NCBI GenBank assembly: GCA_040437565.1
Contig: JBDOQK010000041.1
Location: 186,001-250,000 of the forward strand
Source: Albugo candida
Taxonomy: Eukaryota
DNA: 64,000 nt
Reading direction: 5' to 3'
Below the pieces are notes generated by a model. The model did no database searches. It was not told the DNA's origin and saw only the letters and a program-made list of their open reading frames with translations. Position numbers and translations under genes: made by a program. Of this stretch, positions 1 to 64,000 are shown in pieces. How positions within the stretch are numbered: position 1 is the stretch's first letter; every line of letters starts with the position of its first letter.

Positions 1-2
1 CG

Positions 3-1027
3 ATCGCCAAAATTCGCAAACAGTTTGGATGGACAAAAACAGAAGAATCTCCTGGAAGTTTTGACGTGTGCAATAGCCCTTTAAGTGAAGAAGGAGTGCT
101 AGCTTTCGAGTATGGCTACTCTTTGCAATGTCCGTCTGATTTGACTATTTGGGAGGCACAATTTGGAGATTTCGCGAACGGAGCACAAACGATTATCGAT
201 ACATTCATTACTTCAGGTGAACAGAAATGGCAGCGTCCCTCGAGTATCGTGTTGTGTCTACCACACGGCTACGAAGGACAAGGACCAGATCATAGCTCTG
301 CACGCATGGAGCGATTTTTACAGATGCATAACGAGGACCCGGATCACTTTGTCACGGATGTGGAGGACGCTGATAAAAAAGCCAATTTCCACGTGCTACT
401 TCCAACTACACCAGCACAATATTTCCACGCACTTCGTTTGCAAGTCATGAAAGAATCCCCGAAGCCACTTGTGTTATTTACTCCAAAATCGCTTCTGCAT
501 CATCGTCCATGCTCATCCGACATGAATGATTTCGGAATCGGCTCTTCCTACGTCCGTGTCATGCCTCCACATCCACAAGATCAGCTCAAAGTGACGGACG
601 ATGCCCATGTAAGCTCGCGATTTTGTGAATTGGAAAATTTTACTCATTCCAATATGCCTTTCAGGTCACGAAACTGATTTTCTGTAGTGGGAAAGTCTAT
701 TTCCCATTGTTGCATGCTTCTCGCAGTCGATCCATTCAACATATCGCCACCGCGCGAATTGAGCAGTTGGCTCCATTTCCATTCCAAGCTATTGCGAATT
801 GCATAACCAAGTATCCAAATGCCCAGCTCGTTTGGCTGCAAGAGGAGCCAAAAAATATGGGGGCCTACACGTTCGCGGAGCCGCGATTACGAACTGTTCT
901 GAGGCATGTTGGTGATATCCGTTCCGTGACATATGTTGGCCGACCTTCGTCCGCATCGCCAGCAACAGGACAGTATGAAGTTCATTTGCAAGAAATGCGA
1001 GCTATTATAGACCAGGCGCTAACATAG
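3..1027 (+). CDS. 2-oxoglutarate dehydrogenase E1 component (OGDH/SucA family), 3' part; 5' end lies upstream of the window; intron 609-664
   Basis: Motifs [72 protein letters not shown]. Splicing GT609..AG664 joins the two ORFs in frame to give [17 protein letters not shown] versus DHTKD1 paralog not resolved. Confidence 0.93.
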
Positions 1028-1299
1028 CAGAAAGCACGCAATGGCACATGATAACCCAATCCTGTGGTATAAATGAAGACATGTTCTCATCCAAGTATTC
1101 TGCGAGATTGGCTTCCCAGTAAGGAAGAGTGTTGTGAAGGTTGGTAGTGCAAATAGCAATTTAGAACCGTAACAAAACACTTACAACAGCTAATCGAATC
1201 TTGACAGCACTGCCAAACGTGGCACCTTTCGTACAATCCGAATAAGCCAGGCAAGAATGAATTGATATTGCTTGGTTGGACTGGATTATTCTATTCGCC

Positions 1300-2790
1300 A
1301 ACATCATCTGCTTATCGAATTACATTCTTTCATCGAATTTTCAAGGAATCTGTCGATGCATTCTTTCTTTTCCAATCCTATTTGAAAGCCTTCGACGATA
1401 TTTTCACTATCTGAGAATCAAACATCGTAAGGCGTTTATGCGCAGCCTTGAGCTCCATTTCCTCCGTTCCTCCACGTGCTTCATTTCCAAAATAACACCA
1501 GTTATTCAATTCCTATCCTTTGCCTGTTGCTAATGTCCAGCTGAACCCTGAGCTCCATAATTCTCATAACTTAACGTTTCGGAACTCAGTTGTTCCTGTT
1601 GAAAACGTTTCTTCCGCTGATCGTTGACTCCCAAAATCTTCATCTCGTGACGAGCACACTCTGATTGTGCCAGTCGAAGTGACTTCACTTCGAGCTTTTC
1701 CGTTATGGGCCACAATCTTTGCTAGCCGCTGTGAGAGCTTCCAAGTCGGTGGAACGGTTCTTTCCCTTAAAGCTGCTCTCCCAGTTTCTTGATAGCCTCC
1801 ATACGGTCTTTAGCGTTCTCCACTTATTCATCATTGCCTTATGCTTAATATTTTCGACGCTCTCGCCGAGTCGTCGGGTCGATGTGGTACGTGAATTGTC
1901 ATCTGATGATTCTTGCGATATACGCGTCAACTTGGTGGCCAGTAAGGCACAAAACGCGTTTTTTTTTCTCCCTCGCCATCTCAGATCCAGCTAAATTCAC
2001 TAATTGCAGTTAATCCGTATTCACAACTTTTTTATGGGGTCGTGGTGATAGCCAGGGGGCTATATCAACACTTGTGATTCTCGGTTTTGTGAGAAAAATC
2101 TAAGAAGCTAGTAAAAAGAATATAAACCTAGGCTTTAGGATTTTTAATACCAGAATTGGATTCAGCCAAATTCACCAGGTTCAGCTTCCTTGCCTTCTCA
2201 ATTTGTAGGTGAGCGAGGTGATTACATCAAACAGTAGTGGTCCTTAGCGCTGTGTGCAAAATCATCTAGAAATTAGCAATACAGAATTATACCTAGGCTT
2301 TAGCATTGATCATCACCATTTCGGATCGACCCAAATTTACAAGGTTTAGTCTCCTTCTATTAACAACTCGGATTTGTAGGTGTCATTTTACCAACCAGGT
2401 GATTTATCAAACGTTATCGATCCTGTTGAATTGCCTTTTCGAGTTACCAAAAGCTATGCTCGTTTGACAGCAAAAAGAACCGAATAATATTGGGCCTTCG
2501 CGTTCGTGGGCCACGATTTCTAGCTGTAGTAATGCACCTCGGTGACACTCGTATTGTGACATATGGTGGACGCCTTTATCCGCATTGCCGACAACAGGAC
2601 AGGGTGGAATGTATTTGCACTTTTCTATGCATCTGCGTGTACACAACGAACCAAATTAGCCTAACAGCCTCAACAATCGACTTCTCTTTCTTTCAAAAAC
2701 TATGATTCTAGTCTACTGTACGTAAGAACGAGCTGGCTTGCCCGTAATAGTGTTAACGTGGCAACCTGTCAAACAACAATTCTTCTGGTG
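1300..2790 (-). pseudogene. Kinesin pseudogene copy A (diverged motor, neck and repeat tail; switch I/II segment triplicated)
   Basis: Minus-strand translation across frameshifts: YGQASS (P-loop-like, 2729-2746); LNLVNLGRSE (2320-2349), KLNLVNLAES (2158-2187) and LQLVNLAGSE (1980-2009); VPY..TKLTRISQESSDDNSRTT; STRRLGESVENIKHKAMMN; then QSECARHEMKI..NDQ..KRFQQEQL, matching the tail repeat at 15.7-17.0 kb. The part upstream of about 2400 is less certain. Confidence 0.72.
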
Positions 2791-3049
2791 ATGACATGAT
2801 GGTTGCGTCATCACCCCCAGATAATTTTGAGTGATAGCGGTGATGTGAATGTTCACAGCACTGCCTCGTCACAGGAAGTGGTACCATTTCCAAATATTTG
2901 GATATAAAAGTAAAATTTAGACCTTGACCAAACATTTTGAAGTCCCAAGAGCCCTTGCGTAAGGCAACGAAGGCACGGTAACAAACGCAACATCTGGAGA
3001 CTCCCCTGCGTCTGTATGCAACTATCGCATAGAGTGATAGGCCTTGATA

Positions 3050-3640
3050 GCCAAGCCGGAAGCAGCGACACCTTTTGAGATCTTGAAGGCTAGTTTTCCA
3101 TGGACTTGGGACGCTAATTTTTGACCCGTACTTCTAGTTGGAAAATATTTCCCTCACTTCTGCAGGAGCGGGAAATTCAGTACTTGAAAGATCACCAAAG
3201 AATCGATCGATTGCTTAGGTCTTAAGAGTCCGGTGTTGTGATTGTCTACTGATAGTTGCGACGGAGAATGCATATCAACGGCTGGTGTATCAGAATGGAA
3301 CCATCCTGGAGGCACAAAAACCAAGCATACGTTTCATTGTATCGAAAAACTTCCCGACGTTTTTGTCGTGCCCGTTGAAATAAAGGAGATACATCTACTG
3401 TCCCCTTAGCGGCCTAAGATGTCAAGTGGAATACGGCTAAAGAAGCTATTCTGGGCAAGAAAGCCGTGATGTCAAAGTGAAGATTTTGCGTTGGCAATCT
3501 AAAGTTCTTCCTGCAGCTGTTAGGGATGAGAAAAGTATACGAGCGAATGCCATACGGGAAGGCAACGTATTGAATAACATAATACTTTCTGACTGTGTAT
3601 GGAGGCTAAAGTGGCACCCACATGATCAAAATTATAAAAG
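3050..3640 (-). pseudogene. Possible additional, heavily eroded kinesin motor relic
   Basis: Colinear degenerate motifs across frames (YNFDHV ... TAAGRT ... FLPRI ... RYNET ... GKLAF.DL) in roughly kinesin-like order and spacing. Each motif alone is weak. Confidence 0.28.
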
Positions 3641-4372
3641 AGAAGCAGTGGTAGAGCCAATAGTATTTCAAGTTTTGATACAGCTTCAGAATATAGTGGT
3701 GAGTAGAGTTGAGCGAAAGGACTAAAATAAAATTGGAGTTCACCTTCTCACTGAATATCAATCACCAGAATCCCCAACGTGAACTTCTAAAGATCTTCCA
3801 CTCGTTCAGGAAGCCAACATTACACGACGGAGATGAAACCACGCAACTGCTTCGATCTTGAAGAAAGGGTAACCACACGAAGATTTCTGAACATGTGGTT
3901 TGAAGGCACAATATTGAGATTTTCTTGTTCGTGTCATCGGTGATGAGTTCTCTGTGATTCGGCTATGGAGGAGAAGCATCGGCCAATCTGGCACATCACC
4001 TTTCTTGGAAAAAGTCTGAGAAAAACGGATGCCGACGAAACCGGCTACATCAAAGAAGCAAACCGCTTCTATCGTTCGTGATACACAATTGGTCGAAAGA
4101 TCCAAGCGGTCAACAATAGTTTGTGAATTCAATTATCTTAGGATACTCTACTTAATTCCCCAAGTATACACGCTTACGCGGGATTGTACCAGCTCAAACC
4201 TTGCACATCGCCTCAATATGGACGGGGTTGCTGTTGAAACCCATGCTATCAAGTAGTAAAATTTTGGATAGCGGTCAAATCTACTTCCAATCAAAGAAGT
4301 ATCTAGCGCTTGTATCTGTTGGAAGTCGATCGTTTTGTGCCGCCGTTTTGGCTTCCCGAAAGTCCTACGTGA

Positions 4373-4930
4373 TGTAGAGATTAGCGCCGGACGTTATTGA
4401 GTTCGGGAATCTTTTACACTGGGGATAGCGAGAGGAGTGGTCTTTACGAAAATATTAAAAACAAATCGAATCATCTCTTGAGTGCGAAGTGCCTACCTGC
4501 TTACATGTTATGAGCCCAATGCCTGGAACGACGGACAAGAAGCCAACGTTGGCAACATCAGGTAACGCAAGGGTCTCGCCAGCGCGTGGCACCTCCCCAG
4601 CACGCGCCGCCGTAGTCTTTAGTTCGCGAAAGGAGCTCGGCAATCGATGACAAGATCCTCGCGGCCCTCACCTCTCTGTCCAAACGGTGAACAAAAAATG
4701 AGATGATGCTGGGCGCCTTCGAGATCGGAATGTTCGCATTGGCTCTAGGTGCGAACATGTGCTCCAAACCGATAAACATTGACGAGCTTATGGACTGTCC
4801 TGAGCAGAAGCCAGCTGCATGGACACCGCGCACACATGAGGCAGACCTCAAAGAGTCGATGTTTGCCTCATTGGCCCCGCCGCGCGGGCAAACGCCGATG
4901 TTCCAGCGCGTACAAGCTCGAGCTCCGACT
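4373..4930 (+). mobile_element. Ty1/copia LTR-retrotransposon 5' remnant (candidate short LTR, PBS and gag N-terminus)
   Basis: TGTA(4373)...TACA(4505) is followed directly by tGTTATGaGCCCA, resembling the copia-type PBS GGTTATGGGCCCA. The downstream GC-rich broken ORF (KILAALTSLSKR..MLGAFEIGMFALALGANM) resembles oomycete copia gag N-termini (from recall, not searched). Confidence 0.42.
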
Positions 4931-4989
4931 ACCGAGCGCAGCAGAATCGCAAGGAATGGTACTCACCAACGAAGAGGCTCGTGGAACTA

Positions 4990-6146
4990 CTGCCTATGGT
5001 AGTTATCCCGTTGCAGGCTCTGAGTGATTTCGATGTTCACTGGCACCTTCATCAACTCCCTTCAGTACGACCTCCGCTTGCAGGCCACCCAGATGATGCT
5101 TTGCCAGTATTTTTCGAAACATTACGCGAAAATTTCAGCAACCTACCTCGACACCAGAAAGAGGCAGTCTTGGACGATCTGGAAGAGATATCACAGGTAT
5201 TTCTGGGCGATTGTTTTTTTTCGTTTGATATTTTAATGGGTACTAACGCTGTTNNNNNNNNNNNNNNNNNNNNNNNNNNNNNNNNNNNNNNNNNNNNNNN
5301 NNNNNNNNNNNNNNNNNNNNNNNNNNNNNNNNNNNNNNNNNNNNNNNNNNNNNATATCACAGGTATTTCTGGGCGATTGTTTTTTTTCGTTTGATATTTT
5401 AATGGGTACTAACGCTGTTTAAATAAGCAAACACCACAAGTCCTCGAAGATCCGGGGGTTGCTCGAACAGGAGGAAGACCAAGCGGAACGAGCAACAAAA
5501 CCTCGACGCGACGAGACCCTTCTCAATTTGAATACGTGGAGGGGATGCCCCCAGGAAGAGGAAGGCGCCGACGTGCGGTGCTTGTCATCAAATGGGACAA
5601 CGACGTTCATTTGCAGCGTGCCCCGTCAATACACAGAGCCGAAGTCAATATCTCGCAACAGTTGAACGTCATCCCATCGAAGATTCTCAACTGCAACAGC
5701 CTGTTGGTTTCGGTTCCGGGTGGACCGTTGTTTAAAACCGCTGTCGGTGGCCCACTCGCCCACTCTCAGATCAGGTTTAGCATGGCTGGTTGTGAGAGCA
5801 AACGGCCAATAAGAAAAAAGGCTATATATAATCGCTTCTACTGCTATCCTCTTTCCTCCAGAGTCTAATACAGCCACCTTTCCAACATCCTACTCCTTAG
5901 CGTATCTACTATTAACCTACCATATATAGATATCAGAAAAAAACGTACGTACGTTGGCACAATATAAAAAAACAGCGTAAGAAACAGAATGAGCTTGTGT
6001 GTAAAAGTATACAAGTGACCTGATTGGCTGACATACTTAGCAACAATTCAATTTTGTGAGCTGTGATTGGTTAAATCAATTGTCTGTGGCTGTAGTAGTT
6101 TTATCTGTGGCCGTAGTACTAATGTCTGTGGCCATAGCGGCTCCCC
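4990..6146 (+). mobile_element. MULE (Mutator-like) transposase 3' fragment with probable right terminus
   Basis: LSDFDVHWHL, then intron GT5197..AG5427 (spans the gap overlap; CTAAC branch site), then GRPSG..STRRDPSQFEYVE..RR(C)GACHQMG zinc knuckle, homologous to the MULE C-terminus at 36552-36746. Three 21-nt-period TCTGTGGCYRTAG repeats (6083, 6104, 6125) end in CCCC at 6146. Confidence 0.62.
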
Positions 6147-6299
6147 AATCATAATTATCCACAATCGAAAATAATTCCGCTCAAAGTAATCCCTCGGTGA
6201 AATACTGAAAAGAGGTAGAGAAAATAATCTTCTTTAAATCGAGTAGCGCCAGCTTCAGCTGCTCAACAACTGTAACAGAGAAGTGATCATTATTTTATA

Positions 6300-7550
6300 C
6301 ACATTCGAAAGACTTAACTGGTCTCAAAAGGAAGCGTTTGATGGGCAAAGTCTGGGATACTCAGTAAGGAAATCAGACTTATGGGTTTCTGCGTTATACA
6401 TCGAATTACGCTTGTTGCATAAGACGATGTGATGTATCGAATCAAAATTTTTACAGCGGTGTACTGCTGAAGAGCGTATATACATCCGGTATCAGAATGA
6501 AACAAGAGTGATTTTTGACGGCAAAATTGACCTTCAAGTAGTATCAGCAGCGGTAGTGTCTTATTGTATTGCGATAAAGGTGGTGCTAGCATCTTGGGCA
6601 TTGAATAATATGTTGAAGCTTTCCAGTATTTGTACTAATTCTACCACTCACACTGCTTTTGTTATTCTCATCTCAAAAAAGTGAGGAGATAGCCAGAATG
6701 TTTTGCTGCTCTATCTGCAAATGGTCCTCCAAAAATATCGAAATAGAGCTAAGCGGAGAAGAGAAACGATGCTATAGCATTTCGCTGTCGCCGCAGGGGA
6801 CCCGAACATACTCGAAGTTTGATTCTCTTCGCTAAACGAGGCACAGCGATCCAGATGTTTTTTTATTTGGAGCAGAAATCCTAGATCCATGTTGAGCAAT
6901 GTATTCGTGTTATTTTAAGGATATCCGGATGATGGTGAGGTTCCTTGTGAAGCATATTCTCAATTAACTAAGATTTAAAGTCGGAACTCGCATATACGAA
7001 GGATAAGACGTGTTCAGCACTAGTGGATATGGCATCGATTGATTTTTATACAACTACGTCGAAATCTTTGATTAAGCCTCGTTCAGAAATTATAGTGGAC
7101 ATCAGTTCTCAATTCCTTGTCAATCATGAGTAATATACGTGAAGAAACAAACTTGAAAGCTCTAAAGCTCTTTTTTTTGATTGGCTCCTATTTATGGTGA
7201 TGGTGTCTTATGATTTGGATTTTGATGTAATTAAGCAGAACGAGCAACAAAAAAGTCTCAATTTCTCGATATCAAATGAGAAGATCCTTCAAATATATGT
7301 ATAACTAGTGTGGATCGTTCGGACGGTGTGGAACACTGATGGTACGTGCTAAATATCTTATATAATGCTCAGTCGCATCCAGACTGGGATACAATTTGTT
7401 ACTGCCTCTACTCTTGAATTATTTGTCTTATGGTCAACTTGAGTGTAAGAACGTGAATCTAGCTTCTCAAAATACACCTGTTTGGATCGATAAACAAATA
7501 TTTATCCTAGTGTCAAGCGAAACATTCCAACCACAAAGATAGGAGAAAGT
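6300..7550 (-). pseudogene. Decayed Cys-module (CxxC) protein remnant, possibly CCG-effector family
   Basis: Scattered minus-strand fragments ECFA(*), CSFCLITSK, FRRSCIKN, AKCYS, GCIYALQQ among stops and frameshifts. No intact ORF. Confidence 0.25.
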
Positions 7551-7668
7551 CCAGTCTCTCTTGGCAGATATATACACTCTTCTACAGACGATATGGGTTA
7601 TAACTTGGTAATCTATTCTTTCGTTCATAATTTCCCGAAATTCTATGTTCGTGAGTTGCTATTGTTCG

Positions 7669-7785
7669 TAGGACTGCAAATGGAGTTAGATCCACTGGAT
7701 CTGGATCTGAAAAAAAGATCCAGATCAATTCAGCAAATGGACCCAAGTCTCAGATCCAGATCCACTGGATCCATTTGCACCTTCA
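7669..7785. mobile_element. Short hAT-like MITE (117 bp) with GGATCT/AGATCC internal repeats
   Basis: Left TAGGACTGCAAATGGA..GATCCACTGGATCTGGATCTGA is inverted relative to right TCAGATCCAGATCCACTGGATCCATTTGCA. TAGG-initiated TIR. No clean 8-bp TSD. Confidence 0.6.
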
Positions 7786-7899
7786 TTTATTTCAAAAGGT
7801 CAGGAGCAACGAATGTCCAAAATTTTGATTGGATAATACAGCCGCATCTAATACAATAAATATAGCCAATGAAAGAACGCCCCGTGGTGAGTAGACTTT

Positions 7900-10600
7900 T
7901 CCCCAGAGAAACGAAGGTTTATGCGACGTATTCGCTTTCACATTCCTAGCGACTTGACTACATTGAATGGAAGACATATACAACAAATTTCGAAACGGCA
8001 ATTTCTCTAACTGGTCTGCTTCAGTTGACAAAAAGTAACGTCGAAAGTTGTCGTGCCTGTCTGCTTGAGAAACTTGGTGTGGATAGAATCGTGCTGGTAG
8101 AGGTTATAGCAGATACGGTGTTATCTGATTGATGCCTGAACTGAAGTTCGGAAGTACAGATCGTATACAGCGCATGTATCGCAGAACTCCGTACTTGTAT
8201 ATTGCATTTCCCGATACAAATGGAAAGTGCTCTGCAGGAATCATACTACGACGCGGTGAATGAAGACAAAAGCATTATTGCAATTTCACGTAAACAAATA
8301 TGAAATCTTGCTTATCGATGAAATCGGATCAGGTTATTCGTATAAAAACAAATGCAGAAGAAAAAGTATGGTCACGTTACAAGGAATAAGATTAATTTTT
8401 CAGAATTTTTGTCTGATTGATAATTATGGATGGAAAAGTATATCAAAGAGTAGGTAACAAAAAAAGAATCCACCCCTTCCCAGTAAAGTCATGCGCAATG
8501 CTGTCAATAACAAACAGCTTCCTTCAGTGAAAAAGTGCTTGTCACTTTAGAGCTTATCCTATGGAGTTCGTGCATACCCTTTGAGAAGCATGGCATCAGG
8601 AACTCGCACATTATTTGCGTTTCCAGCATTTTACAACAGCAGCACCATACAGAACAACTGCAATGAAGCATTTATAGTGAGATCGAATCGATCTGCACAG
8701 CTGGTTGTGAGAATCTAAATCACATGTCTCCGAACGACAAAAGATATCACGCGATGCTGCACATTGCACAAGACCGACGGCAGCATATATAATTACATAG
8801 CAAGTTCCATGAATCAAATTCATTCAGATATTCGAAGCATGATTTTCATCGGAACATGATATCAAGCTGAGGTATATCATATCGAACCAGGAAGCCAAAA
8901 GTGAATCGAAAGACAACATTCAAACTAATAGGACTTCTTTGCATAAAAGTCGTGGACTTTGAATTTGGAAGAATTCCTAGAACAAGAACAGCGGGCATGT
9001 GCATATCTGACACTATTTCATCCATCGCAGTTTATTTCTGCATTGCATAGCCAATGCGGTGGCTAAAAAGAAGGCGGATTTGCTCATCGCTACTATTTCT
9101 ATGACAGATATGATAATCTTCTTTCACTCCAACCTTTTAGATACGAATTTTTGGAAGAGTGCCAAAACAACAAACAGTTTAGGAAGCAAATTTGCCGTAT
9201 TGACGACCGATTACTCTGCGATAATAACCACACCAAATACAAGACCAATCCGAGATGTACCCAGAATTATCAAAGTTAAAGGATGTGGTTACCCATAAAG
9301 CTGACATTCTTTGTGATGTTGACCCCGACCTAGCCTTCACCGGGTAAAAAGCATTTCAGACACAAACTGCGGGAGTCGTACTTAGTCAACCAATAATGGA
9401 TGGAAACGCAGGCTTTTCTTGTAAAACTACATCCTTACCCTACGATAATTCTGGATACATGTTCGGATTGGTCTTGTATGTGGTGAATAATAGGGCGAAT
9501 TTGCTTCCTAACCCATTGGGTGTTTTTGCATTCTTCCAAGAAATCGTATGATAATATTTTCTCCTTTAGAACAATTTCAAATTTTACCTATAGGTATTAA
9601 AACACTTTCAAAATTTTTTTTACAAGGTTGGAGCCGAAGAAGGTTATCATCTCTGTCCCATAAATTTCTAGTCGACGCAAACAAAAGAATCAAAGTTTTC
9701 TTATCACGTACTTAAACATGGTCGAGGCAAGGAGCACTGCCGAACTGTTGGCCTGCTTCCCAAGATGATCTCTTTAGAGCACGAACAATACTCGATAAAA
9801 TTCAGGACTAGACGAAAAGAAAATGGTTCACGTTTGACAGAGGGAAGATTGGTCTATGGTCTCCTGCACGAGCGGCGCTATATACCCGTGTTAACTTTGA
9901 TGATCGGGTGGTTTTGTTGGTCGCGTTTAAAACTACCAATACAGAAGGTTTCGTGGATTGCATGATGCTTCGCACGGAAGTTTTTTACCTGCACCCTTCT
10001 AAAAAAGTAGTTTTGGATATTTATGGATGACACAAGTTCACGTTAGATTCGTTGATATCTGCATGACAATTAAATCTTGCAGAAATCTATGGTCTCTCGA
10101 GAAGGGGAAGAAGCTTGGTACTCTTGAAGGTTTGCGATTCTGAACTGATGCTAATACTAAGCCATTATTTCACAAATGCAAATTGGATACGCTAATGAAC
10201 AGAATGAAAGTATGATGTTTTTCCTTCATCTCTTATCGTGAATTAAATGGCGGCAAGACTGAGTTTCATTATTACTTCGTGCTCACGAAATTCTCTATAA
10301 ACGGAATGGGTATTTATAAAAACTGCACTACATGAATTCCGCTTTCAATTCCTGCTCTTGTCCTTTTTATCAAAACTTGGGCCAGAAGTGAAATGCTCTG
10401 ATGGTTACTTTATGTCCTTCGATAAAAAGCTAGGCTCCTCTTCTACAATACTTGGTTAGTGACGTGAATTAGCCCATATCATTGTCGCACCTGCCAGGTA
10501 CAGAGAATCCGTATCAAGAAATCGTAAGACTCGTAGAGTAAGCAAAGATATTTTTTGTCCATCCGAGGTCCAAGCACGATGGTCGATTTTTTTACGAGAG
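7900..10600 (+). pseudogene. CCG (CxxCxxxxxG) effector-family pseudogene
   Basis: SCRACLLEKLGVDRIVLV at 8046-8099 fits the Albugo CCG/CHxC consensus CxxCLx4G..L and lies downstream of a frameshifted hydrophobic stretch (LCDVFAFTFLAT). Later plus-strand Cys modules: LHCIANAV (about 9040), VDCMMLR (about 9955), DICMTIKSC, HCRTCQVQR (about 10480). Many stops; the 3' extent is approximate. Confidence 0.55.
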
Positions 10601-10699
10601 TAACAAGGTACCCAGCACCAAGCGAAGCTGTAGGAATGACAATAGACTTGATTTCAATTAGCAATCACTGAATGGATTTTACCGCGGATCTCTGCCCTC

Positions 10700-11470
10700 A
10701 CAAATTGACCCTCTCTTGTTTTACCATAAGCATTAACTGCTCCAGTTTACGTTCCTTGCACGACAAAAAACCTGGATAAAAAAGCTCGCCAGATATTTCT
10801 GGCTTATTTACTTTTCCAAAATAGGTAAACGCCATATTGCGAATACGCAAATTGATCATGTTTACATATAGAACTGAAAGATTAAAATATTTCACATTAA
10901 ACACACAAGCATTGTCAAAAATATGTAGCATAAATATCGGAAGAAAAGGTACGCTTATGTAAAGGTAACGTTGCTTTAAATCACAAATTGCTTGTTGAAA
11001 GGACTTGATATTTCGTTGTATGTTTCTAAACGGACTCGTTTTGAAATAAGTTCTTACACAAAAAGAAAAATGACGTTTTTTCGCTCACCTGCTAACAGAT
11101 CATGATTACAGACAACATTCCATCAGCCAAGGTCAAAAACGAATTCAACGGAAAAGATGACCGAATGATGGATCTAACGATTATAGTTCTGGAGACACTC
11201 GAAACCCAGCTCTAGAAAAAGACCGAAATCGAGAAGAGCCTGAAATTGACCACAACTGCACAAAACGCAAAAGCCTGAAATAGTATTTTTGTTCAAGCAT
11301 GCAAGAGCAGTGTTTGGCAACGTCTTCTCTGTATGCGAGACCGATGCAGTATGAAGGAAGCTGGATGAGAAGAATCTTCTTACATGTCATGCAAAACGAT
11401 ACTCTAGACAGCATAAAATGAAAGCAGAGTCGTGAAAAGAAGGAATATATCACTTTCCACTCCTCATTCT
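10700..11470 (-). pseudogene. Decayed secreted Cys-containing protein, possibly CCG-like
   Basis: ATG near 11468, a signal-peptide-like IFLLFTTLLSFYAV reached by frameshift, then KHCSCMLEQKYYFRLL. Interrupted by stops. Confidence 0.27.
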
Positions 11471-11542
11471 ACTTAATTAATAAAATACTTGGGACTTGGA
11501 GCGCCGTTTGCGCAATGGGGTTGAGATATCAATTGTCGCATG

Positions 11543-11575
11543 AGCATCAAGCATCAAGCATCAAGCATCAAGCAT
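11543..11575. repeat. Heptanucleotide tandem repeat (AGCATCA)x4.7
   Basis: agcatcaagcatcaagcatcaagcatcaagcat read directly. Confidence 0.9.
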
Positions 11576-11657
11576 GCAGCTGGATTAGGATTGATAAGGT
11601 GAAGGTCGACCACTTAACAGGACATCTCAGCGGGAAAGAATTCACATATAGCGTTGT

Positions 11658-14277
11658 TAGACCGTATCAATGAATTGTTTTCGACATAAAATAACCATTT
11701 AATACGCAGCGCGGCTCTTAACAGCGAAAACACTGGACTTTAGTGGAGCTAATAGCTAATTTATTCCAGTCAGCGTACAGTCAATCAGTCGGTGGAGCGG
11801 AACGTATGACTCTGAGAAGTGAAATAAAGTACGCAAAAGGCAGACTCCAAAGAAGCTCGGATGGCACGTGTCAGCCCCATAAGAACTGACAGAAGAAGAC
11901 AAGCCGAAGAATTGGGTAACTTTTCCCAGATTATGGATTCATTAAAGCACAATCATCAATGCATCAGGACAAGGAAAGACATGGACACGAGACCGAATCA
12001 GTGCGATCTGGGAAATGGGTTTGAAGACGCAAATAATGTGGTGCAACTGCGGGAACCCCGACAGAGAGAGAGATTCCCGTAACGAGATCTTCTTTTGATT
12101 TGAAGACATTGTCCAAAGATTGGGAGCAAGATACCACGCCGATTTCGACGAAAGTATCAATTATAGTCAGCGCGCCCAGCAGGCATGTCTCCATGGATTC
12201 GTCTTAGAACAGGTTCACACGCAGGTAATGCAACCAATTCTGCATGCTTCGAATTCAGAAGGAAATGAAAGTGAGATGGACAGAATCGGGGAAGATTTGC
12301 AACAATTAGTGTTTTTAGTGAGGAGGGTTCGCTTGAAATATATCCAACGTGCAAAAAGCTCAGCCTACATCATTGTCTCTTCTGTATTTCCGGAGCGTAA
12401 CTTTTCAAATTGTGCTACCAAGAAGATGGAGCGAGATTTATCCCGAGTACATCATCTCATGAACGTGCTCGAGGTAAATATGGTACAAACGTTCTTGTTA
12501 TCAAGACATGAGGTCGAGAACGCGTAATTAGTGATAGATATAATGACTTCACTTGAGTCCGTAGAAAAAACAAAGAAGTATATCAAAAGTCATTATTATC
12601 GAAGAAATATCAGAATTCCGTACATCGGAATCCAAATTGACGACCACCCGCGACCAGATCATTGCGCGGAAAGCAAGAAAAAAACAGGCAACCAGTCTCG
12701 AAAAGATATCGGAAAAATCTACCACTGGAACGAATAGGTAGAAAAAAATAGAAATGTGTAAGATTGACTTAAAACGATCAATCGACCACTAATATTTGGT
12801 CGAGGCTATCGACACCAAACCGAATTATTGTTGCGTACTTTCGGCTAAGACTTACGTAGCTGAGAAGTCTCAACAGTTCATGGCTCTCGTCGAGCTACAA
12901 TTTGACTTCAAGATTCTNNNNNNNNNNNNNNNNNNNNNNNNNNNNNNNNNNNNNNNNNNNNNNNNNNNNNNNNNNNNNNNNNNNNNNNNNNNNNNNNNNN
13001 NNNNNNNNNNNNNNNNNTAGACCGTATCAATGAATTGTTTTCGACATAAAATAACCATTTAATACGCAGCGCGGCTCTTAACAGCGAAAACACTGGACTT
13101 TAGTGGAGCTAATAGCTAATTTATTCCAGTCAGCGTACAGTCAATCAGTCGGTGGAGCGGAACGTATGACTCTGAGAAGTGAAATAAAGTACGCAAAAGG
13201 CAGACTCCAAAGAAGCTCGGATGGCACGTGTCAGCCCCATAAGAACTGACAGAAGAAGACAAGCCGAAGAATTGGGTAACTTTTCCCAGATTATGGATTC
13301 ATTAAAGCACAATCATCAATGCATCAGGACAAGGAAAGACATGGACACGAGACCGAATCAGTGCGATCTGGGAAATGGGTTTGAAGACGCAAATAATGTG
13401 GTGCAACTGCGGGAACCCCGACAGAGAGAGAGATTCCCGTAACGAGATCTTCTTTTGATTTGAAGACATTGTCCAAAGATTGGGAGCAAGATACCACGCC
13501 GATTTCGACGAAAGTATCAATTATAGTCAGCGCGCCCAGCAGGCATGTCTCCATGGATTCGTCTTAGAACAGGTTCACACGCAGGTAATGCAACCAATTC
13601 TGCATGCTTCGAATTCAGAAGGAAATGAAAGTGAGATGGACAGAATCGGGGAAGATTTGCAACAATTAGTGTTTTTAGTGAGGAGGGTTCGCTTGAAATA
13701 TATCCAACGTGCAAAAAGCTCAGCCTACATCATTGTCTCTTCTGTATTTCCGGAGCGTAACTTTTCAAATTGTGCTACCAAGAAGATGGAGCGAGATTTA
13801 TCCCGAGTACATCATCTCATGAACGTGCTCGAGGTAAATATGGTACAAACGTTCTTGTTATCAAGACATGAGGTCGAGAACGCGTAATTAGTGATAGATA
13901 TAATGACTTCACTTGAGTCCGTAGAAAAAACAAAGAAGTATATCAAAAGTCATTATTATCGAAGAAATATCAGAATTCCGTACATCGGAATCCAAATTGA
14001 CGACCACCCGCGACCAGATCATTGCGCGGAAAGCAAGAAAAAAACAGGCAACCAGTCTCGAAAAGATATCGGAAAAATCTACCACTGGAACGAATAGGTA
14101 GAAAAAAATAGAAATGTGTAAGATTGACTTAAAACGATCAATCGACCACTAATATTTGGTCGAGGCTATCGACACCAAACCGAATTATTGTTGCGTACTT
14201 TCGGCTAAGACTTACGTAGCTGAGAAGTCTCAACAGTTCATGGCTCTCGTCGAGCTACAATTTGACTTCAAGATTCT
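11658..14277. repeat. Exact 1260-bp direct duplication across a 100-N gap (11658-12917 = 13018-14277); probable assembly overlap
   Basis: Identical sequence at offset 1360, ending and starting exactly at the gap edges. ORF tracks are duplicated. Confidence 0.9.
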
Positions 14278-14540
14278 TCTCTAGGAACTGGTGGCGCGTA
14301 GTGTTCAAGAATTTCGCTTTTTTGCTAGGAAGCGAGAGTACGAATAAAGATCAGCGATTTCGAATTTGAAGCATTAAATAGGAAAGCTGTAGAAGACCGA
14401 ACAGGCTGAAACAAGGAATAAAGTACCCTTTGCAGGTTTTGACAGGAAAGGATATAAGCTTTGTTGATGTCGTCTCGAAAGAGTTCTCTTGAAGAAGAAG
14501 CGAACTAGGCGCTGCTATCAAAAATGCGATGGTATTAAGT
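11861..14540 (+). pseudogene. Decayed helical/charged protein of unknown family (one copy after collapsing the overlap)
   Basis: Consecutive plus-strand ORF pieces (73, 135, 68 aa and further pieces) separated by single stops or frameshifts. No recognisable motif. Confidence 0.3.
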
Positions 14541-15724
14541 GATACAAAATTTCTTTACTGTATTTACCCAAAACAAAGATTGTGAATGTCACTCAGCATA
14601 TGAATAATGTGGATGCAATGTTTATAGAAGCAAATGAATAATATAAGGCTCATCAAAATGATTTGACAGATATAGACATGGACCCTCCTGAGGACACCAT
14701 CGCTGGAGTAAATAGACTAAGAGTGCTACAAGAAATAATAACTACCTGACCCTATGGAAAGAAAATTCGAGGTCTAATTAGCTTTTCAGGGATACATTGA
14801 TCCGGGACAGAAGACGTATAGTGTGAAATGTAGCCAGAAAGATATGTTACATGGAAGGAGGCTGCAGACTTGTATCACTAAAAGAAAAGCAAACATGACC
14901 ATCGTGACAAGAATCGATTTGATCAAAGCCGTGCAAACCAAGTGAGTATTCAAGTCAGAAACGGATGCAAACAAAAATCTGGAACGGTAAGATAAGAATG
15001 ATTGCTTGACGTACGAGGAAATCTTCGGAATCAACCAAAACATGACCTTTGCAGCAGTTATGTATTGGAAGTCAGCAAAAAACATACTGGCTATAGCGAG
15101 GATATGGTGTTTGCCTGTAAGGCATGGCGCGATAACAAACGCATAATTAAAAGATTCAATAGAAAGGAACCTGGACATGTATTATTGCGTGCCACAAAAG
15201 ACGAGTTTATGTATGCTGAAAGAAGAAGAGCTTCTGTGAATCAGCTCCTCCATGAAAGCTGAATGTTGCGGCTTTCTAGCAAAGTCTCATACAATCATGT
15301 TCGTAGTACAAGAAAGCTTCAACTTCAACTTCAACTACGGTTTTGGCAGCATACGTACACAATACATTGATAACAGCTAGAGGAGATTCCCCGATCGTGT
15401 CGACATCTGAGTTTCTTGGAAAACTTTCAATTATGGGCATCGGACCCGTCAGAATGTTTTCGGGTACGTCAGTTCACTACAGCGAAAGGAGGGATATCTC
15501 TTAGTTGGGCGCCTTAATTATGAAACCTGATAGCAAAAATGTGCTAAAGACAAGCGCACGCTGTTTTTACACCTACTGTGATTTTTCGGCAGGAGGGATA
15601 GAAGTCTTATTCAAAACAACGGACCAGTCGGCGTTGGTCCCGTGTTGATAAAGTAAATAAAGAGCACAAAAGTTATGAAGATTAGCTGGTGGTGAAGTAG
15701 GCACCCTGCTCCGAGCATCCCACT

Positions 15725-17050
15725 TTCTCCCAAGTTCAATTATTCTTGTTGATTGTTTCCTTCCAGCTGACCATGGAGCTTTATGATCTTTATCTCCTAT
15801 CCTTGACACTTCAGTTGGTCTTGTTGAAAAAACTGCTCGTGTGATGCTTAAGTCTTTGGTATTCCAGAGTCTCGTTCACAAAATTTTTAGTATATAAGAT
15901 TCCTGTCACCTCCCTTCCAGATAATAATTTAGCTCTTTGATCTTTACCTTCTTAAACATCACACTCCAATTGTTCCGGTCGAAAATTTTCTTTCAGCTGA
16001 TGATTGGACTCTTTGTTCGTGCTTAATATTCCAATTGTTCTTGTCGTGACAAATCTTGTCGTTCAAACATCAATGACTCTTGCTGAGTAAATCTATCCTA
16101 GGTGATGATTGAATTCTTTGATCTTCATCTCTATTTCTTCACACTTCTATGCTGCTATTGTTACCTATCCTGTCCTTGAAATTTTTATTGTTGATACTTT
16201 TTTTACCGCCTGATCATTTATGGTTGATCTTCATCTCTTGTCTTTCAAACTTCAATTGTTCTTGTTGATACTTCTCTTACAGCTTGTTCTTGGGATCATC
16301 TATCTTGCCTTGTGTCGCTCACACTTAGACTGTTTCTATTGAGACTGTAATTCCTGCTAATGATCGAAATCCTTGATCTTCGTCTCTCGTCCTGAATATT
16401 CCAATTGTTCTTGTTGTGACAAATCCTTTCGTTCACGTTTCAATGACTTTTTTTTTAAAGATCTATCCCAGGTAATTGTTAATCTCTTCGATATTCCTCT
16501 CTTGTCATTCACATTTGGTTGTTGCTGTTGTGTCACATCTTGTCGCTCACACTTAAACTGTTCTTGTTGAGATTATCCTTTCGCCTAATCATTGATGGTT
16601 GATCTTCATCTCATGTGGTTCACACTTTCATTGTTCTTGTTGAAACTTCTCTCCAGCTGCTTATAGAGCTGTTTGATCATGCCTTGTATCTTTAACACTT
16701 CAAAGTTCTTGTTGGGACTTTTATTCTACCTCATCACTAATGGCTGATCTTCAAATCCTCTCGTTCTTACTTCTTATTAAGCTATACGAAATTTTCTGAT
16801 GTCGTTCGCAATTCAATAGTTCTTGTCGAGGATTTTCTTTCTGATGATGATGCAACTCTTAGATATATGATGTTGGTCCTTGTTCTACACATTCCAAGTG
16901 TTCTTTTCGTGACAAATCTTGTCGTTCAGCCTTCACTTTTTCCTGTTGATAAAGTATGTCCCAGATGATGATTGAGCTCTATGATCTTCATCTAGAAACA
17001 AACAGACTTCGATTGTGCTGTCGCATCTTTTCTTCGCGCTCTTCCATTAT
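15725..17050 (-). pseudogene. Repeat coiled-coil tail of the kinesin family (about 72-nt/24-aa degenerate tandem repeat); probable 3' part of copy B
   Basis: Recurring caacaagaacaattgaagtgtgaacgacaagagatgaagatcaaagagctcaatcatcagctg (QQEQLKCERQEMKIKELNHQL). It begins MEEREEKMRQ, matching the neck-to-tail junction in copies A (EVKSLRLAQSECARHEMKI) and C (LEEKVR). Confidence 0.7.
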
Positions 17051-17599
17051 AATCAGCACGTTTAATCGATAAACAAGAATTCTTCCTCTTCTCAGAAAAG
17101 ATTTATTGTGGCAAAAAGAATCCCATTATCTTAAAGTACATAGGCTCCGCTTTAAGATGATGGAGGCCATTTTCTATGGGACGAGCTATATTTGGCCGCC
17201 CGAAAATCAATGATGCTAGCTTTTTTTCTATTGGAAATGTTTATATCAGTCAATTTATTCATCAACCCCAAAGGTGTAGCTCAGTTTCATAATTTTGGAA
17301 GTGCTTATACAGTAAATCCTTTCGTACTCAATACTGTTGGAGCCGACCTTTTTTAATAGGTATGTATGACAAGTTGCTTATTATGAAACAATCTCCGAAA
17401 GTATGGTCCCGTTACTGTGGTATTAGGCAGTGAGGCAGTTCATGTCCATCAAGGTTGAATTTGGTACGTGTCGGTGAGAACGGTACCTTTTGACGGCGTT
17501 CCGCATCTTTACCACTTAACCCTTTGCGGTAAACATCCATGTACCGCAAAAAAAACCTGTGTAATTTTTTGAAAAATGGGGAACCACCCTCAAAATCTA

Positions 17600-19860
17600 T
17601 AGTGAACTTTTTTCAAGTCGATACGTCAAAACGGACGATAGCATATTGACGCCGCTGAGATTTTCGATAGCAGTTCCTTATCTCGGTCCCACTGACCGAA
17701 TTCAATGCTTTTGGCCCCATGTCCTTTAGTCCAGTCCAAGAATAATTGCATGTTTTCGTGCGTACCGCTTGGCAGAGTCCCAAAAGTTCTCAATGAAGTT
17801 AAGTTCACCATAAATTTTTGGATAAAATATTATCATGCGGCCGGCACCAACCATAAGCTCTTATTACATACATTTCTGGCGAAGAAAGTCTAGATGATTT
17901 GTCATGATTTTTCTGGCACAGTTGTCCAGTTCGGTTGGAGGACATGTAATGCGACAGTCAAGTGTAGCCGGCACGCCAAAGTCCTCGTTCTTCAAGAACA
18001 AGTTTGATACCTTTTGCCTTGCCACGAATTTTTCAATTACATGATCTCCTGGAACAATCAATTCCTGATAAATTCCATTTCCCCAAGTCGTTTGTCGCAT
18101 CAGATGTTGTTTTCCACCAAATCCCAGGTTCATGCGGTTTGCACAGAGAGCATCATCCGCAAAGGCAGCATGGCTGGTGGCATTGTCAAACTCAATGAAG
18201 GCCTGCATGCCTTAAAATTGTGCCTCAAAGATGGGGATTGCTCGATCAAGCAGAGGTCCATTGCCTCCCACCATCCGTCGTGCTGCATTCCAGGGTGCAT
18301 TATCACACAAGGTTGTTCTGGCAGCGTCGGGAAGGGCTTTTTTCTCTTGGTCCAGGGCGAAGCGTCCCGAAATTGGACAAAGGAAGTCATTGACATGAAT
18401 GGATCTCCCTTGGCCTTTCTGGCGCAATGGTTGTTCTCCATCCGGTATCCAAAGGCGCTTCAACCCATCATTGGCAGCAAACTTACTTTCATCATGGGTC
18501 ACCAGAACAAGTGGTTGAATATTCGCTACTGGCCATATTACATCATCTTGGTTATTCTCGAAATTATGATCTTTTGCAGGGAAAACAGACATGCGAACAT
18601 CTAGTTCATCTAATCTGGCCAGAAACTTTTGGCGATACTCAATAACATCATCTCTTTCATGACCATCGATGTAAATCCCCTTGGCAACTACGCGGTAGGA
18701 TATTTCTAAGGACTGTAGCCAGCGTATCATCGTTCGTTCCGATACTTTGGGCAAGGATCGTATTCTAACTCGGGGAGGATTTCTTCATTCGTGCGTTTTG
18801 TCAAGGTTGCAATTTCGACATCGAACTTATTTGCCTGGAGGTATTACTGTAGGGTAACGATACAGTCCTCGTCTTGAAGGAAACTAGATCGCTTGGCGTG
18901 TTTCACTTGCTTCGACTGAGGCAGAGACCCGTCTTTCATAAACGCTCCAGCCCATGTCCGTATTGTTCTAGAGAAGTAAGCCCTCTTACTGGGATAAAGG
19001 AACTTGCCGCTTTCTTCGTTTTCCTTGAATTGAGTAGTCGAAAGTACCCGAGTAGCGCTGCTTCACGCGCATGTGCTGCATGGTCCTTCCGTTTGGCTTT
19101 CGATTTAGGTTTTGAGATTATCAAGTGCCAAACTGATATCAGATTTGGTCCACCTAGTACCCTCGTCTTTATCGGATTCATCATCCAAGTCTGCATCATT
19201 TGCGTTACCCACATCCACTTCTTCTGTAAACGTTGGTTGCAGAGTCCAGTATTTTGTCAACGGCTTGGTGCCTCTCGCAGCATCATTTAGCACCGCCTTC
19301 TTGCGTCTTTGTGTGCGTGACGAATTTCCCAGATACCGCAGTGGTCGGTTGCTCTCGTTCGCCAGCACTGGAAGGACAGCTCTCTCCATATTCTCAACGA
19401 TCATGTCATCACCTTCCACTTCATTTTCGTTCTCCATCTGGGATTCATTTTCACTGCAGGCGCTGCTACTTTTTAATTCATGCACACCACCATGGACTTC
19501 AATTTTCTGCTTCTTGTTCTCTGCAGCATGTATTGATGCCATACACAAGTGTTTCCTTTCTTTTTGGAACGTGGCATTACTACTTTGGGGAGCTATAAGT
19601 GCACAAAAAATACGAAGGGCGTTATGAGCTTCTGCAGTGATATCCACGAACCTTGTCCATAGAGCACATACTATTTTATGGATCCTCCAATTGTGCTTTA
19701 CGAAACCCCTAAAGATCATGGCGATTGATTAACCTACCTACATATCTGATTGGATAACAGAACCGGGTATTGGCACGTTAGAATTATAGGCTGCATGAAA
19801 TTGAATTTTTGAAATTTGGCCGCATAAATCGGGGGTGTCGGTTATAAGTGTCTTACACTA
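17600..19860 (-). mobile_element. IS630/Tc1/mariner-superfamily transposase pseudogene with a long catalytic spacer (about DD131E)
   Basis: SKQ.KHAKRSSFL.DED, GIYIDGHERDDVIEYRQKFL, LVTHDESKF, KGQGRSIHVNDFL, EFDNATSH (D at 18185-18187), KGIKLVLEERGLW, FYPKIYGELNFIENFW (E at 17789-17791). Several stops and frameshifts. The right end ...GTCGGTTATAAGTGTCTTACACTA-TA resembles an ITm terminus; the left end is not resolved. Confidence 0.85.
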
Positions 19861-19864
19861 TACT

Positions 19865-21144
19865 TCTTTCTTCGCCGTTTCCTAATACTTTGGCACATTG
19901 GTGGAATGTGGAATACGTTTTCTCTATTTCTAGCTGTTCTTCCATTTTCCTATCGATCCCCCTAATATCATTAAAGCTCCCTCGCTACTTTACCCTCCTT
20001 GTTTTTGGTCTTCTTAATGTGCTTGCTGATTCGCAAGGTCGACAAGTTTTCCGCTAAATCCAACTCGCTGCACTCAATGTTGATCAGTATTGTGGTGAAC
20101 GTACTTCCAATCAGCGATTCGTGCACTATGCGCGTCATCTTGTTATCGCGGTAAGGCATGTCAGCTGGTATTCGGATGCGTCAGACTGTTGGTCACCCAC
20201 CGTACCCAGACTTGACAGCTATTATTTTATCATCTTCGCCTCCTCTAGTCGCTTTCCGCTCGCCTCGGTACCATCCCAGACCCTGCTTTAATTGGGATGT
20301 GTGGCTGTGACAATGTAATCACAAGCACGCTGTGGCTCCGTGACCTGCGCATATTCATCGCCGTGGAAGTGATGGAGCACTATTCGATAGCATGACGCAC
20401 ATACTTCATGAATCCTGCGAGGTTTGATACACATACCTCTCGCATACTTTCCACACACACGCATCCCCGATATCTGTAGCTTCCATGCTCCTTGTGTGTC
20501 CAGAAGATCCCGCACTTGCTTCATGTAGATTTCGATGAAACTCACCGTTAACACAAATTCCACGTTTGCATCAGCAGGTCCATCACCCTCACCAATGCGG
20601 TCAAAGATTTCCGCAGCTGTCCTTAGGATGATGTCGTCTTTTTCGGCCCGTTTTTCTTCGCCGTCTTCCATCGTATACGCTTTTACGGACGATGTCTGTC
20701 GATAGGCGAGAAATGGTTGCATTGTACCCTTCCATAATATCTACGAAAACATCAGTCAGATACAGAGCACAAATGGCTATTGGACGACTAAACCATACCG
20801 TCGACAGCCGGACGGGCAGCCGCATTCAATACCGTCAGCTGATCATCTTTTGTCGGTAAAGACATATTTGTAATGAAATTCACAACAACAAAAAATTCCT
20901 ATGAAAACGAAACAATAGGAGACACATGAACGAATTCATGGTTAAAAACGACGAGTAAATTGTTTACCGCTGTTTTGAACGCACTTGGGTCTATTGTGGC
21001 TGCTACTATATGCATTTACAGGTCTTAGTCGGCAGACCATAGCAAACGTTGCTTCTTTTTTTGCTATTTACTTGCATAGCGATAACGGCAGAATAACCTG
21101 ATTCAAAGCATTTATAAACAAACCTTTGAGTTCACCATGGGCAT
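19865..21144 (-). pseudogene. Kinesin pseudogene copy B (motor and neck, intron-containing)
   Basis: DIMEGYNAT..AYRQTSSVKAYTME (eroded P-loop), VSFIEIYMKQVRDLL, RSHSVL, AGSG (LYLVDL deleted), LEEAKMIK, MPYRDNKMTRIVHESL, AENLSTLR. Colinear with copy C, including the 5' region. Confidence 0.9.
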
Positions 21145-21216
21145 TGTTGTCGATGGTTATTGTGTTTGCATAAAGTATTGATACATCTTCACTAAGGGCC
21201 GGTGTAGATGCTATTA

Positions 21217-21227
21217 ATTGGAAATGA
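21217..21227 (-). promoter_or_regulatory. Candidate oomycete initiator (INR-like TCATTTCCAAT) upstream of kinesin copy B
   Basis: The same motif is conserved about 75-85 nt upstream of the ATG in copy C (34664-34674). Confidence 0.4.
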
Positions 21228-21559
21228 CACCGAGTCACTTATCTCCAAATTAAACCGTAATAGCAGCATACCGGAATAGAAATGCTGTTACTATATAAAG
21301 TCAATAAGAGCATGATCAGAGGGGCTGCTTGTTTTTAGATGGAATCAACATATTGACGCACCTCCCGTCCAATCACCTCATGCATTCTCTTTCTTTCTTT
21401 CGTTCACATTAAATCAACGAGCTGTTGAAGTGCGGAATGGGAATTTTCGCCCGATATCTTCTTCTTGTCTGGAAATCCCGACACGTTTCTTTTTAAAATT
21501 CTAGGGTTATTTATCTATCTTTCTATCTATCTTTCCATCTATCAAAACTTTATGGTTTT

Positions 21560-23246
21560 CTCTATGTGGACAGTCGTAATGTTGGACCCAATTCGACCAC
21601 ATCTCTACACCTTCTGTGCCCAGTTTTCACAAGCTCATGCAATGAGGGCTCCTTACTGGTTCATCACTGAGACTGATTGTCTGCATCAGGTGATCAGCTT
21701 CTTCTTCGCTGTGTATGAGGCTCATTTGGAGCTCTCTGCGAAGCAAATTCCATCGAAATATTTTCCGTTACAGCTTGCTGGTGTGAACCTAATGCTGAAT
21801 TGCAGTTAGGGAAAAGGCAACGGGTGTGGTGGTTCAAGGTGTTATCGTAAATGGAAAGCGTTCATGGACAACCTATCATCAGCTGCTAGTTTTTTCCAGA
21901 ACTTGGTTGGGACAAGCAGCTCGATAGTTCTTTTTAATTGACTCAGACATGTAAGCTGATGTTCCCATATCCAGATTATGCACTTTTATAAGCGCGAATA
22001 TATGTAAGCAACGATATTTACCTACAGTACATTCCCCTTGGTGCTAAGCATACAGTGGGATCCTGCGATGGACTTGCTGCGAATTCATTGCTAGTTCCTG
22101 GGAAACATGAACACTTCCAGGGTTGAAGGGGGCTCTTTGTATTTCCCAGGAGGAGGAGACGCGAATTCCAGGATGCAGCAAATTGTCCTTTGATAGGTTT
22201 CCATCTTGTCTGGATATAGCTGATTATTGCTGACGAGTGTGCATAATTCTGCTCAAGTTTTGTCCAATTTGCCTCGAATTTTTGAACGCTGGTGCTTCTG
22301 ATCAATCCATACCAATCTACGATATACTCTGTGTATTCCTATCCAGAAAACATTGTTTGTAGTGGAAGTGCACATTTTTGTTGACGTGCCAAACACAGAG
22401 AATAGCGTCCTGACTGCTGTCACAAATATAAGCTCTCTGTCTATGGTCATTCTGAATAAGCAGTGATTTTATTTCTTGAAGTGCCCGAATTTAACCAGCT
22501 TCATTCTCCTCCTTCAATAAATACAAAGCAGGATGAAAAAGAGGCGTGGAGTGATTCACACCCACCACGCGCAGCAGAGGCACATGAAGTCTGTTTCTTT
22601 TATAGATGCAGTTCAACAAAAAGACATCAGGTTTAATTTCGGGTCAAATTGATGATTGTTGGATGAGCAAAAAAAGTTGTAGTTGGTTGGGTGTCATCAC
22701 AGCGATAGTCAAACTGGGAGTCAGAAATTCGGATCTCATTTAGTAAAGCAGTCATTGGTGTGCGTCACGGGGGTTTTCGCGTTGCACAGTGGTCTTTTCA
22801 ATGTGAATAAATACTATGGCGGATCGCAAAATGCTTCAGTTTTGCTGAACGGCAGATATGCGCTGCCGGTATGGTGCCTGTTGCTTTGAGTTGTCGTACA
22901 TTTTACCCTCATCAGCTGACATTTTTCGGCGCTTGCAAGGGAAGGAACTTCCTGGGCGAGAAATGGTTGTGAGTTCGGTTATTGACCTTCATAATCCCCT
23001 GACCGCCAGAACCTTTGATTATCCTTACATATATTCTTAAGGCGCAGTTGCAAAGACGTGTATATGGCCTTCTGTCAGTTTTCGTCCTTCTGTTCTGCTA
23101 TACACCACCTCTGTCGCATGTGAACCAGATCCCGGGGCCAGCTGAGCGAATGTTGGTAACAGAAAATCCTTGAAATGAGCGTGGGATTGAATTTTTCGGA
23201 TGAGGTCTTCAGATGTCTAATACTGGCTTTCAAGAGGATGTAGCAT
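21560..23246 (-). mobile_element. MULE/FAR1-type transposase pseudogene
   Basis: WFTCDRGG, HNH, FFAHP, PDVFLLNCIYKRNRLHVPLLRVVG..LLKEENE, MTIDREL, FEANWTKLEQNY..IISYIQTRW, and a C-terminal RRC..CG..G knuckle. Many frameshifts. Confidence 0.82.
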
Positions 23247-23479
23247 TCTAAGAAGAGGCATACAAGAATAGTGAAAAGAGTAGATGTATACAGAAGAAGA
23301 GGGATACAGGATAGAGAAATAAAAGTAGGTATTAACAGATCAGAATATGTTTCAATCATCGTACAGAGGAAAAGGACAAGCAAAAATATGAAACGACGGT
23401 GGGGGATACCTGGGGGTAAATGATATGTACTTGTATTTAATAGGAGTAGGATCTGTAAGAATGGTGTGTACACATGGAA

Positions 23480-24321
23480 ATGACAGGTTGCACCAGGTAA
23501 TACATGCACAAATTCTACTATATTCACCGGTCTTTGGTAACAAGCGTCATGCATACAGAGTCCTCATCATTCAAGAATCGCATACCACGCAAAAGTATCA
23601 AGAATTGGTAGAACGGCTCAAGCACATTGGTGGTCAGAAATTGGGTCGTCATGTCGTCCATTGCCGTTTTTTCAATCGGAAACTACTTACCGGTACAAAG
23701 GCCACAAACATTTGACATTGACTGAACGCTTTGTGTATCTTACAGAAGGGTACACAAACCAGCGTATGTATATGCTTCGAATGTCTCAAAATGAAGAATT
23801 AGTTTATGCGGTTCTCGTAAACGAACGAGCCAGAAATCTTGGCGGGAGCATGAATGGAGCCGAGCAATCCACCGAACAGCGCATGCTTTTGGAGTACGGC
23901 TTGGAGGGCGCCAACATCTTACAGCAGTCAGAAATTTATGCTTCAAAATTGGACGGACAATTTGAGGTCGGAACTTTTATACACTAACATCTTTTGTCAT
24001 TCATCAAATAACTATCGATAGGGAGTTCGATACGCAATCGGAGACTTTAATGTCAGTATATGTGCGTTCATGTCGCGCAACAATATCCCGCGAGGAATTG
24101 TGGTAGAAATTCAGTATTCTCCGTGCTACGAGTTTCCTGCTGTCGAGACCCTTTTTGATGAATTCATTCAGATGCTGGCACCCAACACCACTATTCGAAA
24201 GCCGATCAATAACCTGACAGCGTACTACCAGTCTGTTGGTCTATCATCCGTGTATTCTCTCAAGCACACAGCTCTTCAGTACGTCGAGGCATTCAACATA
24301 TTGAGGAAATTAGACAAATAG
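23480..24321 (+). CDS. MED20: Mediator complex subunit 20; exons 23480-23496, 23559-23692, 23746-23966, 24022-24321
   Basis: Three GT-AG introns restore one frame: MTGCTRVLII...GVRYAIGDFNV...RGIVVEIQYSPC...YSLKHTALQYVEAFNILR, typical Med20 motifs. Confidence 0.82.
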
Positions 24322-24391
24322 CAACACTGCAATTCATGTAAAAATCCATTATTATCAAATTTCCACGAGACAAGAAGTGTATTGTGGCCAT

Positions 24392-27300
24392 TTACGCCAC
24401 ACTCTTGACGCTTTCCAAAGTGCCTAAACATGTGCGGGCTACGTCATCCAATACTTCTTTGATCTCATTTGTGGACTCTAGATACTCCTGCTTCCAAAAC
24501 GTATAGCTCTTGTTTCGAATCAGTTCGACAAAAGTTATCACCAGGCCCCACTACAGCACGAAAAAAGTCAGCACACACTTTACACGACACAAATCAACGA
24601 GCTCGTACCGGATGAGGTCGATTTGCAACAAGTCGCTCGATCAAAACGCGCGTAATTTGTTCCTTCAAGGTTTTGCTCGCTGTGGAAGAAAAGAGGTACA
24701 AAATGATCCAACTGTAAAATTGCGTCTGGCTGTTGGGATATCGCAAATGATTTGCCAAGCAATTTAAAAAGTAATAGCGTCCTTCAGCATCCAACTCTTC
24801 GGCCAAGAAGCGATAGATCTTCATTGCTGCCATCTTTTCAAGCTTTATCATCGGGTCTTGCTTGTTATCATCACAATCGCCAATCGATGGAGTAGCCGTG
24901 CTTTCCTTACCAATGTAGACAATCACAGCATTAATCGTTGGAATTGAATACTTGCAAGCATTCGGATCGCGTACTAACTGAGCTGGCGGCACCAATAGCT
25001 TTGTAATCAATTCTTGAGGTACAGAAACATCTCGGATAGACTGAAGTATTCCATCAAGATATTCTTTCAAGCCATTATGAGCTAAAGCTGCTGCCAAAGT
25101 TTGTGTGAGACGCGGAGCAGCGGAAACGTGCGAAAGTTGGAAAGCTTGCAAGAAGGGTACTCTAGGATCTGGGAGGCACACATCACGTGGACTTGCTGAT
25201 AAGATGATATTTCGTAGCTGGATACACGAAGCTGGGATCACGTCACAAAAACTCATGTAAAACTCACATAGGAATTCCGGGAAATCGTGCCAAAGTACCA
25301 ACATGATGCGAAGAGTACCTTTGTACAACTCCACCATCGAAGCTGAAAGTGGCTGGACATCGGCATGACGCACAAATACCTCCAAGAACTGCAAAAGATT
25401 GACAACAAGTCGATGAAGAATCTGCCATCCTCGCTGCTGTCGTGCTTCAAGAAGCAGCGGCATAAAGCATCGATGTGATATTAATTCCATCCATGCGAAT
25501 ACAAAGCTAGGAAGCGCTAAAGGTTGTAACGTGTTGTACGCACTGGCAAACGTGTTGAGTACTTGCAAGTGTATTGTTTCGAGCACTGGTTCCCGCAGCG
25601 TCAATTCTTTCATCAAATTCAAAAAAAGCCGGAAGAAAATTCGCTGATCGAAAATCGTCTTCTTTTTCCTTGAGAGCTCGTGAGCGACGACTAGAACATT
25701 GGCAATGGCCCGAACAGCGTGATTGAGAATTTGCACTTTCACAGTGATACTCGAATCCAAATACTTCACAAGCAGAGCCATCAAATGTGTCAACGCATCG
25801 ATAATGACATAATTCAATGGAAGTTTGACACCATTTCGCAAAGCTGTCAAATCTGAACTGTACGAGCTTTTGATACAAGCATCCACGCAAAGCTCAAGAC
25901 TGTAATTGAAGAAGAGCGAGATGCTTTCATCATCATTCAAAAGCCCGCTTTGACGCAACATCTGTATGAATTGCGCGTGCACCTTTTGATTCGATGTGGC
26001 CTGCTTATAGATTGCAATCCAATGTTCGATGGCATTGGTGATTGTGTACTTGCATGCAGCCAGTTGTTGTGCAGAGCTCCGATCCACAGTCTTTCCTCCG
26101 CCGCCTATTTCATTCGGCATTTTGGTGACACCACCGCCGATATTTGCAGAACGCGTCGTGGAATCATTGCTTTTGGCCTGCTCAATCAACGACGATAGGA
26201 TCTGAAGATTTCGATTCGTTGGGTTCGCATGACGTTCAACAATACGAGTCAACGCATCCAAAGTTCCCGGCAACTGAGTCGACAATTTGACATGATCCAT
26301 TGTCAGACACTGTCGAATAATGTGAACAGCAAATTCAATGGCCACAGAGTTTCGCTCCATATTGCGAGTGAGATACGCATCAAATTCGGACAATTCCAAC
26401 ACTTTGAATCGGACAAGCGCCAAAATGATGTCAGAATGAAGCTTCAGTTTGTCTTCGACAGACATACGCACTACCCACGCCACTATCTCTTTCTTCACTT
26501 TGTCAGCATTGGTGCAAAGAGCGTATAGCGAGCTCGCAAGAATCTCCAGAAGCAGCTCGTCACTGCGCCCACTTCCAAGCTCGTACATGCACTTGACGAT
26601 CTGTTGTGCAATTTTCAAAGTGGCTTCCTCTCTGAACGGAGGTTTCACAGAATTTACGATTGATCGGAATTCACGAATGACGTTGAAAATCTCACTTTCT
26701 GCTGGAATCGAATGTAGTGAAGGCATCTCGCGTTGTCCGTTTCCGGATTGGCGAACGACATTCTGTACAAAAAGCTCTGCTTTCTCCACTAGTCCTCCAA
26801 CACGCTCCAATGCTGCTGCAACTGTGAATGCAGCGACCTCTTGATTAGGACTTTGATCTTTGTTTTCATTACGCGGAACTACTCCAGCTCCCAGTGATGA
26901 CGTTGGCGCATACCCTGCTCTAGATATAGACATGGATGTTGGTCGCGGGATGCGTTGAAATGCTTCGTACACCACAAGCATTGAAGGCGGAATACCTCCA
27001 GGTTTTGGTCGAAACGTGGCTGGAAGTGATACAGAGCTTTGTTGAGCAGATCCGTGGAAATAGTGGACTGTATCACTGACTTTGCCTTGTCGTTGCTGGT
27101 TATATCGGCGACGAGATGCGTACACTGCCGAAAGCGCTTCGTCAATATCCCGCATCGCTTTCTCCGAAGAAGCCTTCTCGATCAACATGCATCCCAAATC
27201 TGTATTCTCGTTTGAGCAGACTTGGATCACGTGCTCAATCTGTTGTGGTTCTCCAACCGAACTGGGAATCAACGCACGTAAATGTGATCCGATGGAGCTT

Positions 27301-30300
27301 CGTAAAGGCTCTTTGGCTGTTATAAGCGCTAATGATCCTGACATGCTGGCTACCATCAAATGAGCTGCTTTACGCATTTTCACGTCGTCACATTCCGTCG
27401 CAAAATCTTTCAAAATGATTTCTCTCGTTGTGATACACGCAATCGTCACACTCCGTTCGACAACGGGCGATATAACCTCACGAATAGCTCGATCGACTGC
27501 CAGAGGGAGTAATCGCTTCAAATTGACATTTGACAGAGGAAGATCGGGATTCACTGCCACATACGAGGCAAGATTTGGAATAACAGTTGACTCAGACACC
27601 GTTGAATTGTGTGGTGATGCAAATGCGCCATTCGCGGTGTCTCGATTTGCAGCTGGGCTTGCTCCATCCAGCTTGCTTGATTTCACTATTTTCGAAGGAG
27701 TTGTGGAGCCTGTAAGTGCTTGTTTGTGCACCAGCTTTTGGCTCGGTGTTGGTGTCACGGATCGAAGTGATTTACTCGTTTTTACGTTAAAATCCGGATT
27801 TCCAGGTCGAGGTGGCGTCAGACGAGAATCAAGCAATCCAGCTTTGCATTGTTCCTCTACACTCAGTCTAAACGATTTGAACAGCACTTCGATTTCAAAT
27901 TTCAAATTTAGCTTCAGATCCGGGACGTCGTAGATTTCACGCATGGCATGTATCAATCCCATTATCCATGGATTCGGAGGCTTGAAAATCTTGGATTTTT
28001 TACATCCTTCCAAGACCTTGGCAACAAATGGAGCGACCGCAATCAAATGACCCGTTTCATATCCGACATAAAGCAGCTCCTTGAGATCCAATTCACGCTG
28101 GAGAAGCGGTTTATTACGTGAAAGCGTAAATAGTCCAAGCCATAAACCTAAATTCTTGAGCAGGGATCTTTGTTGAGAATTTGTCGTAATGGATGCCGAA
28201 GTGATGAGTTTGCGAGCGTTTATCAAAGTGCGTCTCATTATTTCTTTCTCGAGTTCCGGCTGCATCAATTTCTCAATGAATATTAGATACACAGTGTGAT
28301 AGTTTGGTTGTGTCGAAATACGTTTGATGACAAGGTAATTGGCCATCCAAGGGTAAAAGTTCTCTATCAATATCTTTCGCATTTCGGGAATTTTCGCTTC
28401 CAAGTTCGAAATCGACATGTTGTTGACGATAAAGTGAATTCTGTCTTTGATTCCTTCGTCAGGTTGGGCCAATACTTCACTTTCGTCACTAACACTTTCT
28501 TCGTTGAAAATGTGATTTACTATCATTGGAGGTAACTGAGGTGAAGCCGGTGATGCGATGAGTTTGGGTGAGACACTAGGTTGTGATACGATGACTTGCG
28601 ATCTGACTTCGACGGTTTCTTCTCGACTAGACTGAGTCGCGTTGGATGGTGTGGCGATCTTGACGGTCGTCACTGTTGTCGTCGTCACGGTCTCCATTTG
28701 TCGAACGACTTTGGAAGTTTCCTCGGAACTCACATCACCTGGTGAACGTTCACTTGCATCTCCTTCCGATCTGATGCCAACAGAGCGGACCACATGACGC
28801 ATGATTTCTGGTAGTGCATGCACGAGATGAGGGATCTGCGATAGATTGGTGCAGTAGGCCGGGAGCTCACGAAGTCTTGGAACAAATTGCTGCAATGCAC
28901 ACNNNNNNNNNNNNNNNNNNNNNNNNNNNNNNNNNNNNNNNNNNNNNNNNNNNNNNNNNNNNNNNNNNNNNNNNNNNNNNNNNNNNNNNNNNNNNNNNNN
29001 NNTCCTCGGAACTCACATCACCTGGTGAACGTTCACTTGCATCTCCTTCCGATCTGATGCCAACAGAGCGGACCACATGACGCATGATTTCTGGTAGTGC
29101 ATGCACGAGATGAGGGATCTGCGATAGATTGGTGCAGTAGGCCGGGAGCTCACGAAGTCTTGGAACAAATTGCTGCAATGCACACGCTCCAAAGAAAAAG
29201 TATTTGGAGTTGACTGGCTCGCGTAAACTCTCCAGGACAGAACGCAATGCTGTTTGTAAAAAGTTGGAAGGAAGTACCTGATGCTCAATCAGCTTTCCGA
29301 AAAGAACGCCAGTAATTCTCAGCTCCATCTCAGGGTATCGAGGGAAAAATCGATACTCATCGAAGAGGTTGTGTATCATACAAAAAAAGATTTGGCGTTC
29401 GCGTTCGTCGCGTGAGGTCTGAAATCTCTTCAGCATAGCAACTACATCATTAATATTCTGCTCAGATGTATAAATCTGCTGGAAATACGCATTTGCCTGC
29501 TCCTCAATCATCTCGGGAGTGACATTGGCTTCCATCGAGGCTGTTTCAGTAGCTTCTTTGATAGTGTCTGCGCGAGGTTTAGTTCCTGCGGCGATAATAG
29601 GATGTACTTCAATCGATAAGGTGATGACACGTTTCAGTTCTTGTGCGATTGGCGGTGGAAGTATCGACTGAACACCAACAATAAGCTTGAGAATGGCCGT
29701 CAGCGCTTCGATCGACATCAAATGACTCGTCGACGGTGTGATACTCTTCTTCGGGACAGCACGGGTGTAATTGCGGTGTACAAACGCAAGACACGATGTC
29801 ACAAAAGGAACGCGTTGACTTGTCAGACGCTCTGTCATCCATGTTTCAATGTTCAATACATCGTGATTGGATCCAACGATGGCGAGAGCCAAAGCAAAAG
29901 TATAGTAATTCGAATGAATTGCATGAGAAAACGCATCTTCGGTGGTTCGATACAGTGTGAATAACCTTGAAATAATCTGCGCTGAAGTTGTGGCGTAATA
30001 ACATTTCACGCTCGCGTGCAAAATAAAGTTCGGAACCACAGACCATAAATGACGCATTATCAGTGGAGCGTTCGGACGGCCCATGATGTAAATTCCAAGT
30101 AATTCAGAAAAAATGTCGTCACGAAGATTGCTTGATTTTATTTTTGACTCGGCTAAATTTGCAATAAGTACGTCCGGACACATTTTCATGGGGCCATCAA
30201 AGATATGACGAACTTTTCCATAGCAATCCTTCTCCGAGATACTCAATAAGGTATCGACCAAATCCAACGAAAACCAGGCTCCGTTCTTAGGGACAGCAGC

Positions 30301-31719
30301 AGCATCAGCTCCTTCAAATGGAGCTAATTTTCGAGGCGATTCAGCAAAGGATAAAACTTCTGGAGGTAATTCAATTGCAGCCTTCAATACGCCGAGCTGA
30401 GCACGCTGATGTTTCCACGGACGAAGAATGGTACTGACTTGAAACCGCGTCTGTGAGCATTTCTGATATGCGTTGATGAGGTATCGAAGCTGGATAGGGT
30501 TCCGTATGTCAAGTTCTGCTCGGTCGAATTCTTCCGCGACTTTTATCCACTTCAAAAGATCACAATCTTTCTGTAAAACTGCAGCAATAACGTCCAAATT
30601 CCAAGTCTTTCGTTCATAGTTATCATCAGCATTTTCTTTGACATTTGGCGAGTCACAAACTGACGAAAGCTGTGCCATCAAAGTAGCTCCATTATCTTCA
30701 CTCATTCCAGAAAATGTTCTAGAAAGCATCACAAGCATTCCAGCGATTTCATGCGGTGTAAGCATTGTTGTGTCAGCCACAGATGCTTCACCTAGTAATG
30801 CTCGAAAAGCTTTCTCGGTGCTCGTGCACGCATACCCAACATCTTCCATGAGTTCATAACACAAACAGCCTGCTTCGAGTTCGCTAGCTAGCTTACTGAT
30901 ACATTCGTTATTACTTGGCAAAGTACAATTGACGCAATCCAAGTCCAACTCTGTTAATGGGCTTATCTCTGCAGTATGCATATCTCTAGGATGAGGAGCT
31001 GCAATACTCGCCAAAAGCACATCTGTATCTTCCGCATCTTTCTGAAAAGCAACATGTGTCCGGAGTAGTGATATCAGCGAATGCAAAACATCGGGTGGAA
31101 GTTTCGCTCCACAGTTTGCTAATTCCAGTACTGTGCTTCGTAGAAATTGTAAAGCTCCAGCTCCATCTTCTGGACTGTTTCCTTGCAAAACAGCCAAGGC
31201 AATCGTGACTTGCTGGGGAACATTTAGCTTCAGCAGTTTGCAAACATTCATCAGCCAATCGTCGGTCAGTACTTGTTTCGAGTTTACTCCATTTCCATTG
31301 ATGATTCTTCCATGCGCAAGTCCCTCAAAAGCCTTTAGAAATTAGTATTTTTGCAAGTTGAAAGCTAAAAAGCGGCTTTACCTCACACAAAAACGTCGTA
31401 AAATTAGGACGAGATGAAGCTTGTGCAATCTCATGAGCCAGTAGCTGTATCTTGAGACTATCCTTGTGATGGGAAGCTTTGTTGTCACGAAAATCGATTC
31501 CTTTAACCAAGCAATTCAGCAGAAAGATACGAGCGTCGTCACCATAGAGATCCACAAGCTAATTGAATTGCAAAGAGTAATGAAAAAATCCGCTTTTGAA
31601 TGCGATCAGATCATTCAAACCTGATTTAGCTCAGCGACGCTCGATTTGAAGTTTTTTTTGTTGAAATTTGTGACGAGATACTGTATCTGCCAAAAAAGAG
31701 GCGAAGCAAATGAGGTCAT
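24392..31719 (-). CDS. NOT1: CCR4-NOT transcription complex subunit 1; exons 31719-31621, 31558-31382, 31332-24609 (283-bp gap artefact removed), 24550-24392; about 2291 aa
   Basis: [90 protein letters not shown]. The two long ORFs overlap by the 183 bp duplicated around gap 28903-29002. Confidence 0.97.
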
Positions 31720-31979
31720 TTGCAGCCCTTCTCTTTGTATTTCGTATCGCTATGATTTTTATAATCGCTCTCTCTCAATTTAGCAATGTGTAGAAGCGCC
31801 TTAAACTCGCACCGAAAGCGATTCGAGGGGCTCGGAGAATTTCAAAACGAAAAGTACCGAAGGTCTTCAATTAGGTACCCTGCTCATTTGTTACGTAACT
31901 GGTCTGTAATCGGTTACACATAACTACCTGCTTGTCAAGCGGTTCTCATCTCATCCTGACGCAAGCCCACATCATCTCA
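31720..31979. promoter_or_regulatory. Probable bidirectional promoter shared by NOT1 and PDK1 (260 bp between start codons)
   Basis: Head-to-head start codons at 31719 (-) and 31980 (+). Confidence 0.5.
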
Positions 31980-34256
31980 ATGACACGAGACATGGAGCCG
32001 AAACCCGTAATCCCGATCGATTCATATGAGAACAAAAAGTTGAGATCTTTATCTGAAGTGACGTCTTCATTTTCTGTGGAGACTCCGCCGAGCCCAAGAG
32101 ACTTTCTCTTCGGGTCTGAATTAGGCCAAGGTTCCTATGCAAAGGTAGCGTTTTGAGGCATTCTAAATCGTAGAGACCAACGTTTTTGTGAATTCGAAGG
32201 TGTATCATGCAAAGCTAAAGAATAAATCAGCGTTGGATTTTGCGGTCAAAGTAATGGATCAGAATTTCATCCGACGCGAAAATAAGACCGCATTCGTGTT
32301 AACGGAACGGAAAGTGATGACACGCCTTCGTCATCCATTCATTGTTCGATTCTACTGCAGTTTTCGGGTATGAAACCGCAATTGCTAAGACAAAGAACCT
32401 TATATGCTCGCTATAGGATTCTCAAAGCTTGTATCTTGTTATGGAATTATGTCTTGGTGGAAATTTGCTCTCATTTATTCGGTAGGGATATAGATTGGAT
32501 TTCTTTCTGAAGAGTTCTGAAGAAGGAAGCACAATAGGGAGAAACTCAGGGAAAATGAAGATAAAGGTATTCAGGATTCAGCCTGTTGTCTGGAGTCGAC
32601 TCGCTTCTATATGGCGGAACTCGTGATCGCGATCGAATATCTACATTCCAAGGTAAGAAAGCATTGTGGAAGAACACAATACGTGACATTCGCTGTAGAA
32701 AGTTGTCCATCGAGATTTGAAACCCGATAATCTGCTCTTCAGGTAGGGAAATTTGAAAGTATCGGATCCTGAGTCCACCTCACAAGTTGTTTGTGAGCAG
32801 CGATAAAGGCCATCTCAAGGTCATTGATTTTGGATCTGCTAAGGTATGCACAATGTGGAGATTCAAACTGGTCATTATGAAGATAACGATTGCTCTCAAG
32901 GATGAAGAAGACCGATCTACGACATCTGGGAGCTTCTGTGGTACTGTATCATACGTGTCCCCGGAAGTACTCAAAGATAAACCAGCAACCGTGGCAACGG
33001 ATTTATGGGCTGCGGGATGTATCATGTATGAGGTGAACTCTCATCAAAGTATATCACTCCAGTCCTTACTCACTATGAGGACAGATGCTTACTGGTAGGC
33101 CAGCATTCATTGCAGAAACTGCATACGGCACATTTCAGAAAGTAAATAGCTATAAAATCTACGCTCATGATGCTAATCAGCTCACTGGGTGCAGATTTGT
33201 GATCACGGAGGAGCAGAAAATGACATGTTTTTCCCAGAGTCGATTCCATCAGCGGCGAGAGACCTCATTGAAAAACTTCTACAACCGGTACGCATTTAAA
33301 GCTTCAAGTATATGGAGATTTTTAGCTTTACATTTACTGTCAGGAACCCAACACTCGCATTGGTGCAGGCGAAGACTCATCGACTAGCTTTACAGCGCTC
33401 AAGGTACATGTACCACAAAATTGCTCTCTATGTACTTACACGTCAATGTGCTGGAGTGAAGACACATATGTTTTTCGATGGAATCGAATGGAGGAGTTTA
33501 CCATCACAAAAGCCTCCGAGGACTTCAATCGCTACGATAACATTACCGGAGCCGCACCTTGTAAGCCTACAGCCTCATTATTCGGCCAAATGAACTCACT
33601 CGGCGTATCAGGATGGAGCTAATGAGCATTGGGCAGTCGCGGACTATTTTTCGGATTGCGGTATTTCAGAAAGCACTTGCTCCGAGTTTGGCGGGTACGG
33701 ATGTTTTTATTTGCGGAATGTATAACTCGCTGAAAGAAATATTCATAGAAACGCGCGATCAAAGAGCAGTTATTCTTGGCATATGCCTTGCAAGGCACTT
33801 GGTGTGTTGCCTCCTGGAGAGCAAGTAGTCAAAAGATCGCTGGTTAAGATCCACAAGCGATTATTCAAACGTTCTCGCCAGGTTCCTTTATCTTTTGGTA
33901 CTGACATTATGCACTATAACTTGAGTGTTATCCGATAGATGGTGCTGACAGATCGACCACGACTCATACTGTTTAGCAGTGGATCCGGCGAGTTGAAAGA
34001 AGATTTTTTGCTGACGGCATCATTGCATGTCAAGACCTTGAGTAGAGATACGTTCGAGATTCGATGTGTACGTCTTCGATCTGCCATCCGGATTGACTGT
34101 TTCAACTCATTGTTTGGCGTTTAGTCGGCACAGGCAATACGATCGATACGTGTAACAGATATATCCGGAAGCGCTGAGGAATGGGCACAAGCTATATTGG
34201 ATATAGTCCAACATCGGTTGGGTGGATTAGGTGGCGGTTTGATGCAGCAACATTGA
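31980..34256 (+). CDS. PDK1: 3-phosphoinositide-dependent protein kinase 1-like (AGC kinase plus C-terminal PH domain), many short introns
   Basis: [74 protein letters not shown], and a PDK1-type PH segment [18 protein letters not shown]. Stop TGA at 34254-34256. Confidence 0.9.
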
Positions 34257-34398
34257 AAGCTTCAGCATCGCCTTTGTACTATAGAACTTTGTATCACATT
34301 TCACAAAAATAAAGACCTTTCTATTCCGATATCCTATCACCACGGTTGACCTCGGAAATAAGATACTCATATAGCTATTTGACTATCTTATATTATGG

Positions 34399-34580
34399 TT
34401 TGTCAAGGATTTCATNNNNNNNNNNNNNNNNNNNNNNNNNNNNNNNNNNNNNNNNNNNNNNNNNNNNNNNNNNNNNNNNNNNNNNNNNNNNNNNNNNNNN
34501 NNNNNNNNNNNNNNNTACCTTCCTTATCCTATCATGAGTCCCTGACCGTGTGAATATCACTTAAGTCTGACTTCAAACCT
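34399..34580 (-). mobile_element. SINE copy 1 (5'-truncated) with 17-bp TSD
   Basis: Reverse complement of the 3' part of SINE copy 2, with one visible mismatch. Flanked by ACTATCTTATATTATGG at 34382-34398 and 34581-34597. Confidence 0.85.
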
Positions 34581-34747
34581 ACTATCTTATATTATGGAGC
34601 ATAGGGATTGCACACCTCCAGCAGGGGGCCGTGGAAAACGCGTGTGATTAGAAACGACTTGGTTCATTTCCAATCAAAAGCATCTGCACCGGCTTCTTGG
34701 TGGAGCTGTACAATCATTTTATGAAACAACAACAACTATCGACTACA

Positions 34748-36020
34748 ATGACGATGGTGAACTCAAAGGTATGTTTATGACAGATTTGAACATGATTATG
34801 ACGTTCTTTATGTACATAGCAAGAATAGGAAAGCAACTTTCGCGTATGCTGCCGCCTAAGACCTGTGGACCCACAGAAAAACAGCGAAAACGGATGTAAG
34901 TGCGTTCAAAGCAGCGACAACGCAGAATCCTACAAGGTACTCTTCGTATTTCACTAGAATTCGTGTATATATCTCACATTGTTTCGTTTTTTAGGAAAAA
35001 ACAGTTCTCAAGAATTGCAGTACGATCGTGTCTTTACCGAATATGACACATCAACTGACGCTATTTAATGCGGCTGCCCGTCCGGCTGTCGACGGTATGG
35101 TGTAGTCGTCCACTAGTCATTTGTGCTGTGTATCTGACGGATGTTTTTGTAGATGTTATGGAAGGATACAATGCAACTAGATGCAAGGCGGCGAAGAAAA
35201 CCGACTCGAACAAGACGGCATCATCCCAAGGACAGCTGCGGAAATCTTCGACCGCATTAGTGAGGTTGATGGACCTGCTGATGCAAACATGGAGTTTGTA
35301 TTTGAAGTGAGTTACATCGAAATTTACATGGAGCAAGTGCGGGATCTGCTGGACACGCAAGGAGTACGGAAGCTCCAGATCCGGGAGGATAATCGGGGAG
35401 GCCTGTATTTGGAAAATTCGCGATAGGTATGTGTTACGAGCCTCGCAGGATTCATGCAGTATGTGCGTCAGGCTATGGAAAAGCGGTCTGTCGCGTCCAC
35501 GGCGATGAATATGCGCAGCTCACGGAGCCACAGCGTGGTTGGGGTGACAATGTCAAAGCGACACGTCCCAACACAAGTGGTGAAGACTGGAAAGCTATAT
35601 TTGGTGGATTTGGCAGGGTCTGAGATCTAAGGAAGACCGAGACCAGCGGAAAGCGACTGGAGGAGGCGAAGATGATCAACAAATCGTTGTCAAGTCTCGG
35701 TATGGTCATTGCTGGTTGGAAATGCGCTCACCACATTGATGATCAGCATTCGTGCAGCGCGTTGGATTAAGCGGAGACTTTGTCGAAGTTGCGATTCGGT
35801 GAGCGTATCAAAAAGATCAAGAATACGGCAATGGTGAGCAGGCGGGAGAACAACAAAGACCTTATGGATACAATCAAAGAACTGGAAAGACTTTTGATAA
35901 TGTAAAAGAAGCGTTCAAGCGACTTAGATTAGAAAGTGGATAGCAGTATAAGCGCTCATGAAAAATTGAGCAACAGGCTGAAGATTCTCGAAGAGAAGGT
36001 GCGATAGGCAGTATCGGAGA
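34748..36020 (+). pseudogene. Kinesin pseudogene copy C (motor and neck, two 5' introns)
   Basis: RVCCRLRP after intron 1, DVMEGYNAT (P-loop deleted), DGIIPRTAAEIF, VSYIEIYMEQVRDLL, TAMNMRSSRSHSV, KLYLVDLAGSE, LEEAKMINKSLSSLG, AETLSKLRFGERIKKIKN. Stops and deletions throughout. Confidence 0.92.
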
Positions 36021-36029
36021 GCGATCGCC

Positions 36030-36180
36030 AGTCTGTTGCTCAATTCCTTATTGGTCGCTGTACAGCTTTCCACTTTCTTTTCCAAGACGCTCGAACGCTT
36101 CTTTTCCATTTTTAAAGCAGTTGTTTGACGGTATCCATAAGCTCATTGACGTTTTCATGGTGTGTGCTGCTCAGACCGAT
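36030..36180 (-). pseudogene. Kinesin neck fragment copy D, inverted against copy C
   Basis: ELMDTVKQL..MEKKRSSVLEKKVESCTATNKELSNRL aligns with copy C DLMDTIKELERLLIM.KKRSSDLD.KVDSSISAHEKLSNRL. Confidence 0.7.
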
Positions 36181-36324
36181 CGCATAAGTACAAAATATGT
36201 TAAGGCTTTCAGTCAAGATCAGCTATGTTGTGGAAAAAGATGATCCATTCCAGCCGAGTTATTCGGATTCGTACGATGGAAGCTACGTTTGGACGACATC
36301 GCAATGTTGTTGAGACTCAATTGA

Positions 36325-36476
36325 GGCCACTTCTATATGTACACCCTCTGATGCATAGCCAATTAAAATCCTGGAAAAACGTTTTTGCGTCGCGAAACTG
36401 TTCGGACGTGTAAATAATGATCTCACCTCTGTTTCCAACTACGCGCTATACCACTGGAAGCACCTATATGTAATAC
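36325..36476. mobile_element. Possible PIF/Harbinger-type MITE; the same terminus occurs inverted at 42592-42614
   Basis: GGCCACTTCTATATGTACACCC (36325) versus GGGTGTACCTATAGAAGTGGCC-TTA (42593-42617). The right end here is degenerate. Confidence 0.4.
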
Positions 36477-36551
36477 TTATTTTTAATTGTTTGCAACATA
36501 GGGCATGTATGAATTCAACTATACCAAAAAGGCACTAGATATGTCCGCCTA

Positions 36552-39010
36552 TCATGGCCTACCTTCTCTCTTGCACTGGCTACATTTCCGCTGGGGTTGA
36601 GATTGACTTTCAGCATGCTCAATCAAAGACGAATCTAGCCTAGTGGAAGATCTAGCTCCTACAGGGCGGCCACGAATACGTACAACAGCTGGTTCTTGGA
36701 CCAGAGATGTTGTGGGATTGTCCAGTGAATCAAGAGCAGCAGTCAAAACATTTTGTCTGGTGGCGCCTTTCCAACGGTCTTATCACCACAGAGGAATTAG
36801 ACACCTCTTGCTGAGCTTCCACTGGATGAGGCCCCGGCAATCATAAGTCTTTGTTAGAGTGAGACATTTATAACAGGCAATGATCCTTAAAATTGTCCGT
36901 AAATCATTTTGCATGGAAGGCCCATTATTTCTTCGAAAGGTCCAGTGAAAGGCAATAAACCTTCCGGAGAAATTGAGATCTCAGACTTCTGGTGGACATG
37001 AACGAAACAGACAAGCAAACAAGGTCAAGTCCGTCAGTAGTCATAGCATCCTCATAAATAAAATGATTGATAACCTACTTTTCTTAGAGAGTACTTAGAT
37101 ACCTTCCACACAAAGTTTTCTCAGAATGGCGATGCGCAATCGTATGGGGTTCGCATACTTTCTAAGGCAATGCATCTGCTAATTTCTCTCCGTTGCGCCT
37201 CCCCAGCTAAAACCATTTCCCCTTAAACTTCATTAATATCGGTGGTGGATACAGTGACCCATTGTTTTAAGTAGCTATGATTTCCTTCAACCCTTGATGT
37301 GACATTGTGACCAAAATGGACGTTGCGTCTTGTCCACGCCACAACAAATCGTTCCCGGAGTGGCAGCCATGTAGACTGCACATCTCGCGAGACGACTACA
37401 CGAACGCTTTTCTATTATTCTCCAAGCAGATACATACTCTTCTTCTATTCTTGCTGAGCATAACTGTGTCCATTTCTGGAAATCTCATCGTATCCCTTTT
37501 ATGTACAGTGATTACCTTTTTTGCTTCGCCACAATGTTCTTGTTAATGAGCCATAGGGATATAATTAATCCAGCTTGGAGAAGATTGTGGCGCACAGCTG
37601 TCATCAACGAGAGTTCACGATCAAGTATAACAGTAATACGCTGAAATCGGAGGAACAGTTTCAATACCTATATCTCCCTGACTGGATACTAAAATAACAT
37701 AAAAGAAACTTACAGAAGTGAAGAGTGACTCAAACACATGCCTGAATTCCTCCAAAGCCCATGCATACTCATTTTCGCACTATTCTGATAGAAAGCAAAA
37801 GGCAAGTGAAATCGGCTGATTTGTGGGAGGAACGCCACCAATGTGCAGTAACGGCATTTTATTTAGTTCGATCCCCGGCAGTGTGGGCAGCGGTTTGAGC
37901 CCACACAAGCAATAAGCTTGGAAAATATCTGCCTCCCTAGGTTTGAAGTCAGACTTAAGTGATATTCACACNNNNNNNNNNNNNNNNNNNNNNNNNNNNN
38001 NNNNNNNNNNNNNNNNNNNNNNNNNNNNNNNNNNNNNNNNNNNNNNNNNNNNNNNNNNNNNNNNNNNNNNNATTCACACGGTCAGGGGCTCATGATAGGA
38101 TAAGGAAGGTAGTTAAAAAACCAGTTAAACAGTGTAATGAAATCCTTGACAAAGTAACGGCATTTTATATCTAATCAAGAAATGTTGAATAAACCATCCG
38201 ACTTGATATTGAATGATAGGGAGTGCACACTAGTATACATCTGACTTGAAATTGAACGCGGCACGATTACCTTTTGGTCTTGTAAGTAGAATCCATCAAA
38301 AAGAGTGAATTAGATGTGAATTTTAGCCACAGATCATCAGCTTTCGTGGCAATAAACAAGCGACGTAAACGTCCGACGTAGTCACAGCTTGCCTTGTGAT
38401 GAACATTCTCTTCATAAAAAAGGTCCAACAGAGCTTCAATTGGGCGACGGCCGTCCAAAGCATTGGTAAGCACCTAAGTGAAAGATAGTTAGCACAGTGT
38501 TCATTGTCCAACATATTCGTTGTCGTTGACAATTGTGGTGTACCAACTTTTTGTTTTACATTATACATGTCCTTCCCAATCGCCGGGCAATCTTGGTCTA
38601 CTTGCCGCAGACTAGCCGGTATCACCCTTGGTGTTGCTCCTACCCGTGACATGTCACCTACTGATTGCTGCTGTTCTGCACTTAACGTTCGGTGAACTGG
38701 GTACGTGGATAGGTCATCCGTTGCACCGTTACCTTGATGGGCAGGGTTAACTACATTTAGTTGACACACTGCACTTTGCAGATCTCCAAGTTTCACTATG
38801 GTTGCCTCCCATGGGCAACCTGTACGTATGGAAGATTTTTTTCGCAGACTTTGACCATTCCCATTATACGGCCACCGTCTGCACACTTGAGCCAAACTTT
38901 TCTGATCTCTCTTCCTGGCTTGCCTCTTTCGGACCGCAAACGCGCCATGGCATAGCCTGATTTTTAGTAAACTCCTGCACAGAAACTTCGGCAATTTCCA
39001 ATGAGACATA
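36552..39010 (-). mobile_element. MULE/FAR1-type transposase pseudogene with spliceosomal intron(s), interrupted by a SINE
   Basis: RKKSSIRTGCPWEA, LFLMDSTYKTKR | intron 38270-38171 (GT..AG) | YKMPLLHIGG..LAFCFLSE..YAWALEEF, and RGRPVGARSSTRLDSS..RKCSQCKREG. Confidence 0.88.
37863..38152 (+). mobile_element. tRNA-derived SINE copy 2 (about 182 nt after collapsing the gap) with 16-bp TSD
   Basis: Begins TTAGTTCGATCCCCGGCAG (Pol III B-box/T-loop-like) and ends CCTTGACAA. Flanked by AGTAACGGCATTTTAT at 37847-37862 and 38153-38168. Removing it restores the MULE YKMPLLHIG motif. Confidence 0.87.
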
Positions 39011-39465
39011 CTGCGCTGAAGGTGGTGCTTCGAGTGGCATAGCGGGTAGGTAAAAAAGAGATAAGAATAGAGGTGAGAACCGAGGTGAAAACAGAGGCGA
39101 AAATCACTGTTTACACTCTCGAACAGATTCGTAACAGGAGGAAAGTAAGCGTCCGAACAGTTTCCAGACGCGAGGAAAATTTCCAGGCTTTTCATTGGCT
39201 ACGGATGAATATCGTCACTTCTCCGACCTGACTTAGTGTTTGAATACGAGGGACGAGCGAATAGAATCATATCAGCATATTTTTATCCAATCAAAGAGTT
39301 TATTAAAAAGTTTTTGGAACAATAAAAAGAGTAAGGGTAGGCAAGTACGGTACGCCAGCCTATTTTACGAATCCGTTCGGAGAAGATCGCCAGATATGTG
39401 TATGTCCATACGGACTCCAAGTCACGGGTGTATCATTTGCATATTTGCGTGCTGTCCGACTCCAG

Positions 39466-41400
39466 ATGAGCTTGGCTGATCTGCAGCTTGGAAACTCTAA
39501 GCGATCTAGAGCAACTTCTGTGAAGGCATTCTTGCGTTTCCTCCACGCTGAGAATGCTGATCCAGAGTATGTCAAAGGCTGCATTCAGCGCGACTACTTT
39601 GAGCAGTGTTTGTGGATAAGTTCGGTATGCATCTTGTATTTCACGAAGGCAGAACTGGCAAGCCACTTGCTAGACATTCTTGCATGCAGTGCTACCGACA
39701 AGCTTATGACTGATTGCTGGGTCAGTTCCCGCTGCAGCGAGCTTTACTCGAATTTCGGCTACTTAATGGGAAGAACGCTAGAGAACTACTGTGTCAAGAG
39801 AAGGTGGTGATTTAGTGAATAAGTCCAATGCGTGTACGAAGAGTAAATTGAGGCGAATTATGTATTATTTGTATTCGAATGCATGCTAGTGTAGTGACTA
39901 CCAGCATGCAGCTTTGCTGTGCCTTCTTTGATACCTATTTGGGCGTGCGTCGGACTTGACGCTCGTCCGCAAACAGAATGTCACTAGCGATGTGTTCTTC
40001 GTACCCTTCAATAGCATAAAGACGTGCGAAGAGCAGGGACTCTCAATCATCCCCACCGACGACTTCGCTACCTGCGTGCTGCACGCCATCGAGCTGGCAC
40101 TGATCACACAGGAAGCGCCCTTTGCCGACCTCCTCGACAATCTACCCGCTCAACCAGTGAATCCCGCAGTCAGATTCGACCCTGAGACGCCCCTGCTCGA
40201 CGATCTCGACCACCCAGAATATTCCTGCGGCCTCCAAGTTGCTGCTGCCTGAGGTACAGACAGCTCGCCGACAACTCACAGCCACGTCAATCGCCTCCTC
40301 GAGCGTGTCCCCACTCGGGCTGGAGTAGAGCAGCAACTCACGTCACACTCTTTCCGTCGTGGCGGCGCGTGGAACGTGAGGACGAAAAACAAAGCGTTCA
40401 ACTACGTCTTCAGCACCATGAGCGAGGATCACAAGGTCGCGAAGGTGTTGAGCGGCTAGAAGCCGCACAATCTGTTTCGCACGCCGACTTAAAGCTCTTC
40501 GACGCTCAGACCGAGGACAATATACGCGAGGTGCAGGGGCTAACCTGTCGGGGCCTCAGCGCAAAGATGTACAACATCTGCTAGCGCTTCCTCGACGCGG
40601 TAACGGCGTACTTGGTCTTTCATTTCCCGCTTTTTATTTAAGCAAACCCCAACGGGCCAGCTTTTAAGCGCTTGGAAACTTGCGTGTTGGAGTCTGGGCG
40701 CACCCTTGCCGATTTGCTTGCTTGTTCCATGCATCTTGTTACGGCTCCATGTGACGAGGTATACCAAGAAGAAGAACCAGCCTACAGAGCAAGCACAAAG
40801 TCCAAAGAACGCAAAGTCATTCGTCACAAAGTTTCTGTGATTGATCACTTTATCCGACATGCAAGAAGCCAAGGCGAGCGTATGGATGCGCTCGAAGCTA
40901 AGCTCGACTAAGCGCGCCCTCCAAGCAAAAAGAAACAAGCACAGAGAAGAGGATGCAAACGTAAGCACATCTAAAAAGCACAGAAAGCAGAACTCGATAA
41001 TTAACTTTCACTCAACGTACTTCCAGTAGTACGCGCGTGACCCGCGCTTGTGGAGCGCCCACAGTGAGAAGCAGAAGCAGTCGTACTCGAAGCTACTCGT
41101 CGCTTTCCTGAAGCTGTTTCTCGAGACTGGCTTCGCGCAGGACGAGTAAGCGCCAACGTAGCGCGACGACGTATTGGTGCTCGGCTTGCCGGTAGAAGCC
41201 AATATCTTGGCATTCCTCGGCGAGTGCGGTATCCATTCGAAAGGCACCAATGCTGTGCTGAAGAGATGCGAGCGAATCATCGAACCAGCGCACTAAAGGG
41301 CAGAACTCAGCGCTATCGCGGTCTTCCCTGGTCTGGCGTGATCGTTGATCCAGCTCCTGACTCCACACAAGACATTCTTGAATCAGTGCAAGGCAAGAAA
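39466..41400 (+). mobile_element. Crypton (tyrosine-recombinase transposon) pseudogene, oomycete type
   Basis: RATSVKAFLRFL, YLFGRASDL, KTCEEQGLS, HVNRLLERV, LTSHSFRRGGA (HxxR, 40337-40369), NKAFNYVFSTMSEDHKVAKVLSG, and C-terminal SKLLVAFLKLF..RDDVL. GC-rich relative to flanks; internal deletions. Confidence 0.85.
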
Positions 41401-42619
41401 GATAGACTGACACGCAGCTCATTCATTCCATTCATGAATTCGAAATACAGAACACGTCGGCACGTGCAAGCAATCTTTCACATTCATTTGGCTCGGAACA
41501 ACAGCAAACAACGGAGACACTCATGATCAGAATAACAACTGCATACACAAACGTATATGCACGCAGATACACGCGCATGCAGGTAACGAGGCTCACAGAA
41601 GGTATTGAACCCGCACGCATATGTTTTCACCGCATCTGCGTCCACGTAGTGTGANNNNNNNNNNNNNNNNNNNNNNNNNNNNNNNNNNNNNNNNNNNNNN
41701 NNNNNNNNNNNNNNNNNNNNNNNNNNNNNNNNNNNNNNNNNNNNNNNNNNNNNNTTCCTCGGCGAGTGCGGTATCCATTCGAAAGGCACCAATGCTGTGC
41801 TGAAGAGATGCGAGCGAATCATCGAACCAGCGCACTAAAGGGCAGAACTCAGCGCTATCGCGGTCTTCCCTGGTCTGGCGTGATCGTTGATCCAGCTCCT
41901 GACTCCACACAAGACATTCTTGAATCAGTGCAAGGCAAGAAAGATAGACTGACACGCAGCTCATTCATTCCATTCATGAATTCGAAATACAGAACACGTC
42001 GGCACGTGCAAGCAATCTTTCACATTCATTTGGCTCGGAACAACAGCAAACAACGGAGACACTCATGATCAGAATAACAACTGCATACACAAACGTATAT
42101 GCACGCAGATACACGCGCATGCAGGTAACGAGGCTCACAGAAGGTATTGAACCCGCACGCATATGTTTTCACCGCATCTGCGTCCACGTAGTGTGAGCAC
42201 GTGGGGTAGGAAGGGGTATGACGTTGTGGAAGCAACAGAATCGACATTGTTGATCTGCTGGGGCAGGCTCTGTGGTGTGTGTCGTTCTCTGCGTGCTGAG
42301 ACTGGGAAATGAATTAAGCGGAGTGAGAATGCTCTCGCTACCGGCAGCTGTAAGTCGCTGAATTATTCTTTGCTATTCTGTCGAAGTTGTGCTGCGTGTT
42401 ACGCCCATGCTTCCCAAAAATCTCGAGCTTATACTCGAGTGGCTGTAGTGAAAGTGAAATGATGCCGCCACAATGGTAGAACTCTCCCCAAGAAATGGTA
42501 CAATGTATCAGATGTGTACCTATCGTACGATACGTCGGAGGGTCGGATTTTTCATGGTATGGATCAGTGAGGGTACAATTAGCAATGGGAGGGGGTGTAC
42601 CTATAGAAGTGGCCTTAAA

Positions 42620-45143
42620 TTAATTGTTTAAATATGCTGTAATAATATTGTCGATTTCAAGGAATATTGACATTTTGCGTTTTTTTTTTGCAGTTGTCAC
42701 CCCTTCTACCCGCCTCCCCTCAACCCCCCTCTTTGCTACGCGACCGTTACACACCGCGAAACAAATCAGCAGCTCTGCCAGAGATCAAGAGAACGCGCTT
42801 CTTCTCTATGCTTGTTTCCACCATTGAGCGTCAGCACGCTTCAGAAAACTCGAAGTTACACGCTCTGCATGCCTACCACTTCCTGGGATTAATAAAGACG
42901 AAGGTTGCTACCGTCTGCCGAAAAGCCCCGTCTACCGTCAGCGCCTTGAGCGAGGCATACGAGAAGACTGGCTCTGTTGCACGTCAATTCGCAGAAGTTC
43001 TAAACCAAAAGTATAACGCGGAGAAGCGCGAATGGTTGCGTTGTTATATAAGCAGAAACCCACTTTCATATCTGGACGAGACCAAGCACGTTTCGAAGTG
43101 AATTGGAATACGGACATCAGCTGGTCGACGATTTGGCGAATTCTTCGAGAGTTCAACTTCACGAATATAGTCAGTCTTTAAGTCACATAGCGGGAAATAT
43201 TGATGTGGTTTAAAGCTTGATTTGGTATTATACAGCGCTAATACTACATGGTAGGTTCTGGAACGCCGCTCAATCAACATCAAACAATCGGATATTATGC
43301 GCTTTGAATTTGAGATCAATTCTGTTGATTGGACGCATTTTACTTTAACGTTTTTGGACGAAGTATCAATTGATAATCGCCCGATGCTGAGAAAGCGAGG
43401 GTATGCCTTGAAGATAATCATAGCGGAAATGTCATCTCGTGGTATTTTGTTTCAACATGTAACGCTTTCATGACCATGTAGGGGCAAAAAATTTGCTCTA
43501 CCGAGGCGAGTTCACCAGAATGCCAAGGACATCCTTGATCTGCTCTATCGGTTGTAAAGGTCTTTTGGATACCTACATGACTGAGGGGACAATTGATCGC
43601 AGCAAGTTCATGGACTGCTGCCGTAACTTTGCCCTAAGTCAGTCAAGGTACAAAAGCACCCAGGAATGCACTCTGTATGGGTTGTTCTTGGCGCGCACCC
43701 AAGTTTCACTAGTTACCTGCGGTCGCTTGATTTTATACCCATATTTTTTCCTGCGTATTGTCCTTTTGACAAGCCCACTGAGTTGATGTTGAATTGATCA
43801 AGAAAAGCATGCAGCGCAATTTCACAGAAGGCTCAGTCAAGATGGGAGATATGCCGACGGCAATCCCCTCAATGCTTGAACCATATAGAAACTATAACAT
43901 ACACAATCTCTTCCGTAAATGCGGATATTCACTTCCAGGACGATTTAACCTTGGTGTAGGATACAATAATTTAGTTGTTTTCTTTAGCTGGGCTTTGAAT
44001 AGGAAAACACAGTTCTTTATTCTGAATGATCTGTATCTATATATTTAGGGGTATCTTCCAGAATTGCTTGACTGTCAGCAGTTTAAAGGGTGTTAATGCA
44101 TAGTTAAATGCCACAATCATCCGACCATGACGGGCATACTCTGCACTAGACCCTCAATTCGCAGCAGAGAATCCGTAATCACGGACTTGATCACATCAAC
44201 TTGATCACATCAACTTGCTCACCAAAGCCATCAAGATTTGCTAATGCAGCCGAGTTGTTTTGCTGTGCAGATTGTACAACAGCATCTCCGTCCCTTGGCG
44301 AATGTAGAAACAGATGGATGATCAGGTGATTTTTTTTTGGCGCAGAAACAAGAAGAATTTGTAGATGTGAATTGAGTATTCAAGATTATAGTTTCTCATT
44401 TGGATCGGCGGGGGCCGCTCAATTGTGGCTTCCTGTAACGGCACGGGTTCACGGACAATCTACGACGCCCAGATTTGCCAATTGATGTGCTCCGACGCAT
44501 ATATTGTACCCCAACTTGACAAGAGCTGCTGCGTAACTTCGGTCACAATTGATTGTGCAGCTGCTCCAGACCTATCCGTCTGCTGTGGGGCTAACACAGT
44601 GGCACTAAATGTAGAAAACTGTGCATCTTTTGCAACATTCAATCCATACTTGAACAGGAGAAGTTGCAGGTTGGCGTTGCGACCAACTCTGAAGCGACGC
44701 GGTTGTTACATCTATGGAAAGCAAGAATTTAATCTTTAGCATTTACCTGTGCAGCTCTGTAAGACTTGAGACTGACGTTAGACTTCACGCAGAAGAGTTC
44801 ATTGCTTTCTTCATATTCGTCAACTCCTTGTTGCAATGCAGTAAATGTGCTATCCTCAGGTGCAATTGTTGACGTGGAGGGCGACGGGGATGCTGACAAG
44901 GAAAGCGACATAGACCTGGATGGGTGAGAAGAAGGAGATGTGTTTTGGAGCTGGTCAGATGGTTGGAGGTTACGCTGTTGCGATGGACGGACGTAGGGTG
45001 ACAAAGGGGTACCGGAGAAAAGATGTTGCGGTTGGAGGTTTGGGGTGGGTGACGTTGGCAAAAAAACGCAGCGGCGTTTTTTATTGGACGTAGTTTTGAT
45101 TTCGAAATTAAACGCAATACAAAATTGTTCTTTGTATCCACTG
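42620..45143. mobile_element. Two-ORF IS630/Tc1-like element: transposase (+, about 42810-43970) convergent with ORF2 (-, about 44910-44120)
   Basis: HASENSKLHAL..PLSYLDE, VLERRS, FLDEVSIDNRPMLRKRGY, LYRGEFTRMPR, TEGTIDRSKF. ORF2 contains WGTIYASEHINWQIWAS.IVREP..RPPP..IHLF. Inverted similarity between 42676-42735 and 45015-45070. The right end reads CAGTGGATACAAAG on the minus strand (45143). Confidence 0.72.
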
Positions 45144-45294
45144 TTCCTGCTTATGGTTAAAAAAAGCGCTATGCCTGGAATATTGAACATCTGACCGGCT
45201 TTAATTAGCATAGACGTCAAGCCTCTCAAGTTTTATTTATACCCAAACAAAGTCGTCAGGTATAGAATATGACAGGGTATCGATTGAGAAAATT

Positions 45295-46360
45295 ATGGTT
45301 ATGGAGACATTAACGCCGACAGCAAAGTCTAACGCCGGAGTATCAGCTTTACAAAATCTCTGCGATTACGCAGTACAGCTTATCAGCACTCTTGATAGCG
45401 ATAGAAACACTGAAGACGATTCGTTGAGGATTTCCGATTGCGAAATGGAACAGAACAGGAGATCAGAAGCCGCTCAACTTAGCATGCTGATTCGAAGAAA
45501 CGAGATCCCGCTTCTTTTGGAAGACGTTATAGAACAAGCAAATGGTGAGCATGTCCAACTCATAGAATCAATTACGTCGGATAGCTCACCAACGCAAAAT
45601 TACTCAACAGTGAATGGAACTCAAGAAACCATCGNNNNNNNNNNNNNNNNNNNNNNNNNNNNNNNNNNNNNNNNNNNNNNNNNNNNNNNNNNNNNNNNNN
45701 NNNNNNNNNNNNNNNNNNNNNNNNNNNNNNNNNNGCATGCTGATTCGAAGAAACGAGATCCCGCTTCTTTTGGAAGACGTTATAGAACAAGCAAATGGTG
45801 AGCATGTCCAACTCATAGAATCAATTACGTCGGATAGCTCACCAACGCAAAATTACTCAACAGTGAATGGAACTCAAGAAACCATCGATATTACCGATGG
45901 CACTGATACGACTACGACGGCTACAGATAACCCGATCGACCTCACTAAGTCGTCATCTGAAAGCGAGTGTGAAGATTTGTCAAATGTACGAGAAATAGAT
46001 GTTTTAGATGATGAAGTGCATATTGTTGCTCCAAACGCGACTCCAGGAAGAAAACGACGCAGAGCAGGACTAAGTGGTATGGTTCGCGCGATGAAATCGA
46101 AGGAGCTGAAAGCAAATGCTCATAATTCATGGTGCGCTGCTTCAAATGGAGCCAGTATCGAAAATGCAGAGATCATCGAGCAGTTCAAGAATTCCCTGAA
46201 GTGTAGTATTTGTCTAGATCTCATAGACCGAATGACTTCTACAATATGTGGCCATGTTTTTTGCCGACGTTGTATACGTTCGGCTATACAGTCCACCAAG
46301 AAGTGTCCATTGTGTCAACGAAAACTTCGAATTCGAGATATTCATGGATTATTCTTCTGA
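45295..46360 (+). CDS. RNF4/Slx8-like SUMO-targeted RING ubiquitin ligase (about 270 aa after removing the 253-bp gap artefact)
   Basis: C-terminal C3HC4 RING CSICLD..STICGHVFCRRCI..CPLCQRKL..IHGLFF. SIM-like motifs TIDITD, PIDLT and EIDVLDDEVHIV. 45482-45634 is duplicated at 45735-45887. Confidence 0.82.
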
Positions 46361-47577
46361 AAGGACGAGATATTTCGCTCACGACGACAGGATGAACGAT
46401 GTATAGAAGATGTCTTTTAAATGTATCGAGGAAAACCGCAGTCTACACGCAACGTCAAAGATGGATGGATTATCGCATCAGTGCACTTCATGAAACACAC
46501 TGATGAAACAGAGCAGCGTGGAGACTCCTAATTTTACAAGCAATTTGACTTTTTCATCCATGTCTCTCCCGTTGCATCATCAACTAATTCTTCTTCTTTC
46601 AAAGCTCGCGTTCTTTTCAAATGAAGTTGCTTCGGCAGTAACCTGCGACGTATGATGTCTGTTGGGGAATCCTGTATAGAATTGGGGACGTCAACGCCAA
46701 CTTTGAGCTTGAGGGGAATCGTGTCGCACAAACAAATTTGATTGAGTACAGCGGTTCTGTCCAGTAATTACTTGATCCCTTTGCATGATACAAAATCCGC
46801 GTCCTGAGACAAATGGAAACCGACTGTGCGGTTTGTGTTTAGCTGGCTGATGTGCTGAAATGATGGAATTGATATTTCTTGTCACCATTTCGGACAGCAA
46901 TCCATTCTTTGACAGACTTACGAGCGTTAGTTTTTTCTGAGGGTATCGCGGACGGTAATGAACGCACCACTACACTTATCGTTTGACAACGCGTAATTGC
47001 ACTCCACCCATAAACAGAACTCAGTCTCTCGTCGTCACCCCTCCTTTACACTGAAAGATGTTTTAGACTTTTAGGCTATTCATTGTGCATAAATGATATT
47101 ATGGCGCAGTAAACGTCCAGTGCGGAACCGCAATTCACACAGCAGCGTTCAAGATGCAAAATCATTCAGCCCGTCTTTGTTAGTGGTAAAGCAGCTTGTT
47201 TTGGAACGGAGATTAAGTAGCATTAGTCACTGGACTGCACGGAGATGAGCTCAGACGGTAAGCTGGAGCCGACCAATGTAGTGTAATACATATCAAGAAT
47301 GAATTCGGTACTGGCAGTCCATTTGAACGCAACCCAACAAAGAATGCTTACCCAATCTAGCGGGTTCAGTCACAAAAAGGTTATAGCACCAAGGCCATTG
47401 TCGTTACGAACCAAACAGTAGATAGCATAGTACTGACATGTTTCGACAGGAGAAGGATCGACTATATGCTCGAAAGTATCTATTGAACAAGCTATAGCGA
47501 GACAACTGCATTTATCCCAACATGGAAACTATCGATTTGAATCGTATTTCTGACTGTTGTGAACGAAGTCACAAATT

Positions 47578-50500
47578 CTACATTACATGCAGAGCTCGCA
47601 AGATCTCACTAAATTGGTCCCTCATACGATCGGTACGAATGAGTTCATTCATGCCATCTGAGGACTTTGATACAGACATTTTTGTTCCGGCTACACCCGC
47701 TATTGCTTCCATAGCTGCACGGCAATTTGATAATGCATTTTTTCTGGTATCACTGATGCACATGATCCCAAACACACCTGCAGTCAAGCTATCAGCGAGC
47801 AAAAATACTGTTCCTGAATCACGTTCTGTATCAAAGTAAACACCTCTTGAGCGACAATGCTGGAAGAACGAGCTGCAAGATAGTGTCGCTACGCAGGGAT
47901 TACATACATACTCTATGAGCGCGTAAGTTCTTGTTGGAGTAGGTGGTAATACATTCGAGACAATCCCGGACAATCTTGCTTCTCGGATCATCAGATCGGT
48001 TGCTGATAATGATGAGGGTGGATCATTCTGGACTCCAACTAAAGGAATCTCTTGTGGAAGATGTAAGGAACCTGTCATGGAATTGTAGCTGCCTCCTCGA
48101 CTTAATAGTTGAAACAGCGCGAATGTAGCTGCTGTATTTGTCAGGAATGGTTGCAAACCGGTGGCATATAATGTCTTCTTTTGTGTTTGATCATCCAAAC
48201 AGACAACGAAATCGACACTGATGTAGCCACAGATACCGTCTTTGGCCAGCGCTTGTCCAATCGCCAAGGACGCGTCCTAAACCATGCATCTTGGTCAAAT
48301 AAAATTCACATCGACTGTATCACTTACCTTCAAAACCTCATGATCTATCAGCGTTTGTGGGAACGTGACGCCGAATGTACGCATTTTGGCTGCGGAAGCC
48401 TTATCAAGACCAAATTTTCTCACACGATCGTCAATTTTGGTGTCAGTCTCAAGTGAATGAATCTCATGGGTGGAGGATACACAAACTCGCCGAGAAGGTT
48501 CAATGAACAGATTGGCTCGAACATGTCCTTGTCTTTTTTTTGGGCTTAACTCGATTATGACGCCATATATCCGAATAGCCTGAAGAAAACTTTTCGAGGA
48601 TGGAAAAATCTCTGGATGAACGACGAAGATGAAGCTTGATATGTTATTTTGCATCTCTAGCACTAAATTGCGGATCAATTTAGCTTGTATTGGTGGCTGT
48701 AACCAGGATTCAAGCGTTTTGGTACGCAGACGTACTTCTTTGACCGATTGTAGTCGAGATATATCCATCAAAGCAATTCCTGTCCCGAATGGATCATAAT
48801 CCAATCGGAGGACCACAGAAAGTTGGTGCGGATGCGATGCAACCAGCTTTGCGAGAGAAAAAATCAGCTCATTCTCATCGTAGAGATCGATACAAGCAGG
48901 TAACGTGTTGACATTCGCCTTTCTAAAATATCGCTTGCTACCAGAATACGTGGTCGCCTGCAATGATTTTGTTGAATCTAAGCCGAGAATGGGAACTCCG
49001 AGGATCGTTGCTACCCTTTTGTCTTCCAATCCAGGAAATCCGGGTACCATGTAAGCATTTCTTCCTCTTATACATCGACTCAACCGGTTCAGCGTACGTG
49101 GTGAATACAAGACAACGCTTGAAAGCGAAAAATGAGATGGGAAACGAGATGCATTTTCAGGACAGATCAACTTAATACGTGCAGCAGCGTCCGATATTCC
49201 ACCGAGCTGCAACAGCTTCATGTAGTATTGTACGATGTCGTCTGTGAGCTCAAAAGGACAGATGTATATCAGCTCAACATTCTCGTCGATTACGGCGCAT
49301 AAACGCTGTAATTGAAGATTTTGCTGGATGGAGAATTGCTCCGTCTTCATTCGTTGCCGAGAATCAATGGAAATAGAAGGAATATGTATTATCGTTCTTC
49401 GTTGCATCCTTATTTTATCCCAGTTTGAGCAGAAAGATCGCATTGAATCGGTAAAGACCATTTCTTGATGTTCTCTTTTAGCTTCTATCTTCAATTTTGT
49501 GGCTTTATGCGCAGAAAAACGCCTCCAGTTTCGTTGAATGGCTGTCACTTTCCAATATTTGTACCTCATCACCAAAAACCTTTTTCTGTGCATTGCCATC
49601 CGTATGAACGATTGCAACGCGATTGTGGCTCTCTTAGTTCTTTCTGCTCCCTGAAATCGCTGTCCTGGCTTCGATAGCAACATTTTCACTTCATCTTCAT
49701 TTCGGATACATGAGATTAAGTCCTTCGTTGTCAAGGGCACGTTGTCAGCCTGCGCAAGTGTCAGAATCCTCTGCCCATTTATATAAGCAATCGGTATGAA
49801 GTAAAGTGACAAAATTCTTGCCAACGCTTCCAATACTACATCAACACTGCTCCAAATAGGATTGGCGATACGTTGGAAAGCCTCAAACTCGGGTCTTTTC
49901 CGATCGATAATTCCCTGATGTATGACGAAATCGTATGTTTTAGAGATCTCACCTACAAGGGATTTCTAAGCAAACGTGTCGTCAGACTCAAATTGCATGT
50001 TAGCAATTCCTTTGATTTCTAACCGTGACGTCGTTGAGAAATATTGGTGTGATCGCCTTGATAATTCCTATTTTTTTGGATGGATCCCTCCCTGGTGAGA
50101 ATCTACTGTCATCTTCTCTACAGCCGCCACCAGGGCTGAGTGAGATTTGATTTGCTAACAAAGCTCCATTGCGCTGTTTAGATTGTAGATCGTTCGTAAG
50201 TACTATTTTCTCTTGCGTTTGCATCTTTCTGCATGGGCTTTGGCTCGTAGGAGTCATAAAATCAAATTTGACTGACATCATATTGTGACTTATTGCAGTA
50301 GTATATGGTGTCGTTTTGATCGGTTCTTCCATGCGATTGTGCAAGTGAGCTGTTCGCTGCATCAATACTCTATCATTTACGCTTAGCGTATTGGATGCTT
50401 CGCCGATCTGATCCCTGGAAGCCGAGGAGAAATCGCCAGCCTCCCCTCTCTGAACAGTAGGAAGTGATCTCAGAGAAGCGTTATATCTCTTCTTGCTGGG

Positions 50501-51056
50501 TTTACTGGTCAGCAATCCTTGTGTCGGTCGTTTTGGAGATATCAGTTCAGAATGCTGCTTTGTGGGTAGGCACTTGTACTTTTCCTTCACAGAATGCAGC
50601 TGCTACATAACACATAGGATCAATTTCATTCAACCAATGCAAGATGAATGATACCTTTCGGATGAGGTCAACAGACAACTCTTGGAATGAAGACTTTCGT
50701 TCCAGCGACGAGTTTGCTGATGATGGGATTTGCCGAGGGGGAGATGCAACAAAAGGTAGCCCAGTTTGTGTTTTTCTACCGTAGTGTGCCACTCCTTTGT
50801 ATAGTAAATCGACTTTGGCTTGTATCTCTCGCTCCGCACGATCCAAGATATTTTGCAGCGTTTCTAGGTCTTTAGATGGGTTTACACTTACAATAGGGGC
50901 AGGATAGTCTTCGAATGGTGTTGCATCTGCTATGTATGTTTCAGTGGTCTGTTTTCTACCCGATATCTCTGCTCTTATTTCTCTCAATTCTTGTTGAGTT
51001 TGCAGCAAGATTCGCCCGATATCTTCCGTGTGGTGCTTTTGTTCCAAATGATCCAT
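47578..51056 (-). CDS. IQ-domain protein H (IQCH)-like, 4 exons
   Basis: N-terminal EDIGRILLQTQQELR, IQ motifs (LQSFIRM..HRKRF, IQRNWRRFSA), RRTIIHIPS..QNLQLQRL..ELIYICP, F..HFSLSS.VLYSPRTL, GYISVDFV, GV.FD.E..GTVF.L.DSLTAG..G. GT-AG introns join the ORFs. Confidence 0.8.
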
Positions 51057-51213
51057 CCCGTCTAGAAGCGCCGAAGTGTAGTCACAACATGCAGCTATTC
51101 TTGGAACCACTCAAAACGATAGGTGGAAGCTTGGATAAGAACATCGAGTCAACAATCACCTCTGTATCGAGACTGGCCATTATAGAACAAGCAGCTCCCA
51201 CACAAATTGTAAT

Positions 51214-52407
51214 ATGCTTCCGGCTATCAACGAACAACACTTAGCGCGGTATACACCCACATCGTGTGAAGGGTATGTTACCAAGCGCGGTCATTTCCGC
51301 AAATCTTGGCGTGTTCGTTACTTAGTGATCTGCGGAGTGACCATGCAAGTATCATATTACGAAAGCAAAGACTCTTACAAAAACAGAAATGCTACTCCAA
51401 AAGGTTCTTTCATCCTTCAGAATGTTGAAAAGCACGAATACTGGATCAGTCGTATGGTCACTGGCAGCGTCAAAGAGAGACCGTTTGGTTTTAAGATGGT
51501 TGGGCATGCACCTAAGCAAGGTTATGTTGAATTAGACGTCTTTGTCGATTCCCTATCGAATATGGATCAGTGGCTTGACGTGATAAATAATGGTCTCAAG
51601 GCTAATAAACGTATGGCTAGGGAAGCTTTTATGGCAGGTGATGAGATTTTTGCCCTGCTCTGTCCTTGAAATCTTACAAGTTTGCTTCTTAGAAATGGAC
51701 ACGACGAAAGGCGTGCTTGGGTTCTCTTTTGCAGGAACGACATCGAAACAACAAGTCAAAGAGCTCAAATCTAGAAAATCCGATTACATCCACGAAGCAC
51801 TGCAGCAAATAGAAATGGCCAAAAGTGCTGGGAGTGCTGCATGCGATGAAATTGTTGCCCAAGGAGGTAAGCCACACTGCGATTTCGCTATTCCTGGTGC
51901 TTACCTGAGTAAACATAGAGCAACTGGGAAAAGTGGAACAGAATTTGAGCAACATAGAGAGCGATTTAAATCATTCGGAAAAGCTCATCAAAAGTATTCG
52001 ACATCCACTCCGTTATTTCTTTTCTAAAACTCATCATCATGAGAAGGACGCTATGTCGAAAAACAATACAAATCATCGTTCTCACCACCATCAGACAGGG
52101 ATTCTGCACATGAGAAAAAATGACGGAAAAATCGAGCACGTAGCGGAGGAGGTAAATGGATTGAATCTTTTATCTATAGTATCATAATTCACACATTGCT
52201 TAGATCTGTGTGCCAACGAACGATTTAGAGAAGCTTGCGATGGCTTTGAAAGAATTGGAGGTACAAGCACAGCTGATCAATTCGGAGGCAGTAAAAAGCA
52301 ATGATCAGATAACTCGCATCGAAGGCCAGCTTTCTGGAATCAATGATAGGATACAGTCACAAACCACTCAGGTTGTCGCATCTTCCGGAAAGAAAAATCT
52401 ATTTTAG
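51214..52407 (+). CDS. PH-domain plus two-SNARE-motif (SNAP-25-like Qbc) protein; exons 51214-51637, 51693-51866, 51919-52151, 52204-52407
   Basis: PH: CEGYVTKRGHFRKSWRVRYLV...MDQWLDVI. Qb-like helix: DEIVAQGEQLGKVEQNLSNIESDLNHSEKLIKSI. Qc-like helix: DLEKLAMALKELEVQAQLINSEAVKSNDQITRIEGQLSGINDRI. No transmembrane anchor. Confidence 0.8.
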
Positions 52408-52621
52408 AGCACTTTGTACACTTTTGAATTATATATAACATGAACGCCAGCCTCTTGAGCAGCAATATAATCATATTCATGTTATCTCGCATAAATGACG
52501 GTCGACACGCAGGAACAGGCTNNNNNNNNNNNNNNNNNNNNNNNNNNNNNNNNNNNNNNNNNNNNNNNNNNNNNNNNNNNNNNNNNNNNNNNNNNNNNNN
52601 NNNNNNNNNNNNNNNNNNNNN

Positions 52622-54993
52622 TTGTATTGGTGGCTGTAACCAGGATTCAAGCGTTTTGGTACGCAGACGTACTTCTTTGACCGATTGTAGTCGAGATATA
52701 TCCATCAAAGCAATTCCTGTCCCGAATGGATCATAATCCAATCGGAGGACCACAGAAAGTTGGTGCGGATGCGATGCAACCAGCTTTGCGAGAGAAAAAA
52801 TCAGCTCATTCTCATCGTAGAGATCGATACAAGCAGGTAACGTGTTGACATTCGCCTTTCTAAAATATCGCTTGCTACCAGAATACGTGGTCGCCTGCAA
52901 TGATTTTGTTGAATCTAAGCCGAGAATGGGAACTCCGAGGATCGTTGCTACCCTTTTGTCTTCCAATCCAGGAAATCCGGGTACCATGTAAGCATTTCTT
53001 CCTCTTATACATCGACTCAACCGGTTCAGCGTACGTGGTGAATACAAGACAACGCTTGAAAGCGAAAAATGAGATGGGAAACGAGATGCATTTTCAGGAC
53101 AGATCAACTTAATACGTGCAGCAGCGTCCGATATTCCACCGAGCTGCAACAGCTTCATGTAGTATTGTACGATGTCGTCTGTGAGCTCAAAAGGACAGAT
53201 GTATATCAGCTCAACATTCTCGTCGATTACGGCGCATAAACGCTGTAATTGAAGATTTTGCTGGATGGAGAATTGCTCCGTCTTCATTCGTTGCCGAGAA
53301 TCAATGGAAATAGAAGGAATATGTATTATCGTTCTTCGTTGCATCCTTATTTTATCCCAGTTTGAGCAGAAAGATCGCATTGAATCGGTAAAGACCATTT
53401 CTTGATGTTCTCTTTTAGCTTCTATCTTCAATTTTGTGGCTTTATGCGCAGAAAAACGCCTCCAGTTTCGTTGAATGGCTGTCACTTTCCAATATTTGTA
53501 CCTCATCACCAAAAACCTTTTTCTGTGCATTGCCATCCGTATGAACGATTGCAACGCGATTGTGGCTCTCTTAGTTCTTTCTGCTCCCTGAAATCGCTGT
53601 CCTGGCTTCGATAGCAACATTTTCACTTCATCTTCATTTCGGATACATGAGATTAAGTCCTTCGTTGTCAAGGGCACGTTGTCAGCCTGCGCAAGTGTCA
53701 GAATCCTCTGCCCATTTATATAAGCAATCGGTATGAAGTAAAGTGACAAAATTCTTGCCAACGCTTCCAATACTACATCAACACTGCTCCAAATAGGATT
53801 GGCGATACGTTGGAAAGCCTCAAACTCGGGTCTTTTCCGATCGATAATTCCCTGATGTATGACGAAATCGTATGTTTTAGAGATCTCACCTACAAGGGAT
53901 TTCTAAGCAAACGTGTCGTCAGACTCAAATTGCATGTTAGCAATTCCTTTGATTTCTAACCGTGACGTCGTTGAGAAATATTGGTGTGATCGCCTTGATA
54001 ATTCCTATTTTTTTGGATGGATCCCTCCCTGGTGAGAATCTACTGTCATCTTCTCTACAGCCGCCACCAGGGCTGAGTGAGATTTGATTTGCTAACAAAG
54101 CTCCATTGCGCTGTTTAGATTGTAGATCGTTCGTAAGTACTATTTTCTCTTGCGTTTGCATCTTTCTGCATGGGCTTTGGCTCGTAGGAGTCATAAAATC
54201 AAATTTGACTGACATCATATTGTGACTTATTGCAGTAGTATATGGTGTCGTTTTGATCGGTTCTTCCATGCGATTGTGCAAGTGAGCTGTTCGCTGCATC
54301 AATACTCTATCATTTACGCTTAGCGTATTGGATGCTTCGCCGATCTGATCCCTGGAAGCCGAGGAGAAATCGCCAGCCTCCCCTCTCTGAACAGTAGGAA
54401 GTGATCTCAGAGAAGCGTTATATCTCTTCTTGCTGGGTTTACTGGTCAGCAATCCTTGTGTCGGTCGTTTTGGAGATATCAGTTCAGAATGCTGCTTTGT
54501 GGGTAGGCACTTGTACTTTTCCTTCACAGAATGCAGCTGCTACATAACACATAGGATCAATTTCATTCAACCAATGCAAGATGAATGATACCTTTCGGAT
54601 GAGGTCAACAGACAACTCTTGGAATGAAGACTTTCGTTCCAGCGACGAGTTTGCTGATGATGGGATTTGCCGAGGGGGAGATGCAACAAAAGGTAGCCCA
54701 GTTTGTGTTTTTCTACCGTAGTGTGCCACTCCTTTGTATAGTAAATCGACTTTGGCTTGTATCTCTCGCTCCGCACGATCCAAGATATTTTGCAGCGTTT
54801 CTAGGTCTTTAGATGGGTTTACACTTACAATAGGGGCAGGATAGTCTTCGAATGGTGTTGCATCTGCTATGTATGTTTCAGTGGTCTGTTTTCTACCCGA
54901 TATCTCTGCTCTTATTTCTCTCAATTCTTGTTGAGTTTGCAGCAAGATTCGCCCGATATCTTCCGTGTGGTGCTTTTGTTCCAAATGATCCAT
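52622..54993 (-). other. Artefactual partial second copy of the IQCH-like gene
   Basis: Part of the 3837-bp overlap; truncated at the gap. Confidence 0.8.
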
Positions 54994-55150
54994 CCCGTCT
55001 AGAAGCGCCGAAGTGTAGTCACAACATGCAGCTATTCTTGGAACCACTCAAAACGATAGGTGGAAGCTTGGATAAGAACATCGAGTCAACAATCACCTCT
55101 GTATCGAGACTGGCCATTATAGAACAAGCAGCTCCCACACAAATTGTAAT

Positions 55151-56344
55151 ATGCTTCCGGCTATCAACGAACAACACTTAGCGCGGTATACACCCACATC
55201 GTGTGAAGGGTATGTTACCAAGCGCGGTCATTTCCGCAAATCTTGGCGTGTTCGTTACTTAGTGATCTGCGGAGTGACCATGCAAGTATCATATTACGAA
55301 AGCAAAGACTCTTACAAAAACAGAAATGCTACTCCAAAAGGTTCTTTCATCCTTCAGAATGTTGAAAAGCACGAATACTGGATCAGTCGTATGGTCACTG
55401 GCAGCGTCAAAGAGAGACCGTTTGGTTTTAAGATGGTTGGGCATGCACCTAAGCAAGGTTATGTTGAATTAGACGTCTTTGTCGATTCCCTATCGAATAT
55501 GGATCAGTGGCTTGACGTGATAAATAATGGTCTCAAGGCTAATAAACGTATGGCTAGGGAAGCTTTTATGGCAGGTGATGAGATTTTTGCCCTGCTCTGT
55601 CCTTGAAATCTTACAAGTTTGCTTCTTAGAAATGGACACGACGAAAGGCGTGCTTGGGTTCTCTTTTGCAGGAACGACATCGAAACAACAAGTCAAAGAG
55701 CTCAAATCTAGAAAATCCGATTACATCCACGAAGCACTGCAGCAAATAGAAATGGCCAAAAGTGCTGGGAGTGCTGCATGCGATGAAATTGTTGCCCAAG
55801 GAGGTAAGCCACACTGCGATTTCGCTATTCCTGGTGCTTACCTGAGTAAACATAGAGCAACTGGGAAAAGTGGAACAGAATTTGAGCAACATAGAGAGCG
55901 ATTTAAATCATTCGGAAAAGCTCATCAAAAGTATTCGACATCCACTCCGTTATTTCTTTTCTAAAACTCATCATCATGAGAAGGACGCTATGTCGAAAAA
56001 CAATACAAATCATCGTTCTCACCACCATCAGACAGGGATTCTGCACATGAGAAAAAATGACGGAAAAATCGAGCACGTAGCGGAGGAGGTAAATGGATTG
56101 AATCTTTTATCTATAGTATCATAATTCACACATTGCTTAGATCTGTGTGCCAACGAACGATTTAGAGAAGCTTGCGATGGCTTTGAAAGAATTGGAGGTA
56201 CAAGCACAGCTGATCAATTCGGAGGCAGTAAAAAGCAATGATCAGATAACTCGCATCGAAGGCCAGCTTTCTGGAATCAATGATAGGATACAGTCACAAA
56301 CCACTCAGGTTGTCGCATCTTCCGGAAAGAAAAATCTATTTTAG
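55151..56344 (+). CDS. PH-Qbc SNARE, identical second copy (same locus after collapsing the overlap)
   Basis: Identical to 51214-52407 at offset 3937. Confidence 0.7.
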
Positions 56345-56431
56345 AGCACTTTGTACACTTTTGAATTATATATAACATGAACGCCAGCCTCTTGAGCAGC
56401 AATATAATCATATTCATGTTATCTCGCATAA

Positions 56432-59400
56432 ATGACGGTCGACACGCAGGAACAGGCTTTGTCTGAGCAATCCACTAGAAATGTTGAGGATCTCAAGCAG
56501 TTTTACCACGAATCACCCGCTGTACAAACGGGTTCCATTCTTAGAAACGGCGCAAAATACAGCTTCGAGCGGCGGCGAATTCAGCATACAGAAGCACAAG
56601 AGACCTATAATGAGGCGGTGCGACTGAGTAACCATGACTTCGAGGAATTAATCATCAGCGAATGCACTAAGTCAAAAGACAAGCTAGAAGGCTTTGACGA
56701 AAGGCTTTCTGCTGAATTCTTAGCGTTCGAAGATACATCATTTATATTCAGCGCGAATTATGAGGATGTACTGAGTGCATGGGCTGAATGCGAGGCAACT
56801 TATCAAAAGCGATCAAACGAGATTGAGAACTTGTCAACCATTTTAGAAAGCACGGAACATCGACGTTCACGTGTAGTTAGCAAAGAATTACAAAGATACA
56901 CTGAGATTTTGCTGGAAATCGAATATGTCTTACCCTCAGCGATAGAGCGTATCGTCGAAAAAGAAGCATACAAATCAAACGTTGTAGTGCTAAGAAACCT
57001 ACAGCAATATACATCTTTGATCGAGAAACTACTATCCGCAAATGTGGACGCACTTCGGAATGCACGTGTGCTTTGGGAGGGTGGTCGACGACGCTGGAGA
57101 CAGTCTTACCACAATAGACAAATTGATCAGCTCAAGACTTCTTTGATGTCTTCAGATTTCTTATTCTCGAGGGAGATGCAGCAGACATTAGAAATTTGGC
57201 GTGCGGACGTAGAAATCATACATTCCGATAACAGATTACGTGTATTATCGGAAATGCAAAACGTTGGCGCATATCTTACGGTAGACAAGATACAGGCAGT
57301 AAGGACACAGATGGCTTCGTTTGACGTTGATGAAAATGGACTTAATGAACGCTGCTTCAAATCTATTCGACTGATACAAGATCAACAAAAACGAGCTCTA
57401 CGTAAGCATTGTGAAAACACACGACAAGCTCTACACCAATGCACGGGTATCTTCCATTCCACTGAGCTATCAAAATGCAAACAAAGGCTTGAGGTGTATT
57501 TACAAGATAAAACGTTTGCAGAATTCTTTCAAATGGCTGGTGATTTGAGGTTGGTACTAGATACTGTATCAAACTCGCTTGAAGATTCGAAAGTCATTTC
57601 TCATGCAGAACTTTTGCGTCTAACTGATCTACTTGATGTCATCGCGAATGCCTTGACAAGCTTGATACTCGAAAAAGACCATGAGAATATTTTACAATCA
57701 GTCAAGTGCTTGCTGGAGACACTACGAGAAAATGAAGGAAATGACTTGATGGAAGATCTACTCACACTTGGGACTCATCTCGATAGTTTGCAAAAGCTGC
57801 CGGACTTGCATATTTCCAGTAGTCGAGAATTGAGCCAAATACAAAACGATCTTAATTTTGCCTTAGGCTCAAACAAAGTGGAAGAAACGGACAATAAGCT
57901 TCTCGCAGCTACTCTGAAGAATACTCCAATCCACGAGAACGCTACTATGGATCCGAAGATAATCTACGACATTCGACGCCGCTTGAGCATCTTTGTTTAT
58001 TCCTCTGGTCTTGAAGAGGAATTTCATAAGCTACTCCTGTACATTCGGCATCAATTGTTACAGCAGCAAAGAGCTTTAGAATTATCGAATGACGCAATAC
58101 TTCCATACGAGACGTCTATACTCTCAACATCTGAGGAGGACGGCAAAGCCATACAAACGTTTATTGTAGCCACGCAAACGAAGAACAAAGCGATACAGAT
58201 TGGATTAGAACGGTACATCTGCTTCATCCACGATATTGCTGCTTCAAAGGAGGCGATGCAAGAGGATATCGAGTGGGTAAGTTCTTCGGTGGCGAGCTTA
58301 TTACGGTCAACAATGGAAGGCAATGCTCGAGACTTGCAGATTTTGGAGAACAATTTCAATAAAGCAAGCCTATTACTACGCCATGCACCGGATGCATGCA
58401 GTCTTGATCGTGAACTTAAGGAAGTCACAGATATAAACACTCACTTCGAGGATGCATATCGCTCATACGATTTTCACATCAAATGTGTAGCACCAATCCA
58501 GTACCAAGCATCTCAAGCGATATTACACAGATATCTACAATTTCTGGTGAAGCACATTAGGCTTGTCGTGGAAGCTGGACTCGAAGTTGAGAACATTGAA
58601 ATCTCTGCGAGCAGATCCAGTTTAGAGAAATTGTTTCTACCGAGTGAGATCGAAGAGATGGTGGCCCGAATCCAAATCTCTTCGTCAAGCGAAGCAGATG
58701 CTACTGAGGCAAATTCTAGTCAAAGTGACTTGATTAATAGAAGAAGCCAAGACGATGCCGAGAAGACCAACTTCAAACAGTACCTCCATCGACTACGAAA
58801 TTTCCGAGATCTAGATCGGACTAATGCAATGAGTGATTTGCTTCGAGCACTTTTATTTGAATCTGGCACCGATCAAGTGCCAAGTGAACGTTTGCAGCAT
58901 TTCGATGGAAATACAATCATTACGGAAGATATAGCATCAGAAGTCCGTAGCGAAAGTGCTGGCGATGAAAGTAATGAATGTGTCATATTTTTCAAACGAA
59001 ACTTGGACTTTCGACTCCCCAAAAAGCTATTGCCGGATGGTGTTGTTCTGTCAATGCTAGAAAAGTATTGTGAAGATATATCTATACAACTGGATGACTT
59101 CTCGAACAACGTTTTCCAGTCAATTGAATTGGCAGAGTTAGAAAGAGCGAACGAATGCAAAATTCTTTTAGATGCAATGCTGAATGAAAACTGCAGGCGG
59201 AAGGCAAAGGCAGAGACTGAAATGTATCAAACTCGCATAGCCGAACTCGCAAAACATCAAGATCATTTTGAAAATTTTATGTCGAGGATCAGTAAGAAGC
59301 TTGGAGAATTACAGAAAAGCTTCTTAGCAACTTCTCACGAGATACATGACCAATTTGAAAAGTATCGAGTTCTACAGCTCAGCTTACAGACGTGCTTACC

Positions 59401-61186
59401 CCTACAAACCAACCTGAGCTCATTGAAGAGCGTGAAAGTCAAGTACAATAAAAATGCCGCAGCCTTTAAAGCTGACACCAGAAAAATCCTTGACAGCTTT
59501 AAGCAACGAAACGAAAAAGAAGTTATGAGGATGGATACGATGTTGAGAGACTATATCGATCATTGTCGGAAGCGTGCCTTCCAAGAGGACACAATCACAG
59601 GCATAGCCTCCGACCATGACTATCACCTGCACGAAATCAACAACCTTGAGATAGCGTTGGTCGCATTTGCAAAGAAAGTAGATACTGGATTTCATCAACA
59701 AAGATTGTTTCTCTTAGATACATTGGAACAGACTAGAGAAGAGATACTTAGCAAGAGTAGCAACTTTGAGGAGCGATATCGAGCAGTATATCAGAACTTG
59801 GAGCTGAAAGGAGGCCTGGGTCTCAAGTTTGGACACCCAAAACGGAACGCACAAATCAAGTTCTGGTCTGAAGTCCACCGTACTGATCGTGATGTCGACG
59901 ACATCGATAACCTATTGCAGAATACAAACACAAAGCTCAGCTTTTACTTGAAAAGTGAACAAACGGAAAGTGAAGGGTTTGTATTCATATCGGATACTTT
60001 TCGTAAAATGTGTATCTTGCGGTCAAAGTTTTACTATCGCGGCGTTTACTTTCATTTGTTGAAGTGCAAAGTACAATTGAAGCCAAAATCTGTACACTTT
60101 CTGCTTCTTTACCCAAATGAGCAGTACCTGATGAATACAGAAGTAGAAATGTTCAACACGGTCAAATTTGTGGATGAAACGTCGTCAATACAGGACGATG
60201 ATTGTATGTACCCGCTCAACTCTTCCTTCTCGCTTTTATTTGAGGAAATCAAAGCCAATTTGGTGGAGGAGACATGGAAGATGTATCACGACGAAGGTAG
60301 ATCAGCCGATTTAAGCGAATATCCGGATGGATGTCCTCCGTCTTTGAACGAGTATCTGAGCGAAACACAGCTAAAATTTCAAGCAGTAATACGACACCGT
60401 AAGGCACAGTATCAACAAGAGATCAATACATTTCGCAATATTCTCGAGCTCGCAATTGATGCGATTTTCCAAATTGTTTTGGAAAACTCGCGTGCCTGGA
60501 TGTCTAACGTAGAAGAAGTTTACACGCAGCAGGTCCAATCGACAAATGACTCTCTGAAGACTGTGGACTCTGTGGAAACAGTACATAATGCCGACAACCA
60601 GGCTGTGCGGACGTTCTACAGAGTATTTCTCGTGTTCGAGCACAACGTATCAGCAGTCTCTGAAGCATTTTTGAGTCTATTGGATTCCTGTGTTCTGGAT
60701 GAGCACGATCTCGTAATAGCGCAAGATGACCCTCCCATTGAACGGAAAAGAAAATCATTAAGAAAATTGCAGAAATTGGCACAAATAGCCGAATGTGGAG
60801 ACAAGCGTGAAGTGCCGCATTCACTTCAAGAGTTGGACATGTGGAAGAAAGCTGGAGAATCACCCCGTTTTTCAAAACGAGCAATATCACCAATACCAGA
60901 GTCTGTACCTCGACAAAGCTTGGAGAAACACATTCAACCAGAACAACTTGATAGTATTTTGGAGGGTATCGATCAAGAAATTCTCAAACTTCCCGGAGTA
61001 AGAGATCATGGATCTGGGACTAGCGCTATTTTATCTACACCTCTTCATCGCAAGGTGATTAAATGTCGCAATGAATCTCACTTTTTCTTCACAGCACATG
61101 CTTCTGCAATCATTGCACGATTGTCAAGTAAGTTTAGTAGAAGCAGTGTCCAAAATCAAAGTAGTATTAGCACGGAATTCGCTTAA
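56432..61186 (+). CDS. Large coiled-coil protein, CCDC180/CFAP76-like (DUF4455/DUF4456), 1584 aa
   Basis: Single long ORF. N-terminal E.RR...L....L..I....P..IER.VEKEAY..N...L.N pattern and GLGLKFGHPKRNAQ resemble CCDC180 family members (from recall). Confidence 0.7.
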   Translation: MTVDTQEQALSEQSTRNVEDLKQFYHESPAVQTGSILRNGAKYSFERRRIQHTEAQETYNEAVRLSNHDFEELIISECTKSKDKLEGFDERLSAEFLAFEDTSFIFSANYEDVLSAWAECEATYQKRSNEIENLSTILESTEHRRSRVVSKELQRYTEILLEIEYVLPSAIERIVEKEAYKSNVVVLRNLQQYTSLIEKLLSANVDALRNARVLWEGGRRRWRQSYHNRQIDQLKTSLMSSDFLFSREMQQTLEIWRADVEIIHSDNRLRVLSEMQNVGAYLTVDKIQAVRTQMASFDVDENGLNERCFKSIRLIQDQQKRALRKHCENTRQALHQCTGIFHSTELSKCKQRLEVYLQDKTFAEFFQMAGDLRLVLDTVSNSLEDSKVISHAELLRLTDLLDVIANALTSLILEKDHENILQSVKCLLETLRENEGNDLMEDLLTLGTHLDSLQKLPDLHISSSRELSQIQNDLNFALGSNKVEETDNKLLAATLKNTPIHENATMDPKIIYDIRRRLSIFVYSSGLEEEFHKLLLYIRHQLLQQQRALELSNDAILPYETSILSTSEEDGKAIQTFIVATQTKNKAIQIGLERYICFIHDIAASKEAMQEDIEWVSSSVASLLRSTMEGNARDLQILENNFNKASLLLRHAPDACSLDRELKEVTDINTHFEDAYRSYDFHIKCVAPIQYQASQAILHRYLQFLVKHIRLVVEAGLEVENIEISASRSSLEKLFLPSEIEEMVARIQISSSSEADATEANSSQSDLINRRSQDDAEKTNFKQYLHRLRNFRDLDRTNAMSDLLRALLFESGTDQVPSERLQHFDGNTIITEDIASEVRSESAGDESNECVIFFKRNLDFRLPKKLLPDGVVLSMLEKYCEDISIQLDDFSNNVFQSIELAELERANECKILLDAMLNENCRRKAKAETEMYQTRIAELAKHQDHFENFMSRISKKLGELQKSFLATSHEIHDQFEKYRVLQLSLQTCLPLQTNLSSLKSVKVKYNKNAAAFKADTRKILDSFKQRNEKEVMRMDTMLRDYIDHCRKRAFQEDTITGIASDHDYHLHEINNLEIALVAFAKKVDTGFHQQRLFLLDTLEQTREEILSKSSNFEERYRAVYQNLELKGGLGLKFGHPKRNAQIKFWSEVHRTDRDVDDIDNLLQNTNTKLSFYLKSEQTESEGFVFISDTFRKMCILRSKFYYRGVYFHLLKCKVQLKPKSVHFLLLYPNEQYLMNTEVEMFNTVKFVDETSSIQDDDCMYPLNSSFSLLFEEIKANLVEETWKMYHDEGRSADLSEYPDGCPPSLNEYLSETQLKFQAVIRHRKAQYQQEINTFRNILELAIDAIFQIVLENSRAWMSNVEEVYTQQVQSTNDSLKTVDSVETVHNADNQAVRTFYRVFLVFEHNVSAVSEAFLSLLDSCVLDEHDLVIAQDDPPIERKRKSLRKLQKLAQIAECGDKREVPHSLQELDMWKKAGESPRFSKRAISPIPESVPRQSLEKHIQPEQLDSILEGIDQEILKLPGVRDHGSGTSAILSTPLHRKVIKCRNESHFFFTAHASAIIARLSSKFSRSSVQNQSSISTEFA

Positions 61187-61232
61187 AATACGAAAACACA
61201 GATGCATCCAATACATTTACCATTGCAGTTGT

Positions 61233-63028
61233 ATGAATGTAACGTTACGCCTGTCTGAGCCGAGCACAATCTTAATGAATCACGGGTATGACAATGAGAG
61301 CGCGACAGAATTCGAATCAACTCATTTGCCCGCCTACCTTTTGGCTTTACCGATCTACAAGGATGCCGCATCACCGCTTTTAGGAGAATATCGAGAAAAT
61401 AGGCGATCGCAGATAGCACACTCATTGATACATAAGCAAAATGGCGAAGAAGTTCAAATGATACCAGCGGCAACTTCCCGCCACGTCGGATCAATCATCC
61501 GAGCATCATTCATTGCTAATATCGTACGTGTCATCAGTTCGCTTGCTTGACTACAAGATCTGTTCTACTTTGCGTTTTAGCTTTTGGCGTGCGGCAAATT
61601 GTATGCTGCGATAAGTAGTGGTTCTCTGTCAGTATTGTCGTCATTGGTAGATTCGATACTCGATTTGACTTCGCAAGGACTCTTTTGGTTTTCTGATAAA
61701 CGAATGCNNNNNNNNNNNNNNNNNNNNNNNNNNNNNNNNNNNNNNNNNNNNNNNNNNNNNNNNNNNNNNNNNNNNNNNNNNNNNNNNNNNNNNNNNNNNN
61801 NNNNNNNTTTTGGCTTTACCGATCTACAAGGATGCCGCATCACCGCTTTTAGGAGAATATCGAGAAAATAGGCGATCGCAGATAGCACACTCATTGATAC
61901 ATAAGCAAAATGGCGAAGAAGTTCAAATGATACCAGCGGCAACTTCCCGCCACGTCGGATCAATCATCCGAGCATCATTCATTGCTAATATCGTACGTGT
62001 CATCAGTTCGCTTGCTTGACTACAAGATCTGTTCTACTTTGCGTTTTAGCTTTTGGCGTGCGGCAAATTGTATGCTGCGATAAGTAGTGGTTCTCTGTCA
62101 GTATTGTCGTCATTGGTAGATTCGATACTCGATTTGACTTCGCAAGGACTCTTTTGGTTTTCTGATAAACGAATGCATACGCCCAGTAGCAGGTATCCTG
62201 CTGGTCGTCGTCGTTTGGAACCTATTGCAGTCATTATATCTGCAACGTTGATGGGGATGGCAGCTTTAGAGGTGATTCAAAAAGCGGTAGAAACGTTAAT
62301 AATCGGCTACGAAGGTACCCTGCCAAGTATCAATATGACTCAACTCACGATAGCAGTCCTACTTTTTGCAATTTCAACTAAAACAATCCTTTGGTATCTT
62401 TGCTACCGCATTGGCCTGACTTCACCAACAGCAAAAGCTCTAGCACAGGTTTTCAACTCGTATCGTAACAATTCAAAGCAAACTAAAGTGCACATTTTTG
62501 TAGGACCATCGGAACGACGTACTAAGCAACATCGCTGCTGTTATCACATCCCTCACAACCAAAGTACATGAGAATCTATGGTATGTTGACTCCGTCGGAG
62601 CGATTTTGATTTCGCTATACATCGCAATCAGCTGGCTCGCGACAGGATCAGAGCAAGTTCAACGTCTCGTAGGCTTGCGTGAGTGCGAAGGTTTCATTTG
62701 ATCCCGATATAAGCTAAACGCGTTTTCTATAGAGGCTGACCCGGTCTTTATTGAGAAACTCCGAGATTTTACTAACAACCATCACCCACAAATGCAAGCT
62801 GACATAATACGAGCGTATCATTTTGGAAGTAATTACCTGGTGGAAGTGGAGGTGATACTACCAGAAAAGATGTCTGTACGGGAAGCTCATGACATTAGCT
62901 TAGACCTACAAAAGAAGATTGAGGAGTTTGACAGTGTAGAGCGGGCATTTGTACATGTCGATTATTTAGCCAGAGGATATGACGAGCATAAAGACCCAAC
63001 ATTGCGTCGGTCTACTTCGAGCTGTTAG
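61233..63028 (+). CDS. Cation diffusion facilitator, Mn-CDF (MTP8/MTP11-like), 4 exons; 469-bp gap artefact inside
   Basis: SGSLSVLSSLVDSILDL (DxxxD), YPAGRRRLEP, AQDHRNDV, RAYHFG..YLVEV, AHDI...LQ.KIE....VERAFVHVDY. 61339-61707 is duplicated at 61808-62176. Confidence 0.92.
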
Positions 63029-63521
63029 GGAAAACTCTATAATGATACTCCTTGCACATGATTTATCCGTCAACTCTGAGAGACCGCAAACATTTTTGTC
63101 ATCTCAATTATAATTCAATGGCACCGCGATGTCAACGAAGTGAAATGTATGTAAACGTTGATCAATGCCGAGGCGAAAGTCCACTGCATTTTCATTTGTA
63201 ACTAGAACCGATTTCTCTTATCATTATATTACTTTGGGATATGCATTTTGTACGCATGTCTTCAAAGTGCCTCAAACCTCAGAGACGGTCTCGTCCAGAA
63301 CACCAACTAGCATTAAAAAGATAGCTGGTGTATCGGAAGTACGATAATTTGCCATAACAAATCTTCGCTTCGGCAGTACGATGATGGGAAAGTGAATAAA
63401 GTCATCATATATTGCACAGTGATGCAATACAATACTGCCCACCAGCTCTCGACCAATTTGCGGTCTTTTGTAACATATAAATAGCACGGTGAACAAAAAA
63501 GCTTCGCTCAGACTATGATCA

Positions 63522-64000
63522 ATGAGCGGGAATGAATCCAATTCCCCGACTAGCGACATTGATGACAAAAATGCTGTTTCTTCCCAAGACTTTAAAGTAA
63601 GTGAGACTCTAGAGTCAAGAACGAAAAGCAGCAGCAATATCGAGGAGGATGGCGAAAGCGATTCTACTGATCATAGAATTGGCAAAAACAAGGTACCGAC
63701 TTGCAAATGTTCTGACCAAGAATTCGAACAGCAAAAAGAGGCGGAAAAAGGTTCTACGTTATCGTCACAAGTGATAAAGTTGAAAGAGGAGATCAAGAAA
63801 CATAAGATACTTTTAGAAGCGCTTGCGCCTGTCCCTGGTTTGGATAGGAATGTTTTGGAAGCTGTACTTCTCGAGGGGGACGCGATGAATCATGATCTTC
63901 GAGATGTGAAAATCGTCCATCAAGCAAAACAATTGCGTCAACTGAAGCAATTGATACAAAAAGAGCAACGACTCGCACATAATGCTCTCAATTCCATAAA
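63522..64000 (+). CDS. Coiled-coil protein, possibly CCDC13-like; 3' end beyond the window
   Basis: Open frame from ATG 63522 to the window end (MSGNESNSPT...DLRDVKIVHQAKQLRQLKQLIQKEQR). Absent from the ORF track because it has no stop. Confidence 0.6.
   Translation, partial: MSGNESNSPTSDIDDKNAVSSQDFKVSETLESRTKSSSNIEEDGESDSTDHRIGKNKVPTCKCSDQEFEQQKEAEKGSTLSSQVIKLKEEIKKHKILLEALAPVPGLDRNVLEAVLLEGDAMNHDLRDVKIVHQAKQLRQLKQLIQKEQRLAHNALNSI

Follow-up and report, generated by a model that had tools for sequence, protein, structure and literature searches.

The 64,000-nucleotide stretch of Albugo candida DNA analysed here, hereafter the window (contig JBDOQK010000041.1, positions 186,001 to 250,000), carries four decayed kinesin copies in about 36 kb, which we refer to as A, B, C and D. 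Pfam searches of the window's open frames place housekeeping genes between the copies, namely Med20, CNOT1 and a protein kinase. An earlier note on this DNA had described the copies as confined to blocks rich in transposable elements and effectors, and this description does not hold. A Pfam transposon domain was found in none of the 232 open frames searched in the window (98 plus 134), and a crude scan of the window for secreted CCG/CHXC-type frames found none. We see just one IS630-like relic, which adjoins B.

Copy B lies on the minus strand at positions 19960 to 21236 and is a kinesin-1 pseudogene that starts with the 5' leader and reaches the neck linker. The Pfam motor model PF00225 matches it in three pieces (E = 9.8e-14, 2.8e-9 and 4.3e-4), the best match scoring 51.5 bits against a gathering score of 29.3 bits, which confirms the kinesin relic proposed for 19.9–21.2 kb on this strand. 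The copy is interrupted by frameshifts and stops, and 31 of 85 otherwise invariant kinesin-1 positions are altered. As had been claimed, the P-loop is eroded (it now reads RQTSSVKA) and the LYLVDL stretch is deleted; the DL of DLAGSE is also gone. The longest open frame of B is nearly identical to P0002, listed at NCBI as 'hypothetical protein ABG067_005471 [Albugo candida]', and to the Logan-derived protein P0001.

Copy C occupies positions 34656 to 35985 on the plus strand, from the 5' leader through the neck coil, and is also a kinesin-1 pseudogene. PF00225 again matches in three pieces (E = 4.4e-15, 1.5e-16 with 60.8 bits, and 2.3e-5), in agreement with the relic proposed for 34.7–35.9 kb. 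The annotated A. candida protein P0152 finds C by tblastn with E = 6.9e-64, and the best PDB match of C is the kinesin heavy chain 1goj. From sequence only, a putative start ATG can be placed at 34748 and a putative 60-nt GT..AG intron at 34769–34828. Compared to B, C is missing the P-loop (a gap of 41 nt) and the PYRD segment (a gap of 79 nt), which are the lesions the earlier note had described, and it contains several frameshifts and stops, including stops at 35424 and 35768. What remains of C is conserved to the same degree as in the intact paralogues, with 9 of 66 invariant kinesin-1 positions altered. The C frame is 99% identical to P0003; since the frame of B corresponds to P0002 and P0001 and that of C to P0003, the copies are present in independent assemblies.

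Beyond the 3' end of C is copy D (positions 36024 to 36156, minus strand), which repeats part of the neck coil of C in inverted orientation and was detected by inverted-repeat analysis and by blastn (70% over 322 nt). D codes for a neck coil resembling that of C. Together with positions 35846–35985 of C it forms an imperfect palindrome with its centre near 36004, the arms of which are 75% complementary at 35893–35985/36024–36116 and 79% complementary at 35846–35884/36118–36156. The minus-strand kinesin neck previously noticed at 36.0–36.2 kb is the second arm of this palindrome.

Copy A is a heavily eroded, 5'-truncated kinesin-1 relic on the minus strand, recognisable only at about 1719 to 2420 and not over the full 1.3–2.8 kb that had been assigned to it. 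Repeat alignment shows three diverged repeats of the switch-II region, each of approximately 170 bp, at about 1945–2075, 2120–2250 and 2290–2420. These are followed by an α5/α6-to-neck segment at 1719–1936, and the INKSL block is absent. That A is homologous to kinesin is supported by DNA alignment of its positions 1719–1873 (minus strand) to C 35792–35945, which gives 73% over 149 nt and a score of 108 against a maximum of 42 across 46 control segments. It is also supported by our own kinesin-1 HMM (E = 0.0013 for the piece 1706–1990, among 2989 six-frame pieces) and by tblastn with a Saprolegnia kinesin-1 (E = 5.6e-4). The evidence is weaker than had been claimed, as none of 20 pieces of A gave a Pfam match at E ≤ 0.05. 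Tandem Repeats Finder returned nothing relevant on A.

Part of the region first attributed to A, at 2428–2619 on the plus strand, is a 2-oxoglutarate dehydrogenase relic that copies the 3' end of a neighbouring gene. By blastn it matches positions 796–990 (71.8% over 195 nt, E = 3.5e-19), and the parent gene is recognised by Pfam PF16870 (E = 9.5e-43). The relic abuts copy A and shows this stretch to be a patchwork of fragments of local origin. No further relics were seen when the housekeeping frames were compared with the window by tblastn at E ≤ 1e-3, a search of low sensitivity that missed the dehydrogenase relic too.

A probable kinesin tail had been proposed on the minus strand at 15.7–17.0 kb, and we reject it. 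With three A. candida paralogues as queries, tblastn at E ≤ 20 gave no minus-strand match in this interval, and the best E-value obtained there with a stalk/tail HMM was just 1.1. A repeated minus-strand peptide resembling QQEQL–FERQ is present, which just faintly recalls a kinesin-1 stalk motif; Tandem Repeats Finder on 15–17.6 kb found nothing relevant. The IS630/Tc1-type (DDE_3) transposase-like frame is at 17867–18784, 1.2 kb downstream of B and on the same (minus) strand, and comprises 306 codons with one in-frame TAA. It matches NCBIfam NF033545 with E = 9.2e-5 at 22 bits, under the cut-off of 100, while Pfam DDE_3 gives E = 0.13 for the first piece and has no match to the read-through. 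Inside this region, on the opposite strand at 18023–18172, there is a weak match to kinesin (E = 0.26), which we regard as chance.

B and C belong to the kinesin motor superfamily by PF00225, and A does so by our own HMM. Assignment to the kinesin-1 subfamily comes from PDB matches and from the tree placement of B and C. In maximum-likelihood trees, which cover B, C, the A. candida paralogues and oomycete kinesin-1 and leave out kinesin-2 to -14, a single clade with support of 100 unites B and C with three annotated A. candida paralogues encoded on other contigs (P0152, P0007 and P0248). B and C pair together, also with support of 100; the paralogues are full-length genes of a sub-lineage distinct from that of B and C. 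In the order of its motor domain and in its motifs (P-loop, SSRSH, DLAGSE, neck linker), the family matches kinesin heavy chain, including KIF5 and its oomycete orthologues. For P0152, the best 26 PDB matches are all kinesin-1 (280–314 bits, with the next family at 236), the best database matches are likewise all kinesin-1, and the stalk and tail are like those of other stramenopile kinesin-1. These data agree with the earlier proposal of repeated copying of a single kinesin lineage: all four copies fall in one kinesin-1 sub-lineage and not in different conserved kinesin subfamilies.

The Albugo clade attaches among the oomycete kinesin-1 sequences, at a branch length of 0.59–0.76 from all other kinesin-1. 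Other oomycete kinesin-1 motors share 74–85% identity mutually but just 43–57% with the Albugo ones, and judged by these distances the entire Albugo kinesin-1 clade is evolving unusually fast. It also differs in being multi-copy and in that the window copies are truncated pseudogenes. Among the oomycete matches found, each species has one or two kinesin-1 sequences, and the motor is well conserved across them. Identities of family members to P0152 are 92%, 71–76% and 51–61%, indicating different ages. P0152 keeps every catalytic motif, with 9 of 98 invariant kinesin-1 columns altered, and P0007, which is 92% identical to it, already has a broken P-loop, including a Gly-to-Arg change that is common to P0007 and B. 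When the P0152 motor was compared with proteins shorter than 407 aa, the top match among the best 120 of 7731 was P0016 (57%), and these 120 included no close Albugo fragment, a result that is uninformative on short relic frames. A metagenome scan with P0152 gave nine loci, all at 40% identity and unrelated.

The comparison of B and C bears on how the copies were made. They show 81% DNA identity over 1140 aligned nt, and the alignment takes in 92 nt upstream of the putative ATG as well as the 60-nt GT..AG segment, which in both copies breaks the frame after codon 7. As the short 5' leader and the putative intron are both kept, B and C appear to be DNA-level copies, and we rejected retrocopies or processed pseudogenes on the same grounds. 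The dN/dS ratio between B and C is 0.55 over 183 codons (dS 0.29; bootstrap 0.33–0.95, the upper bound being near neutrality), and a relative rate comparison finds 30 changes unique to B against 8 unique to C (χ2 = 12.7), approximately four times more in B. Together these values suggest that C probably remained functional long after the B–C split. They indicate that C, at least, had once worked as a gene and had not been a dead passenger. By their sequence, the window relics are without motor function today: neither B nor C has an uninterrupted frame with P-loop, switch I, switch II and microtubule-binding elements, and A consists of fragments only.

We consider it probable that the kinesin-1 relics reflect local birth-and-death of a lineage-specific A. 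candida family by non-transposon duplication, and not a mobile or drive element. A kinesin-1 paralogue lineage would have arisen and multiplied within the A. candida lineage, with a working paralogue probably at the C locus, and pieces of this gene may have been copied at the DNA level into nearby intergenic sites. B would have received leader through neck, A would have received switch II through neck with internal triplication later, and D would have received the neck only, in inverted orientation, creating the palindrome at C's truncated 3' end. B would have decayed early and C would have stayed under selection much longer, before it too lost its P-loop, PYRD segment, stalk and tail; live relatives of the relics persist on other contigs. 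As in known birth-and-death families, we see repeated duplication, mixed ages, independent lesions, and both relics and live paralogues. The Albugo copies differ from typical local pseudogene clusters in that they are not tandem, one is a palindromic fragment, and conserved single-copy genes keep them apart. Partial, motor-only copies in both orientations amid single-copy housekeeping genes are unlike simple tandem duplication, and the sharp 5' boundary of B and C and the transposase-like relic directly downstream of B also speak against this explanation.

These last features could instead suggest that an unrecognised DNA transposon (Pack-MULE-, Helitron- or Tc1/IS630-like) captured the motor fragment and scattered it locally and perhaps genome-wide, a reading close to the interspersed repeat envisaged in the earlier note and one that we regard as unlikely. 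Transposon capture can yield partial copies in both orientations at separate intergenic sites between conserved genes, and Pack-MULEs and Helitrons similarly scatter fragments that keep introns, as the putative intron of B and C would be. The homology between B and C begins abruptly, 92 nt 5' of the putative start codon (C 34656 / B 21236), the IS630-like relic is on the same strand as B, and there are at least three further paralogues on other contigs. However, the flanks of B and C show no similarity beyond the homology boundary, no terminal inverted or direct repeats were found around A, B or C, and the transposase-like frame has no second copy in the window and no counterpart adjoining A or C. 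For a transposon-borne fragment we looked for terminal inverted repeats, or 5'-TC..CTRR-3' with a hairpin, together with target-site duplications at each copy, and detected none of these. Their absence is weak evidence, as at 73–81% identity short termini and target-site duplications could have eroded beyond detection. The copies also differ in extent (leader to neck in B, switch II to neck in A, neck only in D), the difference in rate and the dN/dS below 1 indicate that C had been a gene under selection, and the paralogues elsewhere are full-length and of a different sub-lineage. In protein databases, B/C-type frames are known from this 36-kb locus only, which further counts against an interspersed repeat.

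A broader proposal, that A. candida kinesin-1 is a fast-evolving, duplicating family driven by conflict or by unrecognised DNA-level copying, with A, B and D as products of active fragment copying instead of passive decay, seems to us decidedly unlikely. Under it, members would lose ATPase motifs yet keep long frames, the P-loop Gly-to-Arg change common to P0007 and B being a case in point, and the phenomenon would perhaps be Albuginales-wide, given the sister sequence P0016.

Genetic conflict, in the form of a Kindr-like selfish or meiotic-drive motor or of a host-interaction arms race, with the relics as discarded members, is very unlikely to maintain the family. Kindr of maize Ab10 belongs to kinesin-14 and forms a tandem array of intact, expressed copies on a drive haplotype. 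The Albugo family resembles it as an amplified kinesin gene, but it is of kinesin-1 type, and the window copies are dispersed and dead and form no tandem array, so the suggestion of a drive array is not borne out; nothing ties the family to a knob-like repeat or to the sexual stage. In favour of conflict, evolution is strongly accelerated throughout the Albugo clade relative to other oomycete kinesin-1, duplication has been repeated and recent (92% identity between P0007 and P0152), and even the intact member is altered at 9 of 98 otherwise invariant positions. In addition, the text of McMullan et al. (2015; PMC4384639) gives kinesin-like proteins as the second largest AcNc2 gene tribe, with 59 genes. 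Relaxed constraint explains the acceleration equally well.

It is hardly credible that a single gene has been multiplied here by faulty assembly or appears as allelic haplotigs, and we rejected this on the divergence between the copies: the assembly is poor, with nine 100-N gaps of which six are flanked by 100% identical direct duplications, but A, B, C and D are 19–30% apart in DNA with distinct lesions, far above the roughly 1% divergence among A. candida races reported by McMullan et al. (2015; PMC4384639), and the B and C frames recur in independent sources.

In short, birth-and-death of a lineage-specific family best accounts for the kinesin relics, and on present evidence they point to no new mobile element or system of drive. 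Among the full texts searched, main articles only, a sentence in PMC4384639 was the sole mention found of an expanded kinesin-1 or of kinesin pseudogenes in oomycetes, Albugo included. The relics also affect annotation: B, at least, is listed as a protein-coding gene, and relic fragments probably inflate the 59-gene 'kinesin-like' tribe reported in the text of that paper. For Albugo cell biology, a lineage-specific, fast-evolving kinesin-1 clade that has many copies and leaves pseudogenes behind is a real oddity, if a modest one. It may be connected with obligate biotrophy or with a relaxation of constraint on the transport of organelles.

Matches to the Pfam kinesin motor model confirm that the two longest copies, B (19960-21236, minus strand) and C (34656-35985, plus strand), are real kinesin sequences, as the earlier note had proposed. 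Three pieces of B match this model (E 9.8e-14, 2.8e-9 and 4.3e-4), as do three of C (E 4.4e-15, 1.5e-16 and 2.3e-5). A kinesin-1 HMM was built from database sequences and run on the window's full set of 2989 six-frame pieces, and kinesin pieces were confined to B, C and A. Stops and frameshifts are found in both B and C, and the individual lesions had been described accurately: the P-loop of B reads RQTSSVKA and its LYLVDL stretch is gone, C lacks the P-loop (a 41-nt gap compared to B) and the segment from PYRD to GGN (a 79-nt gap), and the INKSL block is missing from A. No stalk or tail could be recognised in B or C by tblastn or with a stalk/tail HMM. A 150-codon open frame of B (20291-20740, minus strand) is nearly the same as P0002, a database entry of 155 aa named 'hypothetical protein ABG067_005471 [Albugo candida]', and is also matched by P0001, a predicted protein from a public read assembly. 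An 81-residue frame of C has 99% identity to the database protein P0003. These matches identify the DNA as that of Albugo candida, a white-rust oomycete.

Copy A is a much weaker kinesin sequence than B or C, and none of the 20 pieces submitted to Pfam was matched. Its kinesin homology holds, as positions 1719-1873 (minus strand) align to C 35792-35945 with 73% identity over 149 nt and a score of 108 (maximum of 42 for 46 control segments from the window), the piece 1706-1990 gives E 0.0013 with our own kinesin-1 HMM, and a Saprolegnia kinesin-1 matches the copy by tblastn with E 5.6e-4. The span of 1.3-2.8 kb claimed for A does not hold; the recognisable extent is about 1719-2420 on the minus strand, within which the switch-II region is present three times in diverged form, about 170 bp apart. 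Directly beside A, positions 2428-2619 (plus strand) are relic sequence from the 3' end of the adjacent 2-oxoglutarate dehydrogenase gene, with 72% identity to 796-990, and this abutting C-terminal relic points to local fragments that were duplicated or repaired as a patchwork. Copy D codes for a C-like neck coil, in keeping with the proposed kinesin neck. With C it makes up an imperfect palindrome, of which D is the far arm (35846-35985 paired with 36024-36156 on the minus strand, 75-79% complementary). The probable tail placed at 15.7-17.0 kb is unsupported, as the stalks and tails of the three A. candida paralogues gave no tblastn match on the minus strand at E <= 20, and the best E with the stalk/tail HMM was 1.1. 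Positions 15959-16993 instead comprise diverged direct repeats, missed by Tandem Repeats Finder, with units of about 170-320 nt, 71-73% identity and a QQEQL-FERQ-like peptide that recurs on the minus strand.

Three A. candida proteins, annotated on separate contigs, are the closest intact relatives of the relics. P0152 (ABG067_006128, 741 aa) keeps every catalytic motif, and all of its best 26 PDB matches are kinesin-1 heavy chains (280-314 bits, with KIF3B the next family at 236); the top PDB match of copy C is also a kinesin heavy chain. P0007 (ABG067_006478, partial) has 92% identity to P0152, with a P-loop Gly replaced by Arg and PYRD changed to PVRD, and P0248 (530 aa) has 71-76% identity to both. 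The same Gly to Arg change at the first P-loop glycine is seen in P0007 and B, despite their different sub-lineages, and may be a coincidence or a recurrent path to motor inactivation.

In maximum-likelihood trees built on the motor and neck, P0152, P0007, P0248, B and C cluster together as a single group (support of 100), within which B and C are sisters, also with support of 100. The relics are not split among conserved kinesin subfamilies, in agreement with the earlier proposal of a single, repeatedly copied family. A branch of 0.59-0.76 separates the A. candida group from all other kinesin-1; it joins among the oomycetes, and the Logan-derived protein P0016 is sister to the whole group. 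Kinesin-1 motors of non-Albugo oomycetes have 74-85% mutual identity, but only 43-57% identity to the Albugo sequences, and among the matches listed, other oomycete species have one or two kinesin-1 entries each. The relics and their paralogues are therefore a lineage-specific, fast-evolving, multi-copy kinesin-1 clade.

B and C have 81% identity over 1140 aligned nt (C 34656-35867 against B 21236-19960), with an abrupt 5' boundary and unrelated flanks. Their common unit begins 92 nt upstream of a putative ATG (34748 in C), which is followed after seven codons by a 60-nt GT..AG segment (34769-34828 in C), a putative intron whose excision makes the frame continuous with the first motor strand; leader, ATG and GT..AG segment are arranged in the same way in B. 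Because the 5' leader and the intron-like segment are common to both copies, the data point to DNA-level copying and not retroposition.

The two copies have decayed unequally. Over 183 codons, dN/dS between B and C is 0.55 (bootstrap 0.33-0.95) and dS is 0.29, and with P0152 as the outgroup there are 30 amino-acid changes unique to B and 8 unique to C (chi2 12.7). Among 102 columns identical across 23 non-Albugo kinesin-1 sequences, B is changed at 31 of 85, C at 9 of 66 and P0152 at 9 of 98, so on this criterion C is no more damaged than the intact P0152. Taken together, these values indicate that selection acted on C, and not on B, during much of the period after the split. We infer that the C locus once carried a working kinesin-1 paralogue, from which B, A and D would have been copied locally and in part; the palindrome at the 3' end of C may mark the rearrangement that took away its stalk and tail. 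This order of events is our reconstruction.

We found no support for a mobile element or a drive system. The selfish or drive-associated reading had the maize Kindr array as its model, which differs from the Albugo relics in subfamily, arrangement and integrity. As for an interspersed repeat carried as cargo of a DNA element, the relics do resemble gene fragments captured by transposons in being partial, in lying in both orientations and in retaining a putative intron, but the common termini and shared flanks expected of such captures are not seen, and no inverted or direct repeats were found to bracket A, B or C. Extents also differ among the copies, and a single captured fragment would therefore not yield them. 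Pfam detected no transposon domains in the 98 frames of 95 aa or longer from the whole window, nor in 134 more frames of 60-94 aa (3.4-24.2 kb and 31.3-47 kb). A frame of 306 codons with one in-frame TAA (17867-18784), on the minus strand like B and 1.2 kb downstream of it, is weakly IS630/Tc1-transposase-like (NCBIfam E 9.2e-5 and 22 bits, far under the cut-off; Pfam DDE_3 E 0.13 on one piece, nothing on read-through). Together with a 207-codon frame upstream of it, it is probably one decayed DNA transposon adjoining B (17867-19728, minus strand), and the single occurrence of the transposase-like frame in the window suggests that it was inserted independently.

The genes Med20, CNOT1 and a protein kinase, all housekeeping, lie between the kinesin copies, and the description of the surrounding blocks as effector-rich is unsupported, since a crude and weak scan gave no secreted CCG/CHXC-type frames. 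All B/C-type frames in the protein databases come from the window locus; their absence elsewhere is weak evidence, because only open frames are visible there and one database is clustered at 50% identity. A metagenome scan with P0152 gave only unrelated matches at 40% identity.

The window has a G+C content of about 42%. Its assembly is of poor quality, with nine 100-N gaps, six of which lie between 100% identical direct duplicates of 153-3837 nt (11658-14277, 28720-29185, 41213-42196, 45482-45887, 48685-56458 and 61339-62176) that look like scaffolding artefacts. The largest doubles an IQCH-like ATP-grasp gene as well as a PH-domain gene, which would raise gene counts artificially. Between CNOT1 and C, protein kinase pieces in separate frames (32167-33095, plus strand; Pfam E 1.4e-6 and 1.3e-13) belong either to a kinase gene with introns or to a further pseudogene. 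In the G+C-richer stretch at 40-42 kb, positions 40253-40456 (plus strand) marginally match the tyrosine recombinase family Phage_integrase (E 0.0086), which may be due to chance or to the remnant of a Crypton- or DIRS-like element. Between A and B, in a block that is low in G+C and free of domains, about 150 nt are repeated in inverted orientation with 69% identity (9141-9290 and 9425-9549).

Overall, the earlier observation was largely right, and the relics fit the pattern of birth-and-death gene families, with a lineage-specific family and a local pseudogene graveyard. According to McMullan et al. (2015, PMC4384639), the kinesin-like proteins of A. candida AcNc2 form its second largest gene tribe, with 59 genes. 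Apart from this statement, full-text literature searches turned up no account of an expanded kinesin-1 or of kinesin pseudogenes, whether in Albugo or elsewhere among the oomycetes. The relics record a commonplace type of event in a gene where it was somewhat unexpected, and the notable feature is the accelerated, multi-copy kinesin-1 clade of Albugo.
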